This document shows, piece after piece, positions 1 to 64,000 of a stretch of DNA of 64,000 nt. The position numbers and the translations under genes were made by a program. The DNA lies in NCBI GenBank assembly GCA_041576165.1, contig JBFGLM010000015.1, forward strand, positions 1-64,000, written 5' to 3'. A model generated the notes under the pieces. The model was given only the letters and a program-made list of their open reading frames with translations. It did not search any database and had not been told where the DNA came from. Position 1 is the first letter of the stretch; every line of letters starts with the position of its first letter. This stretch comes from Acidimicrobiia bacterium (GTDB lineage: Bacteria; Actinomycetota; Acidimicrobiia; Spongiisociales; Spongiisociaceae).

Positions 1-598
1 TCGGAGGCTTGGTCGTCGACGTCGTCGGAGGCTCGGTCGTCGACGTCGTCGGAGGCTTGGTCGTCGACGTCGTCGGAGGCTTGGTCGTCGACGTCGTCGG
101 AGGCTTGGTCGTCGACGTCGTCGTGGGGCGGCTTCCCCTGGTCGTGCTCGGCTTCGGCGGCTTCGTTGTGCTCGACGCCGGCGAGCTTCCGGCCGCGACT
201 GCAACCACGCAGACGTGGACCGAGTCGATGGGCAGCTTGACGCCTGCGCGATTGGTGACCGTCAAACTCTCGAACGGCGCCTCGCTGTACCTCGCCAATG
301 CCGCTCCCGAACGCACCACGACCCGAGCCACCTCGAGTCCTGTCCGGACGGTCACATCGACCTCTGCCGCGGCTGGATAATCGACCGATACCCGGCCGTC
401 CGAAACGGCGCTGGGTCCTCCATCCGCGTCGGTGAACACTTGTGCGTGTACCGGGCAGATGCCGGTCGGTGCTGCGCCGCCCGTATTCATGACCATGGCG
501 GCGCGGCCGGTGAAGCCGGCCGTTACGAGAGCAATCCCGATGACGGTTCCGATCCCGGAGGCGCGTCTCCACCTTGGTGAACGTTGCTCTGCTGCCAC
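1..598 (-). CDS. Secreted or membrane-anchored protein with Thr/Pro-rich linker (partial, runs off left edge)
   Basis: Not in the ORF track because no stop lies in the window. Manual minus-strand translation from GTG at 598: MAAEQRSPRWRRASGIGTVIGIALVTAGF... (basic then hydrophobic N-terminus), open through TTSTTKPP repeats to the edge. Confidence 0.7.
   Translation of the reverse strand, partial: MAAEQRSPRWRRASGIGTVIGIALVTAGFTGRAAMVMNTGGAAPTGICPVHAQVFTDADGGPSAVSDGRVSVDYPAAAEVDVTVRTGLEVARVVVRSGAALARYSEAPFESLTVTNRAGVKLPIDSVHVCVVAVAAGSSPASSTTKPPKPSTTRGSRPTTTSTTKPPTTSTTKPPTTSTTKPPTTSTTEPPTTSTTKPP
3..122. repeat. 24-bp tandem repeat x5 (GGAGGCTTGGTCGTCGACGTCGTC), encoding TTSTTKPP on the minus strand
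   Basis: Units at 3, 27, 51, 75 and 99, with one substitution in unit 2 and no spacers. Confidence 0.95.
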
Positions 599-823
599 GA
601 CCTGCCCTTGCTTGGTTGCGTGGGGCCGGTCTCACCACTTCGCTCGCTGCGAACCGCACGGTGACCGGACTCGGTTCGCAGGTCGTCGCGTCCCCAGCAC
701 CACCGTACGAACGGCCGAATGCTCTGCCGGTCACATTTGGGCGTCTCACAGGGTGACTAGCGCCGACGGTCCAGATCGAATGTGCGCCACCGGCATCACC
801 CGTGGCCGTTCCGGGCCGGTCGC

Positions 824-1798
824 TCAGTCGAGTTCGGTTCGGATTGTGTCGACGATGCGATCAACCGACGGGATCGCCAGATCTTCCAGCGTCTCGGCCG
901 CCGGCAGAGGTATATGGGGCGTGGTGATTCGCCGGATCGGCGCGTCGAGATCCCAAAAACCTTCCGCGGCCACCAGAGACGCCACCTCTGCGCCCCATCC
1001 GCACAGTTGCGGGTTCTCCTCCACCGTGAACAGGCGACCGGTCTTGGCCACCGAACTCAAGACGGTCTGGGTGTCGAGGGGGACCAGTGTTCGCACGTCG
1101 ACCACCTCTACCGAGATTCCCTCACCGGCCAATCGGTCGGCCGCTTCGAGCGCCCGCGGCACCATGAGGGCAAGGGCCACGACCGTCGCATCGCTCCCCT
1201 CTCGACGCACCGTCGCAGTGCCGAGGTGCTCGACGTGCTCGCCGTCTGGCACGTTGCCTTTCGTCGCAAACAGTGATTTGTGCTCGAAAAACACCACCGG
1301 ATCGGGATCCCGAACGGCGGCCGCCATCAGCCCGACCACATCGGCCGGAGTGGAGGGTGCGACGACCTTGAGACCGGGGATCATCATCGTCCAGTTCTCC
1401 ACGCTTTGGCTGTGTTGCGCGCCAAACCGGGAGCCTCCCCCATTGGCCGTTCGGACGACGACCGGCACGCTCACCTGCCCATCCGTCATGTAACGAGCCT
1501 TGGCCATCTGATTGGCCACGATGTCGAAGCAAACCGCCAGGAAGTCGGAGAACATGATCTCGGCAATCACCGGGATGCCGGTCATGGCCGCGCCCATCGC
1601 AGCTCCCAGGATGGCCTGCTCGGAGATCGGCGTATCCCGCACCCGCTCCGGTCCGAACTCGTCCAAGAGCCCGACCGTGGTTTTGAACACGCCGCCGGCC
1701 GCAGCGATGTCTTCGCCCAGCATCACGAGGGCCGGGTCGCGTCGCATTTCCTGGGCAATTCCGGCGGCAACCGCTTCGCGGTAGGTCAGTTCCGCCAC
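824..1798 (-). CDS. 2-oxoacid/acetoin dehydrogenase E1 beta subunit
   Basis: GEDI..GGVF, DTPISE, AQHSQ and DPVVFFEHK motifs. GTG start chosen after GGAGG. Confidence 0.93.
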   Translation of the reverse strand: MAELTYREAVAAGIAQEMRRDPALVMLGEDIAAAGGVFKTTVGLLDEFGPERVRDTPISEQAILGAAMGAAMTGIPVIAEIMFSDFLAVCFDIVANQMAKARYMTDGQVSVPVVVRTANGGGSRFGAQHSQSVENWTMMIPGLKVVAPSTPADVVGLMAAAVRDPDPVVFFEHKSLFATKGNVPDGEHVEHLGTATVRREGSDATVVALALMVPRALEAADRLAGEGISVEVVDVRTLVPLDTQTVLSSVAKTGRLFTVEENPQLCGWGAEVASLVAAEGFWDLDAPIRRITTPHIPLPAAETLEDLAIPSVDRIVDTIRTELD

Positions 1799-2865
1799 GC
1801 CCACCCTCCGTCTGCGTAGACCTCCGTCAACAGCGATCCGGGGCGTGGCGGGGCGGCCGCTTTGGCTTCTTCAGTCGCCCGATCTACCGCCGCCGCAACC
1901 TCGCGATCAATCCCGGCCAGTTCCGCTTCACTCACCCCCAGCCGCAACAACCGGCGGTGGTAAAGCGGAATCGGATCCCGCTCCAACCACGCCTCGACTT
2001 CCTCTTGCGGGCGGTACGTCCCCGGGTCTGCTCGGGAATGACCACCGTGCCGATAGGTGGTCGCTTCGATCAGCGCCGGGCCCCCTCCCTCGCGGGCCCG
2101 CGCCAGCGCCGCCCGAGCAACCAGATAAACCGCGTCGGCATCGTTACCGTCGACGACGATGTTCTCCAGCCCATACGCACACGCCCGGTCGGCCGCCGGG
2201 TGCGGCACCGCAGTGATGTAATCGATCGGGGTGTATTCCATATAGAGGTTGTTTTCGCAAACGAATACAACTGGCAGGTTCCACACAACGGCCATATTGA
2301 GCGCCTCGTGAAAGGCGCCGATATTGGTGGTGCCGTCGCCGAAGAAGCACACCGTCACCTGATCAGTGCCGCGCATCTGCGCTGACCAGGCAGTGCCGTT
2401 GGCGATGCACAGGTGGGCTCCGATGATGGCGTATGAGCCCATCATGTTGCGCTCGGCGTGGGTGAGGTGCATAGACCCACCCTTGCCGCCCAGGATTCCG
2501 GTCTCACGCCCCAGCAGCTCGGCCATAACCGCCGTCATCGCCGCGCCCTTGGCGAGCGTGTGGGCGTGGCCCCGATAGGTCGCGAACACGTAGTCGTCGG
2601 GTCGCATAGCTGCGGCGAACCCGGCTGCGACCGCCTCCATGCCCAGCGAGAGGTGGCTGGTGCCCTTGACCAGGTTCTGCATGAACAAGTCGTACGCGCG
2701 TTTCTCGAACTGGCGCAGTTCTTGGAGCAGCCGGTACATGCGCCGGCGCGCATCGAGGTCGATGTCCGCCTCGTCCAGGCTTGCATCAGGCGGAGGGGGC
2801 ATGCGCGGCGCGCGAGTCGAATAGTCGTAGGCCTCTTCGCCGGCCGGCGGAGCGTCAATACTCAT
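1786..2865 (-). CDS. 2-oxoacid/acetoin dehydrogenase E1 alpha subunit (ThDP)
   Basis: GKGGSMH, ThDP motif GDG...CENN and YRHGGHSRADP. Overlaps the beta gene. Confidence 0.93.
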   Translation of the reverse strand: MSIDAPPAGEEAYDYSTRAPRMPPPPDASLDEADIDLDARRRMYRLLQELRQFEKRAYDLFMQNLVKGTSHLSLGMEAVAAGFAAAMRPDDYVFATYRGHAHTLAKGAAMTAVMAELLGRETGILGGKGGSMHLTHAERNMMGSYAIIGAHLCIANGTAWSAQMRGTDQVTVCFFGDGTTNIGAFHEALNMAVVWNLPVVFVCENNLYMEYTPIDYITAVPHPAADRACAYGLENIVVDGNDADAVYLVARAALARAREGGGPALIEATTYRHGGHSRADPGTYRPQEEVEAWLERDPIPLYHRRLLRLGVSEAELAGIDREVAAAVDRATEEAKAAAPPRPGSLLTEVYADGGWAWRN

Positions 2866-4108
2866 TCGCCACCATCAACTCTTCGCACGGGAACAATGTG
2901 GTCACCTGGGGGCCGTCGGCGGTGACCACCATCATTTCCTCGATCCGTGCGGCCGACCGACCGTCCTTGGCGGGCGCGTAGGTCTCCAGGGCGAAATACA
3001 TGCCCTCTTTGATTTCGATCGGGTCGTCCAGTGAGTTCAACCGGCTGATGATCGGCCGTTCGTGCAACCCCGCTCCCACCCCGTGTCCGAACTGCAGCCC
3101 GAAGGCATCCATCTCGTCGACAAAGCCGAACTCTTCCGCTCGCGGCCACACTTTGGCGATCATGTCCGTGGTGTTGCCCGGCCGGACCAGCTCGATGGCG
3201 GCGTCCATCCAATCTCGGGCCTGTTTGAAGGCATCCCGTTGGGCCGGGGTAGCCCGGCCGACCACAAACGTTCGGTAGTAACAAGTGCGGTAGCCGTTGA
3301 AGGCGTGGATGATGTCGAAGTACGCCTGATCGCCTGGCCGGATGATCCGGTCCGAAAAGACGTGCGGGTGGGGCGAGCAGCGCTCTCCTGCGATCGAGTT
3401 TATGGCTTCCACGAACTCTGAACCCATCTCGAAGAGACGGGCGTGCGCATGGCCGACCACGTCCGACTCCCGCACGCCGGGCTTCAACATCTCGAAGATG
3501 TCCTGGTAGACGCCGTCGACCATGGCAGACGCTTGGGTCAGCAGCATGAGTTCGTCTTCGTTCTTGATCTCGCGGGCATGCATCATCGCCTGTTGCCCGT
3601 CGACGACGGTCAGGCCCTCTTTCTGCAGCGCCAGGAACACCGACGTCTCGGCCATATCCACGCCCAGCGGCTCGCCGGCCACCCCGGCGTCACGCATCGC
3701 CGCTGCAATCTCCTGGGCGGCCCGCTGGTGCAACCCCGCTTCAGGACCGATCGCACCCTGCAATCCGGTGTTGCCTCCGATCGAATTCTCCTCGTTGTAG
3801 AGGTCAGGCAGTTGAAGCCGGTGCGCTTTCGCCGCCGACCCAAAGTCCCATATCTTCGGCGGATGGTCCCGGGTGATGAGCGCCCAGCGTTCACCCTTGT
3901 TGAACGCCCAATAGCCGATCGCCGTCGACGTTGTGTAGCGGATGTTCGAGGTCTCGAACAATAGGAGCGCGCCCAGGCCGAACGCCTCCATCTGGGCCCG
4001 CACCCGCGCATCACGGTGCGCCCGCATCCGCGGGTAGTCGACGCGATCTTCCCAGTCGACGCTCATGACACCGGGAGATGGCGTGGTCGCTACCGGAAAC
4101 TCGCTCAT
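2855..4108 (-). CDS. M24 (Xaa-Pro peptidase/creatinase fold) hydrolase
   Basis: NIRY N-domain, GHGVG..HERP, ALET and RIEE motifs. RBS GAGGAGG. Confidence 0.88.
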   Translation of the reverse strand: MSEFPVATTPSPGVMSVDWEDRVDYPRMRAHRDARVRAQMEAFGLGALLLFETSNIRYTTSTAIGYWAFNKGERWALITRDHPPKIWDFGSAAKAHRLQLPDLYNEENSIGGNTGLQGAIGPEAGLHQRAAQEIAAAMRDAGVAGEPLGVDMAETSVFLALQKEGLTVVDGQQAMMHAREIKNEDELMLLTQASAMVDGVYQDIFEMLKPGVRESDVVGHAHARLFEMGSEFVEAINSIAGERCSPHPHVFSDRIIRPGDQAYFDIIHAFNGYRTCYYRTFVVGRATPAQRDAFKQARDWMDAAIELVRPGNTTDMIAKVWPRAEEFGFVDEMDAFGLQFGHGVGAGLHERPIISRLNSLDDPIEIKEGMYFALETYAPAKDGRSAARIEEMMVVTADGPQVTTLFPCEELMVANEY

Positions 4109-4171
4109 GGTGCCTCCTCACCTCGGCCGGATGGTTCGACCAACGGCAGATCGATGCCCGGCCATCCAGGC

Positions 4172-4185
4172 CGCAATCGATTGGC
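4172..4185. promoter_or_regulatory. LacI-type operator site 1 (CGCAATCGATTGGC)
   Basis: Matches the recurring palindrome and lies upstream of the M24-E1 operon. Confidence 0.6.
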
Positions 4186-4313
4186 GCCCGTTTGACGGTC
4201 GATCGACGGCCAGCCGCTCCGATCTTTCCAGCGGCCCCATGGGGTGTCAAGCACGGTGCTCCACCCTCCTCAATATGGGAGCCAGGTTGAAAAATGCCGT
4301 CGACCGGTCCACA

Positions 4314-4329
4314 CTACAATCGTTTGCAG
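4314..4329. promoter_or_regulatory. LacI-type operator site 2 (CTACAATCGTTTGCAG)
   Basis: Identical 16-mer at 9873 and, inverted, at 49378. Follows a possible promoter TTGAAA(4287)-17-CACACT. Confidence 0.85.
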
Positions 4330-4428
4330 AGCAGCCGTCGCGCTGGCCCGCCCGCGGGACGCGCAGGGGAGGATTGACCCTCGCTTGTGCCGCGCCGGGT
4401 CCGACGCCGCTGTTTCAAAGGAGGCGAC

Positions 4429-5361
4429 GTGGCTGGAAGCGAGTTTGCCCATCGGGTCGGATGGATCGGCACCGGCAGAATGGGTTATGCGCTCGCAACC
4501 CGTCTGCTGCGCGCAGGGGTTGATCTGGCCGTCTACAACCGGACCAGGGCGAAGGCCGAGCCGCTGGCCGAACTCGGCGCCAAGGTTGTCGATGCTCCCC
4601 TGGATCTGGCCGACCGGGACATCGTCTTCACCATGGTGGCCGGCCCAGCGGACGTGCTCGAGGTGGCTCTCGGTGAGAATGGTGTCCTGTCCGCCGAGCA
4701 GCGCCCGTCGATACTGGTCGATGCCACCACCATCGACCCCGAGACATCGTCCTATCTCAGCGATCGCGCCGGCGAGCTGGGCACAGCGGTGCTGGCTGCC
4801 CCGGTGAGCGGAAATCCGAAAGTGGTGACCAGCGGGCGTTTGACGGTCGTGGCATCGGGTCCTCGCGAGGCGTACGAGAGTGCTCTCCCCTACCTGGAAC
4901 AGTTCGGACGCAAAGTCACCTACGTCGGCAGTGCGGATGAGGCCCGTCTGGTCAAGATCTGCCACAACCTGATGCTGGGGATCGTGGCACAGACAATGGC
5001 CGAGACCTCCGTGCTGGTCGAGGCGGCCGGTGTCAAACGCAGTGCGTACCTCGAGTTCCTCAATGACAGCGTCATGGGCTCGACGTTCACGAGGTACAAG
5101 ACCCCCGCCTACGTGAATCTCGACTACACACCGACTTTCACGTGGCACCTGCTCCGCAAGGACTTCGAACTGGGCTTGGACGCCGGCCGCTCCCTCAACG
5201 TCCCGTTGCCCGTTTCCAGTCAGGTTCATCAAATGATCATGGAAGGGATCGGGCGGGGTTTCGCGGAACAGGACTTTGCTGCTCTGCTCAGCAAGCATGC
5301 CGAAGACTCCGGGCTCAGCATCGAGCCGGAAGACGTCCCGGTCTCCGACGGACTCGACTGA
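4429..5361 (+). CDS. NAD(P)-dependent oxidoreductase, 3-hydroxyisobutyrate dehydrogenase family
   Basis: GWIGTGRMG Rossmann motif, APVSG and KICHN. GTG start after AAGGAGG. Confidence 0.9.
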   Translation: MAGSEFAHRVGWIGTGRMGYALATRLLRAGVDLAVYNRTRAKAEPLAELGAKVVDAPLDLADRDIVFTMVAGPADVLEVALGENGVLSAEQRPSILVDATTIDPETSSYLSDRAGELGTAVLAAPVSGNPKVVTSGRLTVVASGPREAYESALPYLEQFGRKVTYVGSADEARLVKICHNLMLGIVAQTMAETSVLVEAAGVKRSAYLEFLNDSVMGSTFTRYKTPAYVNLDYTPTFTWHLLRKDFELGLDAGRSLNVPLPVSSQVHQMIMEGIGRGFAEQDFAALLSKHAEDSGLSIEPEDVPVSDGLD

Positions 5362-5408
5362 TCACGTCACGCGACCGGCGTGCCCAACGCAACTGGAGGA
5401 ACGATTCA

Positions 5409-6866
5409 ATGAGTCTGCTGGCCGATCTCATCAAACAGGGTCACACGCACCTCACCATCGGCGGCCAGTGGCGTGAGTCGAGCGATGGCGCGACCATCGA
5501 AGTGCTCGATCCTGCTACGGCCGAACCGCTCGCCGAGGTCTCCAGCGGTAGCGAGGACGACGCTCGGGCGGCGGTGGATGCCGCAGCCGAGGCAGCGCCG
5601 GCCTGGGCGGCCACCCCGCCCCGCGACAGGAGCGAGATTCTGCGCCGGGCCTTCGAGATGATGTCAGCCCGGAGCGACGAATTCGCGGAGCTGATCGTTC
5701 AGGAGATGGGTAAAGCACTGCCGGAAGCCAAGGGCGAGGCCGCATACGCAGCCGAGTTCTTCCGGTGGTACTCGGGCGAGGCGGTCCGCAACATGGGAGG
5801 GATCCTGCGGGCGCCGGCGGGTGACAAGCAGATCATCTCCATCCATCAGCCCGTCGGCGTGTCGCTTCTGATCACACCATGGAATTTCCCGGCGGCCATG
5901 GCCACTCGCAAAATCGGCCCAGCCATCGCCGCCGGGTGCACGATGATCCTCAAGCCTGCGTCAGACACACCACTCACGGCGCTGGCGGTAGCGGAGCTGT
6001 TGGCCGAGGCGGGTCTCCCGCAGGGTGTCCTGAACGTGCTTCCCTCCAACCGTTCTTCGAAGGTCGTACCGATCATCCTTGCCGACGATCGGGTCCGGAT
6101 GGTCTCGTTCACCGGCTCAACCGAGGTCGGCCGGACGATCCTCGCAGAAGCCGCCAAAACGGTGGTCAACACGTCGATGGAGCTGGGCGGGAATGCGCCG
6201 TTCGTAGTGTTCGAAGACGCCGACATGGGAGCAGCCGTGGAAGGCGCCATGGTGGCGAAGATGCGGAACGGAGGTCAATCCTGCATCGCCGCCAATCGCT
6301 TCATCGTCCACGAAGCGGTGGCGGAGGAGTTCTCACGCCAGTTCACCGCAGCGATGGGCGCTCTCAAAGTGGGGCCGGGCCTCGAGGTCGGCGTCGAGCT
6401 GGGGCCCCTGATCAACCGGAGCGCCCAGAACGACATGTCCGAATCCGTCGAAATGGCGATCGGAGCCGGCGCCACCATTGCCACCGGAGGCGCGGCCCCC
6501 GATGCGCCTGGTTTCTTCTTCCAGCCGACAGTTCTGACCGGCGTCGGACCCGATGACCCGGTCCTCGACCGAGAGATCTTCGGTCCGATTGCACCCATCG
6601 TGACCTTCACCACTGAGGCCGAGGCGATTGCGGTCGCCAACGACACGATTCATGGGCTGGCCGGCTACGTCTACTCGCGTGATCTGGCGCGAGCGATGCG
6701 GGTTTCTGAGGCAATCGAGGCCGGCATGGTGGGCGTGAACCGGGGGCTGTTTTCCGATCCGGCGGCGCCGTTTGGCGGCGTCAAGCAATCCGGCATCGGG
6801 CGCGAGGGTTCGCGCGAAGGCATGATGGAATTCTTGGAGACGAAATACATCGCAGCCGGTTGGTAG
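5409..6866 (+). CDS. gabD: NAD(P)-dependent succinate-semialdehyde dehydrogenase
   Basis: ITPWNFP, FTGST, MELGGNAP, NGGQSCIA, EIFGP and PFGGVKQSGIGREG motifs. Confidence 0.88.
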   Translation: MSLLADLIKQGHTHLTIGGQWRESSDGATIEVLDPATAEPLAEVSSGSEDDARAAVDAAAEAAPAWAATPPRDRSEILRRAFEMMSARSDEFAELIVQEMGKALPEAKGEAAYAAEFFRWYSGEAVRNMGGILRAPAGDKQIISIHQPVGVSLLITPWNFPAAMATRKIGPAIAAGCTMILKPASDTPLTALAVAELLAEAGLPQGVLNVLPSNRSSKVVPIILADDRVRMVSFTGSTEVGRTILAEAAKTVVNTSMELGGNAPFVVFEDADMGAAVEGAMVAKMRNGGQSCIAANRFIVHEAVAEEFSRQFTAAMGALKVGPGLEVGVELGPLINRSAQNDMSESVEMAIGAGATIATGGAAPDAPGFFFQPTVLTGVGPDDPVLDREIFGPIAPIVTFTTEAEAIAVANDTIHGLAGYVYSRDLARAMRVSEAIEAGMVGVNRGLFSDPAAPFGGVKQSGIGREGSREGMMEFLETKYIAAGW

Positions 6867-7017
6867 CGAGAAGCCTGAGGGGTCAGCGGATAGGCCACTA
6901 TCTCGTCGGATGTGTGACCGATTGCTGCGCCACGACTGACAAAGCCTGCGTCACTGGAGCGTTACTGCGACGAACGCATGTCCAGTCGGATCGTGCCCCT
7001 GCCGATCCGCTGACCCC

Positions 7018-7509
7018 CTACGCCCCGGGTTGACGCACCCAGCGGACTTCCAGATTCACACCCGCATCGTTTATCAGATTGAAAACAGGGCAGCGTGCCT
7101 CCGTTTCGGCCACGACCTCGACCAGCCGCGCCTCGGTCTCGCTGGTTGTGACGGTCGCCTCCACCCGTACCGTTCGAAAATGCTGGGTCACCCCGCGTAC
7201 ACCCAACCGGCCGCGGATGTCGATGGTGAATTCGGCCTCGAATTCGATCTGCTCGTAACCGAACCCCATCTCGGCCGCAGTGCGGTGGAAGGTGACCGAC
7301 TCGCAGCCGCATAAGGCACCGAGCACCGCCTGCAGCGGCGAGGGGCCCTCTCCGGTACCTCCGTGGGCAACCGGTTCGTCGGTTGCGAAGTAGCCGTAGT
7401 CACCAAAGTCGATGTCGGTCATCATGCCGCCGTGGTTGACCGCCGTCACCATCTTCCGCCGAACAACCGGTTCGCTCACATCGAACGCGCTCTTCACCTC
7501 AGTAGCCAT
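7018..7509 (-). CDS. OsmC/Ohr-family protein
   Basis: DEP..HGGTGEGPSPL, ALCGC and RCPV. Start at MATEVK. Confidence 0.85.
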   Translation of the reverse strand: MATEVKSAFDVSEPVVRRKMVTAVNHGGMMTDIDFGDYGYFATDEPVAHGGTGEGPSPLQAVLGALCGCESVTFHRTAAEMGFGYEQIEFEAEFTIDIRGRLGVRGVTQHFRTVRVEATVTTSETEARLVEVVAETEARCPVFNLINDAGVNLEVRWVRQPGA

Positions 7510-7604
7510 CTCATCCTCACCGATCTCGGGTGGCGCTCTCTCAGCCCGGCTCATCGTATGGGCGCCACTGACGCTCAGCAAAAGTTTGCAGCTCGCGAGA
7601 AGAG

Positions 7605-8783
7605 TCAAGTTGGTGAGCGATCCAGCGTTTCGGGAACGAGAAACAGCACTCCCGCCCCCGCCACCAGCACCAGCAGCAGCAGCGGCACCGCCGCGGCCAG
7701 CCGGCCGCTCTGCTCGAACAGCGCCCCGGTGATGAGCGGCGCCGCCAAGAATGCGGCGTCTCCGGCGATCCGAAACACACCGAGGCGGCGTCCCAGGGGT
7801 GCTTCATCGGTGAGATCCGCGAGGATCGTGCTCCCCACATTCACGACGACTGACCCCAAGGTCAGCAGGAGCACTGCCAGCCACCATCCCGCCGTGGAAG
7901 TCATCAGCGCAAACGTCGATACACCGGCGAATTGGAGGACAATGCCCGGGAGCAAGGCCGCCCGGCGCGATACCTGATCCGAAATCTGTCCGGCAACCAG
8001 CGCTGCCACGAATCGGGCCATGCCGCCCACGCCCAAGCCCAGTCCGATGAGGGCGGTCGAGAATCCCAACTCTTCGGCGGCGACCAGCGGCAACAGGGTC
8101 TGGTAGAGGGCGGCGCCGATCCCGAACTGCACCGCGGGGAGCAAATAGATGACCGCCAGCACCAGCCGGGTTCCCCGTGGGTCGGCCGTCCCGACGGCCG
8201 GGAGCGCATCATCACCTGTGCGCAACGCTCGCGCCCGGGCGAACCCCAGCGCAACAACCAGTGCGGCCAGCGACCCGATGAAAAGGGTGCTCCGCCAATC
8301 GAACCTCGCCGACAGAGCTCCACCGGCGGCCGGCCCGATCGCCTGGCCGACGAGCATGGCTGCGGCAAACAATGACAGGTAGTGGCCGCGGCGAGCCTTG
8401 GGGGCGGTTGCGAAGAACGCGAACGAGGCCGTGAGCGTGGTGGCGGATCCGACTCCGAGCACGAATGCTCCCACGTAGAGAACGGCCAGGATTGGTGACA
8501 GTGCCATGGCAGCGCCTCCCAGCGCCACCACCAACGCCGCCACTGTCATCATCGCCCCGAGCGCGAACCGATCTGTGGCGCGGCCGGCAGGCAGATCGGC
8601 GGTGATTCGACCGAGCGCGAACGCGGAGGACAGGGCGCCGACCGCCACCGCCGACATGTCGAACTCGCGGGCCATGTCGACGACCAGCGGAGTGCGCATG
8701 AAGATGCCGACGGTCAGCAGGAAGACCCCGGCGCCCATCAGGCGGGCGCGTCGCACGAACACGCCCGTCGCAACGCCGTCCAT
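7605..8783 (-). CDS. MFS transporter
   Basis: About 12 hydrophobic segments with motif-A-like GRATDRF and GQISDQVSRR. Confidence 0.88.
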   Translation of the reverse strand: MDGVATGVFVRRARLMGAGVFLLTVGIFMRTPLVVDMAREFDMSAVAVGALSSAFALGRITADLPAGRATDRFALGAMMTVAALVVALGGAAMALSPILAVLYVGAFVLGVGSATTLTASFAFFATAPKARRGHYLSLFAAAMLVGQAIGPAAGGALSARFDWRSTLFIGSLAALVVALGFARARALRTGDDALPAVGTADPRGTRLVLAVIYLLPAVQFGIGAALYQTLLPLVAAEELGFSTALIGLGLGVGGMARFVAALVAGQISDQVSRRAALLPGIVLQFAGVSTFALMTSTAGWWLAVLLLTLGSVVVNVGSTILADLTDEAPLGRRLGVFRIAGDAAFLAAPLITGALFEQSGRLAAAVPLLLLVLVAGAGVLFLVPETLDRSPT

Positions 8784-8791
8784 GTGTGCGC

Positions 8792-9820
8792 TCAGTTCGG
8801 CGGAGGTGCGGTAGATGCCCGGACCGTCAGCATGGGTGCCAGCCGGATCGAAACGCCGCTGGGTGCGACCGACTCTCCCCCGATCATCGCCAGCAGGGCC
8901 GCGGCGGCCTCACGTCCCATCTGCCGGTAGGGCACTCGCACCGCCGTCATCGGCGGTTGCATCATGTCGAGGAGCGGGATGTCGTTGTAGCCCGTGACGG
9001 ACACGTCGTCCCCAACCCGCAGACCTGCTTCGCGGATCGCCCGATAGCAGCCCAGCCCGAGCAGGTCGTTGGCCGCAACGATCGCCGTGATCTCCGGGTG
9101 GCGGGCCAGCAACCGCCTGGCGGCAGCGAAGCCCGGCTCGACCTGGAACCGTTCCGCTTCTTCGACCCGGGCTGACGAACGCTCGAGCCCCAGCGTCTGC
9201 GTCCATGCCCGAAATGCTTGGGAGCGGGCCAGCCCCGTTGAGAACGTGACGGGGCCCGCCACGTGCCCGAGTTCGGTGTGTCCTAAGGACGCCAGGTGTT
9301 CAACTGCCAGCCCAATCCCGGCATGGTCATCCCCCAGGATCGAGGGCGCCGGCAGACCCTCTGCGGTCCGGTTGACCAGCACGATCGGCATCTCTCTGGC
9401 GACCATCTTTTCGATGGCAGGGTCATGACGCAGCGCAGTGGCCAGGATCAGACCGTCGACGTGGCGATCCACCATGTCGTCGATCACAGCCATGGCATGG
9501 GCTTCGCCCTGATCGGCGTTGCCGATCAACATCGAGTATCCCTCATCGATCAGCACCGACTCGACCCCGGCGATGATGGGCCCGAAGAGCGGGTTCTCGA
9601 CATCGGGAATGACCACTCCGACCGACATCGTCTGATTGGTGCGGAGGCCTCGCGCGAGCGGGTGGGGCCGGTATCCCAGTTTCTCGGCTGCAGCCAGCAC
9701 CCGCTCCACGGTCTGGTGGTTGATCACCGATTGGGTTGCGGGGTTCAGTGCTCGGGACGCAGTCGATACGTGTACCCCCGCCTCGGCCGCCACGTCCTTG
9801 AGCGTGATCCGTTCGGTCAT
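8792..9820 (-). CDS. LacI-family transcriptional regulator
   Basis: TLKDVAAEAGVHVSTASRALN HTH, hinge HPLARGL and sugar-binding domain with NDLLGLG. Confidence 0.96.
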   Translation of the reverse strand: MTERITLKDVAAEAGVHVSTASRALNPATQSVINHQTVERVLAAAEKLGYRPHPLARGLRTNQTMSVGVVIPDVENPLFGPIIAGVESVLIDEGYSMLIGNADQGEAHAMAVIDDMVDRHVDGLILATALRHDPAIEKMVAREMPIVLVNRTAEGLPAPSILGDDHAGIGLAVEHLASLGHTELGHVAGPVTFSTGLARSQAFRAWTQTLGLERSSARVEEAERFQVEPGFAAARRLLARHPEITAIVAANDLLGLGCYRAIREAGLRVGDDVSVTGYNDIPLLDMMQPPMTAVRVPYRQMGREAAAALLAMIGGESVAPSGVSIRLAPMLTVRASTAPPPN

Positions 9821-9872
9821 GTCGGCGGCCCTCCTCCCGGTTCTCCTCCCGATGGTCCAGCCGCCTACCAGA

Positions 9873-9888
9873 CTACAATCGTTTGCAG
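9873..9888. promoter_or_regulatory. LacI-type operator site 3 (CTACAATCGTTTGCAG), between lacI and the divergent operon
   Basis: Lies in the 98-bp divergent gap at the LacI gene, the usual autoregulatory position. Confidence 0.88.
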
Positions 9889-9918
9889 GCGCACCGTCGA
9901 TCCGCCCGGGGAGAAGAG

Positions 9919-10509
9919 ATGGCGAACATCAGTTTTCGGTTTCCGGCAGACATCGATGACGATGATTCCCGCGCCTGGTTGCTGGCGGCTATGGAAAAGG
10001 GCAAGCCGGGACCCGAGTTCCAGTCGATCCGAGCACATGTGCCGGGCGTGATGCGTTCGTTCACGAAGACGCGGGATTGGATCTACCACGACGGGGTGCT
10101 GGAGTTCGAGTTGAAGGAACTCCTCCGTGCCTACATCGCCCTGGCCGGCGACTGCACCTACTGCGGCGGTCAGGGAATAGCACGCGGCATCCGTGATGAT
10201 GAGCGCCAGCTCGACGAGCTCCTGAACTACGAGCGATCCGACCGCTACACGCAGCGGGAGAAGCTGGCGCTGCGCTACGCCGACGCCATCATGTGGAATC
10301 CTGAGCTGGCCGACGAGACCATGTGGAAAGAGCTTCACGAGTTCTTCAGCGAGCCGGAGCTGGTCGAGCTCGGGTATTGGATCGGGTTCACGTTCGGCGG
10401 CCAGCGATGGCTCCGCACGTTGGGCTCCAGCCAGGGACAGCTCAACGAAGCGCTGGAGGCCGCCGGAGAGTCCGGTTCCGTCAAGATGCATGATCCCACC
10501 AGCGACTGA
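9919..10509 (+). CDS. AhpD/carboxymuconolactone decarboxylase-like protein (CxxC)
   Basis: LKELLRAYIA...CTYC, REKLALRYA and FSEPELVEL motifs. Confidence 0.85.
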   Translation: MANISFRFPADIDDDDSRAWLLAAMEKGKPGPEFQSIRAHVPGVMRSFTKTRDWIYHDGVLEFELKELLRAYIALAGDCTYCGGQGIARGIRDDERQLDELLNYERSDRYTQREKLALRYADAIMWNPELADETMWKELHEFFSEPELVELGYWIGFTFGGQRWLRTLGSSQGQLNEALEAAGESGSVKMHDPTSD

Positions 10510-10555
10510 CCGGCACAGACAAGGGTTCTGACCCGAGGCACAGAGGGAGGTTGTA

Positions 10556-11716
10556 GTGCACGGAGAGGATGCAGCCGGACTGGTCGAAATCGGCCGTCAC
10601 GATCTCGGTGGCTATGGCGACGGCATGCAGGTGATCCGCGAGGGCGATGCCCTCTACGTGGGCCACTTCGGCCCATCGGGCATGGGCACCTCGGTTCTCG
10701 ATGCCTCCGACCTGACGAATTTGCGCCTGGTCCGGCAGTGGCGGGCCCCGGTCGGCGGCCACAACCACAAGGTGCAGGTGGCGGACGGGCTGCTGCTGAC
10801 CAACTTCGAGGCGTTCCGGGGCGGCGAGCCCGAACGGGTCGGTATGGCAATCTGGGCCCTGGACGACCCGTTCGATCCCAAAGAAATCGGCTTCTGGGAT
10901 TCCACCGGCGCCGGCGTACATCGGATCGTGTGGGAGGGCGGACGCTACGCATACGTCTCTGCCACGCCCGAGGGCTACAAGGAGAGAATCTGGGTGGTGA
11001 TCGACCTGGACGACCCGGCCGCTCCGATCGAGGCGGGCCGCTGGGAGTGGCCCGGCGTCCGGGTTGGCGAGGATGAGGATTGGCCGCCAGAGGACTCACG
11101 GTCGGTCCATCACGCGCTGGTCCATGGCGACCGCGCATATCTCGGCTGGTGGGATTCGGGTTTCGTGATTCTGGACATCTCGGATCTCAGCCAGATCGAG
11201 ATGGTTGCGCACCTCGAGTGGGACATCGGCGGACACACCCACACGGCGCTGCCGCTGCCTGGCCGCCGGTTGGTCGTCGTAACGGACGAAGCCGTCACGA
11301 ATGGGTGTATCGATGATCCCCACATGGTGCGGATCATCGACGTCGCCGACGAGCGCAGCCCCCAGGTGCTGGCGATCTGCCCCGTGCCGCAGGGCGACTT
11401 CTGTGAACGGGGTCTCCGCTTCGGAGCCCACTGTCTGCACGAGAACCGGCCGGGCACCTACCGCAGCGAAGAGGTGATCTTCGTGACCTATTTCAACGCC
11501 GGGCTGCGGGTGTACGACATCGCCGAGCCGGATGACCCGGTCGAAATCGCGCACTGGATCCCCGAGTGCCCGCCCGGCCAGCAGGCGATCCAGATCAACG
11601 ACTGTTTTGTCGATACGGAGCTCAATGTCTATGCGACAGACCGTGTGTCGGGCGGAGTGTACGTGTTGCGCCCGGACGCGGACCTGGCACGCAGGATGGA
11701 TTCGGCTCGGGTCTGA
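10556..11716 (+). CDS. LVIVD-repeat beta-propeller protein
   Basis: Repeated blades (FVILDISD, VRIIDVAD, LRVYDIAEP) and conserved His motifs HTHT and GAHCLHE. Confidence 0.85.
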   Translation: MHGEDAAGLVEIGRHDLGGYGDGMQVIREGDALYVGHFGPSGMGTSVLDASDLTNLRLVRQWRAPVGGHNHKVQVADGLLLTNFEAFRGGEPERVGMAIWALDDPFDPKEIGFWDSTGAGVHRIVWEGGRYAYVSATPEGYKERIWVVIDLDDPAAPIEAGRWEWPGVRVGEDEDWPPEDSRSVHHALVHGDRAYLGWWDSGFVILDISDLSQIEMVAHLEWDIGGHTHTALPLPGRRLVVVTDEAVTNGCIDDPHMVRIIDVADERSPQVLAICPVPQGDFCERGLRFGAHCLHENRPGTYRSEEVIFVTYFNAGLRVYDIAEPDDPVEIAHWIPECPPGQQAIQINDCFVDTELNVYATDRVSGGVYVLRPDADLARRMDSARV

Positions 11717-11735
11717 CTGGCATGCGTAGGCTGGC

Positions 11736-12512
11736 ATGGTGACGGCCGAGCCCGACTACGTCCGTACCAACCAGCAGGAATGGGATCGGATGGCCCACGA
11801 ATGGGTGGCGATGGGCGAACGCGCGTGGGCCGGCGAACCGTCCTGGGGAATCTGGGGCATACCAGAATCCGAGCTCGAGCTCCTACCCGCCGACATGAGC
11901 GGCATGGACGCAGTCGAACTCGGATGTGGGACCGGCTACGTGTCGGCATGGATGATCCGTCGGGGCGCCCGCGTCGTCGGCCTGGACGTCTCGGCCCGCC
12001 AACTCGCCACCGCGCAGCGCCTGGCCGCAGAACATCAACGGCATCTGCCGCTCGTACAGGCGAACGCCGAGACCGTGCCACTGCGAGACGGGTCGTTCGA
12101 CTTCGCTGTATCGGAATATGGTGCCGCCATCTGGGCTGACCCGTACAAATGGATTCCCGAGGCGTGGCGCGTGCTGCGGCCCGGCGGTGAGCTGGTGTTC
12201 CTCGGCAACCACCCGTTGGTGATGCTGACCCAGCCCCGCGACGCCGACCAACCGACTTCCCGCAACTTGCTCTATCCATACTTCGGCCTTCACCGCATCG
12301 ACTGGGACGATGGTCAGGCCCGAGGCACCGAGTTCAACCTCACCATCTCTGGCTGGCACCGCCTATTCGAAGATGTCGGGTTCGAATTCGTCTCGTACCA
12401 CGAATTGCAGTCACCGGGCGAGGGACCCGATATGAACTTCTTCACCAGCGCCGACTGGGCCCACGCCTACCCATCCGAACAGGTCTGGAAGGTGCGCAAG
12501 CCCTCCAGGTAG
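11736..12512 (+). CDS. Class I SAM-dependent methyltransferase
   Basis: VELGCGTG, GLDVS and RVLRPGG motifs. Confidence 0.9.
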   Translation: MVTAEPDYVRTNQQEWDRMAHEWVAMGERAWAGEPSWGIWGIPESELELLPADMSGMDAVELGCGTGYVSAWMIRRGARVVGLDVSARQLATAQRLAAEHQRHLPLVQANAETVPLRDGSFDFAVSEYGAAIWADPYKWIPEAWRVLRPGGELVFLGNHPLVMLTQPRDADQPTSRNLLYPYFGLHRIDWDDGQARGTEFNLTISGWHRLFEDVGFEFVSYHELQSPGEGPDMNFFTSADWAHAYPSEQVWKVRKPSR

Positions 12513-12530
12513 CCAGGTGCGGTCACCGGC

Positions 12531-13511
12531 CTACAGCTGTACCTTGGCCAAAGCCCCCGCCGGGTATCGATCTCCGGCGATCCGGCCCGGCGCGAAGGCC
12601 TCATCGAGCCGTTGGATTTCGTCCCCGGTGAGCGTGATCTCGCCCGCCGCAACGTTCTCTTCGAGATGCGCGACGCTGGTGGTTCCGGGGATCGGCAGCA
12701 GGTAGCCCTTTTGGGCGAGCACCCATGCGAGGGAGATCTGGGCGGGCGAAGCACCGTGGGCGACGGCCACATCCTGGAGCGCCTGGAGCATCTCGACGTT
12801 CTGGTCGATGTTCTCCTGCGAGAAACGGGGATGGTCCCTCCGCCGGTCGCCTGTTGTGAGGTCCTCAGTGGCCTTGATGGTGCCGGACAGGAAGCCGCGC
12901 CCGATCGGCGAATAGGCGACATAGCCAATGCCCAGCTCCTCGCACACCCCGAAGATCTCCTCTTCGGCGAAACGAGTCCAGAGTGAGTACTCGATCTGGA
13001 CCGCCGCCAGCGGATGTGCGGCGTGGGCCGCCCGGATCGTCCCGGGAGCTGCCTCGGACACCCCGATATGGCGAACCTTGCCGGCCTCGACGAGCGCGGC
13101 CATGGCTCCAATCGTCTCCTCGATCGGGACCGAAGGATCGATTCGATGGGCGTAGTACAGATCGATGTGATCCACTCCGAGCCGGGACAAGCTGGCCTCG
13201 CACGCCGCCTGCACGTAGGCGGCGTCGCCCCGCACGATCCGCTTGCCGTCCTCCATCAGCTGGCCGAACTTCGTGGCCAGAAACACCTCTTCCCGCCGCC
13301 CGGCGAGAGCTCGCGCCAGCAACGCTTCATTGTGTCCCCACCCGTACGCGTCCGACGTGTCGAGATGCGTGACGCCCAGCTCCAGCGCCCGATGCACGAG
13401 CGCGACCGCGGAATCGTCCTCGGTGTCGCGGTACGTGGAGCTCAGCGCCATGCACCCCAATCCGATCGCTGGCAGGTAGATGTCGGTCGCTCCCAGTCTC
13501 CGCTGTTCCAT
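12531..13511 (-). CDS. Aldo/keto reductase
   Basis: GLGCM, DTSDAYG, ATKFG, DLYYAHRID and IGVSEA motifs. Confidence 0.93.
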   Translation of the reverse strand: MEQRRLGATDIYLPAIGLGCMALSSTYRDTEDDSAVALVHRALELGVTHLDTSDAYGWGHNEALLARALAGRREEVFLATKFGQLMEDGKRIVRGDAAYVQAACEASLSRLGVDHIDLYYAHRIDPSVPIEETIGAMAALVEAGKVRHIGVSEAAPGTIRAAHAAHPLAAVQIEYSLWTRFAEEEIFGVCEELGIGYVAYSPIGRGFLSGTIKATEDLTTGDRRRDHPRFSQENIDQNVEMLQALQDVAVAHGASPAQISLAWVLAQKGYLLPIPGTTSVAHLEENVAAGEITLTGDEIQRLDEAFAPGRIAGDRYPAGALAKVQL

Positions 13512-13527
13512 CACTACTCCTTGCTCC

Positions 13528-13827
13528 TCAGATGAACTCGCCTCGCTCGGCCATCTCCACCGCAAACAGACGGTCGAGGCAGAACAGCAAGTCGGTGATG
13601 ACCTGGTCCTCCATCACAGACGTCATCGAGGTCGCCCGCGCGAGGAACTGATTGAACCTCTTGATCAGCTTCTCATTGGGTTCAGCCGATGCCTGTTGCT
13701 CGGCGATCAGCCGGGTCAGGGTGTCCGCGTACGTATCAATGGACTCGAGCGCCGCATAGATGGCTGCTTCCATGGTGCGGGTCACGTTCGCCACCTGCTC
13801 GTGCACGGTCATAGCCACTTCGTCCAC
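13528..13827 (-). CDS. Small helical hypothetical protein
   Basis: Fills the gap between the GrdB-like gene and the AKR gene, with GGAGGAG upstream. Confidence 0.65.
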   Translation of the reverse strand: MDEVAMTVHEQVANVTRTMEAAIYAALESIDTYADTLTRLIAEQQASAEPNEKLIKRFNQFLARATSMTSVMEDQVITDLLFCLDRLFAVEMAERGEFI

Positions 13828-14603
13828 CTCCTCCAGCGGAACGGCAACTCGATGAACGTCGGTTCGGTGGCTCGCTCCGCCAAGTCGAGCAGCCGCTCGA
13901 GCACCAGCCGGTGCTGGGCCGGCTGATGGGGCTCACCAAACGGGTTGCCCAGCGGAAAACGGACGTACGCCGCGCGCGAGACATTCATGAACGCCGTGAT
14001 CTCAGGCCGCAGCGAAAGGCTCACCGTCGGGACCCCGGCCCGCTCGACCGCACCCTGGACCAGCCCGACCGACCGGTGGCACATGGGTCAGCCGGGTACC
14101 AGCACCGCCAGGTCCACATCGTTGTCGACCAGCACGTCCGCGACAGCAGGACCGCTGTATTCGGCGATCTTGGAGGGATCGGGATTGAACCCCATCATTC
14201 CGATGTGAACCGGTGAGGCCGATCCCACCCTGCCATCGGTGACCGCAGCGCGCAGGGTGTCGATCGGCAACACGACATCGGGGTCGGCGCTCGCCGAGGA
14301 CGTGTCGTAGTGGGTGTGCGTGAAACGCAGGCGGCCGAGGTCGACATCATGCGGAATGATCCGAAATGAATCGTCCCCCGCGGTGGTGGCGACGTGAAAC
14401 GGCTCCTGGTCGTCCAGGTGAGCGCCGGCGGTCGTCACCAGCGCCACCCGGCTTTCTGAGACGGCCTTGGCAAGCGGAACGAAGCTGACTTCGTCGTTTG
14501 TGCGGTGGTTGACCCCGCCATGGCTGGCGCCCACGAAAACAACCCAATTCTCGTAGGCGTCCCGTAACGGCGCTCGATCGACCAGTTGCCACGAAGGCGG
14601 CAT
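13809..14603 (-). CDS. GrdB/PrdB-like selenoprotein (glycine/betaine/sarcosine/D-proline reductase B family) with UxxC motif; Sec at 14088-14090
   Basis: ORFs 14088..14693 and 13809..14084 are in frame: ...LVPG-TGA-PMCHRSVGLVQ...ERAGVPTVS. Family motifs VALVTTAG and HTHYD are present, a SECIS-like hairpin follows, and AAGGAGG precedes ATG 14603. Confidence 0.9.
14053..14087 (-). other. Bacterial SECIS-like hairpin
   Basis: After the UGA: ACCGGUC-GGUCG-GGCUGGU, a 7-bp stem including G-U pairs with the loop starting 18 nt downstream, plus a lower CCC/GGG stem. Confidence 0.7.
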
Positions 14604-14639
14604 CCCTCTTCCTCCTTGAATCGCCCCGGCTGGCGGCTT

Positions 14640-14653
14640 CGCAATCGATTTCC
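14640..14653. promoter_or_regulatory. LacI-type operator site 4 (CGCAATCGATTTCC)
   Basis: Lies in the divergent gap between the GrdB-like gene and a hydrolase gene. Confidence 0.65.
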
Positions 14654-14670
14654 AGGCTACGCTAGCCGAC

Positions 14671-15831
14671 GTGAACTCACAGTCCGGAACCAACCACCAA
14701 ATTCCCCCCCTCGGTTTCTCGTCGTCAGAGAACCCCTTCGTAGTGGAACACGGCGGCTTCTACCGCCGCTGGCTGGCAATGATCGACGACGTCGGCGAAT
14801 TACAGCGGGTCGTGGCCAGCCTCGAAGGCTCCACCGAGGACCTCTGGGTTCCGGTGTTCGCCGCCGCCGGCAACCGGCACGAGCAGCGGGGTGACATGTT
14901 GGCGGCGGCAGGCGATACCGCAGGCGCCCGGGCGGCCTACCTGCAGGCGAAGACGTATTACGCGATCGGCCGGTACCCAGGCGAGATCTCGCCGGTGAAG
15001 CGAGCGATATCCGACGATTGCGCCCGGGCCTACCGCAAGGCGAGCGCCTTCCTCGAACCCCCGCTGCACGTGGTCGAAGTAGAGCACACCGGCAAGGTGA
15101 TCCGGGCCCATTTCCGGGCGCCGCATTCCAACAGGCCGCTGCCCGCCGTTCTGATCATGTGCGGCGCGGACGTCTTCAAAGAAGATCGGGGCTGGGCCCA
15201 GGATTTGTGTATGGACAACGGGCTGGCGTCGCTGGTGATGGACGGTCCCGGCACGGGCGAGACACCGTTTCCGTGGGCACCCGAGTCGGTTGGCGCCTGG
15301 GTGGCCGCGGTGGAGTATCTCGCCGGGCGACCCGAAGTCGACGCCAGCCGCATCGGGGCGTTCGGAATCAGCCGCGGAGGTTATTCCGTCCTGCAGCTGG
15401 CCGGCACGGTGCCGGACCAACTGGGAGCCGTGGTTGCCAGCGCCGGACACCCCTTCGGATACGTGATGACCGACGAAGAACTCGATGACTACGTTGCTTA
15501 CCGCAACCAGCGGGCCAGCTGGAAGTTCGGTGCTCCGGACGGCCCGCCTTCGTTTCCTCCTACGACGCCCGAAGAGGAACGCCAGATGTTTGGGCGATGG
15601 GCGCTCTCGGAGTTGGGGCTGGTCGACAACATCACGATGCCGGTGCTGATGATCAACGGCAAGCATGATCGGCTGGCACCCGTCGGGAACATCTACTTCA
15701 TGCTCGAAAACGGACCGGTGGCGAGCCGATCTGCCCGCATCTACGCGGATGCCGGCCACTGCGCCTTCAAATACATCTCCGACTGGGGGCCCGCCTCGTT
15801 CCGGTGGCTGGCCGAAAAGCTCGGCGGGTGA
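14671..15831 (+). CDS. Alpha/beta hydrolase, FrsA/DHPON-hydrolase-like
   Basis: GADVFKE, DGPGTGE, GISRGG nucleophile elbow, NGKHD and AGHC. Confidence 0.85.
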   Translation: MNSQSGTNHQIPPLGFSSSENPFVVEHGGFYRRWLAMIDDVGELQRVVASLEGSTEDLWVPVFAAAGNRHEQRGDMLAAAGDTAGARAAYLQAKTYYAIGRYPGEISPVKRAISDDCARAYRKASAFLEPPLHVVEVEHTGKVIRAHFRAPHSNRPLPAVLIMCGADVFKEDRGWAQDLCMDNGLASLVMDGPGTGETPFPWAPESVGAWVAAVEYLAGRPEVDASRIGAFGISRGGYSVLQLAGTVPDQLGAVVASAGHPFGYVMTDEELDDYVAYRNQRASWKFGAPDGPPSFPPTTPEEERQMFGRWALSELGLVDNITMPVLMINGKHDRLAPVGNIYFMLENGPVASRSARIYADAGHCAFKYISDWGPASFRWLAEKLGG

Positions 15832-15859
15832 TCCCAGGCCCCGCTCCATTTTCCAGCTG

Positions 15860-16738
15860 ATGGGGATCGTCCTCGGGCTCGCCGCAGCCGTCTTCTTCGC
15901 CGCAGCCTCCATCGCGCTGCGGATCGGACAACGGACCCGACCGCACGACGACGGCCTGTTCATGACGGTGCTCGTCAACGTGGTCGTCTTCGCGCTGGTG
16001 GTCCCGTTCATCGACATTCCGCCCTGGAATATCGCCGGCGTTGTGGGCCTGCTGGTCGGCGGAGTGGTCGGCACCGTCTTCGGGCGCTACTCGAACCTGC
16101 GCTCGATCCGGCTCATCGGCCCGACGCGGGCCAATGCCTTCCTCACTGCCAACCCGGTCGTATCGGCGATCGTCGGGTGGATCGTCCTCAACGAGGCAGT
16201 CGGACCGGTTGAGGGCCTCGGCGGGGCACTCGTCGTATACGGGCTGATGCGATTCATCCAGGCCCGCGCCACGACCCCAGCATTGGCCGACCACCAAAGA
16301 CCGTCCACCGCCGGTTACGTGTTCGCCCTGCTCGCACCCACCTTCTTCGGCATCGCATTCGTGATCCGGAAGTGGGGCCTCGCTCGCTACGACAGCGCCG
16401 TGATGGGGGCGTTCATCGGCGCGGTCGCAGCCTTTTTCGTCCTCAATCTCCTCTATGCGGCCGGCGGTGAACTGCGGCAGACCTGGCGCGAGAACTTCCA
16501 CAACGTGTCGTGGTGGTTCGTGTTGGCCGGGGTGCTCACTGGGGCCGCGCTCCTGTCACAGTTCACCGCCTTCAGTTTTCTGGCCGCCTGGGTGGTGGGC
16601 ATCCTGCAGGGCACCCAAGGCATATGGACGATGGGCTTGTCGATCGTCTTTCTGGGCGACGAGGAGGCGATCGACCGCGCCGTGGTGCTGAACGTGCTCA
16701 TCGTGGCGCTGGGCGTGGCGATCATCAGCGCGGCCTGA
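15860..16738 (+). CDS. DMT/EamA family transporter
   Basis: About 10 TM segments in two repeats; IGPTRA and LNE motifs. Confidence 0.85.
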   Translation: MGIVLGLAAAVFFAAASIALRIGQRTRPHDDGLFMTVLVNVVVFALVVPFIDIPPWNIAGVVGLLVGGVVGTVFGRYSNLRSIRLIGPTRANAFLTANPVVSAIVGWIVLNEAVGPVEGLGGALVVYGLMRFIQARATTPALADHQRPSTAGYVFALLAPTFFGIAFVIRKWGLARYDSAVMGAFIGAVAAFFVLNLLYAAGGELRQTWRENFHNVSWWFVLAGVLTGAALLSQFTAFSFLAAWVVGILQGTQGIWTMGLSIVFLGDEEAIDRAVVLNVLIVALGVAIISAA

Positions 16739-16756
16739 TCCTGCCAGTATCCGATC

Positions 16757-17584
16757 ATGGAACCGACCCCCGGGGCGTCTGCCGTTCACATCGTCGACCC
16801 GGGCGACGAGCGCTTGACCGACTACCGGTCGCTGATCTCGGCGGCCGCTCGTCGACGGTTCGAGGCCGCAGCCGGTTTGTATGTGGCCGAAGGGGTGCCG
16901 CTGGTGGCGCGTTTGCTGGAGCGAGGGCATCCGGCCCGGTCGATCCTCGCCACTCCCCAAGCCATCGCTCGCCTCGGCCGCATACGGGCTCCGTCCCAGA
17001 CAATGGTGTACGCCGCCTCCCCAGATCTGATCTCGTCGGTCGTCGGATTCGACTACCGGCGTGGAGCAATTGGGTCGTTCGCCCGCCCGCCGCTCAACCC
17101 CGCGCTGGAGGTGATCGAAGCATCGCACAGCCTCGCTCTGGTCGAGGGAGTCAACGACGCGGAGAACCTCGGGTCCATTCTGCGTGCAGCGGCGGCCCTC
17201 GGGATCGACGGAGTCTTATTGGACCCGACCACCACCGACCCGTTCTACCGGCGTTGCATCCGGGTTTCTATGGGCGCGGCGGTGGAGATTCCCATCGCTA
17301 TCGCTCACCCTTGGCCGGCCGTGCTCGGGACGCTGTCGGCGGCGGGCTTCACGCTGGTGGCACTCAGCACCAAGCAAGCAGCCCAGAGCATCGATCGTCC
17401 GCTGCCGCCGGGCCGTACGGCGCTGATTCTCGGCGCCGAAGGTCCCGGTCTCACGGCAGACACGATCGCAGCTGCCGACCTCGAAGTGACGATTCCTACC
17501 AGCGATCTGGTTGACTCGCTCAACGTAGGGCAGGCAGCTGCCATCGCGTTCCAGGCCCTCGCTCGTCAGAACCGGTCCGGCTGA
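16757..17584 (+). CDS. TrmH/SpoU-family RNA methyltransferase
   Basis: ENLGSILR, RVSMG, LGAEGPG and DSLNV SPOUT motifs. Confidence 0.92.
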   Translation: MEPTPGASAVHIVDPGDERLTDYRSLISAAARRRFEAAAGLYVAEGVPLVARLLERGHPARSILATPQAIARLGRIRAPSQTMVYAASPDLISSVVGFDYRRGAIGSFARPPLNPALEVIEASHSLALVEGVNDAENLGSILRAAAALGIDGVLLDPTTTDPFYRRCIRVSMGAAVEIPIAIAHPWPAVLGTLSAAGFTLVALSTKQAAQSIDRPLPPGRTALILGAEGPGLTADTIAAADLEVTIPTSDLVDSLNVGQAAAIAFQALARQNRSG

Positions 17585-19239
17585 TTGACGTCGATCAGCG
17601 GGACCGACCCCTCCCGTCGGTGGAATTCCTCATGCGCGGACCGCAACGGTTCCCATTCGTCGGGATGCTGGACGTCGACCGCAATGAGGTGGATGCTGAC
17701 CGGCCGGTCCACTGCATCGAGGGCACGCGCCCGGCGTAGCACAGCCACAGATGCATCGTCGGTGCGGCGGTGCTGCGCCAGGTGTTCCTCCCAAGAAACA
17801 CACATGAAGACCTCACTCAGCCGGTGCGGATCCTGGGTATTGCGGTACAGCCGCCACGAGTACGCACCGGTCCGCAGCCGGATCATCCGGACTTCCTGCA
17901 TCACCGCAAGAAACTCCTCAATGTCGACCCGCCGCACGTGCCAGGTGTTGACCACCATGACCGGCCCCCCTTCGGTTTGGGCATGGGGGCGGGCGAGACG
18001 CTCCATCTCGTACTCCGGCGGTTCCACCTGATCGAGGCGCGGTACCCGGAACAGACCGGTGGTCAACCCGAGCAGAATTGTCGTGAACGACAACCACACC
18101 ATGGACCGGCCGGCACCAATGTGGTCGGCTAGAGCTCCGGCTCCGATCGATCCGAGGGGCAACACACCGTTGAACGCGAGCAGATACAGACTCATGGCCC
18201 GGCCCCTCACCCAGCTGGGCGCCATCAGCTGGGTGGTGGCGTTGAGGACGGTCAGCGTCAACACCCAGGCGGCGCCGATCACCAGCATGGCGGCCAGCGC
18301 CATCTCAATATTGGCAGCGCCGCCCACCAGTACACCGGCAAGGCCATAGATGGCGATCGTGAATGGCAACGCCGCCCCGGTGTTGAGCCCGGCCAGCCTG
18401 GTGCGAACAAAGGCTGCCACCAACGCACCGGTGCCCATGGCGCCCAGAAGCAGACCGTAGGTGGTTTCGCCCCCACCGAGCTCTTCTGTGCGGTTCGGCA
18501 ACACTGCCTGGATCACGGCAGTCGTCAGCCCAAACAGCGCAAGCAACGCCAGGACGCGCCGGAACTCCGGCGTATAGCGGGCGTACCGCACCGACAGGCC
18601 AACCGAGGTGGCGATGGACCCGACCGAGCCGAATTGGGGTTCCCGGCCGACCAGCCGCACCAGACCGGCGACGACTGCGATGACCCCGGCGTAGCTCAGC
18701 GCGTTCAGCCCGAACGCCAGCTCGGGACCGGCGGTGGCGACAATCACCCCGCCCAGGGCCGGCCCGACCGCTCGCGCCACATTGAAGGCGGCCGAGTTGA
18801 GCGCCACGGCGCTGGCGACCATGCCGCGCGGGACCAGTTCGGGCACCATCGACTGCCAGGCAGGCAGGTTGAAGGCCAGGCCGACGCCCAGCATGAGGCC
18901 CAAACCCAGCAGCAGGCCCGGGGTGATCACATCAAGATACGTCGCCGCTGCCATGCCGGCGGCGGCCGATCCCATGATGATCTGAGCCCACAGAATCACC
19001 CTTGCCTTCGAGAACATGTCGGCGACAACGCCCGATATCAGCGAGAGGAACAGGAGCGGGAGCAGCGTGGAGGCGATCATGAGGCCCACCCAGGTGGCGG
19101 ACGAGTTGGTCAGCTCCTTCATCAGCCACGATCCCGCCACCGTCTGCAGGAACGAGCCGACATTTGAAAAGATCGCAGCAATCCACAGCGCGCGGTAACG
19201 CGGGATCTGTAGCGGTCCAGTGGCTGATTGGCTCACCAC
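17566..19239 (-). CDS. MFS transporter with C-terminal soluble domain (MFS_3/DUF894-like)
   Basis: PAWQS..PELVP, ALNS..FNVARAVGP and a C-terminal RLRTGAYSW...WEEHLAQH domain. Confidence 0.9.
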   Translation of the reverse strand: MVSQSATGPLQIPRYRALWIAAIFSNVGSFLQTVAGSWLMKELTNSSATWVGLMIASTLLPLLFLSLISGVVADMFSKARVILWAQIIMGSAAAGMAAATYLDVITPGLLLGLGLMLGVGLAFNLPAWQSMVPELVPRGMVASAVALNSAAFNVARAVGPALGGVIVATAGPELAFGLNALSYAGVIAVVAGLVRLVGREPQFGSVGSIATSVGLSVRYARYTPEFRRVLALLALFGLTTAVIQAVLPNRTEELGGGETTYGLLLGAMGTGALVAAFVRTRLAGLNTGAALPFTIAIYGLAGVLVGGAANIEMALAAMLVIGAAWVLTLTVLNATTQLMAPSWVRGRAMSLYLLAFNGVLPLGSIGAGALADHIGAGRSMVWLSFTTILLGLTTGLFRVPRLDQVEPPEYEMERLARPHAQTEGGPVMVVNTWHVRRVDIEEFLAVMQEVRMIRLRTGAYSWRLYRNTQDPHRLSEVFMCVSWEEHLAQHRRTDDASVAVLRRARALDAVDRPVSIHLIAVDVQHPDEWEPLRSAHEEFHRREGSVPLIDVNQPDRF

Positions 19240-19310
19240 CCGACGCTAGTCAACCTCCGGTGCGACTCCGGCGGCGCCCAGGAGCCGGGACGTGTCTCCG
19301 TCCCGTGTTC

Positions 19311-19331
19311 ACAAGTTCTCCACAATTCTCC
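19311..19331 (+). promoter_or_regulatory. Candidate OmpR-family direct-repeat binding site (ACAAGTTCTCC-ACAATTCTCC)
   Basis: Direct repeat with 10-11 bp period upstream of the operon encoding an OmpR-type regulator. Confidence 0.35.
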
Positions 19332-19369
19332 GAGACGATGACGTCGTCGGATGAAAGGAGTGTCACGAC

Positions 19370-19717
19370 ATGTTCAGGTTCTTGGTTGGGGCTCTTGCTC
19401 TCTTCGGTCTGGCATCGCTGTTGTTCGGAACGGCCGGCGCCGCCGCCGGATTCGGGCTGCTCGTACTGGCCCCCCTGTTTCTGCTCTTCAAGCTGTTGTT
19501 CTTCGTGGCCCTGTTCGGGTTCTTCTTCAAAGGGTTCGGCGGGTGGCACCGGCGGGGGACCCGCTACTGGGAAGCATGGGATGGCCCGGAATGGATCCGC
19601 CGCAGCCGCCAGCCGGGGCGCAACCGGGAGAGCACGGACAAGGAGCGGTTCCAGGAATGGCACGACCTGGAGCACGCTCGGCGGGAGGTCGACTCCTGGA
19701 CGAGCTACGACCTGTGA
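19370..19717 (+). CDS. Small membrane protein
   Basis: Two hydrophobic helices and a Trp/Arg-rich tail. RBS AAAGGAG. Confidence 0.75.
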   Translation: MFRFLVGALALFGLASLLFGTAGAAAGFGLLVLAPLFLLFKLLFFVALFGFFFKGFGGWHRRGTRYWEAWDGPEWIRRSRQPGRNRESTDKERFQEWHDLEHARREVDSWTSYDL

Positions 19718-19763
19718 ACGCCGGCCAATCGTCCGGACGACCAGAATGTGAGCAGAGGTTCAG

Positions 19764-20450
19764 ATGAAACGAGTTCTGGTCGTCGAGGACGAACTGCGAA
19801 TTGCCCGTTTGGTGCGGGATTACCTGCGCCAAGCGGGCTTCGACGTCCTCGAGGCGACGGATGGGGCCAGCGCCCTCTCACTGGCCCGGAGCGAGAAGCC
19901 CGACATGATCGTCCTCGACATCGGGCTGCCCGGCCTCGACGGGTTGGATGTGACCCGCAAGCTGCGGGCCACCTCGTCGGTTCCGATCATCATGCTGACC
20001 GCCCGCACCGACGAGTCCGACCGCATCGTGGGCCTCGAACTGGGCGCAGATGACTACGTCACCAAGCCGTTCAGTCCGAAGGAACTCGTGGCCCGGATCC
20101 GGGCCGTGCTGCGGCGGGCCGACGCAACTCTCGGCGGTGGCGAGATTGTGCGGGCCGGACCGCTGACGATCAACATTCCCAAACGCACGGTCACATTGCA
20201 GGATGCCGAGATCGAGCTGACCTCGACGGAGTTCGACCTGCTGCTCACCATGGGCCGCCAGCCCGGAAGGGTCTATACGCGAGCGCAGCTGCTGGACGCC
20301 GTGCATGGTGTTTCATTCGAATCCGATTCCTACGAACGTTCGATCGACGCGCACATCAAGAACATCCGCCGCAAGATCGAACCGGATCCCCGGCACCCGT
20401 CATTGATCAAGACTGTGTACGGGCTGGGCTACAAGTTCGCTGATGCCTGA
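19764..20450 (+). CDS. OmpR-family response regulator
   Basis: VVEDE, LDIGLP, KPFSPKEL and a winged-helix C-terminus. Confidence 0.95.
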   Translation: MKRVLVVEDELRIARLVRDYLRQAGFDVLEATDGASALSLARSEKPDMIVLDIGLPGLDGLDVTRKLRATSSVPIIMLTARTDESDRIVGLELGADDYVTKPFSPKELVARIRAVLRRADATLGGGEIVRAGPLTINIPKRTVTLQDAEIELTSTEFDLLLTMGRQPGRVYTRAQLLDAVHGVSFESDSYERSIDAHIKNIRRKIEPDPRHPSLIKTVYGLGYKFADA

Positions 20451-21573
20451 TCCTCGCTGGCACACCCGGATGCGCTTCAGCCAACCCGAGGCCGACTGGT
20501 CGGAGTGGAAGGCATGGCGGGCGGGCGGCAGTTGGTGGCACGGCCAGCCCTCCGGTTGGGCATGGCGAGGTGTGGCCCGTCGGATGTTCATCGGCTTCGC
20601 CGTATTCGTGGGGCTGGGCATGCTGACCATGGTGCTGCTCGGTGTGGCCCTGGCCGGTGCGTTCGGCTCCGGCTGGGTCGCGGTGGCGCTGGCCCCGCTG
20701 GTGGTCATCGGCCTCGGACTGGCCGTATACCGCTGGGTAGCCGGTACCTGGCGACCGGTGGGCGACATCATGAACGCGGCTGGACGGCTGGCGGACGGAG
20801 ACTACGGCGTGCGGGTGACGACCCCCGGCTCGACCTCGTTGCGTCCCGTCGTGGCGTCGTTCAACGACATGGCGAAGCGACTCGAAACTGCCGACGAGCA
20901 GCGCCGGCGCTTATTGGCTGATCTCGGCCATGAACTCCGCACCCCGCTCACGGTGATCAGGGGCGAGATCGAAGCGATGCTGGACGGGATTCACACGCCG
21001 GACGCTGAGCACCTCGACTTGCTGCTGGATGAGGTGCGGGTGATGGAACGGCTACTCGAGGACCTGCAGACCCTGAGCCTGGCCGAGTCCGGTGCGCTGG
21101 CTCTCCACCCCGAGCCGACCGACCTGGTGGATCTGGTGGCCGACGTGGCGGAGAGTTACCGGCGTTCCGCTCTCGAGGCGGGGGTCGAGATAGCTTTTGT
21201 CGGTGAACCGACGCTGCCCGACATCGTCGCCGACCCGGTCCGGATACGAGAGGTCGTCACCAACCTGATCGGCAATGCCCTTCGGGCCATGCCCGACGGT
21301 GGTGATCTCACCCTCTCTGTGACCGCTCGCGACGGTGTGTACGAGATAGCCGTGCTCGACTCTGGCGTGGGCATCGAACCTGGCGATCTCGAGCAGGTCT
21401 TCGACCGTTTCCACAAGGGCAGCACCTCCAGAGGATCGGGGTTGGGTTTGACGATCTCTCGCGATCTGGTCGAGGCCCACGGCGGCACGATCAGCGTCGA
21501 GTCCGAACCGGACGCCGGCACACGGGCGACGGTCTCCCTTCCTGCCCGTCCGGATCGCTCCGGTACCGCGTAG
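20443..21573 (+). CDS. Sensor histidine kinase (HAMP, BaeS-like)
   Basis: HELRTPL, NLIGNA, DSGVGI and GSGLGL motifs. Two TM helices with a short loop. Confidence 0.94.
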   Translation: MPDPRWHTRMRFSQPEADWSEWKAWRAGGSWWHGQPSGWAWRGVARRMFIGFAVFVGLGMLTMVLLGVALAGAFGSGWVAVALAPLVVIGLGLAVYRWVAGTWRPVGDIMNAAGRLADGDYGVRVTTPGSTSLRPVVASFNDMAKRLETADEQRRRLLADLGHELRTPLTVIRGEIEAMLDGIHTPDAEHLDLLLDEVRVMERLLEDLQTLSLAESGALALHPEPTDLVDLVADVAESYRRSALEAGVEIAFVGEPTLPDIVADPVRIREVVTNLIGNALRAMPDGGDLTLSVTARDGVYEIAVLDSGVGIEPGDLEQVFDRFHKGSTSRGSGLGLTISRDLVEAHGGTISVESEPDAGTRATVSLPARPDRSGTA

Positions 21574-21617
21574 GTTCCGCAATCTTGTGTTGCCCCCTGC
21601 GCTGATCCGGTCGGCCC

Positions 21618-21683
21618 TTGACTTCGGGGTTGTTTGAGCATATGCTCAAATGAATTGAGCAAATGCTCAAAGCATATGCTCAA
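21618..21683 (+). promoter_or_regulatory. Sigma70 promoter overlapped by a triple palindromic operator (probably TetR)
   Basis: TTGACT(21618)-17-TATGCT(21641). Perfect palindrome TTTGAGCATATGCTCAAA at 21633-21650, TTGAGCAAATGCTCAA at 21655-21670 and partial AGCATATGCTCAA at 21671-21683. Confidence 0.85.
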
Positions 21684-21739
21684 CCGATGCGCCAGGGAGT
21701 GCCGTACGAGGCGGCGCTCCGCGACCGGAAAGGAGCGCC

Positions 21740-22156
21740 ATGGACCACATCGTGTTCATCTACCTCATCTACACCGCCGTCAGCATCGGCCTCACGGTCT
21801 GGCTGGCCCGGACGCTGTATCGAAACGGGGCCGTGTTCCTGAGCGACGTGTTCGAGGATCGACCGTATCTCGCCGACGCAACCAACCGCCTGCTGGTCGT
21901 CGGCTTCTACATGCTGAATCTCGGCTACGCGTTCCTGATCCTGCGCCGGCCCGATGCCGCCTCCGCGTCGGAAGCGGTTCATTTCCTGATCGAGCGGCTG
22001 GGCTTGCTGCTGGTCTCACTGGGTGTCATCCACTTCGTGAACATGCTCGTGTTCTGGAACATCCGCAAGCGGGTGGCGCTGGAGTCGGCGCCATTGCCGG
22101 TTCATCCCCAGGCCGTACTCCCCCAGCCCGCGGACTGCGACCCGTTCCCGGCATGA
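21740..22156 (+). CDS. Small integral membrane protein
   Basis: Three hydrophobic segments, NRLLVVGFYMLNLG. RBS AAGGAG. Confidence 0.8.
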   Translation: MDHIVFIYLIYTAVSIGLTVWLARTLYRNGAVFLSDVFEDRPYLADATNRLLVVGFYMLNLGYAFLILRRPDAASASEAVHFLIERLGLLLVSLGVIHFVNMLVFWNIRKRVALESAPLPVHPQAVLPQPADCDPFPA

Positions 22157-22566
22157 AGGACCATCCCCGGCGCTTGACGGTGCTCTACGACGAGACCTGT
22201 GCCCTCTGTCGTCGGGCCCGGGATTGGCTCCTCGGCGAGCCGACCTATATCGAGCTAGAACTCCTGGCCGCCGGCTCCCCGGCGGCCAGGGAGCGGTTTG
22301 GAAATCTGGAGCGGAACGGTCAAGAGCTGGTAGTCGTGGCCGACGACGGCCGGGCGTGGATCGGACCGTCGGCGTTTCTCATCGCCATGTGGAGCACGCG
22401 GCGGTGGCGGGCCTGGTCGTACCGGCTCAGCTCTTCGGCCTTCGCCCCGCTGGCAGAGCGCTTCTTCAAATTGGTGTCGTCGAAGCGCAGGCAGCTGGGT
22501 GCTCTACTATCCAGCGACCCGGAATGCGACTGGTGTGTAGCCGACGCACGGGGGAATCCTGAATGA
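22153..22566 (+). CDS. DCC1-like thiol-disulfide oxidoreductase (DUF393)
   Basis: VLYDETCALC (DxxCxxC). ATGA overlap with the upstream gene. Confidence 0.88.
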   Translation: MKDHPRRLTVLYDETCALCRRARDWLLGEPTYIELELLAAGSPAARERFGNLERNGQELVVVADDGRAWIGPSAFLIAMWSTRRWRAWSYRLSSSAFAPLAERFFKLVSSKRRQLGALLSSDPECDWCVADARGNPE

Positions 22567-23192
22567 AGGGCATCATGCCGGCGACGACGGACCCAGGCGA
22601 GAGCACCCGCCACAAGATCATGCAAGCCGCGCTCGACACGCTGCGGGTCGAGGGAATCCGCGGCACCAGTGCGCGGGCGATCGCCCGCCACGGTGGCTTC
22701 AACCAGGCGCTGATCTTCTATCACTTCGGCAGCGTCAACGATCTGCTGCTGGAGGCGGCGGTCGCCGATTCCACTGCCCGGGTCGAGGCCTACCGGCGCC
22801 AGTTGGAAGGTTTGAGCTCGCTGCCGGAGCTGGCCGCCGTGGCCCGTCAGCTGTCGGAGCGTGACACCAGCGAGGGCGGGATCACGGTTGTGACCCAGCT
22901 GCTGGCGGGCGCCTTGGGCGACCCGGAAATCGGCCGCCGGCTGATGCAGGGTTTCGAGCCCTGGATCGAGGTGGTGGCGACGGCCCTGCGCCGAACGCTG
23001 GAGGGCACCGGATTCGAAGACGTGCTGCCGATCGAAGACATGGCCTTTGCCGTAGTCGGACTGTTCCTCGGGATCGAGCTGTTGACCCGGCTGGATCCCG
23101 AGCGGGCCCCGAGCGAGTCGCTGTTTGCGACGTTCGACAGCCTGGGAGCTCTCATGGAGGGGTTCATCGGTCCTCTGCGAGATCAGAGCTGA
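22563..23192 (+). CDS. TetR-family regulator
   Basis: TSARAIARHGGFNQALIFYHFGS HTH. Confidence 0.92.
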   Translation: MKGIMPATTDPGESTRHKIMQAALDTLRVEGIRGTSARAIARHGGFNQALIFYHFGSVNDLLLEAAVADSTARVEAYRRQLEGLSSLPELAAVARQLSERDTSEGGITVVTQLLAGALGDPEIGRRLMQGFEPWIEVVATALRRTLEGTGFEDVLPIEDMAFAVVGLFLGIELLTRLDPERAPSESLFATFDSLGALMEGFIGPLRDQS

Positions 23193-23210
23193 CGAGATCC
23201 ACGCGACGGC

Positions 23211-24299
23211 TCATGCCGTCCCGACCCCCAAATGCTCTGCCATCCAATCAACTGCCTGCGGCATCCACGTGTACGGGAGGTTGTTCAGGCCGTGATTGCC
23301 GGCTGGAACCAGCACAAACTCGCCGTTTGCTTCCTGTGCCAGCCGCTCGCCTTGCGACCAGGGGATCAGCGGGTCCAACTCACCATGGAAAACGATCAAC
23401 GGGGTGCGGATCTGCGCCGCTACCCCGGCCAGAGTGAAGGCGGAGGCTCGCTCCCCCGCGTCGGCCAGGTCGGCTGTGCCCGCATAGTGGGCAAACGCCT
23501 CGCGGGTGACCACCGGCAGCTCGCTCCAACAGGCCCCCCAGTCGTACGGGCCACAGTTGGCGACGGTTGCCCGGACCCGCCGCTCGAATGCCGCGGCCCG
23601 GGGAGCGTAATACCCGGCCAGACTGGCGCCGACCACGCCGACCCGGACTGGATCGAGCTGCGGGCGGGTCTCGATCCAATCGAGAGCTGCGCTGACCGCT
23701 ACTTCGTAGTCGGGCCTGACCACCGACCAGCGACTCGCCTCTCCCTGCCCGGGACCGTCCATGCTGAGTATTGCGAAACCACGGTCGATCCATCGTGATC
23801 GCCCGCCGTGGCGAGTCTCCTTGGTGGAGTCCAGTCCGGGAAGCAGGATCACGACGGGGTGGGGTCCCGGGCCGGGAGGCACGCTCAGCAACCCCACGCA
23901 GCGAGTGCCGTCGGTGCCGAACTCGACTTTGGCGACCGCCGGGCGTAGGTGAGGCAACGCCTGCTCGTAGGTCTCGAGCATTTTCGCCAGGCCCTGTTCG
24001 TGCAAGGCCGGATCGCGGGTGGCTACGAAGTAGGCCAGGTGGTAGCAACGAGACGCCAGCAGGTAAGCCTCGGTCGCGCTGGCCCGCCTACCCGAAGCGG
24101 CGAGTGCATCGGCCCTGCCCTCATGCCCGGCCGCAGTGCTCATCCATTCAGGAGCCCAGTCGTCCCAGGACGCCATTCGACGGACGGTGGCGGTGAGATC
24201 CCCGATCGGCACTCCGCCCGCCAGAAACCGCGGCGTCCAGATGTCGAGGACCTCCTGAACGACCGAGTCGGCGTGGGTCAGACCCTCAGCAATGCCCAC
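23211..24299 (-). CDS. Alpha/beta hydrolase, 2,6-dihydroxypseudooxynicotine hydrolase-like
   Basis: PGLDSTKE, DGPGQGE, GASLAGYY, HGELD and GNHG motifs. Confidence 0.87.
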   Translation of the reverse strand: MGIAEGLTHADSVVQEVLDIWTPRFLAGGVPIGDLTATVRRMASWDDWAPEWMSTAAGHEGRADALAASGRRASATEAYLLASRCYHLAYFVATRDPALHEQGLAKMLETYEQALPHLRPAVAKVEFGTDGTRCVGLLSVPPGPGPHPVVILLPGLDSTKETRHGGRSRWIDRGFAILSMDGPGQGEASRWSVVRPDYEVAVSAALDWIETRPQLDPVRVGVVGASLAGYYAPRAAAFERRVRATVANCGPYDWGACWSELPVVTREAFAHYAGTADLADAGERASAFTLAGVAAQIRTPLIVFHGELDPLIPWSQGERLAQEANGEFVLVPAGNHGLNNLPYTWMPQAVDWMAEHLGVGTA

Positions 24300-24317
24300 T
24301 GCTCGATCCGACCGTGC

Positions 24318-25379
24318 TCACGCCGACGCCACCCCAACTGCGTCGAGGAACGGCTTCACCTCGATCGACCTGCCGCCTTGGTGATTGGACTCGATCGCGC
24401 TGTGCACTACCGCCAGGGCCCGGATCGCGGCGTCGGCGTCAACCTCGATCTCCGCTTGCCCCCGGATGGCGAGACCGAACTCCTCCAGTTGTTCCCGGAA
24501 CATGTCGGTGGGCGCCAGGGCTACCGGGGTCCGTTCCTGCTGACCGTACGCTTGTGACACCAGCGTGGAATACGCGTCGGCTTCGTGCGACTCGTCCCAG
24601 TGGGTGAAATCGAGGTCATACATCAGGTTCTGCTTCGTGCCTTGCAGCCGGATTTGGTAGATACCAGGCGACGCCCAACCGCAACCGAGGTAACCCAGCG
24701 CACCAGACTCGAACTCCAGAATCGCCATCGTCGCGTCGGGGACCTCTGACTTGGTGAACAGTTTGCGCTGGTGGGCGCTGACTGCGACGACCGGCCCCAG
24801 CAGATACTGGAGGTTGTCGGCGTGGTGAACGCCCAGCTGGATCAGCGGGCCACCGGGGGTCTTCGAGAGATACCAGCGCCACGTCTCGGGAGTCAGCTCG
24901 AGGCCACGCTCGTTGGAGAAGTTGGCTTCGGCAAGGGTCACACCCCCCAACGTGCCGTCTTCGATCCAGCGTTTCATCGTCCGGCAGCCGGACAGTCGGC
25001 GGGCGCTGTGGCCGACTGCGAAAACGGCGCCAGCTGCTTCCACCACCTGCTTGATGGACAGCGCGTCTTCGAGGGTCTGGGCAATCGGCTTGTCGGTATA
25101 GACGCCCTTGCCGGCATCGACCGCCATCGCAATCACCTCGCGATGGGTGTCGTTGGGCGTCGTGATGATCACGCCCTCGACGTCGGGATCGGCCAGCAGC
25201 TCCTCATACGTCGCCGCAGCTCGCGGCACACCGAAATCCTCCTGGAAGGCGCGGCGCCGCTCCTCATTGCGCGTAAAGCACGAAAACAGCTGGACCGTGT
25301 CGCTGCGCTGGATGCCTTTCGCCAGCACCCGCGCCCAGCGTCCCAGGCCCACCGACGCCAGCCGCACCGGATCACTCAT
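24318..25379 (-). CDS. Gfo/Idh/MocA oxidoreductase
   Basis: VGLGRWA, TPNDTH, DKPIA and GGPLIQLGVH motifs. Confidence 0.9.
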   Translation of the reverse strand: MSDPVRLASVGLGRWARVLAKGIQRSDTVQLFSCFTRNEERRRAFQEDFGVPRAAATYEELLADPDVEGVIITTPNDTHREVIAMAVDAGKGVYTDKPIAQTLEDALSIKQVVEAAGAVFAVGHSARRLSGCRTMKRWIEDGTLGGVTLAEANFSNERGLELTPETWRWYLSKTPGGPLIQLGVHHADNLQYLLGPVVAVSAHQRKLFTKSEVPDATMAILEFESGALGYLGCGWASPGIYQIRLQGTKQNLMYDLDFTHWDESHEADAYSTLVSQAYGQQERTPVALAPTDMFREQLEEFGLAIRGQAEIEVDADAAIRALAVVHSAIESNHQGGRSIEVKPFLDAVGVASA

Positions 25380-25401
25380 CTCACTGTTCTCCCCTTGCTA
25401 G

Positions 25402-25773
25402 TCATTGGTCTCTGACCACAGGAATGTCCGTTTCCACGAGGTTGGCGGCTAGGTCTGGGTGGGGGAAGAAACACATGAGCCGCATGGTTTGGCCGACGTC
25501 GGGCACCGTCGCATGGGCTGCACCAGCTGGAACCAAAACAACATCACCCGCCTCCACCGGATGCCGTTTTCCATCCACCCAGACACAGCCAGTCCCGGAT
25601 ATGACATAGATGACTTCCTCACTGTGAGGATGGCGGTGAGCGGTGCGGTCGGCCTCCCGGCGGAGTTCGACCAAACGCCCCGATGATTGCGTAGCCAGTC
25701 CGGCCAGGGGGTCTGCCGTGCGGCGGCCCGGCATGTCGACGAATTCCTGATCTATAGCTCTCGAAACCGTCAT
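25402..25773 (-). CDS. Cupin domain protein
   Basis: HRHPHSEE and PAGAAH motifs. Confidence 0.88.
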   Translation of the reverse strand: MTVSRAIDQEFVDMPGRRTADPLAGLATQSSGRLVELRREADRTAHRHPHSEEVIYVISGTGCVWVDGKRHPVEAGDVVLVPAGAAHATVPDVGQTMRLMCFFPHPDLAANLVETDIPVVRDQ

Positions 25774-26528
25774 GACCGGCGCAACTCGAAGATTCCATGG
25801 ACCTGTTTCACGACCTCGGTCGCGACCGTAGTCGCGAACTCGGCCGCCAGCGTCTCGACCGCCCAGGACGGGTCCCCATACCAGCCCTCGGCGTCGATCT
25901 CGGTGACGTCGGTGATGTAGCCGTACACCTCATGGCCCCGCCGCATCTCATCCAGCGCCGCGGCCATGACCGGTCGAGTCGCCTTGCCTGCTCGGTCGAC
26001 GTGGACCAGAGCGGGGTCGTGAGCCATCACGGCCAGGACCTCGATGCCACCGCCATGGGTCAATTCACCTCCGCGGGCCGCATAGACCCGTTGCGCGGTG
26101 TAACAGGCGTGGGCGGTGGCGATATATACACCGTTGTGCCGGTCCTGGACCTCGGTCGCGACACTGTCGATGGACGCGATATTGCCCTCGTGCCAGTTGA
26201 CGAAGACGAAATAGCGGATGCCCATCGCCGCGAGCTCGGCACAAATATCGGTGAGCAGTGCCTCGAAGGTCGCGCGGCGAAGATTGATGGTTCCTGGATG
26301 GCCGGCGTGGATCGGCGTGATGCCGTACGGGCCGAACGGCACGAACAGCGCGTGCATCTCGTCCGCTACTGCGGCGCCGACGAGCTCGGCTGCGATGGTG
26401 TCCGTGCCGTTCGGGAGGTGCGGTCCGTGTTGTTCGATGCTGCCGAACGGGATGACGGCGGTGGCAGACCGCGCAATCAGTTCGGCCACCTCCGGGCTGG
26501 TCAGATTCGAGATCGAGCGTCCGCTCAT
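25770..26528 (-). CDS. Creatininase family amidohydrolase
   Basis: EQHGPHLP.GTD, NWHEGN and HGGGIE motifs. Confidence 0.92.
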   Translation of the reverse strand: MSGRSISNLTSPEVAELIARSATAVIPFGSIEQHGPHLPNGTDTIAAELVGAAVADEMHALFVPFGPYGITPIHAGHPGTINLRRATFEALLTDICAELAAMGIRYFVFVNWHEGNIASIDSVATEVQDRHNGVYIATAHACYTAQRVYAARGGELTHGGGIEVLAVMAHDPALVHVDRAGKATRPVMAAALDEMRRGHEVYGYITDVTEIDAEGWYGDPSWAVETLAAEFATTVATEVVKQVHGIFELRRS

Positions 26529-26687
26529 CGGGGGCCCGCCGACACCTTCGCCGGCGCCCGGCCGCTGATCGGGCGTCGTACCGTTCGGTTGGCCTGATAG
26601 TCGAGCGGCAGCTCGATGTGGCAGGTAGTGGCTGGTTTCACCCAGATTCCTCCCGTGTGCGGACCGCCGCCGGGTTGCGGACGGTCT

Positions 26688-26701
26688 CGCAATCGATTGC
26701 A
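26688..26701. promoter_or_regulatory. LacI-type operator site 5 (CGCAATCGATTGCA)
   Basis: Near-perfect palindrome upstream of the creatininase-cupin-Gfo-hydrolase operon. Confidence 0.85.
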
Positions 26702-26722
26702 GACTGCGGTGCTGAGGCTACC

Positions 26723-27745
26723 TCATGGGACCAGCACGTCGCGCCCCACGACGGTACCCGCGAGCAGTCGGTTGAACGCACGGTCGACCTCGTCGAGTCC
26801 GAACACCTGGTCGACGACGGGGCCGATATGACCGTCCAGGACCAGCCGGACCGTCTGCACGATCTCTTGCACGGAGACGTTGCGAGAGCCGAGGATCTCC
26901 CACTCGTTGCGGTACACCTCGTGAGGGTCAACCTGCCACACGCTTCCCGAGTGGGACCCAACCACCACCATCCGGCCGCCCTTGGTCAGGGATGCCAGCG
27001 TCTCGGACATGGTGGCCGGACCCACCAACTCGAGGACCGCATCCACCCCGACGCCGCCGGTCCACTCGCGGGCCGCCTCGGTGATCGAACCGTCCTCAGG
27101 ACGATGTATCGCCACGGCGCCCAACTCCCGTGCTCGCTGTAAACGGACGCCGGACACGTCGACCGCCATCACCTCGGCCCCCAGGTGCCGGGCGACTTGG
27201 ACGGCGTGAAGACCCACGCCACCGCCCGCCCCGGTGACGATCAGCCGCTCTCCCGGGCGGATGCGCATGCGCGCCCCGAGGGCGTGTACCGCAGTGCCGA
27301 TGACATTGGTGATGAGGGCCCCGGCCTCGAAACCAATCTGGTCCGGCAGGCGTACGAGGTTGCGCGCGGGCAACACCAGTTCGTCGGCGTACCCCCCCGG
27401 GATATCCAAGCCCACGTGACCTCGAAACTCCTGGCAAATCGTCTCCCGGCCGCTCACACAACGGTCGCATGTGCCGCACACCAGATACAACGAAGCTACG
27501 ACCCGGTGCCCGGCTCGCCACGACGCCACGTCGTCGTGCACTGCTGAAATCTCCCCGGCAATCTCATGACCCAGGATCAGCGGCACGCGGGCCCGGGGCC
27601 GCTTGCCGGCGGCGATCTCCACGTCGAACCGATCCACCCCGCAGGCACCCACCCGGACCCGTGCCTCGCCCGGGCCGGGCTCGGGTCTCGGCACGTCCTC
27701 GACCCTGGGGAATTCTCCAAACGTTCTAAGTACTGCGGCGCGCAT
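26723..27745 (-). CDS. Zn-dependent alcohol dehydrogenase (MDR)
   Basis: ACGV, GHEIAG, CGTCDRC...C and GAGGGVG motifs. Confidence 0.9.
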   Translation of the reverse strand: MRAAVLRTFGEFPRVEDVPRPEPGPGEARVRVGACGVDRFDVEIAAGKRPRARVPLILGHEIAGEISAVHDDVASWRAGHRVVASLYLVCGTCDRCVSGRETICQEFRGHVGLDIPGGYADELVLPARNLVRLPDQIGFEAGALITNVIGTAVHALGARMRIRPGERLIVTGAGGGVGLHAVQVARHLGAEVMAVDVSGVRLQRARELGAVAIHRPEDGSITEAAREWTGGVGVDAVLELVGPATMSETLASLTKGGRMVVVGSHSGSVWQVDPHEVYRNEWEILGSRNVSVQEIVQTVRLVLDGHIGPVVDQVFGLDEVDRAFNRLLAGTVVGRDVLVP

Positions 27746-27830
27746 CCACCACCTCGACCTGCCTTGTGAGCCCCGAAGCTATCGCATCCGACGCCGTGCC
27801 ACACTGGGTCGAGCTCGAGTGGAGATACGA

Positions 27831-28238
27831 ATGCAAGTAGAGGTGCACCAAATCGAAGGACGGCGGTTGACAATCCAGGCCCGCGGCGTGGAGACCATCG
27901 TTGACGACACCGTCGCCGACGGCGGTCCGGGCGACGGCTTCCGGCCGACAGAGCTACTGCTCGGTGGCCTGGGCGCGTGCATGATCGGCACCATGCTCAC
28001 TTTCGCCCGGAATCAGAACATCATGATCCACGGGGTGAGCATGACCCTCGAGGATGAGGCAAGCGAGCATCCGGAACGGATCGGTCGCATTCGGATCGCG
28101 ATGACCGTGCGGGCAGACGCCACCGACCGCCAGGTGGCTGCACTAGAGCGGGTGGCCCAGGCCTGTAAGATCCACAACACGCTCGAACGACCACCGCGCT
28201 TCGAGTTCGACTTCCACGTGCGCCGTGACGTCGCATAA
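27831..28238 (+). CDS. OsmC-family protein
   Basis: GGPGDGFRPTELLLGGLGAC and ACKIHNTL. ATG after GGAG. Confidence 0.87.
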   Translation: MQVEVHQIEGRRLTIQARGVETIVDDTVADGGPGDGFRPTELLLGGLGACMIGTMLTFARNQNIMIHGVSMTLEDEASEHPERIGRIRIAMTVRADATDRQVAALERVAQACKIHNTLERPPRFEFDFHVRRDVA

Positions 28239-29073
28239 CCCGGTCGTATCGCCGGATTGGTTGGAGGCCCGGCTCGGCGACCCAGATCTGGCCATCCTCG
28301 AGATCTCCCGCTACCAGCCCGACGAAGCGGCGTATTTCCGAGGCCACATCCCGGGTGCTCGCTACGTGTTTTGGAAGGACTTCTGCTGGGACGACACCGA
28401 GCGCCAGTTCCCGACTGCGACCGAGATGGCCAGGCGACTGTCTGCGCTGGGCGTCGGGGATGGGACCCGACTGGTTCTGGTTGGCGACACTATTCAGTTC
28501 GCGACCTACCCCTACTGGGTCCTGACCATGACCGGCCAGGAGCGGGATGTGTTCGTGCTGGACGGGGGGCATCAGACCTGGGAGATGGAGCAACGGCCTT
28601 CGATTCTGGACGTTCCGCCGGATCCCATCGCCCGTTCTCGTTCCCCGGGCGACGAGGACTGGTCATCACGCATCGGGCGCGACGAGGTGCTGGCCGGCAT
28701 CGGCCGGGCGGATCGGATGCTGCTCGACCTCCGCTCATCCGAGGAGTACCGCGGTGAGCGGGTTTCCCCGACGTCGATGGCATTCGATCACGGGGCCGAA
28801 CGAAAGGGCCGGATCCCCGGCGCCCGCCATCTGTACTACGAGCGTCTTCTGTCGGCGACGGGTACGTTCAAGCAGCCGTCCGATGTCGAGGTCGAACTGG
28901 CGGCCGCCGGGGTCGGCCCCGACGCAGAAATCGTCACGTACTGCCGACTCAGCCATCGCGCTTCGTTGGGCTGGTTGGTCCTCACACGGATCCTGCGCCG
29001 GTCCGGCGTGCGGGTGTATGACGGCTCCTGGACCGAATGGGGGTCAATGGTGGGCATGCCGATTGAGCGGTAG
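28225..29073 (+). CDS. Tandem-domain rhodanese/sulfurtransferase
   Basis: GHIPGA, LDGG, GRIPGA, active loop YCRLSHRA and YDGSWTEW. Confidence 0.93.
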   Translation: MTSHNPVVSPDWLEARLGDPDLAILEISRYQPDEAAYFRGHIPGARYVFWKDFCWDDTERQFPTATEMARRLSALGVGDGTRLVLVGDTIQFATYPYWVLTMTGQERDVFVLDGGHQTWEMEQRPSILDVPPDPIARSRSPGDEDWSSRIGRDEVLAGIGRADRMLLDLRSSEEYRGERVSPTSMAFDHGAERKGRIPGARHLYYERLLSATGTFKQPSDVEVELAAAGVGPDAEIVTYCRLSHRASLGWLVLTRILRRSGVRVYDGSWTEWGSMVGMPIER

Positions 29074-29198
29074 CCTTCCGGCGGCCGGCCGGCCCGTCCG
29101 GATCCGACTGCGGGAACGAACCGCAGAACCGGTACGATGGGCGCGTCGTTCCCGGACACCATTCGGTGCAACGTCGTCCCAATACACGCGAGGCGCAC

Positions 29199-30542
29199 AT
29201 GAGCACGTGGACACCTAGTTCATGGATGGAAAAGACGGCGTTGCAGCAGCCGCTGTACGCCGACGAGGTCCGAGTCAAGCAGGTGGTCGAGGAACTCTCG
29301 CAGCTACCCCCACTGGTCACCTCGTGGGAGATCGAGTCGCTCAAGGAACAGTTGGCGGCCGCCGCCCACGGCGAATCGTTTCTGCTGCAAGGCGGAGACT
29401 GCGCCGAGAGCTTCAGCCGCTGCGACAGCGATACGATCACCGGGCAGATCAAGATCCTGCTCCAGACCAGCCTGGTCCTCGCCCACGGCACCAAACGCCC
29501 GGTTGTACGGGTCGGCCGGATCGCCGGCCAATACGCCAAGCCGCGCAGCGCCGACACGGAATCGCGCGGCGAGCTCACGTTGCCCACCTACCGGGGCGAC
29601 TTGTTCAATCGTTCACCGTTCACCAGCGACGACCGCCAGCCCGACCCGGAGCTGTTGCTACGGGGGTACGAACGGGCCGCGCTCACGCTCAATTTCATCC
29701 GCAGCTTGGTCGACGGCGGATTCGCCGACCTGCATCATCCCGAGTACTGGGACCTCGACTTCATGCGCCATTCGCCTATGCGCTTCCGCTACGAAGCGAT
29801 CGTGGAAAATGTGCGAGATTCGATTGAGTTTCTCGAAAACGTGCTCGGCGCACCGATGGGCAACGTACAACGCGTTGAGATCTTCACCAGCCATGAGGGT
29901 CTGTCCCTCCTCTACGAGTATGCCCAGACCCGCCAAGTGCCCCGACGGGAGGGGTACTACAACCTGTCTACGCACTTCCCCTGGATCGGGATGCGCACGG
30001 CGCATACGGACGGGGCACATGTCGAGTATTTCCGGGGGATCCGCAACCCGATAGCCGTGAAAGTCGGTCCGAGCATGACACCGGAATGGCTGACCGAGCT
30101 GATCGAGATCTTGCATCCGGATGACGAGCCCGGCCGGTTGACGCTGATCCAACGCTTCGGGGCCGACCAGGTGCGGGAAAAGCTCCCTCCGCTGATCGAG
30201 GCGGTTCGCGCGACCGGCAAGACCGTCTTGTGGTGCAGCGATCCAATGCACGGCAACACCGAAACAACCGCCGACGGCCTCAAGACCCGGCGGTTCGACC
30301 GGATTCTGTCCGAGCTAACCGACGCGTTCGAGGTTCACGCCGAGATGGGCAGCGAACTGAACGGTGTCCACTTCGAGATGACGGGCGCCAACGTCACCGA
30401 ATGCGTTGGCGGCGCCCGCGGGCTGGCCGAACAGGACCTGTCCCGCGCGTATCAGTCGCCCGTCGATCCCCGGCTCAACTACGAACAGGCCATGGAGATG
30501 GCGATGCTGGTGGCGCACGAGCTACGCACTACCGGCCGCTGA
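29199..30542 (+). CDS. Class II DAHP synthase
   Basis: LQGGDCAE, RIAGQYAKPRS, DPMHGNT and DPRLN motifs. Confidence 0.96.
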   Translation: MSTWTPSSWMEKTALQQPLYADEVRVKQVVEELSQLPPLVTSWEIESLKEQLAAAAHGESFLLQGGDCAESFSRCDSDTITGQIKILLQTSLVLAHGTKRPVVRVGRIAGQYAKPRSADTESRGELTLPTYRGDLFNRSPFTSDDRQPDPELLLRGYERAALTLNFIRSLVDGGFADLHHPEYWDLDFMRHSPMRFRYEAIVENVRDSIEFLENVLGAPMGNVQRVEIFTSHEGLSLLYEYAQTRQVPRREGYYNLSTHFPWIGMRTAHTDGAHVEYFRGIRNPIAVKVGPSMTPEWLTELIEILHPDDEPGRLTLIQRFGADQVREKLPPLIEAVRATGKTVLWCSDPMHGNTETTADGLKTRRFDRILSELTDAFEVHAEMGSELNGVHFEMTGANVTECVGGARGLAEQDLSRAYQSPVDPRLNYEQAMEMAMLVAHELRTTGR

Positions 30543-30594
30543 AGGCGGTCCCCGGCATGCCCCGCTGTGAGCAACGAGTCCCTGCGGCTCGACG

Positions 30595-32559
30595 TTACAG
30601 TCGGTCGCCGTGTGCGATCGTCACCGGCTCGCTCACCCCATGTGGGTCGAACCCGAACACCTGCCCGTAAAAGGACAGCTCGGCGTTCAGCACCGAGATG
30701 ATGGTCTCGGCTTTGCGGAACCCGTGCTGTTCCCCCTCGAAGGCCAGGTAGGCGTGCGGGATGCCCTTGGCGTCCAAAGCTGCAACGATCCGCTCCGACT
30801 GGTTCGGTAGCACGATCGCATCTTCCAACCCCTGAAAAGTGATCAGGGGGCAGGAGAATCCGTCCACGTGGTTGATCGGCGAGCGGGCGTCGTAGACGTC
30901 CTTGGCGTCCGGCCACGGTCCGACCAGCTTGTCCAGGTAACGGCTCTCGAACTTGTGGGTCTCCTCCGCCAAACCGCCCAGATCGGACACACCGAAATGG
31001 TTTGCACCCGCCCGGAATGTGTCGGTGGTGGTCAGGGCGGCGAGGGTGGTGAAACCGCCGGCACTGCCGCCTCGAATCGCCATACGGGCACCATCCACGA
31101 AGCCCTTGCGCGAGAGGTATTCAGCTGCCGCGCAACAGTCCTCTACATCCACCACGCCCCAGTTTCCGTCGAGCAGCTTGCGATAGGTTCTTCCGTAGCC
31201 GGTGGACCCGCCGTAGTCGACATCGACGACGGCGAATCCGCGGGACGTCCAGAATTGCGTGGCGAGGTTGAACGACGACCGGGCCGCGCTCGTCGGCCCG
31301 CCGTGGCTCATCACGATCAACGGCGGCAGCTCGTCTTCAGGTCCCTCGACTTCGGCATGGGCGGGCGGATAGAAGTAGGCGTGGGCCGATCGTCCTCCGG
31401 CCGACAGAAAAGCGATCGGCTCCGGCCGGCTGATCATGTCCGGGTCGAGACCGAGATCTCGGCTCTTGCGTAGAACTTGGTGCTGGGCGTGGCTGGCAAC
31501 CGTCGAAAGCCGGACCACCTCGGGCTCGTGATGCGTTGACTCCGCCACGGCCACGACGGTTTGACCGGCGACTCGCAGATTCCGGAGCGAAACATATGGG
31601 AGGATCCAGGCCTGGAGCTCCCCGCCCATTGGATCGATCCGACCCAGCCGAGCCCGGCCCCGTTCGGTCCAGGTGAGGATGATGTGCCCGTCGGGCTTGG
31701 TGAACCCGAACGTCGATGTACTGAATGTCCAGGCGGGCCCGCCGATCTCGGCGTCGAGCTTGACCATCGGCGTCAACGAGTCGACGCCCTCAACCTTGTA
31801 GATGTTCCACCAGTCGGACTGGTCCGAGATCACGTAGAGAATCCCGTGCCGGCCCCATTCCGGCTGCATGACGGACTCGCCGGTTCCGCCGGCGACTCGC
31901 CGCGGCCCGCCAACCGATACGACGCCGCCCCGGCATTTCATGGAGGCGATCCACAGCTCGGTGTCGTCCCAGGGCATGTTGGGGTGATCCCATGTGATCC
32001 ACGCCAGCTGGCGGCCGTCGGGGCTGGGACGGGGTGACGAGACGAAGTCGCGTCCGGTGATCAGCACGATCGGGTCGCGTGAACCGTCGGCGGCCACCGC
32101 CACGATCTCGTTCCGGGCCTCATCCCCGGTCGTGTGGTCCTCCCGCACGCAGACGATGCAGCTGCCGTCCAGCGTCACACGTCCGTCTGCGTACCGCCAT
32201 CCGTGCGGTACCGGCGGTTCCGGCGTGATCGGTTGTGGGGGTCCGTCCGGCGCCAACCGATACATACGCTGATCGTCCCAGTTGGTGAAATAGACGATGC
32301 CCCGGTCGACCCACCACGCTCCGCCGCCGTACTCGTGGACCCGGTTGCGTGCTGAGAATCCGTCGGGGAGCAGGTCGGTGCATTCCCCGTCCGGATCGCG
32401 CCGTACGATCTGAACCCGCCCGCCTTCTGATGGTCGGAGCTCTGACCACCAGACCGTTTCGCCTTCCTCCCAGGTGTCGGTGAGTGTTGCCGCCCCCTGT
32501 ACGATCAGCTCCGGAGTGACAGGGGACGGCCAGGATCCGTGTGGCAGGATGTCAGACAT
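30595..32559 (-). CDS. S9 family (prolyl oligopeptidase/acylaminoacyl) peptidase
   Basis: HGSWPSP N-terminus, HGGPT, GGSAGG, QGLED and EQHGFR. Confidence 0.93.
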   Translation of the reverse strand: MSDILPHGSWPSPVTPELIVQGAATLTDTWEEGETVWWSELRPSEGGRVQIVRRDPDGECTDLLPDGFSARNRVHEYGGGAWWVDRGIVYFTNWDDQRMYRLAPDGPPQPITPEPPVPHGWRYADGRVTLDGSCIVCVREDHTTGDEARNEIVAVAADGSRDPIVLITGRDFVSSPRPSPDGRQLAWITWDHPNMPWDDTELWIASMKCRGGVVSVGGPRRVAGGTGESVMQPEWGRHGILYVISDQSDWWNIYKVEGVDSLTPMVKLDAEIGGPAWTFSTSTFGFTKPDGHIILTWTERGRARLGRIDPMGGELQAWILPYVSLRNLRVAGQTVVAVAESTHHEPEVVRLSTVASHAQHQVLRKSRDLGLDPDMISRPEPIAFLSAGGRSAHAYFYPPAHAEVEGPEDELPPLIVMSHGGPTSAARSSFNLATQFWTSRGFAVVDVDYGGSTGYGRTYRKLLDGNWGVVDVEDCCAAAEYLSRKGFVDGARMAIRGGSAGGFTTLAALTTTDTFRAGANHFGVSDLGGLAEETHKFESRYLDKLVGPWPDAKDVYDARSPINHVDGFSCPLITFQGLEDAIVLPNQSERIVAALDAKGIPHAYLAFEGEQHGFRKAETIISVLNAELSFYGQVFGFDPHGVSEPVTIAHGDRL

Positions 32560-32621
32560 GATGGGGAGGCTACCGTCACTGTGGCGCCTGTGGGCCGGTG
32601 GTTTTTGCCGAATTGGTCCAG

Positions 32622-32966
32622 TCAGGTCCCGAAATCCGGGAATCCGTGTGGTGCCACCGCCGCTCGGTACCTGGCCACGAAATCGGGCCAGGGCGTACCG
32701 TCGATGATCACATCGAGCGCTCGCGCGAAGTGCAACAGAAGGTACGGATGAGCGCCCATGGCGTAGAGGGCACCGTAGTCCCGCTCGATGAGCGCCCGGC
32801 GCTCGTCGATGGTCAGCACTCCCCCGTCCTCCACCGGTAGGCGGCCCGCCGCGCCGCGGGTCTCCCACTGTTGAACGAAGGTCTCGGGGTCGGCGTGGAA
32901 CGTTTCAACCCGCGAGTCGTCATCATCGACGTAGGTCATGAATTTGTTCACCTGATAGCGGCTCAC
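32622..32966 (-). CDS. LigA-like small subunit of extradiol dioxygenase
   Basis: SRYQVNKF...LTIDERRAL..RDYGALYAMGAHPYLL. GTGA-coupled to the LigB-like gene. Confidence 0.75.
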   Translation of the reverse strand: MSRYQVNKFMTYVDDDDSRVETFHADPETFVQQWETRGAAGRLPVEDGGVLTIDERRALIERDYGALYAMGAHPYLLLHFARALDVIIDGTPWPDFVARYRAAVAPHGFPDFGT

Positions 32967-33811
32967 CCGGGAACCTCCCAGAAGAAGAAAGGGGCGGCGG
33001 CAAACCGCGACGGGGTGCCATCCGCAATGTCCGCTGGCATCCCATCTGCGGCGGCCAGCCCGGTGAGGAAATTCAGGAATTGAGGCGTCACGTTTCCTGC
33101 GGCAATCAGCCGCTCGATCGTGCAGCCGGCGATGGCCGCATCGAGGGTTCCGTGAGCCATCCACCCGACCGCCTGTGCATCGAACGCAGGATCCGGTGAT
33201 TCACCACCGAGAAAACCTTTGGGGCCTCCGATATCCGTCGCCAGATGACCGGTTGTGACCAGTGCCACCCGGCGCTCGATCGGAGCGTCCGCGATCGCAT
33301 CGCGTAGGTACGTGCCCAGGGTCGCGAACCGACGGGCGCGGGGAAGTGGCGGCATGTTGGTATTGGTGTGGATCGGCACCACCGGCAGATCCCATTCCGG
33401 ACGCAGGAAAAGGGCCGGCATCGAGTAGGCATGGTCGAGGACCCAATCGTTGACCACCGAGAAGTCGACCAACTCGGGGAGTTCCAGGTCGCCCAACAGC
33501 AACGCCGCCAGCTCTGCGTCGCCCGGCAGCGACCAGGTCTCGAAGCCGAAGTGGCGGATCTCGTTGGGGTGGGTGGTTTCGTAGTGGTCGGAGGGGCCGA
33601 TCGCGAATGCCGGGCTGTGATCGTGGCGGAACTGGCGGAAATGATCCGACGCCACCATCACCAGCGAGTCAACCCGCAGATCTCGCAACCGATGACGGAA
33701 GTCGGCGAAGTGTTCCATGGTGGATCGCAGATCCTCGGGGACCCCGCCGCGGGTCGCCCGATACATCAGAGGGTTGTGTGGCACCCCGCACACGGCGACC
33801 AGGCGGGCCAT
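32963..33811 (-). CDS. LigB-type (class III) extradiol ring-cleavage dioxygenase
   Basis: VPHNP, ASDHF, LDHAYSMP, VVPIHTN and AFDAQA motifs. Confidence 0.85.
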   Translation of the reverse strand: MARLVAVCGVPHNPLMYRATRGGVPEDLRSTMEHFADFRHRLRDLRVDSLVMVASDHFRQFRHDHSPAFAIGPSDHYETTHPNEIRHFGFETWSLPGDAELAALLLGDLELPELVDFSVVNDWVLDHAYSMPALFLRPEWDLPVVPIHTNTNMPPLPRARRFATLGTYLRDAIADAPIERRVALVTTGHLATDIGGPKGFLGGESPDPAFDAQAVGWMAHGTLDAAIAGCTIERLIAAGNVTPQFLNFLTGLAAADGMPADIADGTPSRFAAAPFFFWEVPG

Positions 33812-34785
33812 CAGGACACCTCGTGGATGACGTGGCGGCCCAGCAGCTCGATCGACTCGTGCCAGCGGTCGAAGCTGAGCCGCAGATCGAACACCAGATG
33901 CTGCACCCCAACGGCGGCGAAGCGCTCGGTTTGGGCCGCCACGTCGTCCGGCGTTCCCACGATCAAGGAACCTTCGATGTCGGCCGCCGTTTCGAATACG
34001 CCTGAGGGCGGCTTCACCCACCACTTGCCGCGTTCGTTCGCCCACCGCAGCAGACCCTCCAGGCTGGTTCCTTCCCAGGCGGCTGCTTCCGACGTGGCAA
34101 TGCTGGTCGGCGGCACCACGGCGACGGTCGGCATCGGCCGGCCGTTCTCAGCAGTCAGTTCCCGCATCTGCTGCACCCGACGCTCGATCGTTTTGAGGGT
34201 GATCCGGCCCGGCATCCATCCATCGCAATACTCTGCCGCCCGTCGGGCGGATGCAGGGGTCGCTCCCCCATACCAGAAGGGAATCTCACCGGCCGGTTTC
34301 GGGTAGAGCGATACGTGTTCGAACTGATAGTGCTCGCCCCGGTAGGTCACATCGTCGGCTGCCCAGACAGCGGCGCAGACGGCCGCGGTCTCTTCTACCA
34401 GTTCCGGGCGGAAGATTCCGCCCAGGCCCACGGCTTCGAACTCGTGGTCGAAAGTGCCGGCCCCCCAGCCGGCGATTATCCGGGCACCGAGTACGTGTGT
34501 CATCGACGCCAGGGTGAACGCGGTGACCAGCGGGTGCCGGTAGGGGATGAGCGTGGCCGTGCCAAGTGTGATCCGTTCGGTCACGGCTCCCACGGCCGTG
34601 AGCACCGTCAGCGGTTCGTAGAAATCCTTGTCGGCTGCCTCGAACTCGCCATGCGGTTCGAACAGAAGGTGGTCCCGCACCCAGACCGAATCGAATCCGG
34701 CCTGCTCTGCCTGGCGCGCCCCGGCGAGAATGCGCTCGCGGTCGGCGTACTTGCCAAAGTGCGGCAACAACAAGCCGAACTTCAT
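33811..34785 (-). CDS. LLM-class flavin/F420-dependent oxidoreductase
   Basis: AEQAGFDSVWVRDH, TERITLGT, RHP and YPKP motifs. Confidence 0.92.
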   Translation of the reverse strand: MKFGLLLPHFGKYADRERILAGARQAEQAGFDSVWVRDHLLFEPHGEFEAADKDFYEPLTVLTAVGAVTERITLGTATLIPYRHPLVTAFTLASMTHVLGARIIAGWGAGTFDHEFEAVGLGGIFRPELVEETAAVCAAVWAADDVTYRGEHYQFEHVSLYPKPAGEIPFWYGGATPASARRAAEYCDGWMPGRITLKTIERRVQQMRELTAENGRPMPTVAVVPPTSIATSEAAAWEGTSLEGLLRWANERGKWWVKPPSGVFETAADIEGSLIVGTPDDVAAQTERFAAVGVQHLVFDLRLSFDRWHESIELLGRHVIHEVS

Positions 34786-35447
34786 CGTTCGTCCGCCGGC
34801 GGCTCTGGGAATTCGTCGGGCCAGGCGTCGAGGACCGACTGGAAGTACGCCTTCACCTTGTCGGGCGACAGGTGGAGGGATCGCTGGATCTTGTCTACTT
34901 CGGTCTGCACCTCGATCGGGATGCGAAGCGAGTCCATCAACCGGTTGAACATTGCGAACAGGCCGCTGATCAGCGTCAGTTCGACGATCTCGGGTGGGGT
35001 GAAGTGGCGGGCCACTTCGTCATACACGTCGTCGCGATCACGGGCGGTGTTCTCGGTGACGTGGTGCGCCCACAGGACGGCCGCCTTTTCCCTCGGACTG
35101 AGCGTGTCCGAATCCATGTATTCAGCCGATCCGATGGCTTCGATCTGTTCCCATGTGATCCCGGCCGCTTGACCAAGCGACGTGTTGTGGGCCGTTCAGT
35201 ATTCACACCCGTTGAGATGGCTGGTCTTGATGACCACCATCTCTTTGATCTTGGTGGCGAGCACGCTGCCTGCCCCCTGACGCTGCAGGACGGCGTTGAA
35301 GGGCACCAGCATCTTGGCGACATGGGGCGACTGCGCCATCACCCGATACGAATGGGGAACCCGACCCAGCATGGCTTCCACCGCATCGAACAAGACCGCA
35401 ACATCACCCGCTGCGTTTGCCGGGTCGATCATCTCGATGCGTGACAT
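34782..35447 (-). CDS. AhpD/CMD-like selenoprotein with CxxU motif; Sec at 35196-35198
   Basis: ORFs 35196..35489 and 34782..35117 join in frame: TSHLNGCEY-TGA-TAHNTSLGQAAGITWEQIEAI...MDSDTLSPREKAA. The UGA occupies the second Cys of the AhpD CxxCxxH motif and a SECIS-like hairpin follows. Confidence 0.92.
35160..35195 (-). other. Bacterial SECIS-like hairpin
   Basis: After the UGA: GUCGCUU-GGUC-AAGCGGC (35181-35164) with the loop 22-25 nt downstream, resembling the E. coli fdhF apical loop. Confidence 0.8.
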
Positions 35448-35458
35448 GCTGTCTCCTC

Positions 35459-36826
35459 TCAACCGCTCACCACTACCTGCCGGCCCCACCCCGGCTCGCC
35501 CACCACCCCGCCGTTCGCCCAGACATCACGACCTCGCACGATCGTACGTTCCACCGCGCCCCGGACGGTTCGACCGGCATACGGGGTCCATCCGATCTTC
35601 GAGAGAACGCCCTCGTGGCTGATCATCCATTCCCGATCCAGATTCAGGAGCGCGATGTCGGCGTCGGCGCCCGGGGCCAGCGACCCCTTTTGGGCCAAAC
35701 CGAAGATCCGGGCCGGGGCGATTGATACCAGGTCGACCAGCCGGTTGAACGAAATCTTGCCTCGATGACAGGCGTCGAGCAGCAACGGCAGCTGCTCTTG
35801 GATTCCCGGCGTGCCGGTGTGCGCGGCCCACGCATCGGTCCAGCCCACTTCCTTCTCCTCCCGGGTGTGAGGAGCGTGATCGGATGCCAGCAGGTCGATG
35901 GTGCCCTCCTCCATCGCCTCCCACACCGCCTGTTGATGGTGAGGCGGGACCCAGTAAGAGAGCACATAGGAGCCCTGGGATTTGATGTCTTCCTCGGTCC
36001 CGAGAAAGAGCGTCCAGTGATTGGTTTCGCAGCTGACGTCGATCCCCCGGGCCCGAGCCCGGGCGATCATTTCGATCTGACGCCGGGTCTGCGTGTGGAC
36101 GATATGCAGCCGGCACCCCGTAGCCTCGGCCAGTCGGAGCAGCGTGGCGGTAGCCGTATCCCAGATCAAGCCGTCCCCCGCAGCCAGCGTCCGGGCGTAA
36201 GCCCAGGGGCTGCGATCGCCGGCCGCCCAGAATTGCTGCTCGATCACATCCATGATGCGCTGGTCGTGGGGATGGACCATGAGACGGAGTCCGGTGCGGG
36301 CAATCGCCTCCATCGCCAGGTACAGATCACCGTGATCGTGGACACCGATCGCAGCGGGATGCGGATATGTGCGCCCGGTGTCGACGACCATATAGATCTT
36401 GTAGGCCGCGATCCCGCGTTGTGACAGCGGGCCGATCTCGTCGATCAATTTGGCTGCCGGATTGTGGTTGTAGTCGACCAGGCTCTTCGTGGCGTACAGG
36501 GCCAACACTTCGTCGAGGTCACCAACCGTCAAGGTCGGAGGGTCGAGATTCGGCATACCGAAAATCGTGGTGTACCCGCCTGCGGCCGCGGCCCGAGTAC
36601 ACGTGATCAGATCTTCCTTGTGGACGTAGCCGGGCTCGCGGGTATGAACGTGGACGTCGATACCACCCGGGATGGCGGTGAGTCCCCCGGCATCGATCTG
36701 CTCGGCTTCGCTGGGTCCGGCGCCGCGATTGACAAGACCAGCGATCGATTCGCCATCGATCACGATGTCGAGTGGCCGGAGGCGGCCGTCGATGAACACC
36801 ATTGCGCCCGCAACGACACGTTTCAC
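35459..36826 (-). CDS. Cyclic amidohydrolase (dihydroorotase/allantoinase family)
   Basis: DVHVHTREPG, AGGYTT..MPN, YKIYM and ASDHAPH motifs. Confidence 0.92.
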   Translation of the reverse strand: MKRVVAGAMVFIDGRLRPLDIVIDGESIAGLVNRGAGPSEAEQIDAGGLTAIPGGIDVHVHTREPGYVHKEDLITCTRAAAAGGYTTIFGMPNLDPPTLTVGDLDEVLALYATKSLVDYNHNPAAKLIDEIGPLSQRGIAAYKIYMVVDTGRTYPHPAAIGVHDHGDLYLAMEAIARTGLRLMVHPHDQRIMDVIEQQFWAAGDRSPWAYARTLAAGDGLIWDTATATLLRLAEATGCRLHIVHTQTRRQIEMIARARARGIDVSCETNHWTLFLGTEEDIKSQGSYVLSYWVPPHHQQAVWEAMEEGTIDLLASDHAPHTREEKEVGWTDAWAAHTGTPGIQEQLPLLLDACHRGKISFNRLVDLVSIAPARIFGLAQKGSLAPGADADIALLNLDREWMISHEGVLSKIGWTPYAGRTVRGAVERTIVRGRDVWANGGVVGEPGWGRQVVVSG

Positions 36827-37737
36827 GGCTGAAGCGTGCCGGCGGCGGAGGCGTTGGTGGGTTGGTCGAGCCGGCGACGGATCCAATCGACCATCCGCGG
36901 GATGACCAGGTGCCCGTATGCCTGATAGGCGGCGTAATGCGTGGTCCCGTACTGCATCACCAGACGCTTCGGGGGCGCGGCTGCGTTGTAGAGAGCCAAG
37001 GCATGGTCGGTCGGGGTGACGAGATCGCCATCAACCGCTACGACCATCAGGCCGCGAGCTGCGCCCGCATCATCGATCGGCCGATAGGAAAGGAGTTCGT
37101 CGGCGGCAGATAATGACACCTGCTTGGGAACCCGGCTATCGACGTCCTTCTTCACCGACGTGGCCCGGCGTTCGGCGGTGGGGATGACGATGTCCCCGGC
37201 GGGGTTCACCATCTCACCGGGTCCGCTTGTCCGCCGGACCCGGTCGCGGGCTAGCCAATCCAGAAATTCCTTCCACTCGGTCTCGGTGGCGCGCATGCGG
37301 CGCAACCAGTCGGCACCGTCCGCCACGGGCACTTGGGCGATGCCCCATTGCACACGCTCGCTCGTCGCCAGCAACCGGACGGCATTGCCGCCGCCGGTGC
37401 CGCCCGAGCCGAAGACGCCAATCCGCGCATCATCGATGTCGTGGCGTCCAGCCAGGTAGTCGACGGCACTGTGCAAATCCTGCAGCTGCCGCTCCGGCGA
37501 CAGCTGGGTGGGATCGCCCTGCGAATCGCCGAATCCTCGATAGTCGAAAACCAAAACTGCCCAACCGGCCGCGAGAAAGGCTGCGTGGTACCGCTCGTAT
37601 AGCCGGGCATCCTTCAGGCCGAGCCATCCTGGTCCCTGGACGATGCCGGGATGCCGCCCCGTCCCAGCGGGTAGCCGCATGATGCCCGACAGCACGGCCC
37701 CATCCACAGCTGCGAATCGGACCAGCTCCTCCGGCAT
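36823..37737 (-). CDS. Alpha/beta-fold protein with non-canonical nucleophile elbow
   Basis: FDYRGFGDS, RIGVFGSGGTGGG and C-terminal DLVTP...THY. Confidence 0.82.
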   Translation of the reverse strand: MPEELVRFAAVDGAVLSGIMRLPAGTGRHPGIVQGPGWLGLKDARLYERYHAAFLAAGWAVLVFDYRGFGDSQGDPTQLSPERQLQDLHSAVDYLAGRHDIDDARIGVFGSGGTGGGNAVRLLATSERVQWGIAQVPVADGADWLRRMRATETEWKEFLDWLARDRVRRTSGPGEMVNPAGDIVIPTAERRATSVKKDVDSRVPKQVSLSAADELLSYRPIDDAGAARGLMVVAVDGDLVTPTDHALALYNAAAPPKRLVMQYGTTHYAAYQAYGHLVIPRMVDWIRRRLDQPTNASAAGTLQP

Positions 37738-38801
37738 CAGCCACCAACAACGCCGAGCTGCTCGGCCATCCAGTCGGCACTTTGCGGCCGGTACAGGTAC
37801 GTCTTGTTGGAGGAGACGTGATTCCCGCCTTCGATCATGTTGAAGGTGACGGGGCCTGAAATCTCATCGGCGATCCGGGCGGCCGCTTCCGGAGGGACGA
37901 TGTTGTCGCGGCTTCCGCCCATCACATAGGCCGGCACCGTTACCAGCTCCGCCACTGCCGTGAGATCCAGCGCAGACGCCTTCGGTCGAGCCTCATCGAT
38001 GTCCCGGGAATGGGAGCGGTGGATGAAAGCGGCGGCGGACAGCGCCGACACCCGGTCGAGGTCCAGCTGGTAGGGACCGGCGAGCGAGATCAGCGCTTTG
38101 ATGCGGGGTTCGTAGGCGGCTGCCCTGACGACGTAATAGCCACCGAGACTGACACCCCAGGCCCCCAGCCGGTCTACGTCAAGGTCCTCCCGTGCCTCCA
38201 AAGCGTCGATGGCAGCGCCGGCAGGTTTCTCGTAATGCGGTTCAATCGGCAGGTCATATTCGGCTTCTCCCTGGCCTGGTCCGTCGATCGTGAAGGTGGC
38301 GATACCGCGGGCGAGAAAGAAGTCCTCGTTGGTCGTGAGCTCCTCCTTGGCCGAATCGAGGCCGGGAATCATGAGCAACACGGCGGGTCGATCGAGCCCC
38401 GGGGGCCTGCGGAGATTGCCGGCAAGTGTTGTGCCCGCATAGGGGAACTCGACGCGTTCGACTGCAGGCGTGAGGTGGGGATGGGCCTTGCGATGTGCCG
38501 TGACCGCCCGCTCGTGGACTTCACGCATCACATCGGGGCGATGGACGAAGAGAAACTTTCCGAAGTGGTACTCCACTGCGGCCGTGTTGAAGTGGCGCCC
38601 AGCCGACAACAGATGGCCTGCAGCAACTGCGATGTCACCTTCGGCTTCATGCACCGCCGCGACTTTGGACCAGGCGCCGCACCAGTCGTCCCAGCGCTCG
38701 ATGCTGCCCGTGACCTCGAGGAAATCGCCGATCGGCACACCGTTCTCGACATAGCGCGGGCCCCAATATGCAACGGCTCGTTCCACCAGCTCGTCGACCA
38801 T
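37737..38801 (-). CDS. Alpha/beta hydrolase, 2,6-dihydroxypseudooxynicotine hydrolase-like
   Basis: PGLDSAKEE, DGPGQGE, GVSLGGYY and GGNH. ATG after GGAGG. Confidence 0.88.
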   Translation of the reverse strand: MVDELVERAVAYWGPRYVENGVPIGDFLEVTGSIERWDDWCGAWSKVAAVHEAEGDIAVAAGHLLSAGRHFNTAAVEYHFGKFLFVHRPDVMREVHERAVTAHRKAHPHLTPAVERVEFPYAGTTLAGNLRRPPGLDRPAVLLMIPGLDSAKEELTTNEDFFLARGIATFTIDGPGQGEAEYDLPIEPHYEKPAGAAIDALEAREDLDVDRLGAWGVSLGGYYVVRAAAYEPRIKALISLAGPYQLDLDRVSALSAAAFIHRSHSRDIDEARPKASALDLTAVAELVTVPAYVMGGSRDNIVPPEAAARIADEISGPVTFNMIEGGNHVSSNKTYLYRPQSADWMAEQLGVVGG

Positions 38802-38834
38802 GGGGCCACCTCCCGAATCCGTGCGGCAGAGAGT

Positions 38835-38848
38835 TGCAACCGATTGCA
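38835..38848. promoter_or_regulatory. LacI-type operator site 6 (TGCAACCGATTGCA)
   Basis: Directly upstream of the 7-gene operon carrying the AhpD selenoprotein. Minus-strand TTGACA at 38858-38853. Confidence 0.85.
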
Positions 38849-38868
38849 GGCGTGTCAACCGACCCCGG

Positions 38869-39537
38869 TCATTCAGAGCCCAGGAACTCGAGCAGCGAAG
38901 CCCATACGTGCGCAGCCGCCGCCGGGTGGTAGCGGTCGGGACGGTGGCGATCGTGGAAAGCGTGCCGGGTGCCGGGGTACGAGACAGTCACTGCCTGCAC
39001 GCTCGAATACCGCAACGCCGCAGCCAGGTCGGTGAACGTGGCATTCACCCGCTCGTCGTCTTGGGCATACACCGCCCACACCCGTGCGTGGATCGCCGGC
39101 GCCAGCGTCGGATCGGGACCGATCCCATAGAGCAGCGCTGCCCGCTCTGGGCTCCGGCGAGTGATGAGCGTCCACCCCATCTCCGCTCCGAAGCAGAACC
39201 CGACGACCGCGTGCACCGGTTGCCGGGTGGCCATCCAGTCAAACACGCTGACGAGATCCGCCAGGTGGGTTTCGACATCGACGCCGCGCGTGGTGACCGA
39301 ATCCGGGTGTTCGGCAAAGGCTGCAGAGCCGCCCAACCGGCTCAGCAAGTCTGGCGCCACCACGTCGAATCCGTGGGCTGCGAGCCCGTCACAAACCTCC
39401 AGCATGTACGGCACCAGGCCGCGGTTCTCATGGATGAACAGGACCCTGTCGGCTCCATGCCCGGTCGCCGGCCGGACCGAATACGCGTGCTCGACAGATA
39501 GTGGCAGATCTACCCAGCCTCGCCGGAGCTCGGACAT
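38869..39537 (-). CDS. Dienelactone hydrolase family protein
   Basis: IHENRGL, APDLLS, GFCFG and HAFH motifs. Confidence 0.9.
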   Translation of the reverse strand: MSELRRGWVDLPLSVEHAYSVRPATGHGADRVLFIHENRGLVPYMLEVCDGLAAHGFDVVAPDLLSRLGGSAAFAEHPDSVTTRGVDVETHLADLVSVFDWMATRQPVHAVVGFCFGAEMGWTLITRRSPERAALLYGIGPDPTLAPAIHARVWAVYAQDDERVNATFTDLAAALRYSSVQAVTVSYPGTRHAFHDRHRPDRYHPAAAAHVWASLLEFLGSE

Positions 39538-39634
39538 GCTCCACTCACCTCCAACGGATCTTGACACCTTCCGGCAGTATTAACGACCGAGCCATCCTCT
39601 TAGGATCGACGTTCATGCCCATCGAAGGATTGAC

Positions 39635-40204
39635 ATGCGGGTGAACACCGACAAGCTGGCGGCCAACGTATGGGAAACTGCGGCGCAGTTGCGGGCCGAC
39701 CCGGCGGCCGGACACGTCCACCCCGGTGTCGAGACCCAACTGATCGAAAACGTTCATGCGCGATCCGATTTCGTTCAGTACGGAAAATCCTTCTCGTTCG
39801 AGTGCGATGAGGCGGTCGAGAGAGCCGGAGACGGGGAAGCTCCCAGTCCGCTGCGCTACCTCCTGTCCGGACTCGCGTTTTGTATGCAGGTGTGGTACGC
39901 CAAAGGAGCGGCACTCGCCGGCTGCCATCTCGAGGACCTCCAAATCGACGTTGACACCTACATGGACATGCGCGGCGAGCACCTGATCGACGACGTTCCA
40001 CCGCATCCCCAGTGGATGAGAATCCAGGCCCGGGTGGCGAGCCCAAGCGATGCCGGTACCGTGCTACAGATGGTTGACGAAGCGAATGCCCGTTGCCCTG
40101 TCTACAGCCTGATCTCGCGGGCTGTGCCGATCTATGAGCACATCTGGCACAACGGCGATCTGATCCGGAACACGTTCCCCAACGGACTGGAAACCGGCGA
40201 GTGA
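39635..40204 (+). CDS. OsmC-family protein
   Basis: CDE...AGDGEAPSPL, LAFC and RCPV motifs. Confidence 0.85.
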   Translation: MRVNTDKLAANVWETAAQLRADPAAGHVHPGVETQLIENVHARSDFVQYGKSFSFECDEAVERAGDGEAPSPLRYLLSGLAFCMQVWYAKGAALAGCHLEDLQIDVDTYMDMRGEHLIDDVPPHPQWMRIQARVASPSDAGTVLQMVDEANARCPVYSLISRAVPIYEHIWHNGDLIRNTFPNGLETGE

Positions 40205-41388
40205 GCGGCGCACTATCCGGCGTGCGGGTGATCGAGTTGTCCCGCTACATCGCCGCCCCGGTGACGGGCAAAACACTCGGCGAGCTGGGCGCCGAAGTGA
40301 TCAAGATCGAGGATCCGGAGCGGGGCGACCCGATGCGCTACTGGCAGTCGGGCGACCGAGAACACAGTCCCCAGTTCGCCGCATACAACCGGGCGAAGCA
40401 GGGCATGACCCTCAATCTGAAGTCCGATGCCGGCAAGGAGGTCTTCCTGCGGCTGGCCGATGGGGCGGATGTGGTGGTCGAGAACTTCCGGCCGGGAGTG
40501 ATGGACCGCCTCGGTCTGGGCTGGCCCAGCTTGCAGGCTCGCAACCCGCGCCTGATCTACGCAAGCATCACCGGCTTCGGCTCGAAAGGACCCTACGTCG
40601 ACCGTCCGGCCTACGACACGGTGATCTCAGCCATGGGCGGTTTGTTCAGCCAGATCATGGACACCACCCACCCCCAGCCGGTGGGGCCGGCATTCTCGGA
40701 CATCCTGTCGGGCACCTACGCGGCACTCGGCGTGCTTGCGGCACTGTACGCCCGGCAGTCCACGGGGCGTGGCCAGTACGTCGACGCAACGATGCTGCGG
40801 GCCGTGTTGGGGTTCCTGGTCGAGTCGGGCTCCACTTTCCTGGATCAGCAAGACGTCAACGAGTCCACGACCCGCCAGCGACGGGCGCAGTCATACGGCA
40901 TGGTCTCGTCCGACGGACTGCCTTTCATTCTCCACATGTCGGTCCCGGAGAAGTTTTGGATCGCCACCACCGAAGCGTTCGGCCTCGAACATTTGCGGGA
41001 CGACCCGCGTTTCGGTGACCGCCAGGCCCGGTACGACAACTACTTTGCGCTGGACGCCATTCTCAAAGAGCGGGCCACGACCAAGCCGCTGGATGAGTGG
41101 TTTCGGATCCTCGAGGCAGCCGACCTTCCCCATGGTCAGATCAACGGACTCGATACGGTCTTCGATGATCCCCAGGTACGAGCCCTCGATGTGGTGGAGA
41201 CCATCGAGATGCCCCACGGCCAGCGGCCTCTCAGTCAGGTAGGTCCGCCGTTCCGGATGTCCGATACTCCCTTGCGGGCCACTCCCCCCGCGCCAACCCT
41301 CGGGCAGGACACGGATCGGATCCTGGACGACCTCGGGTATTCGGTCGGCGAGATCGCAGCGATGCGGGAGAGCGGCGTCATCTCATGA
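40201..41388 (+). CDS. CaiB/BaiF (family III) CoA-transferase
   Basis: LGAEVIKIE, NRAK, ENFRPG, SITGFG and PAYD motifs. Confidence 0.94.
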   Translation: MSGALSGVRVIELSRYIAAPVTGKTLGELGAEVIKIEDPERGDPMRYWQSGDREHSPQFAAYNRAKQGMTLNLKSDAGKEVFLRLADGADVVVENFRPGVMDRLGLGWPSLQARNPRLIYASITGFGSKGPYVDRPAYDTVISAMGGLFSQIMDTTHPQPVGPAFSDILSGTYAALGVLAALYARQSTGRGQYVDATMLRAVLGFLVESGSTFLDQQDVNESTTRQRRAQSYGMVSSDGLPFILHMSVPEKFWIATTEAFGLEHLRDDPRFGDRQARYDNYFALDAILKERATTKPLDEWFRILEAADLPHGQINGLDTVFDDPQVRALDVVETIEMPHGQRPLSQVGPPFRMSDTPLRATPPAPTLGQDTDRILDDLGYSVGEIAAMRESGVIS

Positions 41389-42272
41389 GTCGCGGGATCG
41401 TCGCGGTTGACATTCACACGCATCCACAAACCGAAGAGTTCCTCGCCGCCATGGGGGCCCGCCGGCGCCAGATGGGTGAGCATTTTGGTCGCGAGCGCCT
41501 TCCGGTCAGTTTCGCCGAGCAAGCCGACCAGTATCGGGATCGCCAGATGATGGCGGTGCTGTGCAACAGCGACGACGAAACTGTTTCCGGAGTGCCCGGC
41601 GCGCCCAACGACCTCATCGGCGACGCCGCAGCCGATCACCCTGATACTTTCATTCCGTTCGCCGGGATCGATCCCCACAAAGGCCAGGGCGCCATCGATG
41701 AGATCCGCCGCTGCCACGCCCAGTTCGGCATCAAAGGGGTGGGCGAACTGAACCCAGCCCGCCAGATCTTCCGGCCAAATGACCAGACGTTCTACCCAAT
41801 CTGGGAAGCCTGCCAGGAACTCGGGCTGGTCGTGATGTTCCATATGGGGTTCGCCGGCGCGGGCGCCGGCCGACCGGGTGGCATGGGCTACAAGCTCGAG
41901 CCGCTCCGCGCCATACCTTTCTTGGACGACGTGGCCGCGGACTTTCCCGAGCTGAACATCATCCACGCCCATCCTGGCTGGCCGTTCCACAGCGAGGCGC
42001 TGGCCGTGTGCTGGCACAAGTCCAACGTCTACATAGATCTGTCGGGATTCGCCCCCCGCTACTTCCCCGATGAGGTCATCCACTACGCGAACTCGCTGAT
42101 TCAGGATCGGGTGCTGTTCGGCACGGACTGGCCCGTGATAGAGATCGATCGGTGGCTCGACGAGTTCGCGGAACTACCGATCAAAGACGAAGTCCGCCCC
42201 AAGATCCTGCGAGACAACGCGGCCCGCCTGCTGGGGCTGGATGTACGAGCGATATCCGGCGGTCTTGGTTGA
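41385..42272 (+). CDS. Amidohydrolase_2 family protein (CouO-like)
   Basis: DIHTH, FHMG.AGAGAG.PGGMG, AHPGWP and FGTDWP motifs. Confidence 0.88.
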   Translation: MSRGIVAVDIHTHPQTEEFLAAMGARRRQMGEHFGRERLPVSFAEQADQYRDRQMMAVLCNSDDETVSGVPGAPNDLIGDAAADHPDTFIPFAGIDPHKGQGAIDEIRRCHAQFGIKGVGELNPARQIFRPNDQTFYPIWEACQELGLVVMFHMGFAGAGAGRPGGMGYKLEPLRAIPFLDDVAADFPELNIIHAHPGWPFHSEALAVCWHKSNVYIDLSGFAPRYFPDEVIHYANSLIQDRVLFGTDWPVIEIDRWLDEFAELPIKDEVRPKILRDNAARLLGLDVRAISGGLG

Positions 42273-42318
42273 AAGCGCAGGTGGCGGAGGGTACCGTTCA
42301 GCTACGCAATCGTTTGCG
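42269..42318 (+). promoter_or_regulatory. Sigma70 promoter plus LacI-type operator site 7 (CGCAATCGTTTGCG, 42305-42318)
   Basis: TTGAAA(42269)-17-TACCGT(42292), with the operator near the expected +1 of the ABC operon. Confidence 0.82.
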
Positions 42319-42358
42319 GGAACCGATACCCGCGTGAGAGAGCGAGTGGGCAAGAGGC

Positions 42359-43273
42359 ATGAGCCAGGCAGCCAGTTACGGCGCAGGTAAGCCCCTCATC
42401 GTGGCTGAGGGCATGACCGCCGGATATGAGCTCGAACGCGAACGTAAGCTTCTCACCGCCCTGGTCAATATCACCATCACCGTCCACGAAAGCGAGTTCC
42501 TGGTCCTCGTTGGACCATCAGGGTGCGGTAAGACAACGTTCGTCAACGTCGTAGCCGGTCTGGTGAAGCCGTGGGAGGGCACCGTCACGTTTGAGGGCAA
42601 ACCCATTCAGGGTACCGGCCCCAACCGCTCGATGGTCTTCCAGGACTACGCGATCATGCCGTGGCGCACCGTCCAGCAGAACGTGCTGCTGCCGTTCGAA
42701 CTGCGGGACCTGGGGATCTCCAAAGACGAGGCGCACCAGCGAGCGCGAGCCATGATCACCGACGTCGGCCTAGGCGGATTCGAGGACTCGTATCCGCATG
42801 AGCTGTCGGGCGGGATGCGTCTGCGGGTGGGTATCGCACGGGCGATGGTGACCCAGCCCAAGGTGCTGCTGGCCGACGAGCCGTTCGGCGCTTTGGACGC
42901 CATGACGCGCGAGGTGCTCCAGGCCCAGTTGGAAGCCCTGGTCATGAACGCCGGTCAAACCGTGGTATTCATCACCCACAGCATCGACGAGGCCATCGCC
43001 CTCGGCGACAGGGTGGCGGTCATCTCCCACCGGCCTGGAACCATTCGCGAGATCGTCGAAGTTGATATCCCTAGACCGCGGCTGGCCGAGGGCGAGATCA
43101 CCGGGCACCCCAGGTACGGCGAGTTACGCGAACATCTGTGGAACCTGGTCAAGGACGAAGCCTTCGGAGCGAAGGACGTAGCGGTCGATGAGGACGACGA
43201 GCACGAGACGCTGCACACAGCGGCCAAACTGAACGAGATGGGCGGGTACGCCGGAGGCGAGGTCATCCGATGA
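42359..43273 (+). CDS. ABC transporter ATP-binding protein (NitT/TauT family)
   Basis: GPSGCGKT, LSGGM, DEPFGALD and FITHSIDEA motifs. Confidence 0.95.
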   Translation: MSQAASYGAGKPLIVAEGMTAGYELERERKLLTALVNITITVHESEFLVLVGPSGCGKTTFVNVVAGLVKPWEGTVTFEGKPIQGTGPNRSMVFQDYAIMPWRTVQQNVLLPFELRDLGISKDEAHQRARAMITDVGLGGFEDSYPHELSGGMRLRVGIARAMVTQPKVLLADEPFGALDAMTREVLQAQLEALVMNAGQTVVFITHSIDEAIALGDRVAVISHRPGTIREIVEVDIPRPRLAEGEITGHPRYGELREHLWNLVKDEAFGAKDVAVDEDDEHETLHTAAKLNEMGGYAGGEVIR

Positions 43274-44175
43274 CACAAGCACCAGTCAAGACGACCGACG
43301 GCACCACGATCGAGTCCCAACCGCGGATTCGCGACGCCAAATGGACGTGGTCTCGAATATGGACCCGCTACCGATTCGCCATCATCACCGTGATCAACCT
43401 CACAGTGTTCTTCTTGATCTGGCAGTGGTTCGCCACGTCGGGCCGCGTCAACCCGCTGGTCTTTCCGGCGTTTACCGACGTGTTGAGCTCGCTCAAGATC
43501 GGCTGGCTGGGTGGCGGCAACCTCGAAGGTTTCAACAACCGCATGCTCGCCGATTTCGTGATCGTTCAGAACTTCTGGGAGACGCTCAAGATCTACAGCG
43601 TGGCGATGGTGATCGCCATCGGTGTTGGCATCCCGATCGGGCTGCTCATGGGCGGCAGCAAGTGGGTCGACGCCATCATGAGTCCTTACGTGTGGACACT
43701 GTCATCGCTGCCACGCATCGCCATCTATCCCATCCTGCTTCTCTTCCTGGGCATCGGGACCCAGGTCAAGTACGCAATCATCCTGTCGACCGCGATCTTT
43801 CCCGTGATCATCAACACGTGGGCCGGCGTGAAGACCACGGAACAATCCTTGATCAACGCCGCCAAAGTTTTCGGAGCAAAGAAACGCCAGATCTACCGCA
43901 AGGTCGTGTTGCCGTACACGTTGCCTTTCGTCGTGTCGGGTGTGCAGCTCAGCCTGAGCCGCGGCCTGATCGGAGTCGTGCTGGCCGAGTTCCTGTCGGG
44001 CGCCACGAAACTGGGCGGGATCGGATGGCTGGTCTTTCGATCCGCCGCGGCCTTCAACGCTCCACTCACCTACGCCTCGCTCCTGAGCTTGGCGGTGTTT
44101 GCGCTAATTCTCGTGCAAGGGACGAGATCCATGGAGGCGAGGATCGCCCCATGGCGTCAGGTCACAACGACCTGA
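43270..44175 (+). CDS. ABC transporter permease (NitT/TauT family)
   Basis: LPRIAIYP, EAA loop NAAKVFGA and VVLAEF. Confidence 0.93.
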   Translation: MTQAPVKTTDGTTIESQPRIRDAKWTWSRIWTRYRFAIITVINLTVFFLIWQWFATSGRVNPLVFPAFTDVLSSLKIGWLGGGNLEGFNNRMLADFVIVQNFWETLKIYSVAMVIAIGVGIPIGLLMGGSKWVDAIMSPYVWTLSSLPRIAIYPILLLFLGIGTQVKYAIILSTAIFPVIINTWAGVKTTEQSLINAAKVFGAKKRQIYRKVVLPYTLPFVVSGVQLSLSRGLIGVVLAEFLSGATKLGGIGWLVFRSAAAFNAPLTYASLLSLAVFALILVQGTRSMEARIAPWRQVTTT

Positions 44176-44198
44176 ACCGGATGGGAGGAAGGACGATT

Positions 44199-45377
44199 AT
44201 GACGACAAGGGATCTTGCTCGACTCGGCATCACACGGCGGAGGTTCCTGCAGATGTCGGGACTCGCGGCCGGTGGCCTGCTCATCGGCGCGTGCGGAGGC
44301 GACGACGAGCCAGCCGCAACAACAGCAGCCGACGCCGCAGCTGAGACCACCGCGGCACCGGCCGCCACCGACGCACCGGCGGACACCGGTGACATGATGG
44401 CCCCGCCGCAGTCGGAGCTCGAGGTGGTGCGTTTTGACTTCAACACGCCGAACGTGAACCTGCAGGCTCCGTACTGGATCGGCATATCCAAGGGCTTCTT
44501 CGAGGAGGTGGGAATCGATCTGCGGCCCGAGAACATCACGGGTCTGGACGAATATCTGCCTCCCATGTTCGCCGGCGAGATCGACATCGCTCTCATGGAC
44601 GCGGTCATCGTGTTCCCGGCTGAGGACGCCTCGGTGCTCGACGGCAGTCCGAACGGCCTGAAATGGGTCGGGTGCGTCCTCGGTGCCCAGCCGATCATCA
44701 TGATCGCCAACCCTGGTGTCACCGCCGACAACCTCGCAGACAAAACGATCGGATGCGCCCGGGCGGGAAGCACCAATGAGGTCCTGGCCAAGTTCGTGCT
44801 CGGCGAATTGGGATACGACTGGCAGACCGACGTGAACTGCGTCAACCTGACCGGTGGCTCGAACGACTGGGTGACGGCCATGCTCTCCGGGCAGATCGAT
44901 GCCACCCTGGCCTTCCCGCGCCACATTGCGCTCGCGGAAGCAGAGGGCGGCAGCGCCATCTACAACCAGCCACGACTCGATCCTCAGGCAGGATTGGGCG
45001 TGCTCCAGTCGACGCTGGAGGAGTACCCGACCTTCGCCACCGCTTGGAACTACGCCTACATCAAGTCGCAGCAGTGGGTCAAGGACCCGGCCAACTGGGA
45101 GGAATCACGCGAGATCCTGGTGAACGAGTTCGGTCTCGATTATCCGGACAACACGTTCGCTGCGATGGACATTGATGCCGGAATCATGACGAGCGATCTC
45201 GGCTGGAGTCCCGACGACATGGATACGCTGATGGAGTTCTCCCAGGAGTTCGGTGGCTACCGTGCGGACCTGCCGTGGCGGGACTACGTCGATCTGACGC
45301 ATCTCCACGCCGCCCAGGAGGCGCTGGAATTGCCGCTCAACCCGGTGGACGTGAACACCGGCGTCACCAACCTCTGA
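44199..45377 (+). CDS. ABC substrate-binding lipoprotein (SsuA/THI5-like) with Tat signal
   Basis: TRRRFLQ twin-arginine motif, lipobox IGAC, Ala/Thr linker and KGFFEEVGID. RBS GGAGG. Confidence 0.9.
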   Translation: MTTRDLARLGITRRRFLQMSGLAAGGLLIGACGGDDEPAATTAADAAAETTAAPAATDAPADTGDMMAPPQSELEVVRFDFNTPNVNLQAPYWIGISKGFFEEVGIDLRPENITGLDEYLPPMFAGEIDIALMDAVIVFPAEDASVLDGSPNGLKWVGCVLGAQPIIMIANPGVTADNLADKTIGCARAGSTNEVLAKFVLGELGYDWQTDVNCVNLTGGSNDWVTAMLSGQIDATLAFPRHIALAEAEGGSAIYNQPRLDPQAGLGVLQSTLEEYPTFATAWNYAYIKSQQWVKDPANWEESREILVNEFGLDYPDNTFAAMDIDAGIMTSDLGWSPDDMDTLMEFSQEFGGYRADLPWRDYVDLTHLHAAQEALELPLNPVDVNTGVTNL

Positions 45378-45397
45378 CGAACCAGCAATCGAGATAT

Positions 45398-45430
45398 CGA
45401 TCGGGGCCCGGCATCGCCGGGCCCCGATCG
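45398..45430. terminator. Hairpin between convergent genes
   Basis: CGATCGGGGCCCGGC-ATC-GCCGGGCCCCGATCG, a perfect 15-bp stem. Confidence 0.8.
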
Positions 45431-45521
45431 TATGCAGGTACCCATCAAATGTCGCTCCTCATAGTCTGCATCTCGTCGCGTCAGACCAGATCGAGTCGCT
45501 TTCACCGCTGTGATGCTGGCC

Positions 45522-46868
45522 TCATGCAAGGCCGAGGGGATATTCGGTCAAAAGCTCCGGGCCGGATTCGGTCACGACAATCTGCTGCTCCAGCTTGACT
45601 CCCTCTCCCCCCTCCCTCCGGCCGGCGAAGGCCTCGACGCTTACCACATTGCCCGCTTCGATCACGCCGTCAAAGCCGGTCTGGTCCCACAGTTCCCGGA
45701 TGTAGATCGACGGGTATTCATCGGCCATGCCAACGCCATGGGCCAGCACGGTGTAGCCGTTGTAATCGTCCGGCGAGGGGTAGGTCGCCTTTTCGGTGAT
45801 TTCCCGATAGGCGGCGCCAGGGACAAACAGCGGACTGTTGGCCTCGATCATCTCGTTCGCCCGGGCCCACAGGTCCGCCTGGGTGGGGGTCGCCTTGACG
45901 TCGCCGCACACCCAGGAGCGGCTCATGTCGACGCACATGCCGTAGGCGCTGATCATGTCCGTATCGAAAGCCAGGATCTCCCCCGCCTCGACCTGCTTGC
46001 TGCTGGCCTCCTGGTACCACGGATTGGTGCGCGGCCCCGAGCTCAGAAGCCGGGTTTCGATCCACTCTCCAAACCGCAGAAAGTTGGACTCCTGAAGGCG
46101 GGCCCACAACGCCACCTCGGTCACGCCCGGTTCGAAGATCGCCCGCATGTCGTCGATGGCGGCCTGGCAGGAATACACCGCACAGCGCATCGCCGTGATC
46201 TCCTCCGGGTGCTTGACAAGCCGGGCGTCTTCCATCAGCTGCATACCGCTGATCAAGTCCACGCCGAGCGCTTCGAGCGCCCTGATACCGTCCAGGCTGA
46301 GCATGTCAATGGCCAGTCGGCGCCCGCCGGAGCGGGAGACCTCGTCGATGGTGTCGACCAGCTCGTGAGCCCACCGGACGGCGATCTCGGGCCGCCGATC
46401 GCCTACATAGAACGGCCAGAAAGACGTCGCCGGGCGGATCTCGGCGACTGTCTCTGCATGGGCGGACAGAAACTCGCCATTGGAGTATTCGTACATGATC
46501 ACCGGCCCGTCGGCCGGGACCAGGGCGTAGCGCACAGCGTTGTGGGCCGTCCAGATCGACATGTTGGTGCTGTCGGTGGCGTAGCGAATGTTGACCGGGT
46601 CGTACAGCAACGCAGCGTCGCACTCGGCCGCCTGGAGCTGGGAGCGGACGCGCTCGAGCCGATAGCTGCGGATCGTGGGCAGGTCGGGCAAGGCGAGCCC
46701 GGCCGCCTGCCACTCGACCACAGTTTCGGGACGGGGTCCGATCACATGCATGTTGCGGTTGGTGTGCTCCAGCAGCCACGGCGGAGCGGGGCGGCCGCCC
46801 CGGATCTTGGGCTGATGCCGGCCGTGCACGCTGGGATCAACCACGGCTACAGCTGCAGCCACGCCCAC
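45522..46868 (-). CDS. dddP: DddP-like DMSP lyase (M24 fold)
   Basis: EW.AAGLALPDL, NIRYATDSTNM, GEWIETRLLSSGPRTNPWYQE, FDTD...CVDMSR, HGVGMADEYP and KLEQQ match DddP motifs as recalled. Confidence 0.8.
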   Translation of the reverse strand: MGVAAAVAVVDPSVHGRHQPKIRGGRPAPPWLLEHTNRNMHVIGPRPETVVEWQAAGLALPDLPTIRSYRLERVRSQLQAAECDAALLYDPVNIRYATDSTNMSIWTAHNAVRYALVPADGPVIMYEYSNGEFLSAHAETVAEIRPATSFWPFYVGDRRPEIAVRWAHELVDTIDEVSRSGGRRLAIDMLSLDGIRALEALGVDLISGMQLMEDARLVKHPEEITAMRCAVYSCQAAIDDMRAIFEPGVTEVALWARLQESNFLRFGEWIETRLLSSGPRTNPWYQEASSKQVEAGEILAFDTDMISAYGMCVDMSRSWVCGDVKATPTQADLWARANEMIEANSPLFVPGAAYREITEKATYPSPDDYNGYTVLAHGVGMADEYPSIYIRELWDQTGFDGVIEAGNVVSVEAFAGRREGGEGVKLEQQIVVTESGPELLTEYPLGLA

Positions 46869-46886
46869 CGCTCGGGCCGGGCATCC

Positions 46887-48461
46887 TCATACCTTCATCA
46901 CTTCGGATGGGTCGCGACCGAGGTCTTGCAGCATGATGATGGCGGCGTTGCGGCCGGGCGCACCGGTTATCGAGCCGCCGGGATGGGTCGTGCCGCCAGT
47001 TTGGTACAGACCGGCAATCGGCATCCGATGCTGGGCCCACCCGGGCACCGGACGCATCGGCCCCGTATGGGCGATCGTTCGATCCCCGCCGTGGAAGGCG
47101 CCGCGGATCATGTGCGGGTTCCAGGCTTCGATGTCGTCCGGCGACTTGACCATCCGACCGACGATCTGATCGGAGGTGAAGTTGGGCGCGAACTTCTGCA
47201 CCCGCTCGAGGAAGCGGTTGGTCACGACTTCTTTCTCAGTTTCCCACGCCCGACCCGCCGGCAGTTCGTAGGTCTGAGCGCTCAGCAGTTTCACCGTGTG
47301 GAGGTCATCCACCGACCGGCTCTGGTCGACCAGAGTGGGGGTCGCCACCAGGAGAAACGGTATGTCCTCGAAGAACACGCCGTCGGACATGTCCCGAATA
47401 GCCCGCCGGATCTGCTCGGGCCAACCGGCGATCCCGGCCGACACCGCCGTTTGGCCGCCCCCGGCCGTAGCGAAAACGGGCGGCTCTTTCGCGGCCAGAT
47501 ACGCCGCGAAGCCAGAGAGGCCAACGTCGTACGTGTCAACGCCGTACCGAAAGTCGTCGCCCCACGCCTCGCTCGGCGCCATGTCCACGAGGTGCTTGAT
47601 GTGCACGGTTGAGAGCACCGCATAATTGGCGAGGTACCGGTCGCCGCTGGTTGTCTCCACTCCGATGCATCGCCCGTTTTCGATGATGAGCCTGCTCACG
47701 GTCTGGTTGCACACGATCTCCGCCCCGCGCTCTTCCAGGAACTCGACCAGAGCGTCGACCAGCCGGCCCGAACCGCCCAGTGGTATCGACCAACTGTTCT
47801 GCTGGCGCCCGTAGATCAGCGAGTACGCCAGCACACCGGTACCGGGCCGGTCGAGCGCCACCAGGGTCTGGAAGGTCATCCACAGCATGAAGCTCTGGAC
47901 ATGACGGCTCTCGAATTCACGCATGATGACGTCGAACGCAGACATCATCCGCCGCCGTTGCCATGTCGAGCGACGGGGGTGATCTGCCAGCAGCTGATCG
48001 AGCGACGGGCCGTGACCGAGCGGCTGGAACCGGCCCTGCCCGAATAAATGCTTGACGGCCCCGTACTCCTCCAACATCTGTTCATAGGCCCGGGCGTCGT
48101 TGGCCGAAAAGCGAGCAAACTCGGCGGCGGTGCGCTCCACATCGAGCCACATGGTGAGGTGCTCGCCGTCGGGCATCGTGACGTGGCCGACCGGATCCGG
48201 GTCGACATACTCGAGGCCGTGTTTGGCAACCAGTCCGAGCTCGTCGTGGCGGATCAGCGGGTTCACCCGGATGAGCGTGTGCCCCGTCGAGCACGTGTCG
48301 ATCCCGAGGCCGGGAAGCAGCAGCTCCTCGGTGGCCGCCCCTCCCCCTGGGATGTCGCGGGCGTCCAGTATCACGCACGAGTAGCCCGCCTGGGCCAGGT
48401 ACGCGGCCGTGATCAGGCTGTTGTGACCGGCGCCGGCGATGACGATGTCAGCCGTAGTCAT
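46887..48461 (-). CDS. FAD-dependent oxidoreductase, phytoene-desaturase-like family
   Basis: GAGHNSL..AAYLA, GGSGRL and GLYQTGGTTHPGGSITGAPGRNAA motifs. Confidence 0.9.
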   Translation of the reverse strand: MTTADIVIAGAGHNSLITAAYLAQAGYSCVILDARDIPGGGAATEELLLPGLGIDTCSTGHTLIRVNPLIRHDELGLVAKHGLEYVDPDPVGHVTMPDGEHLTMWLDVERTAAEFARFSANDARAYEQMLEEYGAVKHLFGQGRFQPLGHGPSLDQLLADHPRRSTWQRRRMMSAFDVIMREFESRHVQSFMLWMTFQTLVALDRPGTGVLAYSLIYGRQQNSWSIPLGGSGRLVDALVEFLEERGAEIVCNQTVSRLIIENGRCIGVETTSGDRYLANYAVLSTVHIKHLVDMAPSEAWGDDFRYGVDTYDVGLSGFAAYLAAKEPPVFATAGGGQTAVSAGIAGWPEQIRRAIRDMSDGVFFEDIPFLLVATPTLVDQSRSVDDLHTVKLLSAQTYELPAGRAWETEKEVVTNRFLERVQKFAPNFTSDQIVGRMVKSPDDIEAWNPHMIRGAFHGGDRTIAHTGPMRPVPGWAQHRMPIAGLYQTGGTTHPGGSITGAPGRNAAIIMLQDLGRDPSEVMKV

Positions 48462-49349
48462 TCATCCTCCTCGGCTCAGAATCACGAGTACCGAGCCTCC
48501 GACGACCGCGAGCATGCCGAACAGCACCTGCCGGGTCGGGCGTTCGAATGTAGACCGACCGACCAGCGGAGCTGCGACGACCACGACCGGGGTCGATAGC
48601 TGGAACAGCGTCAGCGCAACGCTGATCTCGATGGCCTCGATCGCCTCCCACTGTGAGGCGATCGCAAGGCCGACAATGGTGCCGCTGGCCAGCACCCAGC
48701 GCAGAACCGATTTCACCGGACCCCCGAACCGGGGCCGCCAGCCGACCTGCACCACCACCCATCCGGCCACCGCGGCGCCCGCCAACCCCAGGGTCACCCC
48801 AAGCAGCGGAGCCGGGAGATCCTCCAGGCCCCGGCGGATCATCACCGGCGTGAAGGCCCAGATGGTCGCCACCAACAGAGCGTGGTACGGAACCCGGCTC
48901 GTGTTGGCAACCTGGCCGGTGGCCGCACCCTCCATGGCGATCAGCGCTACCCCGCCGCTCACGGCCAGCAGACCGATGAGGATGGCCAGCGTCAGCGGTT
49001 CGTCGAGCAGCAGCGCGGCGAGGATGCTCCCGACCAGCGGGCTGGCCGCGACTACCACCCCGGTGCGGGAAGCACCAATGCGTTGCTGACTCAGTCCCAG
49101 CAGCGTCCAGCCGCCCGTGAAGTGGAGGATGCCGGTAGCAACGAAGATCGCCGGCGCAAACCACCCGGCATCGCCCAAGAGCGAAATGTCCTCGAACGTC
49201 AGCCCCAGCGCGGTGGTCAACGCACCGGCGACGATCACGATTGCCAGCGTCGCCCGCGACGCGTCTATCCGGGCCGTCGCCTGACGGAAGAAAGCCTGGT
49301 GGAGGCCAAAGAAGACGCCGGCCAGTGCACCGAATACGACGCCGCTCAT
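48462..49349 (-). CDS. DMT/EamA family transporter
   Basis: About 10 TM segments; IGASRT and LLDEPL motifs. Confidence 0.87.
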   Translation of the reverse strand: MSGVVFGALAGVFFGLHQAFFRQATARIDASRATLAIVIVAGALTTALGLTFEDISLLGDAGWFAPAIFVATGILHFTGGWTLLGLSQQRIGASRTGVVVAASPLVGSILAALLLDEPLTLAILIGLLAVSGGVALIAMEGAATGQVANTSRVPYHALLVATIWAFTPVMIRRGLEDLPAPLLGVTLGLAGAAVAGWVVVQVGWRPRFGGPVKSVLRWVLASGTIVGLAIASQWEAIEAIEISVALTLFQLSTPVVVVAAPLVGRSTFERPTRQVLFGMLAVVGGSVLVILSRGG

Positions 49350-49377
49350 CGCTTGCCATGACCGTCAACCGCCTCCA

Positions 49378-49393
49378 CTGCAAACGATTGTAG
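49378..49393. promoter_or_regulatory. LacI-type operator site 8 (CTGCAAACGATTGTAG)
   Basis: Exact reverse complement of sites 2 and 3. Upstream of DMT-FAD oxidoreductase-dddP. Confidence 0.88.
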
Positions 49394-49482
49394 GCAGCCA
49401 CCTCCCATGGGACGTGACTGCCAGCTTCGCTCGTCAGCCGGTCGATGCACGACACCGCCCACCGGGGCCTCGCCGCCACCCG

Positions 49483-49496
49483 GACAATCGATTGCG
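49483..49496. promoter_or_regulatory. LacI-type operator site 9 (GACAATCGATTGCG)
   Basis: Second site about 104 bp from site 8. Confidence 0.65.
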
Positions 49497-49584
49497 CATT
49501 GGTGGGAGCGTCAACATGACCTCGGTGACTCCGTCCGCGCCGCCTGCCGTGAGACATGTCCGGTCTCACCTGACTCAGACCCAT

Positions 49585-50634
49585 TCAGGTGGTGCCGTCG
49601 GTCAGTTGGGCCGGATCGAACGACTCCAGCAAGAGCGGCTCGTCAGGCTCACTCAGGCCGCCCGGGCCCGCAGTGTGGATCAGCGGCGCCGGTTGCCGGT
49701 TGAGTAGCAGGCGGAACACATCGGGCCGGTTGTAGTGGCCGGCCAGGTCATGGCGAAGTTTCATCCGGACGCCGACGTCGAAATCCATATCGGCGTACAG
49801 AATCAATTGCTCGTTGCCGACAGCAGGTCCGGCGACGACGCGGGTGTCCGGGGCGACGATGCATGAACCACCACCAACGTCAGCGCGTCCGAGGAACGCT
49901 TCGTCCTCCTCCCCCGACGGGATGATGCTGCGAATCCGGTCGTCGACAACGGCCGACGCACTGATCACCCAGGCCTTCGACATCTGGGCGAAGGCACGGG
50001 CCGCAACCAATGAGATCTCAGGCATCGGTAGGGCCGGGGTAGGAAAGTGGTTTGGCCAGGCCATGACGTGCACCCTGGTCGCCTCAGCGGTCAGCGCAAA
50101 GATGGCCAGAGGATTGGAGTTCTCGCCGCACATGAGACCAGAAATCGGCCCCCATGGTGTGGCAAACACTCCGAAGGTTTCAGGACCGCCCGGGCGATGC
50201 ACCAGCCGTTCCCCCACGGTGGGCACGAGCTTCTGGTGCTTGCCGATATACCCGTCGGTGGGACTGAGGAAGACCTGGGTGTTGTACATCGTGCCGAAGG
50301 TGCCGCTCAGCCGCTCGCAAATACCGATGACGACATGCGCGCCGGCCCGGCGGGCGGCGGCCGCCAGCGCGTCTATCTGGGGACCGGGAACTTCGACGGC
50401 GTTCTTGAACAGTTCTAGAGAGAGCCGGGTTGCCTCCCGACTGGTGCCGGGATGGAAGTGGAACCAGATCGGATGGGCCGGGATGAAGCCCTCGGGGAAG
50501 CCGATGATTTGCGCACCTTCAGCACCGGCTTGTTCGATCAGCCCAATCGCCTTGTCGACACTGGCATCGCGATCCAGGAAGACCGGCGCCGCTTGCACAG
50601 CAGCTCCGCGAACAATGGGCGACTCATCCCCCAT
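49585..50634 (-). CDS. Nitrilase / carbon-nitrogen hydrolase
   Basis: Catalytic triad in FPEG, HQKLVPT and MCGEN; GHYNRPDVF. Confidence 0.93.
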   Translation of the reverse strand: MGDESPIVRGAAVQAAPVFLDRDASVDKAIGLIEQAGAEGAQIIGFPEGFIPAHPIWFHFHPGTSREATRLSLELFKNAVEVPGPQIDALAAAARRAGAHVVIGICERLSGTFGTMYNTQVFLSPTDGYIGKHQKLVPTVGERLVHRPGGPETFGVFATPWGPISGLMCGENSNPLAIFALTAEATRVHVMAWPNHFPTPALPMPEISLVAARAFAQMSKAWVISASAVVDDRIRSIIPSGEEDEAFLGRADVGGGSCIVAPDTRVVAGPAVGNEQLILYADMDFDVGVRMKLRHDLAGHYNRPDVFRLLLNRQPAPLIHTAGPGGLSEPDEPLLLESFDPAQLTDGTT

Positions 50635-50682
50635 CGCGGCAACAGATCGGGAGGCGTGAACTCACGCCTCGGGCTCCCAGGT

Positions 50683-51054
50683 TCATATGTCGTCGGTGAT
50701 CCACACCGTCTCGGACGGCGCCGGCACCCACAGTTCATAGAAGGCGAACGGGGCGTCGTGCGGATTCTCGAACGAGTGCACCTCGCCCGCCGCCGCGGTG
50801 AGGACGTCGCCCGCTCCCACTTCGTACTGGTCTCCGTCGACGTGGAAAACGCCATTCCCCTCCGAGACGAACCAGATGTGGCGGGCGCCCACGTGATAGT
50901 GCGGCGCGGCTGTGTCGTATGGCTTGTACCGGATCAGATCCGCCCGCAGGTCGGTGAAGCCGAACATCTCCTCGGTCACGAGGTCAATGCGGTCTCGGCC
51001 ATCCCGGGTCGACCGGTGCCTGGGGAGGTCGTCGTATCGGATCACCCGTTGCAT
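50683..51054 (-). CDS. Cupin domain protein
   Basis: HYH...H and GEVHSFEN motifs. Confidence 0.85.
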   Translation of the reverse strand: MQRVIRYDDLPRHRSTRDGRDRIDLVTEEMFGFTDLRADLIRYKPYDTAAPHYHVGARHIWFVSEGNGVFHVDGDQYEVGAGDVLTAAAGEVHSFENPHDAPFAFYELWVPAPSETVWITDDI

Positions 51055-51085
51055 GCAGGCAACGTACTCCGCCACGTGCCAAGTC

Positions 51086-51099
51086 TGCAAACGATTGCG
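51086..51099. promoter_or_regulatory. LacI-type operator site 10 (TGCAAACGATTGCG)
   Basis: Between the cupin-nitrilase operon and the divergent pseudogene. Confidence 0.85.
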
Positions 51100-51107
51100 G
51101 GTGAGGC

Positions 51108-52074
51108 GTACACACCCATTGCATCCCCGAGGGGTTCGTGCCTGGCTGGAAGCGCACGGGAAAGCTCACCAGATCGGACTGGAGGACACACCCCGGCGAC
51201 AGGGAGCCGTGTTTGGGGACCGCCACACCGAGCCGATGCCGGCCGACGCCACCCCGCTGTAGCGCCGCCTGAGTGAGGTGGACCGCATGGGAATCGACGT
51301 ACAGGTCTTCGCGGGTTGGATCGACCCTCACCGGATGCGAAATCGAGGGAGCGGCAGCCGCCACCTACTCTCGAGCCCACAACGACACTTTGGCGTCCGA
51401 AGTGGCGGAGGCGCCTTCCGGGAGGCCGATGGCAATCGGCAACGTTCCGCTCCAGCATCCGGACCCGGCGGTAAGTGAGCTAGGCCGGTGTATGGACGAG
51501 CTCGGCATGAAGGGGGTCGAGACAGCCAGGTCGGTCCGCGGGCGGGCCCTCGACCAAGCAGATCTCGACCCATTCTGGGAAGCGGTCGCAGATCAAGGCA
51601 TTCATCCTTCTGCACCCCATGACCCGCTCCGCGGCGTCGACCTCGACCGCTATTTCATGTCGAACCTGGGCCGTCCGGCTGAGACGACCGTGGCCCTGGC
51701 CGGCCTGATCCTCTCCGGCGTCTTCGAGCGTCACCCATCGCTCCGGCTGTGCGCGGTGCCCGGCGGCGGCTTCGCTCCGTTTCAGACGGGTCGGCTCGAC
51801 AAATGCGCCACCGTCCGTCCATCGGGTCACATCACCCGCGCACCGTCCGAGGACTTGCGCGACCTGTTCGTGAACACGGTTGTGCACGACCCGATCGCGC
51901 TTTGACTACGTGATCCGCGTAGTTGGCTCGAAGCGTGTGCTGCTCGGTACCGACTACCCGTCCCCGATGGGCGATCAGGACCCAGTCGGTTTCATCCGCT
52001 CCCTTTCCTCCCTGAGCATCGAGGAGCAGGACGACATCCTCGGCAACAACGCCGCCCGGTTGTTCGAGTTGTGA
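51108..52074 (+). pseudogene. Degraded ACMSD-like amidohydrolase/decarboxylase
   Basis: Fragments in shifting frames: VHTHCIP, DRMGIDVQV, VPLQHP...IHP...GGGF and LLGTDYP...GNNAARLF. In-frame TAG at 51260, at least three frameshifts, and no start codon. Confidence 0.85.
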
Positions 52075-52083
52075 AAGCTCTCC

Positions 52084-52126
52084 GCAAAGCTTCGAGACCC
52101 GCACAAGGCGGGTCTCGAAGCTTTGC
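52084..52126. terminator. Hairpin between convergent genes
   Basis: GCAAAGCTTCGAGACCCGC-ACAAG-GCGGGTCTCGAAGCTTTGC, a perfect 19-bp stem. Confidence 0.85.
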
Positions 52127-52141
52127 AGGCCCTGGCGCCGG

Positions 52142-53890
52142 TCAACTGGGGTGGATCTGACCGCGTATCTCGCCCGGCGGGTTCGCCACCGTGTGAACGT
52201 TCACATAGGCGCCTCCCGTCTCGAGCAACTCGAGCAGGTCGGTGAGTTCCATCCCCGCCAGCGGACCAACCAGATCGCCGGCGGTGATCACGCCGCTGGT
52301 CAGCTCGCCATCAACCGTCACCGGTGTCGTTGGCGAAAATAGCGTGACCGCGACCCCACCGTTGACACCCGCCTCCCCCACGTGGATGTGTGCGGCGACC
52401 GCGTCCGCCAGATCATCGACCTCGATTTCGTAGTGGACTTCGGTGCGGTTGCGCTTGACCCGGAATTCGGCCTCGCCTGATGCCTCAGTCGGAACCGGGG
52501 GCACCTCGTTGTCGCCGCTCAGCTCTGCTTCAAACTCCTTGCTGAGCGGAGCTTGCCGAAGCCGCCACACGGTCCCGGTCTCTCCGACTGGAGGGATATT
52601 GTCGCTGGTCATGACGTATAGCTCACCGCGAGCGTCCTGGCCGAAGCCGAACAGGAATGCTCCCAGGTTCTCCTGCCCGCGAATGCGGAGTTCCTTGATC
52701 TGGTTGTCGTCGAGCGTGAACAGGCGGGCGTCCGGGGAAAAGGTCGGGGAGGCGAATTCACCAAACACATAGTCGCCCCGCAACGACTTGATATCGCGGC
52801 CCCGGTAGACGAACCCACCGATCACCGACACGCCCTCATCGTGGTCGTACTCGGCCACGGGATCGATGAGCCCGGCCGGCACACCGGGGTCCTTGTCGGT
52901 GACGAAACCATCATCGTCTTCGTTGGGATCGAAGAAGAAGCTGCCCTCTTTGAGATTCCAGCCGTAGTTGCCGCCGGCCTTGACGATGTCGACTTCCTCG
53001 ATGTCGTTCTGCCCGACGTCGCCCGTCCAGATCTGCCCGGTCCTCGTGTCGACGGACATGCGGAAGGGGTTCCGAAAACCGTACGCAAAGATCTCATCGA
53101 CCGCGTCGGGTACCCCGACGAACGGGTTCCGCTTGGGAATTCCGTATTGGCCGTTGGCCGAGTTCTTCCCGCGGGGATCGATGCGGAGGATCGCTCCCAG
53201 CGGATTGCCGAGGTCCTGCCCGTTGCCGTCCACGCCGTGTCCCGGCCCCTGATCGTCCGCCGCCCCGCCATCGCCGACCGCGATCAGGAGGTTGCCGCGC
53301 TTGTCGAACGCCAGCGCTCCCGCGTTGTGGTTGAACTGGGGCTGGTCGATACGCAGCAGCACCCGGGCGCTGGATGGATCGATCGGTGCGTTGGGATCTT
53401 TCGGGTTGGACGACCGCCACTCCGTTATGACGGACTGGTGATTGGCTGGGACTCCCGGCGGCATGGTCGAGAAGTCGGCCGGCCCATTCACCGGCTCGGA
53501 CGTGTAGGTGTACAGCAGTCCCGTGCGCCGAAACTTGGGGTGAAACGCGATGCCTAGAAGACCGCGCTCATCGAAGGATCCAGGCCCGAACGCCCCCAAT
53601 GGGACGAGCCGGTCCTTCACATCCAGCACGATGGTGGCACCGCCACGCTTGAGGTCGAGCGACCACAGGGTCCCCACCTGGTCGATGACGAACAGTGTGT
53701 TCCTCAGACCCTGGGCGCTGGTCCCCCACAGCGGAGACGTGAGCCCCTCCAAGACCGGCTCCAACGTGACAACAATGTCGGATCGCTCGATTGGTTCCGG
53801 AATCGGATCGGTGAGCGGCGTCTGTGCCGACGCCGGCAATGCCGTCAGCATCAATGCTCCCACGAGCAACAACAAAAGTGATTTGCGCAT
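52142..53890 (-). CDS. Secreted PQQ-dependent glucose/sorbosone dehydrogenase-family protein with C-terminal CHRD domain
   Basis: Signal peptide (ASA), ERGLLGIAFHP, NHNAG, YGFRNP and GDVGQ. CHRD motifs AAHIH and YVNVHT..P.GEIRGQ. Confidence 0.9.
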   Translation of the reverse strand: MRKSLLLLLVGALMLTALPASAQTPLTDPIPEPIERSDIVVTLEPVLEGLTSPLWGTSAQGLRNTLFVIDQVGTLWSLDLKRGGATIVLDVKDRLVPLGAFGPGSFDERGLLGIAFHPKFRRTGLLYTYTSEPVNGPADFSTMPPGVPANHQSVITEWRSSNPKDPNAPIDPSSARVLLRIDQPQFNHNAGALAFDKRGNLLIAVGDGGAADDQGPGHGVDGNGQDLGNPLGAILRIDPRGKNSANGQYGIPKRNPFVGVPDAVDEIFAYGFRNPFRMSVDTRTGQIWTGDVGQNDIEEVDIVKAGGNYGWNLKEGSFFFDPNEDDDGFVTDKDPGVPAGLIDPVAEYDHDEGVSVIGGFVYRGRDIKSLRGDYVFGEFASPTFSPDARLFTLDDNQIKELRIRGQENLGAFLFGFGQDARGELYVMTSDNIPPVGETGTVWRLRQAPLSKEFEAELSGDNEVPPVPTEASGEAEFRVKRNRTEVHYEIEVDDLADAVAAHIHVGEAGVNGGVAVTLFSPTTPVTVDGELTSGVITAGDLVGPLAGMELTDLLELLETGGAYVNVHTVANPPGEIRGQIHPS

Positions 53891-53968
53891 CCCTCCCCCT
53901 CGGCTGGGTTGTAGGGAGGAATACGCAGACAGAGATGCTTTGGTTCTCAAATATGTGGGGTCGAGACC

Positions 53969-54547
53969 TCAGGACTCGACGTCCAACACCGTGAGGGCGG
54001 GGCCGGGGTCGGCGTCCAACGGCTCGAGTGTGATCCACACTCGGGGAAAGTCGCCACGCCGGACGCCGACCCACATTTCGAGATCATCGGCCCGGGTGAA
54101 TGTCCCGGCCGAGATGTGACGATCCTGATTGGTGAACCACAGCTCATAGACATAACCGTCGGGAGCAGGTTCCAGGCCTGACACATCCAGGCGCAACCGG
54201 GTGCCGCCCGGCTGGTTCCACCCGGCCACGACGGCAGATGCAGACGGAGCTTCGGCAGTTGGGATGAGCGCCACCTCCCAATCTGGTCCCGGTTCCCGCA
54301 ACAAGATCACCGCGGCGAGGAGCACGACGAAGCCCAGCACCGCGGCGATGCCCGCAACGACGGACCAGCGCCTGGCCCGCCGCAAGCGAGGGGCAGCATG
54401 AGCGGCGGCCACATCGAAATCGAGGTCAACCGGCTCCTCCCACAACTCACGATCGGACAGCGACACCCCCGATCCCTCCAGCATTTGCTCGACCTCGCGC
54501 CGGGCCGCAGCGAGCTGTTCGTCGTTCACGTCGTATCGATCGGTCAT
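53969..54547 (-). CDS. Anti-sigma factor (RskA-like)
   Basis: Single TM, YELW, SAGTF and ITLEP motifs. Coupled to the ECF sigma gene. Confidence 0.82.
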   Translation of the reverse strand: MTDRYDVNDEQLAAARREVEQMLEGSGVSLSDRELWEEPVDLDFDVAAAHAAPRLRRARRWSVVAGIAAVLGFVVLLAAVILLREPGPDWEVALIPTAEAPSASAVVAGWNQPGGTRLRLDVSGLEPAPDGYVYELWFTNQDRHISAGTFTRADDLEMWVGVRRGDFPRVWITLEPLDADPGPALTVLDVES

Positions 54548-55179
54548 TTGCCCGTTCCAAGCTCGTCGGCGAGCAGATCACGGAGGCGGCCATATGCCCG
54601 GAAAGATCGGGACTTGACCGTCCCCACCGGAATGCCCAGCTTGGTCGCGGCTTCCTCGTGGGTGAGCCCCTCGAAGTGGGTCGCCGCCAGCACTGCCCGT
54701 TCGTCGGCGGGCATCCGCTCCAGCGCCCGTCGGACTTCCAGCACCCGCCAGGCAGTGTCGATCTGGCTCTCTGCGATGGGTTCGTTCGAGTCCAGAGTAT
54801 CGGCAACGTGGCGCCGCTCGCGGCGGTGAATGTCGATCGCCACCCGCCGTACGATCGAAAACAGCCACGGTGCCAGATCGCGGCTCGGGTCGAAGGTACC
54901 AGCCGCCCGCCAGGCTTGGAGCAGCGCTTGCTGGACTGCTTCTTCGGCGAGGTCGCGGCTCCCCAACAGCCGATACGCCGCGCCGAACAGGGGCCGTCCA
55001 AACTCCTCGTAGACACGCCGGACGGCGTCGGCGTCACCTGCTGCAAACCGGCGCCCGAGCGCCCTTTCTGCCATGGACCCCACCCTCATGCTGGCATGAC
55101 CGTCACGTAGCCGGTTCCCGATCGTACATGAGATCTCAAACACCGGAGTGTAAGGCTGGGGCAAAGTCCTCACAGTCAT
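54544..55179 (-). CDS. ECF RNA polymerase sigma factor (SigK-like); start uncertain (55179, 55089 or 55074)
   Basis: AEEAVQ..AWR..FDP, WLFSI and LGIPVGTVKSR motifs. Confidence 0.92.
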   Translation of the reverse strand: MTVRTLPQPYTPVFEISCTIGNRLRDGHASMRVGSMAERALGRRFAAGDADAVRRVYEEFGRPLFGAAYRLLGSRDLAEEAVQQALLQAWRAAGTFDPSRDLAPWLFSIVRRVAIDIHRRERRHVADTLDSNEPIAESQIDTAWRVLEVRRALERMPADERAVLAATHFEGLTHEEAATKLGIPVGTVKSRSFRAYGRLRDLLADELGTGK

Positions 55180-55213
55180 CTCACCCGAAGTACGCAGCAG
55201 TGTCTCCGATTAG

Positions 55214-55239
55214 TTCGGACGTTCTGCAGCGTGTGATCA
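55214..55239 (-). promoter_or_regulatory. Candidate ECF autoregulatory promoter TGATC-N16-CCGAA
   Basis: Resembles SigK-type GATC/CGAA promoters and lies just upstream of the sigma gene. Confidence 0.4.
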
Positions 55240-56133
55240 ATCAAATATCTCGTCGACGATCTCCTCGACGATGTGCGCCCATGTCGGCTTGCGGCTGCCG
55301 CGTTCGCGGCGGTCGGCGTTCCGGCGGACAACGTGCGGGTGCACGATGCCGTCCAACGCCCGGTTGATACCGTCTTTCGTTCGGGAAATGCGGCTGCGGG
55401 CGTATGCCCCGGCTGCCAGAATCGCCCCGCCCAGAGCGGGCAGAAACCCGGTGAGAAACTCAACGACGTCGGGTGCAAACGTGCCGGCAGCCGCGACGGC
55501 CGCCCCGATCGCAACCGCCCCGAATGCCGTGGCCGCGCCAACGCCGGCAGATTCGGCCTTGACCTTGGAGGTATCGGCCTCGATCTCAATCAACTGCTCA
55601 TCGTGGCCGACCTCGGTCTGGCGGGTCGTGACCTGCGGCCAGGTGCGGAGCGCTCCGGTCCCCTGCGCCCGCTTGAAGCCACGGCGAAGGGCCGAGCCGA
55701 TGCCCGGATCCCGCTCCCACCGTACGGCCCGGCGGTTCTTGGCGCGGGGTCGCATTCCCTCATGCCGCCGCATCCACTCTTCGACCTGGCGATCGAGATC
55801 CTCCGATGCCGATTTCGTGACCAGACCGCCCGTGACGCGATCAGGCCCGAGCAGGCGGTCGAGAAGCCCGTCGTCGTCGTGGCGCTCGGTCTGCAATTCG
55901 TCTAGCAGGGCGCGCCGGATCATCTCCGGGCCGATCCCCAGTTCACCGGCTATCTGTTCGACGGTGGCGACATCGATCGTGCCGCCTTCGAACTCTTGAT
56001 CATGATGTAGTTCGATTGCCCGGCGTATGACGTTTTCGGCCAGCGGGAGGCTCAGGCGGTCGAGGCGATCGGCCAGGCGCTCCGGTCGGCTGACGTTTGC
56101 TGATTCCTGCCGGCGGCGGCGCTGTTCCTGCAC
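55237..56133 (-). CDS. Hypothetical membrane protein
   Basis: N-terminal VIRRAIEL...IAGELGI...RRAL and two C-terminal TM segments. Confidence 0.7.
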   Translation of the reverse strand: MQEQRRRRQESANVSRPERLADRLDRLSLPLAENVIRRAIELHHDQEFEGGTIDVATVEQIAGELGIGPEMIRRALLDELQTERHDDDGLLDRLLGPDRVTGGLVTKSASEDLDRQVEEWMRRHEGMRPRAKNRRAVRWERDPGIGSALRRGFKRAQGTGALRTWPQVTTRQTEVGHDEQLIEIEADTSKVKAESAGVGAATAFGAVAIGAAVAAAGTFAPDVVEFLTGFLPALGGAILAAGAYARSRISRTKDGINRALDGIVHPHVVRRNADRRERGSRKPTWAHIVEEIVDEIFD

Positions 56134-56161
56134 GGCACCAGTATCGCACGGGTGGTGTCAC

Positions 56162-57346
56162 TCACATCACTGCGGCTACGCGATCGGCGATCGACCGGCC
56201 TATGGCCAACGATGCCGTCGCTGCCGGCGACGGGGCGTTGAGAACATGGACGGCCCGTTCGGTTTCGATGATGGCGAAGTCGTCCACCAGCTGACCGTCC
56301 GGCGTGACGGCCTGGGCCCGCACCCCGGCGCCACCGGGTTCGAGGTGCTCGGCCCGGATGTCGGGTACCAGCGCCCGGGCGCTACGGGCGTAGTTGCGCC
56401 GCCACATCGAACGCCAGAGCTCGACAGCCCCGGTCCACCAGTAGCGCCGAGCCAGCCGTCGAAACCCGGGGTACCGCAGCACCGTCCGCACGTCCTGCCA
56501 GTTGGCGCGCTTGCCGCGATAGTGCTCGCGACCCAGTGCCAGCACCGCGTTGGGGCCCACCTCGACCGATCCATCGATCCGGCGAGTGAAATGCACCCCG
56601 AGGAACGGGAATCGGGGATCCGGCACCGGGTAGATCAACGCCCGCACCAGGTAGTCGGCGCCGGGTCTGAGCTTGTAATACTCGCCCCGGAACGGCACGA
56701 CGGCGAGCGGCAATTCGGCGCCGGCCAGCTGGGCGACCCGGTCCGAGTGGAGCCCCGCGCAGTTCACCAGAAATCGAGCCCGGAGCTGGCGGGTCTCCGT
56801 CATGACGTCAACTGCATCTGTCCCGGCCTCGATGGCCACAACCGGCGAGCCGAGGAACAGATCGCCGTCGATCTGGCGCTCGAGGGCCTCAGCCACCTCG
56901 AAGAAGTCAACGACGCCGGCCTCGGGTACCTGCAGCGCTGCGACGCCGGTGGCGTAGGGCTCGAACTCCGCAATCTCGTCCCTCGTGAGCACCCGCAGGT
57001 CCCGCAACCCGTTTTCCTTACCGCGGCGGTGCAGTTCGTGCATGGCCTCGAGCTCCGATTCGCGGGTGGCGATCACCAGCTTGCCGGATCGCTTCAATGC
57101 AATACCGGCGTCCCGTGCGAAATCTGTCAGCTCGCGCTGGCCCTCGACACACAGCTTGGCTTTCAGCGATCCCGGCCGGTAGTACAACCCGGAGTGCACC
57201 ACGCCGGAGTTGTGGCTGGTCTGGTGGGAACCGACCATCGGCTCCTTGTCGACAACGACCACGCCTGAACCCGGGAAACGCTCGTTCAGCGCCCGCGCAG
57301 TGGCCAGGCCGACGATGCCTGCCCCGATGACACAGAAGTCGTACAC
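56162..57346 (-). CDS. lhgO: L-2-hydroxyglutarate oxidase
   Basis: GAGIVG, HNSGVVHSGLYY.PGSLKA, PFLGVHFT, GVRAQA and NAPSPAATASL motifs. Confidence 0.93.
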   Translation of the reverse strand: MYDFCVIGAGIVGLATARALNERFPGSGVVVVDKEPMVGSHQTSHNSGVVHSGLYYRPGSLKAKLCVEGQRELTDFARDAGIALKRSGKLVIATRESELEAMHELHRRGKENGLRDLRVLTRDEIAEFEPYATGVAALQVPEAGVVDFFEVAEALERQIDGDLFLGSPVVAIEAGTDAVDVMTETRQLRARFLVNCAGLHSDRVAQLAGAELPLAVVPFRGEYYKLRPGADYLVRALIYPVPDPRFPFLGVHFTRRIDGSVEVGPNAVLALGREHYRGKRANWQDVRTVLRYPGFRRLARRYWWTGAVELWRSMWRRNYARSARALVPDIRAEHLEPGGAGVRAQAVTPDGQLVDDFAIIETERAVHVLNAPSPAATASLAIGRSIADRVAAVM

Positions 57347-57419
57347 AGCGGCACGTTAGCCGCACTGCGCCCGGCCGACGCGGCTCGTCACGTGTTGCGG
57401 GAGGAGACCGTTTCCGCGA

Positions 57420-57620
57420 TTTCCTCCGCCGGAGGGGGAGGTGTCCCGAAGGGGGCGGAGGGGCGTCGGCTTGCCATGCAAAGAGGGCGCGTACCCTCCG
57501 CTCGGTCGAGGATGACACCGAGAAGGGCACCCCGTCGCGCCGGACCGCGCTCCCCCCTCCGGGGTCGGCTCCGGACGTCGCCTCAGCCCCCCACTGGGGA
57601 ACCGGCGCCGCGGGAGGAAA
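57420..57620. repeat. REP/MITE-like GC-rich inverted element
   Basis: Left TTTCCTCC...GGGGGAGGTGTCCCGAAGGGGGCGGAGGGG; right CCCCTCC...GGAGGAAA; internal small hairpins. Confidence 0.5.
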
Positions 57621-57633
57621 CCCTGCTGGGCCG

Positions 57634-59094
57634 TCAGCCGGGCCGGCTGATCAATTGATCGACCGGGGCGAAGTCGTCAGTGAGTGTCCGGGCGTCATCG
57701 ATGAACGCGTCGAGTGCGTCGCCGGTCACCACGACCTCCGTGCCCGCCCGGGCCGTGATCCGCGCCTGAAGGTCATCCCACGGAAACGGCGCACGGGCGC
57801 CGACCATCACGAAATTGCCGCCCCGCTCGGCCGCGAGATATCCGGGTGGCGCAATCACGGCCGCATGCTCGAACACGGCGCGGAACGTCGCGGCCTCGGC
57901 CCGGGCAAAACCGAGCGGCGGATAGTCCAACAGGTTGATCACGTAGACCGCGTCGTCGGCCATGACCCGCCTGATCTCATCCATGAACTCGCGCGTTGTC
58001 AGGTGCCACGGCACCGACAAGCCACCAAACGCATCGCCCAGCACCATGTCGTAGCTCTGATCCGGGCGAGCGGGGAGGGCCAGCCGGGCGTCCCCAATAT
58101 GAATATTGATGCCGTCGAGGGAGGTCAAGCCGAGATCCTCTTCGGCGATGTCGACCAGCTCGGCGTCGATCTCGAATACATCGGCCACCGACCCGGGGCG
58201 CGTGGTCGCAACGTAACGGGGCAACGTGAAGCCGCCGCCGCCGATATAGGCGGCATTCAGCGGTCCGTCGGACAGCTCGGCCAGGACGTCACCCACGATC
58301 TTCGAGTAGCGGAACTCGAGGTGGGTCGGGTCTTCGAGATCGACATAGCTGTGCCGCAGCGTGTCCAGCCACAGCGTGCGGCCAGACGGACGCAACGCAT
58401 CGAGCTCGACCACCGCACAGAAGTAGCGCGTCTCCACCTGGCATGGACGGTCGACTGCCGCGGTAGCTGCGCCGGCCACCAGCACGAGCGCGGCCAGGCC
58501 GCCGAGCGAGGTGGCGGCGACGGAAGCTCGAATGCCGAGCCCGACACCGGACAGAGCGAGCAGGATGCCGAGTGTGACGACCAGGGCGCGGGTCGGCACG
58601 GATGCGATCAGCACGAACCCGGTCAGGAACGTCCCGGCCAGCGCCCCGGCGGTGCCCACTGCCGAGAACGAACCGACCACTGAGCCAGTTTCCTCCAGCG
58701 ATCGGAGCCGGATCTTGATCACGATCGGGGTGACGGCGGAGAGCAGGGCCGCCGGGGCCAGGAACCCGATAGTGGTGAGCGTCACGATTTCGACCGGGCC
58801 GGCCGTCCGCATCGAGGGACCGACCAGGTCGGTCAGCACCGGAGCCAGCAATACGAATGCTGCTGCCACCAGCAACAGCGGCGGCAGGATTCGGTCGGGA
58901 TCGCGGCGGTCTGCCATTCGCCCGCCCCACCACGCCCCGAACGCAATCCCGGCCAGAATCACGCCGATGATCCCGGTGAACGTCTCGAGGGTCACGCCGA
59001 CATAGGGCGCCATGAGTCGGCCGGCCAGAATCTCGAGCACCAGAACCACTGCCGATGATCCGAAGACGAGCAGGCGGGCCAGGACGATTGACAT
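57634..59094 (-). CDS. Fused membrane domain / spermidine synthase-like methyltransferase
   Basis: N-terminal TM segments (LEILAGRL.AP), IGGGGFT, FEID, GDAR, DAF and LTDDFAPV. Confidence 0.9.
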   Translation of the reverse strand: MSIVLARLLVFGSSAVVLVLEILAGRLMAPYVGVTLETFTGIIGVILAGIAFGAWWGGRMADRRDPDRILPPLLLVAAAFVLLAPVLTDLVGPSMRTAGPVEIVTLTTIGFLAPAALLSAVTPIVIKIRLRSLEETGSVVGSFSAVGTAGALAGTFLTGFVLIASVPTRALVVTLGILLALSGVGLGIRASVAATSLGGLAALVLVAGAATAAVDRPCQVETRYFCAVVELDALRPSGRTLWLDTLRHSYVDLEDPTHLEFRYSKIVGDVLAELSDGPLNAAYIGGGGFTLPRYVATTRPGSVADVFEIDAELVDIAEEDLGLTSLDGINIHIGDARLALPARPDQSYDMVLGDAFGGLSVPWHLTTREFMDEIRRVMADDAVYVINLLDYPPLGFARAEAATFRAVFEHAAVIAPPGYLAAERGGNFVMVGARAPFPWDDLQARITARAGTEVVVTGDALDAFIDDARTLTDDFAPVDQLISRPG

Positions 59095-59136
59095 AGGCGG
59101 GAGTGTCCCAGAGCCACCCGCCGGTCGCCAGACGGG

Positions 59137-59361
59137 CTAGGACGGCGCCGGCTGATCCGGTTCCGGGCCCTCTTCCGGCTTGACCCGCTGGGCCCTGAAC
59201 CACTCCAGTACCTCATCGCGGTGAAACAGCCGCCGTCCGTTGACCGTGGCCGACGGCAACCACCCCTCTCCCGTCAGCCGGCGCACCTCCCCGATGGATA
59301 GGCCCAGCATGTCCGCCACCCCCGGCGTGTCGAGAATGGGTGGATACCGTTCGAAGCTCAT
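59137..59361 (-). CDS. Small helix-turn-helix (excisionase-like HTH_17) protein
   Basis: LDTPGVADMLG...G.LP...RRLF.R.EV.EW. ATGA-coupled to the Tad gene. Confidence 0.75.
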   Translation of the reverse strand: MSFERYPPILDTPGVADMLGLSIGEVRRLTGEGWLPSATVNGRRLFHRDEVLEWFRAQRVKPEEGPEPDQPAPS

Positions 59362-59774
59362 GGTGAAAGAGCGGGGATGGCATTGGCCCGCACCGACACC
59401 GTAAACGGATCCTCCCCCACCAGCAGAATCCGCAACAGAGTGAAGTCCACCTCACGTTCCAGCGTCACGCTGATGTCCGCTGGGGTCGGCACGATCGTTT
59501 CGGTGATGGAGACATTCCATTCAGGGTGGTTTAGGAGAAATGAGCTGGCTCGGGCTGCAGCTTCGTCCGGCGCCAACCGGACCACACCGTTGTTGCGCCA
59601 CTCAGCGACATCCACCGCGGTGGCGCCGGCCACGACAGCCCCGTCGGCCATGCCGGCTAGAATCCGTCGCTCGGTGAAGGCGCGCCACATGTCGACGCTC
59701 AGCCCGCCCAGGAACAGCACTGCGACGCACAGTCCCAGCACCCACACGGTCACCGAGCCTCGCTCGCTTGTCAC
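59358..59774 (-). CDS. TadG/TadE-like pseudopilin
   Basis: ERGSVT followed by a TM segment; ADGAVVAGA. Confidence 0.8.
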   Translation of the reverse strand: MTSERGSVTVWVLGLCVAVLFLGGLSVDMWRAFTERRILAGMADGAVVAGATAVDVAEWRNNGVVRLAPDEAAARASSFLLNHPEWNVSITETIVPTPADISVTLEREVDFTLLRILLVGEDPFTVSVRANAIPALSP

Positions 59775-60187
59775 GGCGGGAACGACCTGTAATCGTCGAC
59801 CCGCTCTGAGTGCGAAAAGGTCACGTGGGAGCCGGCGAAGGTCCCGATTCCGGGAATGGCCAGCACCGGAACCGGCACGGTCACATTGGCTGTGATCGTC
59901 TCGCCCCAGTCGAGCACACCGTCGAACGTGACAGTCACGCCCATGTAACCGTGATTCTCGGCGACCTGCTGCGCCAGCGCGATACCGGCCGCCCGGCCTT
60001 GGGTCTCAGTGTCCGCCAGCACCATCGCCCGAGCCGCCTCTTGCGCGGCCAGCTCGCCCATCGATTTCGCTTCGATCCACGTCGGGATAGCTGCCACGAG
60101 CATGACCAGAGGGAACAGGAGCAGCCCCACCCCTATCAGCATTTCGATCGTGCCCGACGCCCCGCGCTCGTCCCGCCAATCGATCAT
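59771..60187 (-). CDS. tadE: TadE-like pseudopilin
   Basis: DERGASGTIE followed by a TM segment; AAQEAAR. Confidence 0.8.
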   Translation of the reverse strand: MIDWRDERGASGTIEMLIGVGLLLFPLVMLVAAIPTWIEAKSMGELAAQEAARAMVLADTETQGRAAGIALAQQVAENHGYMGVTVTFDGVLDWGETITANVTVPVPVLAIPGIGTFAGSHVTFSHSERVDDYRSFPP

Positions 60188-60573
60188 GGGATCGGATCCT
60201 CGTTGCGGGCACGGCCTTCCAGTGTGAAGCTCCACGATCCGACACCAGGGATCGGGCTTGTGAGCGTGGCGTTGGCAGTTGCGACCATTTCTTCTCCGAT
60301 CACGGCGCACGCCACGGCGATGTTGTCCCCAAGCGGACCACCCAACAGGTCGTCGAGCGCATTCTGGGCTCGCGACACGCACTCGCCGGCCGACGCGTTC
60401 GCAAACGACCCGGCGCGAGCCCCCTCATCCACCGCGGCTCGAACAACACCGCGGGCGTAGACGAACAGGAGCACGTTCACCATTGTCATGAACACGATGA
60501 ACAACACGCCGACGGTGAGGAGCATGGTGACCGACGCCTGGCCGTCCTCGCACCTGGCGGATGCCTGGTGCAC
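60184..60573 (-). CDS. tadE: TadE-like pseudopilin
   Basis: EDGQASV followed by a TM segment; AAVDEGARAG. Confidence 0.8.
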   Translation of the reverse strand: MHQASARCEDGQASVTMLLTVGVLFIVFMTMVNVLLFVYARGVVRAAVDEGARAGSFANASAGECVSRAQNALDDLLGGPLGDNIAVACAVIGEEMVATANATLTSPIPGVGSWSFTLEGRARNEDPIP

Positions 60574-60659
60574 CGCACCGGCGTCCCGAGGCCCTCTGCA
60601 AATCGCTCCCGATGAAGACTCCCTCGGCTGCCGCCGTCCCACGTCCGACCGGCCCCGGA

Positions 60660-60839
60660 TCAGATGCCGAGCTGGCCTCGCACCCATCCGATGACATCCG
60701 TTCCAAGCGCCTGCAACGCTCCGAGCAGCCCCATGACGACCAGCACGCCCACCACGATCCACGCAAAAATCGTGCTCGTCTCCGCCGCGCCCCGTTCGTC
60801 GCGTGCGATGCGGGAGATCGTCATCAGCATCCATACCAT
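60660..60839 (-). CDS. flp: Flp-type pilin
   Basis: Short protein with DERG followed by a hydrophobic helix, directly after tadC. Confidence 0.72.
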   Translation of the reverse strand: MVWMLMTISRIARDERGAAETSTIFAWIVVGVLVVMGLLGALQALGTDVIGWVRGQLGI

Positions 60840-60861
60840 CCGGGCTTCCTTTCTCATTGAC

Positions 60862-61821
60862 CTACAACCCGCCGAAGATGATCGTCGGCATGGGCGCCCC
60901 CAGGAACCAGAGCATGACCGGCGCGAGGACCACCACGATCGGTATCACCATCAGCAGACGCCGTTTGGCGGCCGCGGCCTGAAGGCCGTCGCGTCGCGAC
61001 GCACGCAGGTCCTTCGACAGGTCCAGCAAGGCGTCCGCGAGGTCGGCGCCCCGTTCTTGCGCCGTAGCGATGACCCGATATGTCCGCTCAGCTTCCCGCT
61101 CGGGTGTCAGCTGGGCGGCTCGCTCCAGGGCATCGGTGAATGCCCACCCGCGCTCATGCAGGCGCAATGCCTCGGCGAGCTCGTCCACCACTACCCCATT
61201 GGCCCGCTGCACCACGTGGCGGGTCGCCTCGACCGCGCCGCCACCAACCCGGGTTCGTAGCGCAATCAGCTGGTTGACGGTGTAGAGCTCGCTCCGCATC
61301 CGCTCCCTGCGGTTTGCGATCGCCTGGTCCACCCGGCTCCTGGCCGTGAGCAACCCGAGCGTGAACCCGAGACCGCCAAACACCATGAGCCCGAATGCGT
61401 TTTGGAAGAGCAGCAGCCCGATCAACCCGATCCCACTACCCATGAGAACGGACCGGCCCACGGTCCGCATACGGTATTCCTGGGAACGCAGCTCCTCGGG
61501 CGTGGCCGGGTACAGACCGGCTTGGCGTAGGCGGACGCCAAGCACCTCATCTGAGGATGACGTGACCACCCGTCCCAGCCGGCTAACGGCACCCTGGGCG
61601 ATCGGCCCAAACAAACGCCGCAGCGTTCCCTGCCCGAACACCGGGCCCTGACTGGCCTGTCCGCGCGCGTCGGGACTGCGTCGCAGCTCCGCCCGAGCGA
61701 CGGCTGTGTAGGGCCGTACTCGCGGCGCTAATGGACGGGGCGGACGCAGCAGCGCCCAAACGACAGATCCGGCAAAGAGCGCGGATGAGGTGACGGCCAG
61801 TATCGGCAGGAGACCACTCAT
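60862..61821 (-). CDS. tadC: TadC (type II secretion F-family) protein
   Basis: RLRQAG, ERGADLADAL and AAAKR followed by a TM segment. Confidence 0.85.
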   Translation of the reverse strand: MSGLLPILAVTSSALFAGSVVWALLRPPRPLAPRVRPYTAVARAELRRSPDARGQASQGPVFGQGTLRRLFGPIAQGAVSRLGRVVTSSSDEVLGVRLRQAGLYPATPEELRSQEYRMRTVGRSVLMGSGIGLIGLLLFQNAFGLMVFGGLGFTLGLLTARSRVDQAIANRRERMRSELYTVNQLIALRTRVGGGAVEATRHVVQRANGVVVDELAEALRLHERGWAFTDALERAAQLTPEREAERTYRVIATAQERGADLADALLDLSKDLRASRRDGLQAAAAKRRLLMVIPIVVVLAPVMLWFLGAPMPTIIFGGL

Positions 61822-62717
61822 GAGCCGACCGGATCCCGGGCAACGGCGGCCGAGCCACCAAGTACGCGGCGTTCCGCTTCGCGGCGGGTCAATCGGCGCA
61901 GGAGAAACATCCCGAGAACACTCCACAACGCACCGATGATGACGACCAGCAGACCCCGGGAGCTGCGATAGAAATCCTGGTACGGGCCCGGGAAGAAGGT
62001 CAGGAAGATGAGCATGGCCCAGGGCACCACGATCACGACCCGGCTCTCGAGCCGCTGCTCGAGACCGGCGGTGCGGATCTCCCGTTCCGTCCGAAGGTCC
62101 TCAGTGATCTCCTCAACCAGGTGGCGCAACACCGCCTCGGTCAGGTCGCCCCCATGGAGATAGGCCAAGATGAGGACTTCGATGACCTTGTCTGAGGTTG
62201 GATCCCCTAGCTCCTCCTTGACGAGCTCCAGCGCCGGCGCGAATCCAAACATCCGGGCCTGAAGGGGGAACCGCTCGAACGCCGCCTCCAGCGGCTCGGG
62301 TCCGCTGGACGCGAGGCTGAGTACGGCGTTGGACATCGTGGCCCCAGCCGAGATGGATGCCAGCGCGTCTCGTATGCCATCAGGCCAGGCCGCCCGTATC
62401 TCGTCCAGTCGCGCCTGCCGCCTGCGGCCGTAGAACGCACGGGGAAACAGGGCCGCGCCGACGGCCGGGGCGGCCGCCAACCACCAGGCTCCCGATACCA
62501 GCAGCCCGAGCAGGAAGGCCAGCAGCCCGGCCAGAAGTGATCCGGCCCAGAACTGGCGGGGCGTGAGGTCCGACCCGGCCTGGATCAACCAGAGCTGACG
62601 ATCGCTGACCTGAGGGCGCGACTCCGATCGCCACCGAAGTTGGGGGGCGTAGCCCGTCGCGTATCCGACCAGCAGATAGATGAAGGCGCCACTGAGCAGC
62701 GCAGCGATCAGCCTCAT
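61818..62717 (-). CDS. tadB: TadB (type II secretion F-family) protein
   Basis: WPD...SISAG, LGDPTSD and HGGDL motifs. Confidence 0.85.
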   Translation of the reverse strand: MRLIAALLSGAFIYLLVGYATGYAPQLRWRSESRPQVSDRQLWLIQAGSDLTPRQFWAGSLLAGLLAFLLGLLVSGAWWLAAAPAVGAALFPRAFYGRRRQARLDEIRAAWPDGIRDALASISAGATMSNAVLSLASSGPEPLEAAFERFPLQARMFGFAPALELVKEELGDPTSDKVIEVLILAYLHGGDLTEAVLRHLVEEITEDLRTEREIRTAGLEQRLESRVVIVVPWAMLIFLTFFPGPYQDFYRSSRGLLVVIIGALWSVLGMFLLRRLTRREAERRVLGGSAAVARDPVGS

Positions 62718-64000
62718 CGGTGAGGTCTCCGGGCTCCGGAAAGGATTGACTGCAGGCTCACGTCGTCGGGCAACGTACGCTCGATCCTCGCGGTGAGATC
62801 CGGAGTGGGCAGGGTGCCCGTCCACCGGAGCGGCGTACCCAGACTCTCGCGCAGAAACATCGCCTCAGTGGTGAAATCCTCACTTGTCAACGACGGGGCG
62901 ATCGTCAGGATCTCCTGAACCTGACGCTGCAGGCCGGTGCCCTCGTCACGCGACGGACGCATGTCGCGGTCGAGATGGACGACCAGGTCGATCGAAGATG
63001 CAAAGACCCGGCGCACGATGGATTCTGTGACGTTTTCGCCGGCCATCACCGCGGCGTTGACCAGCGCATTGAGGGCATCGCGGGCTGAGTTGGCGTGGAT
63101 GGTGCACGCGAAGCCACAGCCGGCGTTGACGGCCCTGGTCAGCTCGAACGCCTCGCTGCCCCTGACTTCGCCAACACAGATCAGGTCGGGCCGCTGAGCC
63201 AACACCACCTTTACGAGATCACGTAGCGAATACTTCCGGGTGCCGTCGAGGGTGGGCGGGCTGGCCTCGTAGAACGAGCCGTGCACCAGTGGAAAGTGCA
63301 GCTCGCGCACCTCCTCACACACCCTGACACAGCGGTCGTCGGGTACGCTGCGGAGAAACGCGCTCAGCATCGTCGTCTTTCCCGCCCCGGGCGGGCCGCT
63401 GAACAAAACCGTCGTCGTTCCTTGCGCAGCGGCCCACAACAAACCCGCGGCGGGCGGGGTGAGCGCCCCCCGATCGATCAGGAAGTCGAAGTCGTAATCC
63501 TTGACCGTGTACCGGCGCAGCGTCACCGAGAGATGGTCGGCCACCGGCGGGATAACGGCCGTGAGGCGGGCCCGGCCGTCCAGTACCCGAGCCTGCTCGA
63601 TCGGATTGGATGTGTCTAGGCGCCGGTTGGTAGACGACAGAATGCGATCGACGATCTGGCGGTTTTCTTCCTCGGAGGTCGGAGCGTTCAGCGCCTGCAG
63701 TCGGCCCGTTGCGTCGAGGTAGGTGACCCGGGGACCTTCGATGAAGATCTCTTCCACGTCGTTGCGCTCGAGCAACTCTGTGAGCGGTCCGTACCCGGTC
63801 AGCGAGTTGAGCAGCCGCCGGGTGAGTTCTGCCGGGTCGCGCAACGGCCTGAGACCGTTGCCACCTCGAGCCCGAGACTGATAGCCGTCTACGAGTTCGG
63901 AGACCGCCACCCGCACCTCCTCCAGATTGCCGACAGGATCGAGGCGGAGTTCATCGATCCGTTCGGCCGCCAGGCGGCGCAGCACCTCGTACGCACCCGT
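62714..64000 (-). CDS. tadA: CpaF/TadA pilus assembly ATPase (5' end off window)
   Basis: GYGPL, GPPGAGKTT, RPD.I.VGEVRG.EA and TIHANS. Frame stays open to the edge. Confidence 0.93.
   Translation of the reverse strand, partial: TGAYEVLRRLAAERIDELRLDPVGNLEEVRVAVSELVDGYQSRARGGNGLRPLRDPAELTRRLLNSLTGYGPLTELLERNDVEEIFIEGPRVTYLDATGRLQALNAPTSEEENRQIVDRILSSTNRRLDTSNPIEQARVLDGRARLTAVIPPVADHLSVTLRRYTVKDYDFDFLIDRGALTPPAAGLLWAAAQGTTTVLFSGPPGAGKTTMLSAFLRSVPDDRCVRVCEEVRELHFPLVHGSFYEASPPTLDGTRKYSLRDLVKVVLAQRPDLICVGEVRGSEAFELTRAVNAGCGFACTIHANSARDALNALVNAAVMAGENVTESIVRRVFASSIDLVVHLDRDMRPSRDEGTGLQRQVQEILTIAPSLTSEDFTTEAMFLRESLGTPLRWTGTLPTPDLTARIERTLPDDVSLQSILSGARRPHR

Follow-up and report, generated by a model that had tools for sequence, protein, structure and literature searches.

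The LacI/GalR repressors with large regulons, i.e., PurR, FruR/Cra, CcpA, GapR and PckR, and the local non-sugar regulators UriR, AdeR and HpxR, which control nucleoside use, are among the closest described systems (Ravcheev et al., 2014, PMC4052901). In the portions of that survey drawn on here, LacI sites are even palindromes with a central CG, more than 75% of them at 30-140 bp. Acidimicrobiia have no occurrence in its main text. The window, i.e., the whole 64,000-base stretch analyzed here, had been predicted from its letters to hold a roughly 50-kb LacI regulon outlined by ten operator palindromes. We consider it quite likely that the LacI-family protein encoded at 8792-9820 represses a multi-unit catabolic and transport regulon via this palindrome, and the regulon is computationally well supported.

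Operator palindromes and their placement

Pattern searches of the window indicated that all ten palindromes are genuine. With pattern TGCAATCGWTTGCA and at most two mismatches, seven of the ten positions matched, and the 13 strand-matches (0.63 expected) were reached in none of 100 shuffles. Allowing three mismatches recovered all ten, plus three extra positions within genes (2256, 7577 and 30993), giving 24 strand-matches against 7.0 expected and 19 in the largest shuffle. As predicted, three sites are an identical 16-mer, CTACAATCGTTTGCAG, at 4314-4329, at 9873-9888 and, as reverse complement, at 49378-49393. The flanks of the ten sites have nothing in common outside the 16-mer.

Start codons were refined by ribosome-binding sites before a site was called coding or non-coding. 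The sites at 14640, 38835 and 51086 fall within the longest possible ORFs, and better internal starts with a Shine-Dalgarno-like sequence were found at ATG 14603 (after AAGGAGG) and ATG 38801 (after GGGAGG). With refined starts, 0 of 14 bases are coding in every site, in agreement with the intergenic placement originally claimed; non-coding DNA makes up 3,427 of the 64,000 bases (5.4%). A chance palindrome or dispersed repeat without regulatory function is extremely improbable: the motif is short and a few matches lie within genes, but the shuffles, the unrelated flanks, the non-coding placement of all ten sites and the conservation of sites upstream of orthologous genes across families count against such an origin, and the last two contradict it.

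The motif has the form of a LacI-type operator, an even palindrome with CG at its center, and is unevenly spread over the genome rather than equally frequent throughout. Over 5,115,095 bases, the core CAAWCGWTTG was counted 26 times, and eight of these copies fall within the 4-52 kb part of this contig. A looser pattern, CAANCGNTTG, occurs 80 times genome-wide and ten times in that region. From these genome-wide counts, we calculate about 0.24 as the number expected in the region; any P value for clustering is optimistic because the region is delimited by the sites themselves. A position weight matrix built from the ten sites, circular for those ten, gave 11 other genome matches at 17.2 bits or more; seven lie between genes or where a gene begins, and four fall within ORFs. 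Sites lie about 20-160 bp from the starts, which fits the LacI-site range of the survey. No sigma-70-like promoter was found in 4000-15000, and an overlap of operator and promoter is thus without support there.

The regulator and the units behind the sites

The LacI-family regulator (8792-9820, reverse strand, 342 aa) matches the Pfam LacI HTH with 47.9 bits (cut-off 27) as well as Peripla_BP_3/1, and its full-length structure matches are RbsR, CcpA, PurR and LacI. The nearest NCBIfam regulators are RbsR, CytR, GntR and UriR, with the UriR and CytR models scoring 178-180 bits against cut-offs of 436-550. It is the first gene of a reverse-strand unit continuing with an MFS transporter (7605-8783, Pfam MFS_1) and an OsmC-like protein (7018-7608, Pfam OsmC); the order LacI-MFS-(YciW-like)-OsmC also occurs in relatives G032, G008 and G004. 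The site at 9874-9887 occupies the divergent gap at the LacI gene, as predicted, and is upstream of both starts, 54 bp from the LacI ATG (9820) and 32 bp from the divergent ATG 9919. From the latter, a forward unit (9919-12512) encodes a YciW/AhpD-like protein, an LVIVD-repeat protein and a SAM methyltransferase; LVIVD orthologues stand behind sites in G004, G032, G035, G216 and G220.

To the left, the site at 4172-4185 lies 64 bp upstream of an M24 gene. Family searches identified this reverse-strand operon (824-4108) as an M24 (DddP/creatinase/prolidase-like) enzyme with E1 alpha and E1 beta; the core M24 enzyme (2855-4108) scores 96 bits with the DddP model. On the forward strand, about 100 bp downstream of the site at 4315-4328, a beta-hydroxyacid dehydrogenase of the HIBDH family (GTG 4429) is followed by an SSADH-like aldehyde dehydrogenase (unit 4429-6866), whose start is placed by inference at about 5442.

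The site at 14640-14653 separates a PrdB-like gene (ATG 14603) from FrsA-like hydrolase 1 (GTG 14671), a divergent layout that recurs with a site in G216. The reverse unit (12531-14603) encodes a PrdB/GrdB-like selenoprotein (13809-14603, UGA at 14088-14090), a 99-aa protein and an aldo-keto reductase. As in PrdB/GrdB, the alignment crosses the UGA at the catalytic Sec position in the motif VPGUPMC, and the Pfam GRDB domain is present. On the other hand, the protein is short (265 aa), and its scores, 145.9 bits for PrdB and 48 bits for the subfamily model, fall below the respective cut-offs of 300 and 65.45; its gene adjoins those of the 99-aa protein and the aldo-keto reductase and has no PrdA- or GrdE-like neighbor in the window. 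The forward unit (14671-16738) combines FrsA-like hydrolase 1, of the Ayg1/DHPONH C-C hydrolase family, with an EamA transporter and has orthologues behind sites in G004, G216 and G312.

FrsA-like hydrolase 3 (ATG 38801) begins 34 bp from the site at 38835-38848 and heads a reverse unit (32963-38801) that also encodes a UilS-like alpha/beta hydrolase, a cyclic amidohydrolase, an AhpD-like selenoprotein (UGA at 35196-35198, reverse strand), an F420-type LLM oxidoreductase and a LigB-type dioxygenase. LigAB had been predicted; only the LigB-type subunit was found, and no LigA. The relatives examined gave no counterpart of this unit. The two predicted Sec proteins correspond to two in-frame TGA genes in a genome with selenocysteine machinery, the PrdB-like one strongly and the AhpD-like one moderately supported.

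A creatininase-family hydrolase, a cupin, a GFO/IDH/MocA oxidoreductase and FrsA-like hydrolase 2 form a reverse unit (23211-26528), with the site at 26688-26701 lying 160 bp upstream. This four-gene order follows a site in G216 and G220, and G004 and G035 have it without FrsA-like hydrolase 2. The site at 42305-42318 precedes by 41 bp the ATPase gene of an ABC importer (42359-45377, forward strand) with a permease and an NMT1/SsuA-like binding protein; in G216 an orthologous importer with 67-83% identity follows a site, and G004 has a similar importer. Two sites, at 49379-49392 (30 bp) and, second and weaker, at 49483-49496 (134 bp), lie upstream of a reverse unit (45522-49349) of EamA transporter 2, an amine-oxidase/CrtO-like FAD oxidoreductase and a DddP-like M24 protein. 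EamA-FAD oxidoreductase pairs follow sites in G002 and G008. The DddP-like protein (45522-46868) matches the model of the DMSP lyase DddP over its whole length (E 5e-117), but with 391 bits against a cut-off of 600; no such gene was seen in the relatives' loci examined, and it is not a constant regulon member.

Finally, the site at 51086-51099 lies between a reverse unit (49585-51075) of cupin 2 and a nitrilase-superfamily C-N hydrolase and a forward Amidohydro_2 gene (51105-52100). The latter spans three frames here, being frameshifted or mis-assembled, and was traced by a tblastn search that used the complete orthologue from G002 (338 aa). Cupin-nitrilase follows a site in G216, cupin 2 in G004 and G032, and Amidohydro_2 orthologues in G002, G008 and G035.

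In total, about 12 transcription units with about 35 genes stand behind sites in the window, close to the roughly 30 genes originally ascribed to one LacI, and the link between LacI and motif across relatives favors that claim. The span is not continuous, however: about two-fifths of its genes are not behind any site, and no site precedes 16757-23192, 26723-30542 or 38869-42272. The 50-kb outline holds for the ten sites but not for the extent, as the regulon reaches other contigs. About seven further sites there precede two ABC importers of SBP_bac_5 type and one of Liv type, a TRAP importer and a molybdenum hydroxylase accompanied by an LLM enzyme. As a point against the regulon, a set of paralogous genes on contig C78 (66-73% identical) is without sites except at its ABC importer.

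Conservation in relatives

Orthologues of the LacI have 48-69% identity overall. Of 40 relatives, 11 carry one (48-64% identity, next best match 37%), and a sample across the class gave 24 among 301 genomes, all 24 from one order. HTH and hinge residues are invariant in ten orthologues. The predicted association was borne out by synteny and motif scans, with sites clustered at the orthologue in all ten orthologue-bearing genomes scanned. The fractions of sites on or near the LacI contig were 5/13 (G002), 4/16 (G008), 5/9 (G004), 7/19 (G035), 3/5 (G032), 13/15 (G216), 4/8 (G181), 5/8 (G312), 3/6 (G107) and 7/8 (G220), and reversed-pattern controls gave 0-1 in the last five. Orthologues of the window's operons follow the sites in these related uncultured actinobacteria, and in G216 an island mirroring this one, with 16 sites over about 66 kb, covers most window units. 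Counting against the regulon, a 12-mer with one mismatch was only moderately commoner in orthologue-bearing genomes (251 vs 82 in the control, n = 12) than in those without the orthologue (297 vs 160, n = 29).

The HIBDH/ALDH unit is the most constant regulon member: 13 of 40 relatives have the HIBDH orthologue, including all 11 with the LacI orthologue, and in 12 of the 13 a site lies 20-140 bp upstream. The M24-E1 operon is retained in 64-69 of 80 Acidimicrobiia loci. A LacI-type site precedes it in 14 of 72 loci, the upstream-site scores splitting cleanly into those of at least 17.4 and those of at most 12.4. In other genomes the operon forms part of an Acidimicrobiia island, under a different regulator. 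In most loci of this island, whose M24 protein is 81-89% identical to the one in the window, M24-E1 is accompanied by an XRE-cupin regulator, SDR, LhgO, a bicupin and a CUT2 importer with the permease fused to an amidohydrolase. In this genome, those other parts are on contigs C29 and C36, whereas M24-E1 is behind LacI-type sites.

The motif could be real but bound by another regulator, either one of the five other LacI-family proteins or an unrelated factor. The genome has six LacI-type HTH genes, LacI motifs are generically alike, and in G012 a site precedes the HIBDH orthologue while the best LacI match is just 34% identical. This reading is nevertheless very unlikely: in most LacI-orthologue loci, a site precedes either the orthologue itself or its operon, the clusters are centered on the orthologue in 10/10 genomes, and in this genome the palindromes upstream of two LacI paralogues are different ones. 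Relatives contain a paralogue group with CTGAAAACGGTTTCAG. As a point against, a general motif shape is common to the LacI paralogues.

Mechanism, substrates and known LacI systems

We infer ordinary LacI repression as the mechanism; the unusual features are the regulon's size, its non-sugar content and a pathway without assignment. Most likely, a dimer of the 8792-9820 LacI would bind the 16-bp even palindrome CTGCAATCGATTGCAG and, once bound, would repress its own gene, about 12 window units and about seven elsewhere in the genome, until released by a small-molecule inducer. Alongside importers and exporters of NMT1, SBP_bac_5, Liv-type ABC, TRAP, MFS and EamA types, the regulon holds three enzyme groups. 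Ring- or bond-opening hydrolases (Ayg1/DHPONH-type C-C, creatininase-family, cyclic amidohydrolase, nitrilase-family, Amidohydro_2 and M24) may form the first, and oxidoreductases (molybdenum hydroxylase large subunit, FAD oxidoreductase, GFO, LLM and LigB) the second. The beta-hydroxyacid dehydrogenase, SSADH-like aldehyde dehydrogenase and E1 alpha/beta 2-oxoacid dehydrogenase component may act as a funnel, accompanied by putative thiol/selenol redox proteins (the PrdB-like and AhpD-like selenoproteins, YciW-like and OsmC-like).

As the original prediction held, the gene set matches no characterized pathway: no enzyme behind a site reaches a curated NCBIfam equivalog cut-off, and the substrate therefore stays unassigned. 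Judged by family, the enzymes suggest that small cyclic compounds containing N or S are opened by hydrolysis and oxidized. N-heterocycles or cyclic amides are a tentative choice of substrate, several unrelated substrates under one regulator are possible if somewhat doubtful, and organosulfur compounds are rather unlikely.

Cyclitol or sugar-acid-like substrates appear improbable. So does a conventional LacI regulon for sugar, cyclitol or sugar-acid use with enzymes that merely look exotic. Among LacI groups with an assigned pathway, 96% control carbohydrate use in the parts of the survey considered (PMC4052901), and the nearest NCBIfam regulators named above agree with such a role. The GFO/IDH/MocA protein resembles IolG (112 bits), the neighboring Zn-ADH IolM (142 bits) and, weakly, the creatininase-family protein IolN (45 bits), all far below cut-off; an aldo-keto reductase is present, and the HIBDH-family enzyme is nearest to tartronate-semialdehyde and L-threonate dehydrogenases (NCBIfam). 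These members of polyol and sugar-acid families make the predicted contrast with sugar use weaker than claimed. Against a sugar regulon, no glycoside hydrolase, sugar kinase, isomerase or aldolase stands behind any site, the importers belong to the NMT1, peptide/opine and Liv types rather than the CUT1/CUT2 sugar types, and nitrilase-family, cyclic amidohydrolase, M24 and molybdenum hydroxylase enzymes misfit a sugar route.

The prediction also spoke of a single catabolic pathway. The nicotine/pyridine-ring pathway combines a molybdenum hydroxylase, an FAD amine-oxidase-like enzyme, a DHPONH-type C-C hydrolase, a nitrilase-family amidase and SSADH, and the families found here recall this mix. 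With one regulator, one motif and a gene set kept as a block between families (G000, G216), all 30-35 or so genes might act in sequence on a single compound. This is doubtful, since at least five classes of importer stand behind the sites besides an MFS protein and two EamA proteins, and since C-C hydrolases (three paralogues), M24 enzymes (two) and cupins (several) occur more than once. What the regulon contains furthermore differs between relatives, the 32963-38801 unit and the DddP-like gene being found just here, and by the criteria seen in PMC4052901 (more than 15 genes, at least seven operons) this regulon is large enough to rank as 'global'. The transporter classes and the many parallel hydrolases suggest that the chemistry probably runs along several branches.

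LacI-family proteins able to sense N-heterocycles are represented by UriR, AdeR, HpxR, CytR and PurR (nucleobase co-repressors). For the LacI described here, the UriR and CytR models rank with the nearest in NCBIfam but score below cut-off, a likeness rather than demonstrated orthology, and no nucleoside hydrolase, phosphorylase, ribokinase or nucleoside transporter stands behind any site. With the large LacI/GalR regulons, this case shares an HTH joined to a type-I periplasmic-binding-protein fold, an even palindrome of 16 bp centered on CG, sites that mostly lie 30-140 bp before the starts, autoregulation (predicted here), and more than 15 genes in at least seven operons. Unlike theirs, the targets are peripheral hydrolases, oxidoreductases and transporters instead of central carbon or purine metabolism, and most of them cluster round the regulator, as in a local regulon.

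Operator sites and their regulator

All ten of the LacI-type operator palindromes named in the original prediction exist. In a scan of the window, those at 4315, 9874, 26688, 38835, 42305, 49379 and 51086 fit TGCAATCGWTTGCA at two mismatches or fewer, and those at 4172, 14640 and 49483 fit it only at three. At up to two mismatches there were 13 strand-matches against 0.63 expected, a number attained in 0 of 100 shuffles. At up to three mismatches there were 24 against 7.0 expected, with extra intragenic positions at 2256, 7577 and 30993. The consensus of the ten sites, CTGCAATCGATTGCAG, is a 16-bp even palindrome in which CAA..CG..TT is invariant. Three copies are identical, as had been claimed: the 16-mer CTACAATCGTTTGCAG occurs at 4314-4329 and 9873-9888, and its reverse complement at 49378-49393.

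The longest ORFs of neighboring genes overlap three sites, and internal starts with a good ribosome-binding sequence were found at ATG 14603 (AAGGAGG), ATG 38801 (GGGAGG) and ATG 9919. With starts refined in this way, all bases of the ten sites are non-coding, in a window with a non-coding share of 5.4%, and the claim that every site is intergenic holds. A sigma-70 promoter scan of positions 4000-15000 gave 0 sites and thus no support there for operator-promoter overlap. At 7577-7590, the MFS/OsmC-like junction within the LacI operon, AGCAAAAGTTTGCA forms a three-mismatch palindrome without the central CG and is probably due to chance.

The window makes up the first 64 kb of contig C15, in a 161-contig, 5.1-Mb assembly of about 65% G+C (completeness 96.5%, contamination 7.5%). 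Counts over this assembly argue against a motif that is equally frequent genome-wide: 8 of the 26 copies of the core CAAWCGWTTG are at 4-52 kb of C15 and 10 of the 80 copies of CAANCGNTTG are in the window region, so the motif is not spread evenly over the genome. A position weight matrix (PWM) derived from the ten sites, and therefore circular for those ten, gave 11 further genome matches of at least 17.2 bits, of which seven lie between genes or where a gene begins. Outlying sites on contigs C78 (two sites) and C28 precede two SBP_bac_5 ABC importers, one on C98 precedes a TRAP importer, and one on C9 precedes a Liv-type ABC importer adjoining an FAD oxidoreductase. A site on C10 is followed by a molybdenum hydroxylase large subunit and then an F420-type LLM enzyme; the one on C19, at a beta-CASP metallo-hydrolase/vWA unit, may be a chance match. 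A weaker match (16.3 bits, C36:31801) precedes a gene for a Liv-type binding protein, itself adjoining a RidA-like gene.

The regulator (8792-9820, minus strand; 342 aa) has a LacI-type HTH at residues 6-52 (PF00356, 47.9 bits against a cut-off of 27) and a C-terminal effector domain resembling type-I periplasmic binding proteins (PF13377, 117 bits; PF00532, 101 bits). RbsR, CcpA, PurR and LacI structures align with the entire protein. It has no extension beyond the binding-protein fold and would therefore act as a dimer. As in the LacI/GalR family, the operator is an even palindrome with a central CG and lies upstream of both the targets and the regulator's own gene. The predicted site in the divergent gap at this gene is the one at 9874, between the LacI-MFS-OsmC-like unit (7018-9820, minus strand) and 9919-12512 (YciW/AhpD-like protein, LVIVD-repeat protein, methyltransferase). 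The mechanism is predicted to be of the standard LacI type, with DNA binding that a small ligand would release.

Five other LacI-type HTH genes are present in the genome, two of them with different palindromes upstream. The next LacI paralogue group, at about 35% identity, is adjoined by a palindrome of its own, CTGAAAACGGTTTCAG, with the center variants ATCG or ACGA (loci L021, L022, L024-L026 and L028, in relatives G006, G020, G016, G018, G022 and G024). This group represents a regulon of its own within that family of genomes.

Extent and conservation of the regulon

Behind the window sites are 12 units with about 35 genes. The sites at 4172 and 4315 lie between the divergent units 824-4108 (minus strand; M24 enzyme, E1 alpha, E1 beta) and 4429-6866 (the beta-hydroxyacid dehydrogenase HIBDH and an SSADH-like aldehyde dehydrogenase). 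The site at 14640 separates 12531-14603 (minus strand; PrdB-like selenoprotein, a 99-aa protein, aldo-keto reductase) from 14671-16738 (FrsA-like hydrolase 1, EamA transporter). Single units follow at 23211-26528, behind 26688 (creatininase-family, cupin, GFO/IDH/MocA, FrsA-like hydrolase 2), and at 32963-38801, behind 38835 (FrsA-like hydrolase 3, alpha/beta hydrolase, cyclic amidohydrolase, candidate AhpD-like selenoprotein, F420-type LLM, LigB-type dioxygenase). An NMT1/SsuA-type ABC importer (42359-45377) is behind 42305, and EamA, FAD oxidoreductase and DddP-like M24 genes (45522-49349) are behind 49379 and 49483. The site at 51086 lies between a cupin-nitrilase unit (49585-51075) and an Amidohydro_2 gene (51105-52100), whose alignment to an intact 338-aa orthologue needs three reading frames, with stops; either the gene is decaying or the MAG is mis-assembled there.

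The proposal of one regulon of about 50 kb is well supported for these units, and its outline has to be corrected for three stretches within the span that have no site before them: 16757-23192 (SpoU methylase, MFS_3, two-component system, DCC1-like, TetR), 26723-30542 (Zn-ADH, OsmC-like, rhodanese, DAHP synthase) and 38869-42272 (dienelactone hydrolase, OsmC-like, CoA-transferase, Amidohydro_2). The window also contains a fused MFS/spermidine-synthase protein (57634-59094; NF037959, 328 bits) and Tad/Flp-type pilus genes (59137-63985; TadE/G-like, two T2SSF, T2SSE ATPase) preceded by a small HTH_17 gene.

On C78 (250-17286; locus L001) there is a second regulon-like gene set at 44-73% identity to window genes, with Zn-ADH, LVIVD, Amidohydro_2, the 99-aa protein, a PrdB-like gene with TGA, FrsA-like (FrsA1) and creatininase-cupin-GFO. 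We rejected it as a second regulated copy: its paralogous operons are without sites, and its only two operators are at its SBP_bac_5 ABC importer. Belonging to one of these gene families is thus not enough to place a gene in the regulon. A paralogous island is one possible reading of the set, and a second organism in the bin (contamination 7.5%) is another.

A LacI orthologue occurs in 11 of 40 relatives (one of them the unpublished genome G028) at 48-64% identity, the next best match being 37%, and the HTH (GVHxSTxSRALN) and hinge (LARGL) are invariant among 10 orthologues. In a class-wide sample it was found at an E-value of 1e-80 or better in 24 of 301 genomes, counting the unpublished G284, all of one order (families f4, 16/35; f12, 3/7; f6, 2/3; f2, 2/16). 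A PWM match lies directly upstream of the orthologue at six loci. At three more it precedes the first gene of the orthologue's apparent operon, cupin-LacI in relative G032 and EamA-FAD oxidoreductase-LacI-MFS in G002 and G008.

The original prediction proposed a PWM scan of this genome and its relatives and a synteny comparison across Acidimicrobiia MAGs, and both outcomes favor it. Exact-core matches cluster at the LacI orthologue in 10 of 10 genomes scanned: 5/13 in G002, 4/16 in G008, 5/9 in G004, 7/19 in G035 and 3/5 in G032, and, in a second set with reversed-pattern controls of 0-1, 13/15 in G216, 4/8 in G181, 5/8 in G312, 3/6 in G107 and 7/8 in G220. The gene content of these loci was taken from tblastn and Pfam matches, because the GC3-based gene caller mis-called some genes there. 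The sites precede orthologues of window units, namely HIBDH(-ALDH), M24-E1 alpha-E1 beta, YciW-like/OsmC-like, EamA-FAD oxidoreductase, Amidohydro_2, LVIVD, FrsA-like hydrolase 1, cupin(-nitrilase), creatininase-cupin-GFO(-FrsA2), PrdB-like with the 99-aa protein, and the NMT1-type importer. Liv- and SBP_bac_5-type importers and a molybdenum hydroxylase large subunit of about 750 aa, corresponding to the C10 gene, are also behind sites in relatives. In G216, which belongs to a different family, a stretch of about 66 kb with 16 sites mirrors most of the window.

The sharpest single test of the regulon is HIBDH with its upstream site. Its orthologue occurs in 13 of the 40 relatives, among them all 11 with the LacI orthologue, and 12 of the 13 have a site 20-140 bp upstream; the sole exception, G034, also has no LacI orthologue. 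Relative G012 has a site at its HIBDH orthologue, yet its best LacI is only 34% identical, which counts against the link between LacI and motif. Counts of the 12-mer at one mismatch separate carriers of the LacI orthologue (251 against 82 in the control, 12 genomes) only weakly from non-carriers (297 against 160, 29 genomes), and the argument was therefore built on site clustering and on the sites that precede orthologous genes.

Encoded enzymes, selenoproteins and substrate

No enzyme behind a site scored above any equivalog cut-off. The models passed are at subfamily or domain level: E1 beta and the F420-type LLM families TIGR03619 and TIGR03560. FrsA-like hydrolase 1 is nearest to Ayg1-type polyketide-shortening hydrolases and 2,6-dihydroxy-pseudo-oxynicotine hydrolase, both C-C hydrolases, and the cyclic amidohydrolase is nearest to dihydroorotase, allantoinase and hydantoinase. 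The molybdenum subunit is nearest to glyceraldehyde dehydrogenase alpha (540 bits) and CoxL-like (499 bits) models, both below cut-off, and no Fe-S or FAD subunit gene lies beside it at C10:108882-111179, at L029:13823-16111 (another locus) or at G216:C4:90318-92633. PDB sequence searches gave no match for the NMT1-like binding protein and only phytoene desaturase for the FAD oxidoreductase.

The core M24 enzyme (2855-4108) is nearest to prolidases and also matches, over its full length, two PDB entries named 'Peptidase M24', which we take to be DddP. The DddP equivalog model NF043017 has a cut-off of 600 and gave 391.4 for the protein at 45522-46868 and 96 for that at 2855-4108.

A species-representative genome collection contains 577 relatives of the M24 protein. 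The best 80 of the 577 all come from Acidimicrobiia-type MAGs (81-89% identity), and at 64-69 of these best 80 loci E1 alpha/beta follows the M24 gene. In most loci the operon is accompanied by an XRE-cupin regulator, an SDR, another HIBDH and a bicupin. Also part of this island are an FAD oxidase scoring above cut-off in the L-2-hydroxyglutarate oxidase model (509 bits against 299) and a CUT2 importer in which the permease carries a fused Amidohydro_1 domain. LacI-type sites upstream of M24 are confined to 14 of 72 loci, intermediate scores being absent, and the remaining island parts of the present genome are on C29 and C36. We therefore infer that the LacI regulon took over one module of an older island.

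The window's own FAD oxidase, LhgO (56162-57346; 515 bits against 299 for the same model), is separated from the M24-E1 operon and has no LacI-type site. The window HIBDH was rejected as the island HIBDH, being only 31% identical; the true orthologue of the latter is on C36. At C29:49694-52138 a CUT2-type ABC permease is fused in frame with Amidohydro_1 and 73% identical to the 817-aa form in locus L118. Many loci without a LacI-type site (L051-L129) have another conserved sequence, CTCCTAYCGATTYGCA, at a fixed distance of about 76-86 bp upstream of M24, which may be the site of the island's XRE-cupin regulator.

Two in-frame TGA codons link coding-like ORFs, at 14088-14090 (VPG-U-PMC) and 35196-35198 (CEY-U-T), and the genome encodes selA and selB (two loci each), selD and two tRNA-Sec genes. 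The selA-selB pairs are at C24:55512-58621 and C100:605-3619, with tRNA-Sec on two contigs, a duplication for which a mixed bin is a possible cause; the selD gene (C1:171385-172317) contains an in-frame TGA of its own. For the PrdB-like protein the selenoprotein assignment is strongly supported by comparison: each of its 29 matches, in 26 of 41 genomes, has one in-frame TGA. The protein passes only Pfam GRDB (40.9 against 22), scoring 145.9 against 300 for TIGR04483 and 48 against 65.45 for TIGR01918, and no PrdA/GrdE-like gene is adjacent in the window. These results place it outside the proline reductase equivalog, and it is predicted to work as a PrdB/GrdB-type selenoenzyme.

The AhpD-like protein has its UGA at the second position of CxxC (motif CEYU), and TIGR01926 (66.4, below its cut-off of 81.8) and PF02627 align across it. 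As a selenoprotein it is moderately supported, and its UGA is not conserved: the only three matches are distant (24-31% identity), and none has a stop. Neither the hairpin 3' of the PrdB-like UGA (z -0.33) nor the stretch downstream of the other UGA (z +0.37) gives a better fold than shuffled sequence, which is not decisive for a SECIS in DNA of 65% GC.

The gene set suggests uptake, hydrolysis that opens lactam, amidine, lactone or beta-diketone bonds, and oxidation, with products funneled via the hydroxyacid/semialdehyde pair and the 2-oxoacid E1. N-heterocycles or cyclic amides are a possible substrate, although we hold this with less than even confidence, and use of several substrates is a tentative reading. 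Organosulfur compounds are unlikely. The SsuA/TauA-like importer, a TauE exporter by the HIBDH sites in G035, the YciW/AhpD/OsmC proteins and a rhodanese-OsmC behind a site in G216 hint at sulfur; no desulfonating enzyme was seen. Cyclitol or sugar-acid-like compounds are more doubtful still; the GFO, AKR, Zn-ADH and creatininase(IolN-like) families that hint at them all score far under cut-offs.

Taken as a whole, and only tentatively, these genes could form an undescribed catabolic network. A LacI-family repressor would sense a non-sugar ligand, and Ayg1/DHPONH-type C-C hydrolases and lactam/amidine hydrolases would open small N-/S-containing cyclic compounds. Reductive cleavage of C-N or C-S bonds would fall to the PrdB-like selenoenzyme, acting apart from any glycine/proline reductase complex and assisted by the 99-aa partner and thiol-redox helpers, and products would pass to the HIBDH/SSADH pair and the M24-E1 module.

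Comparison with other LacI regulons

The palindromes are confirmed, and comparative genomics gives the predicted regulon good support; the borders and the notion of a single pathway need correction. Searches of open-access full text returned no paper describing this regulon, none combining LacI, creatininase and operator, none, among the papers listed, on a LacI-family regulon of such kind in Acidimicrobiia, and nothing related on PrdB or selenoproteins in Actinobacteria. The papers on DddP and Acidimicrobiia were ecological, and one of them, a preprint (10.1101/2024.12.10.627767), has no mention of LacI in the passages available.

The type of regulator and its logic are textbook. New is a well-delimited regulog kept across families, in an Acidimicrobiia order represented only by metagenome-assembled genomes among the records examined. 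It joins about 35 genes without assigned function in one co-regulated set, two predicted selenoproteins and a portion of a widespread orphan island among them. It also offers a handle on the substrate, as one soluble repressor and several binding proteins are open to ligand screening. The LacI family would thereby gain a large, non-sugar case.

According to passages of PMC4052901, an even palindrome with a central CG is the prevailing form of LacI motif, more than 75% of sites are placed 30-140 bp before the start, autoregulation applies to 72% of the regulators and 90% of the regulons are local. By those passages the present regulon resembles the family in every structural respect. A 'global' LacI regulon is described there as having more than 15 genes in at least seven operons and several pathways (PMC4052901). 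The 12 units with about 35 genes in the window, together with about seven outlying sites, reach that size; as to pathways, none is assigned, and the genes include parallel hydrolases and transporters of several classes. Judged by the same passages (PMC4052901), the regulon is like global ones in size and like local ones in its physical clustering. Carbohydrates account for 96% of LacI groups with an assigned pathway and nucleosides for a few (UriR, AdeR, HpxR), as stated in the same source (PMC4052901); the content of the present regulon does not resemble sugar use.
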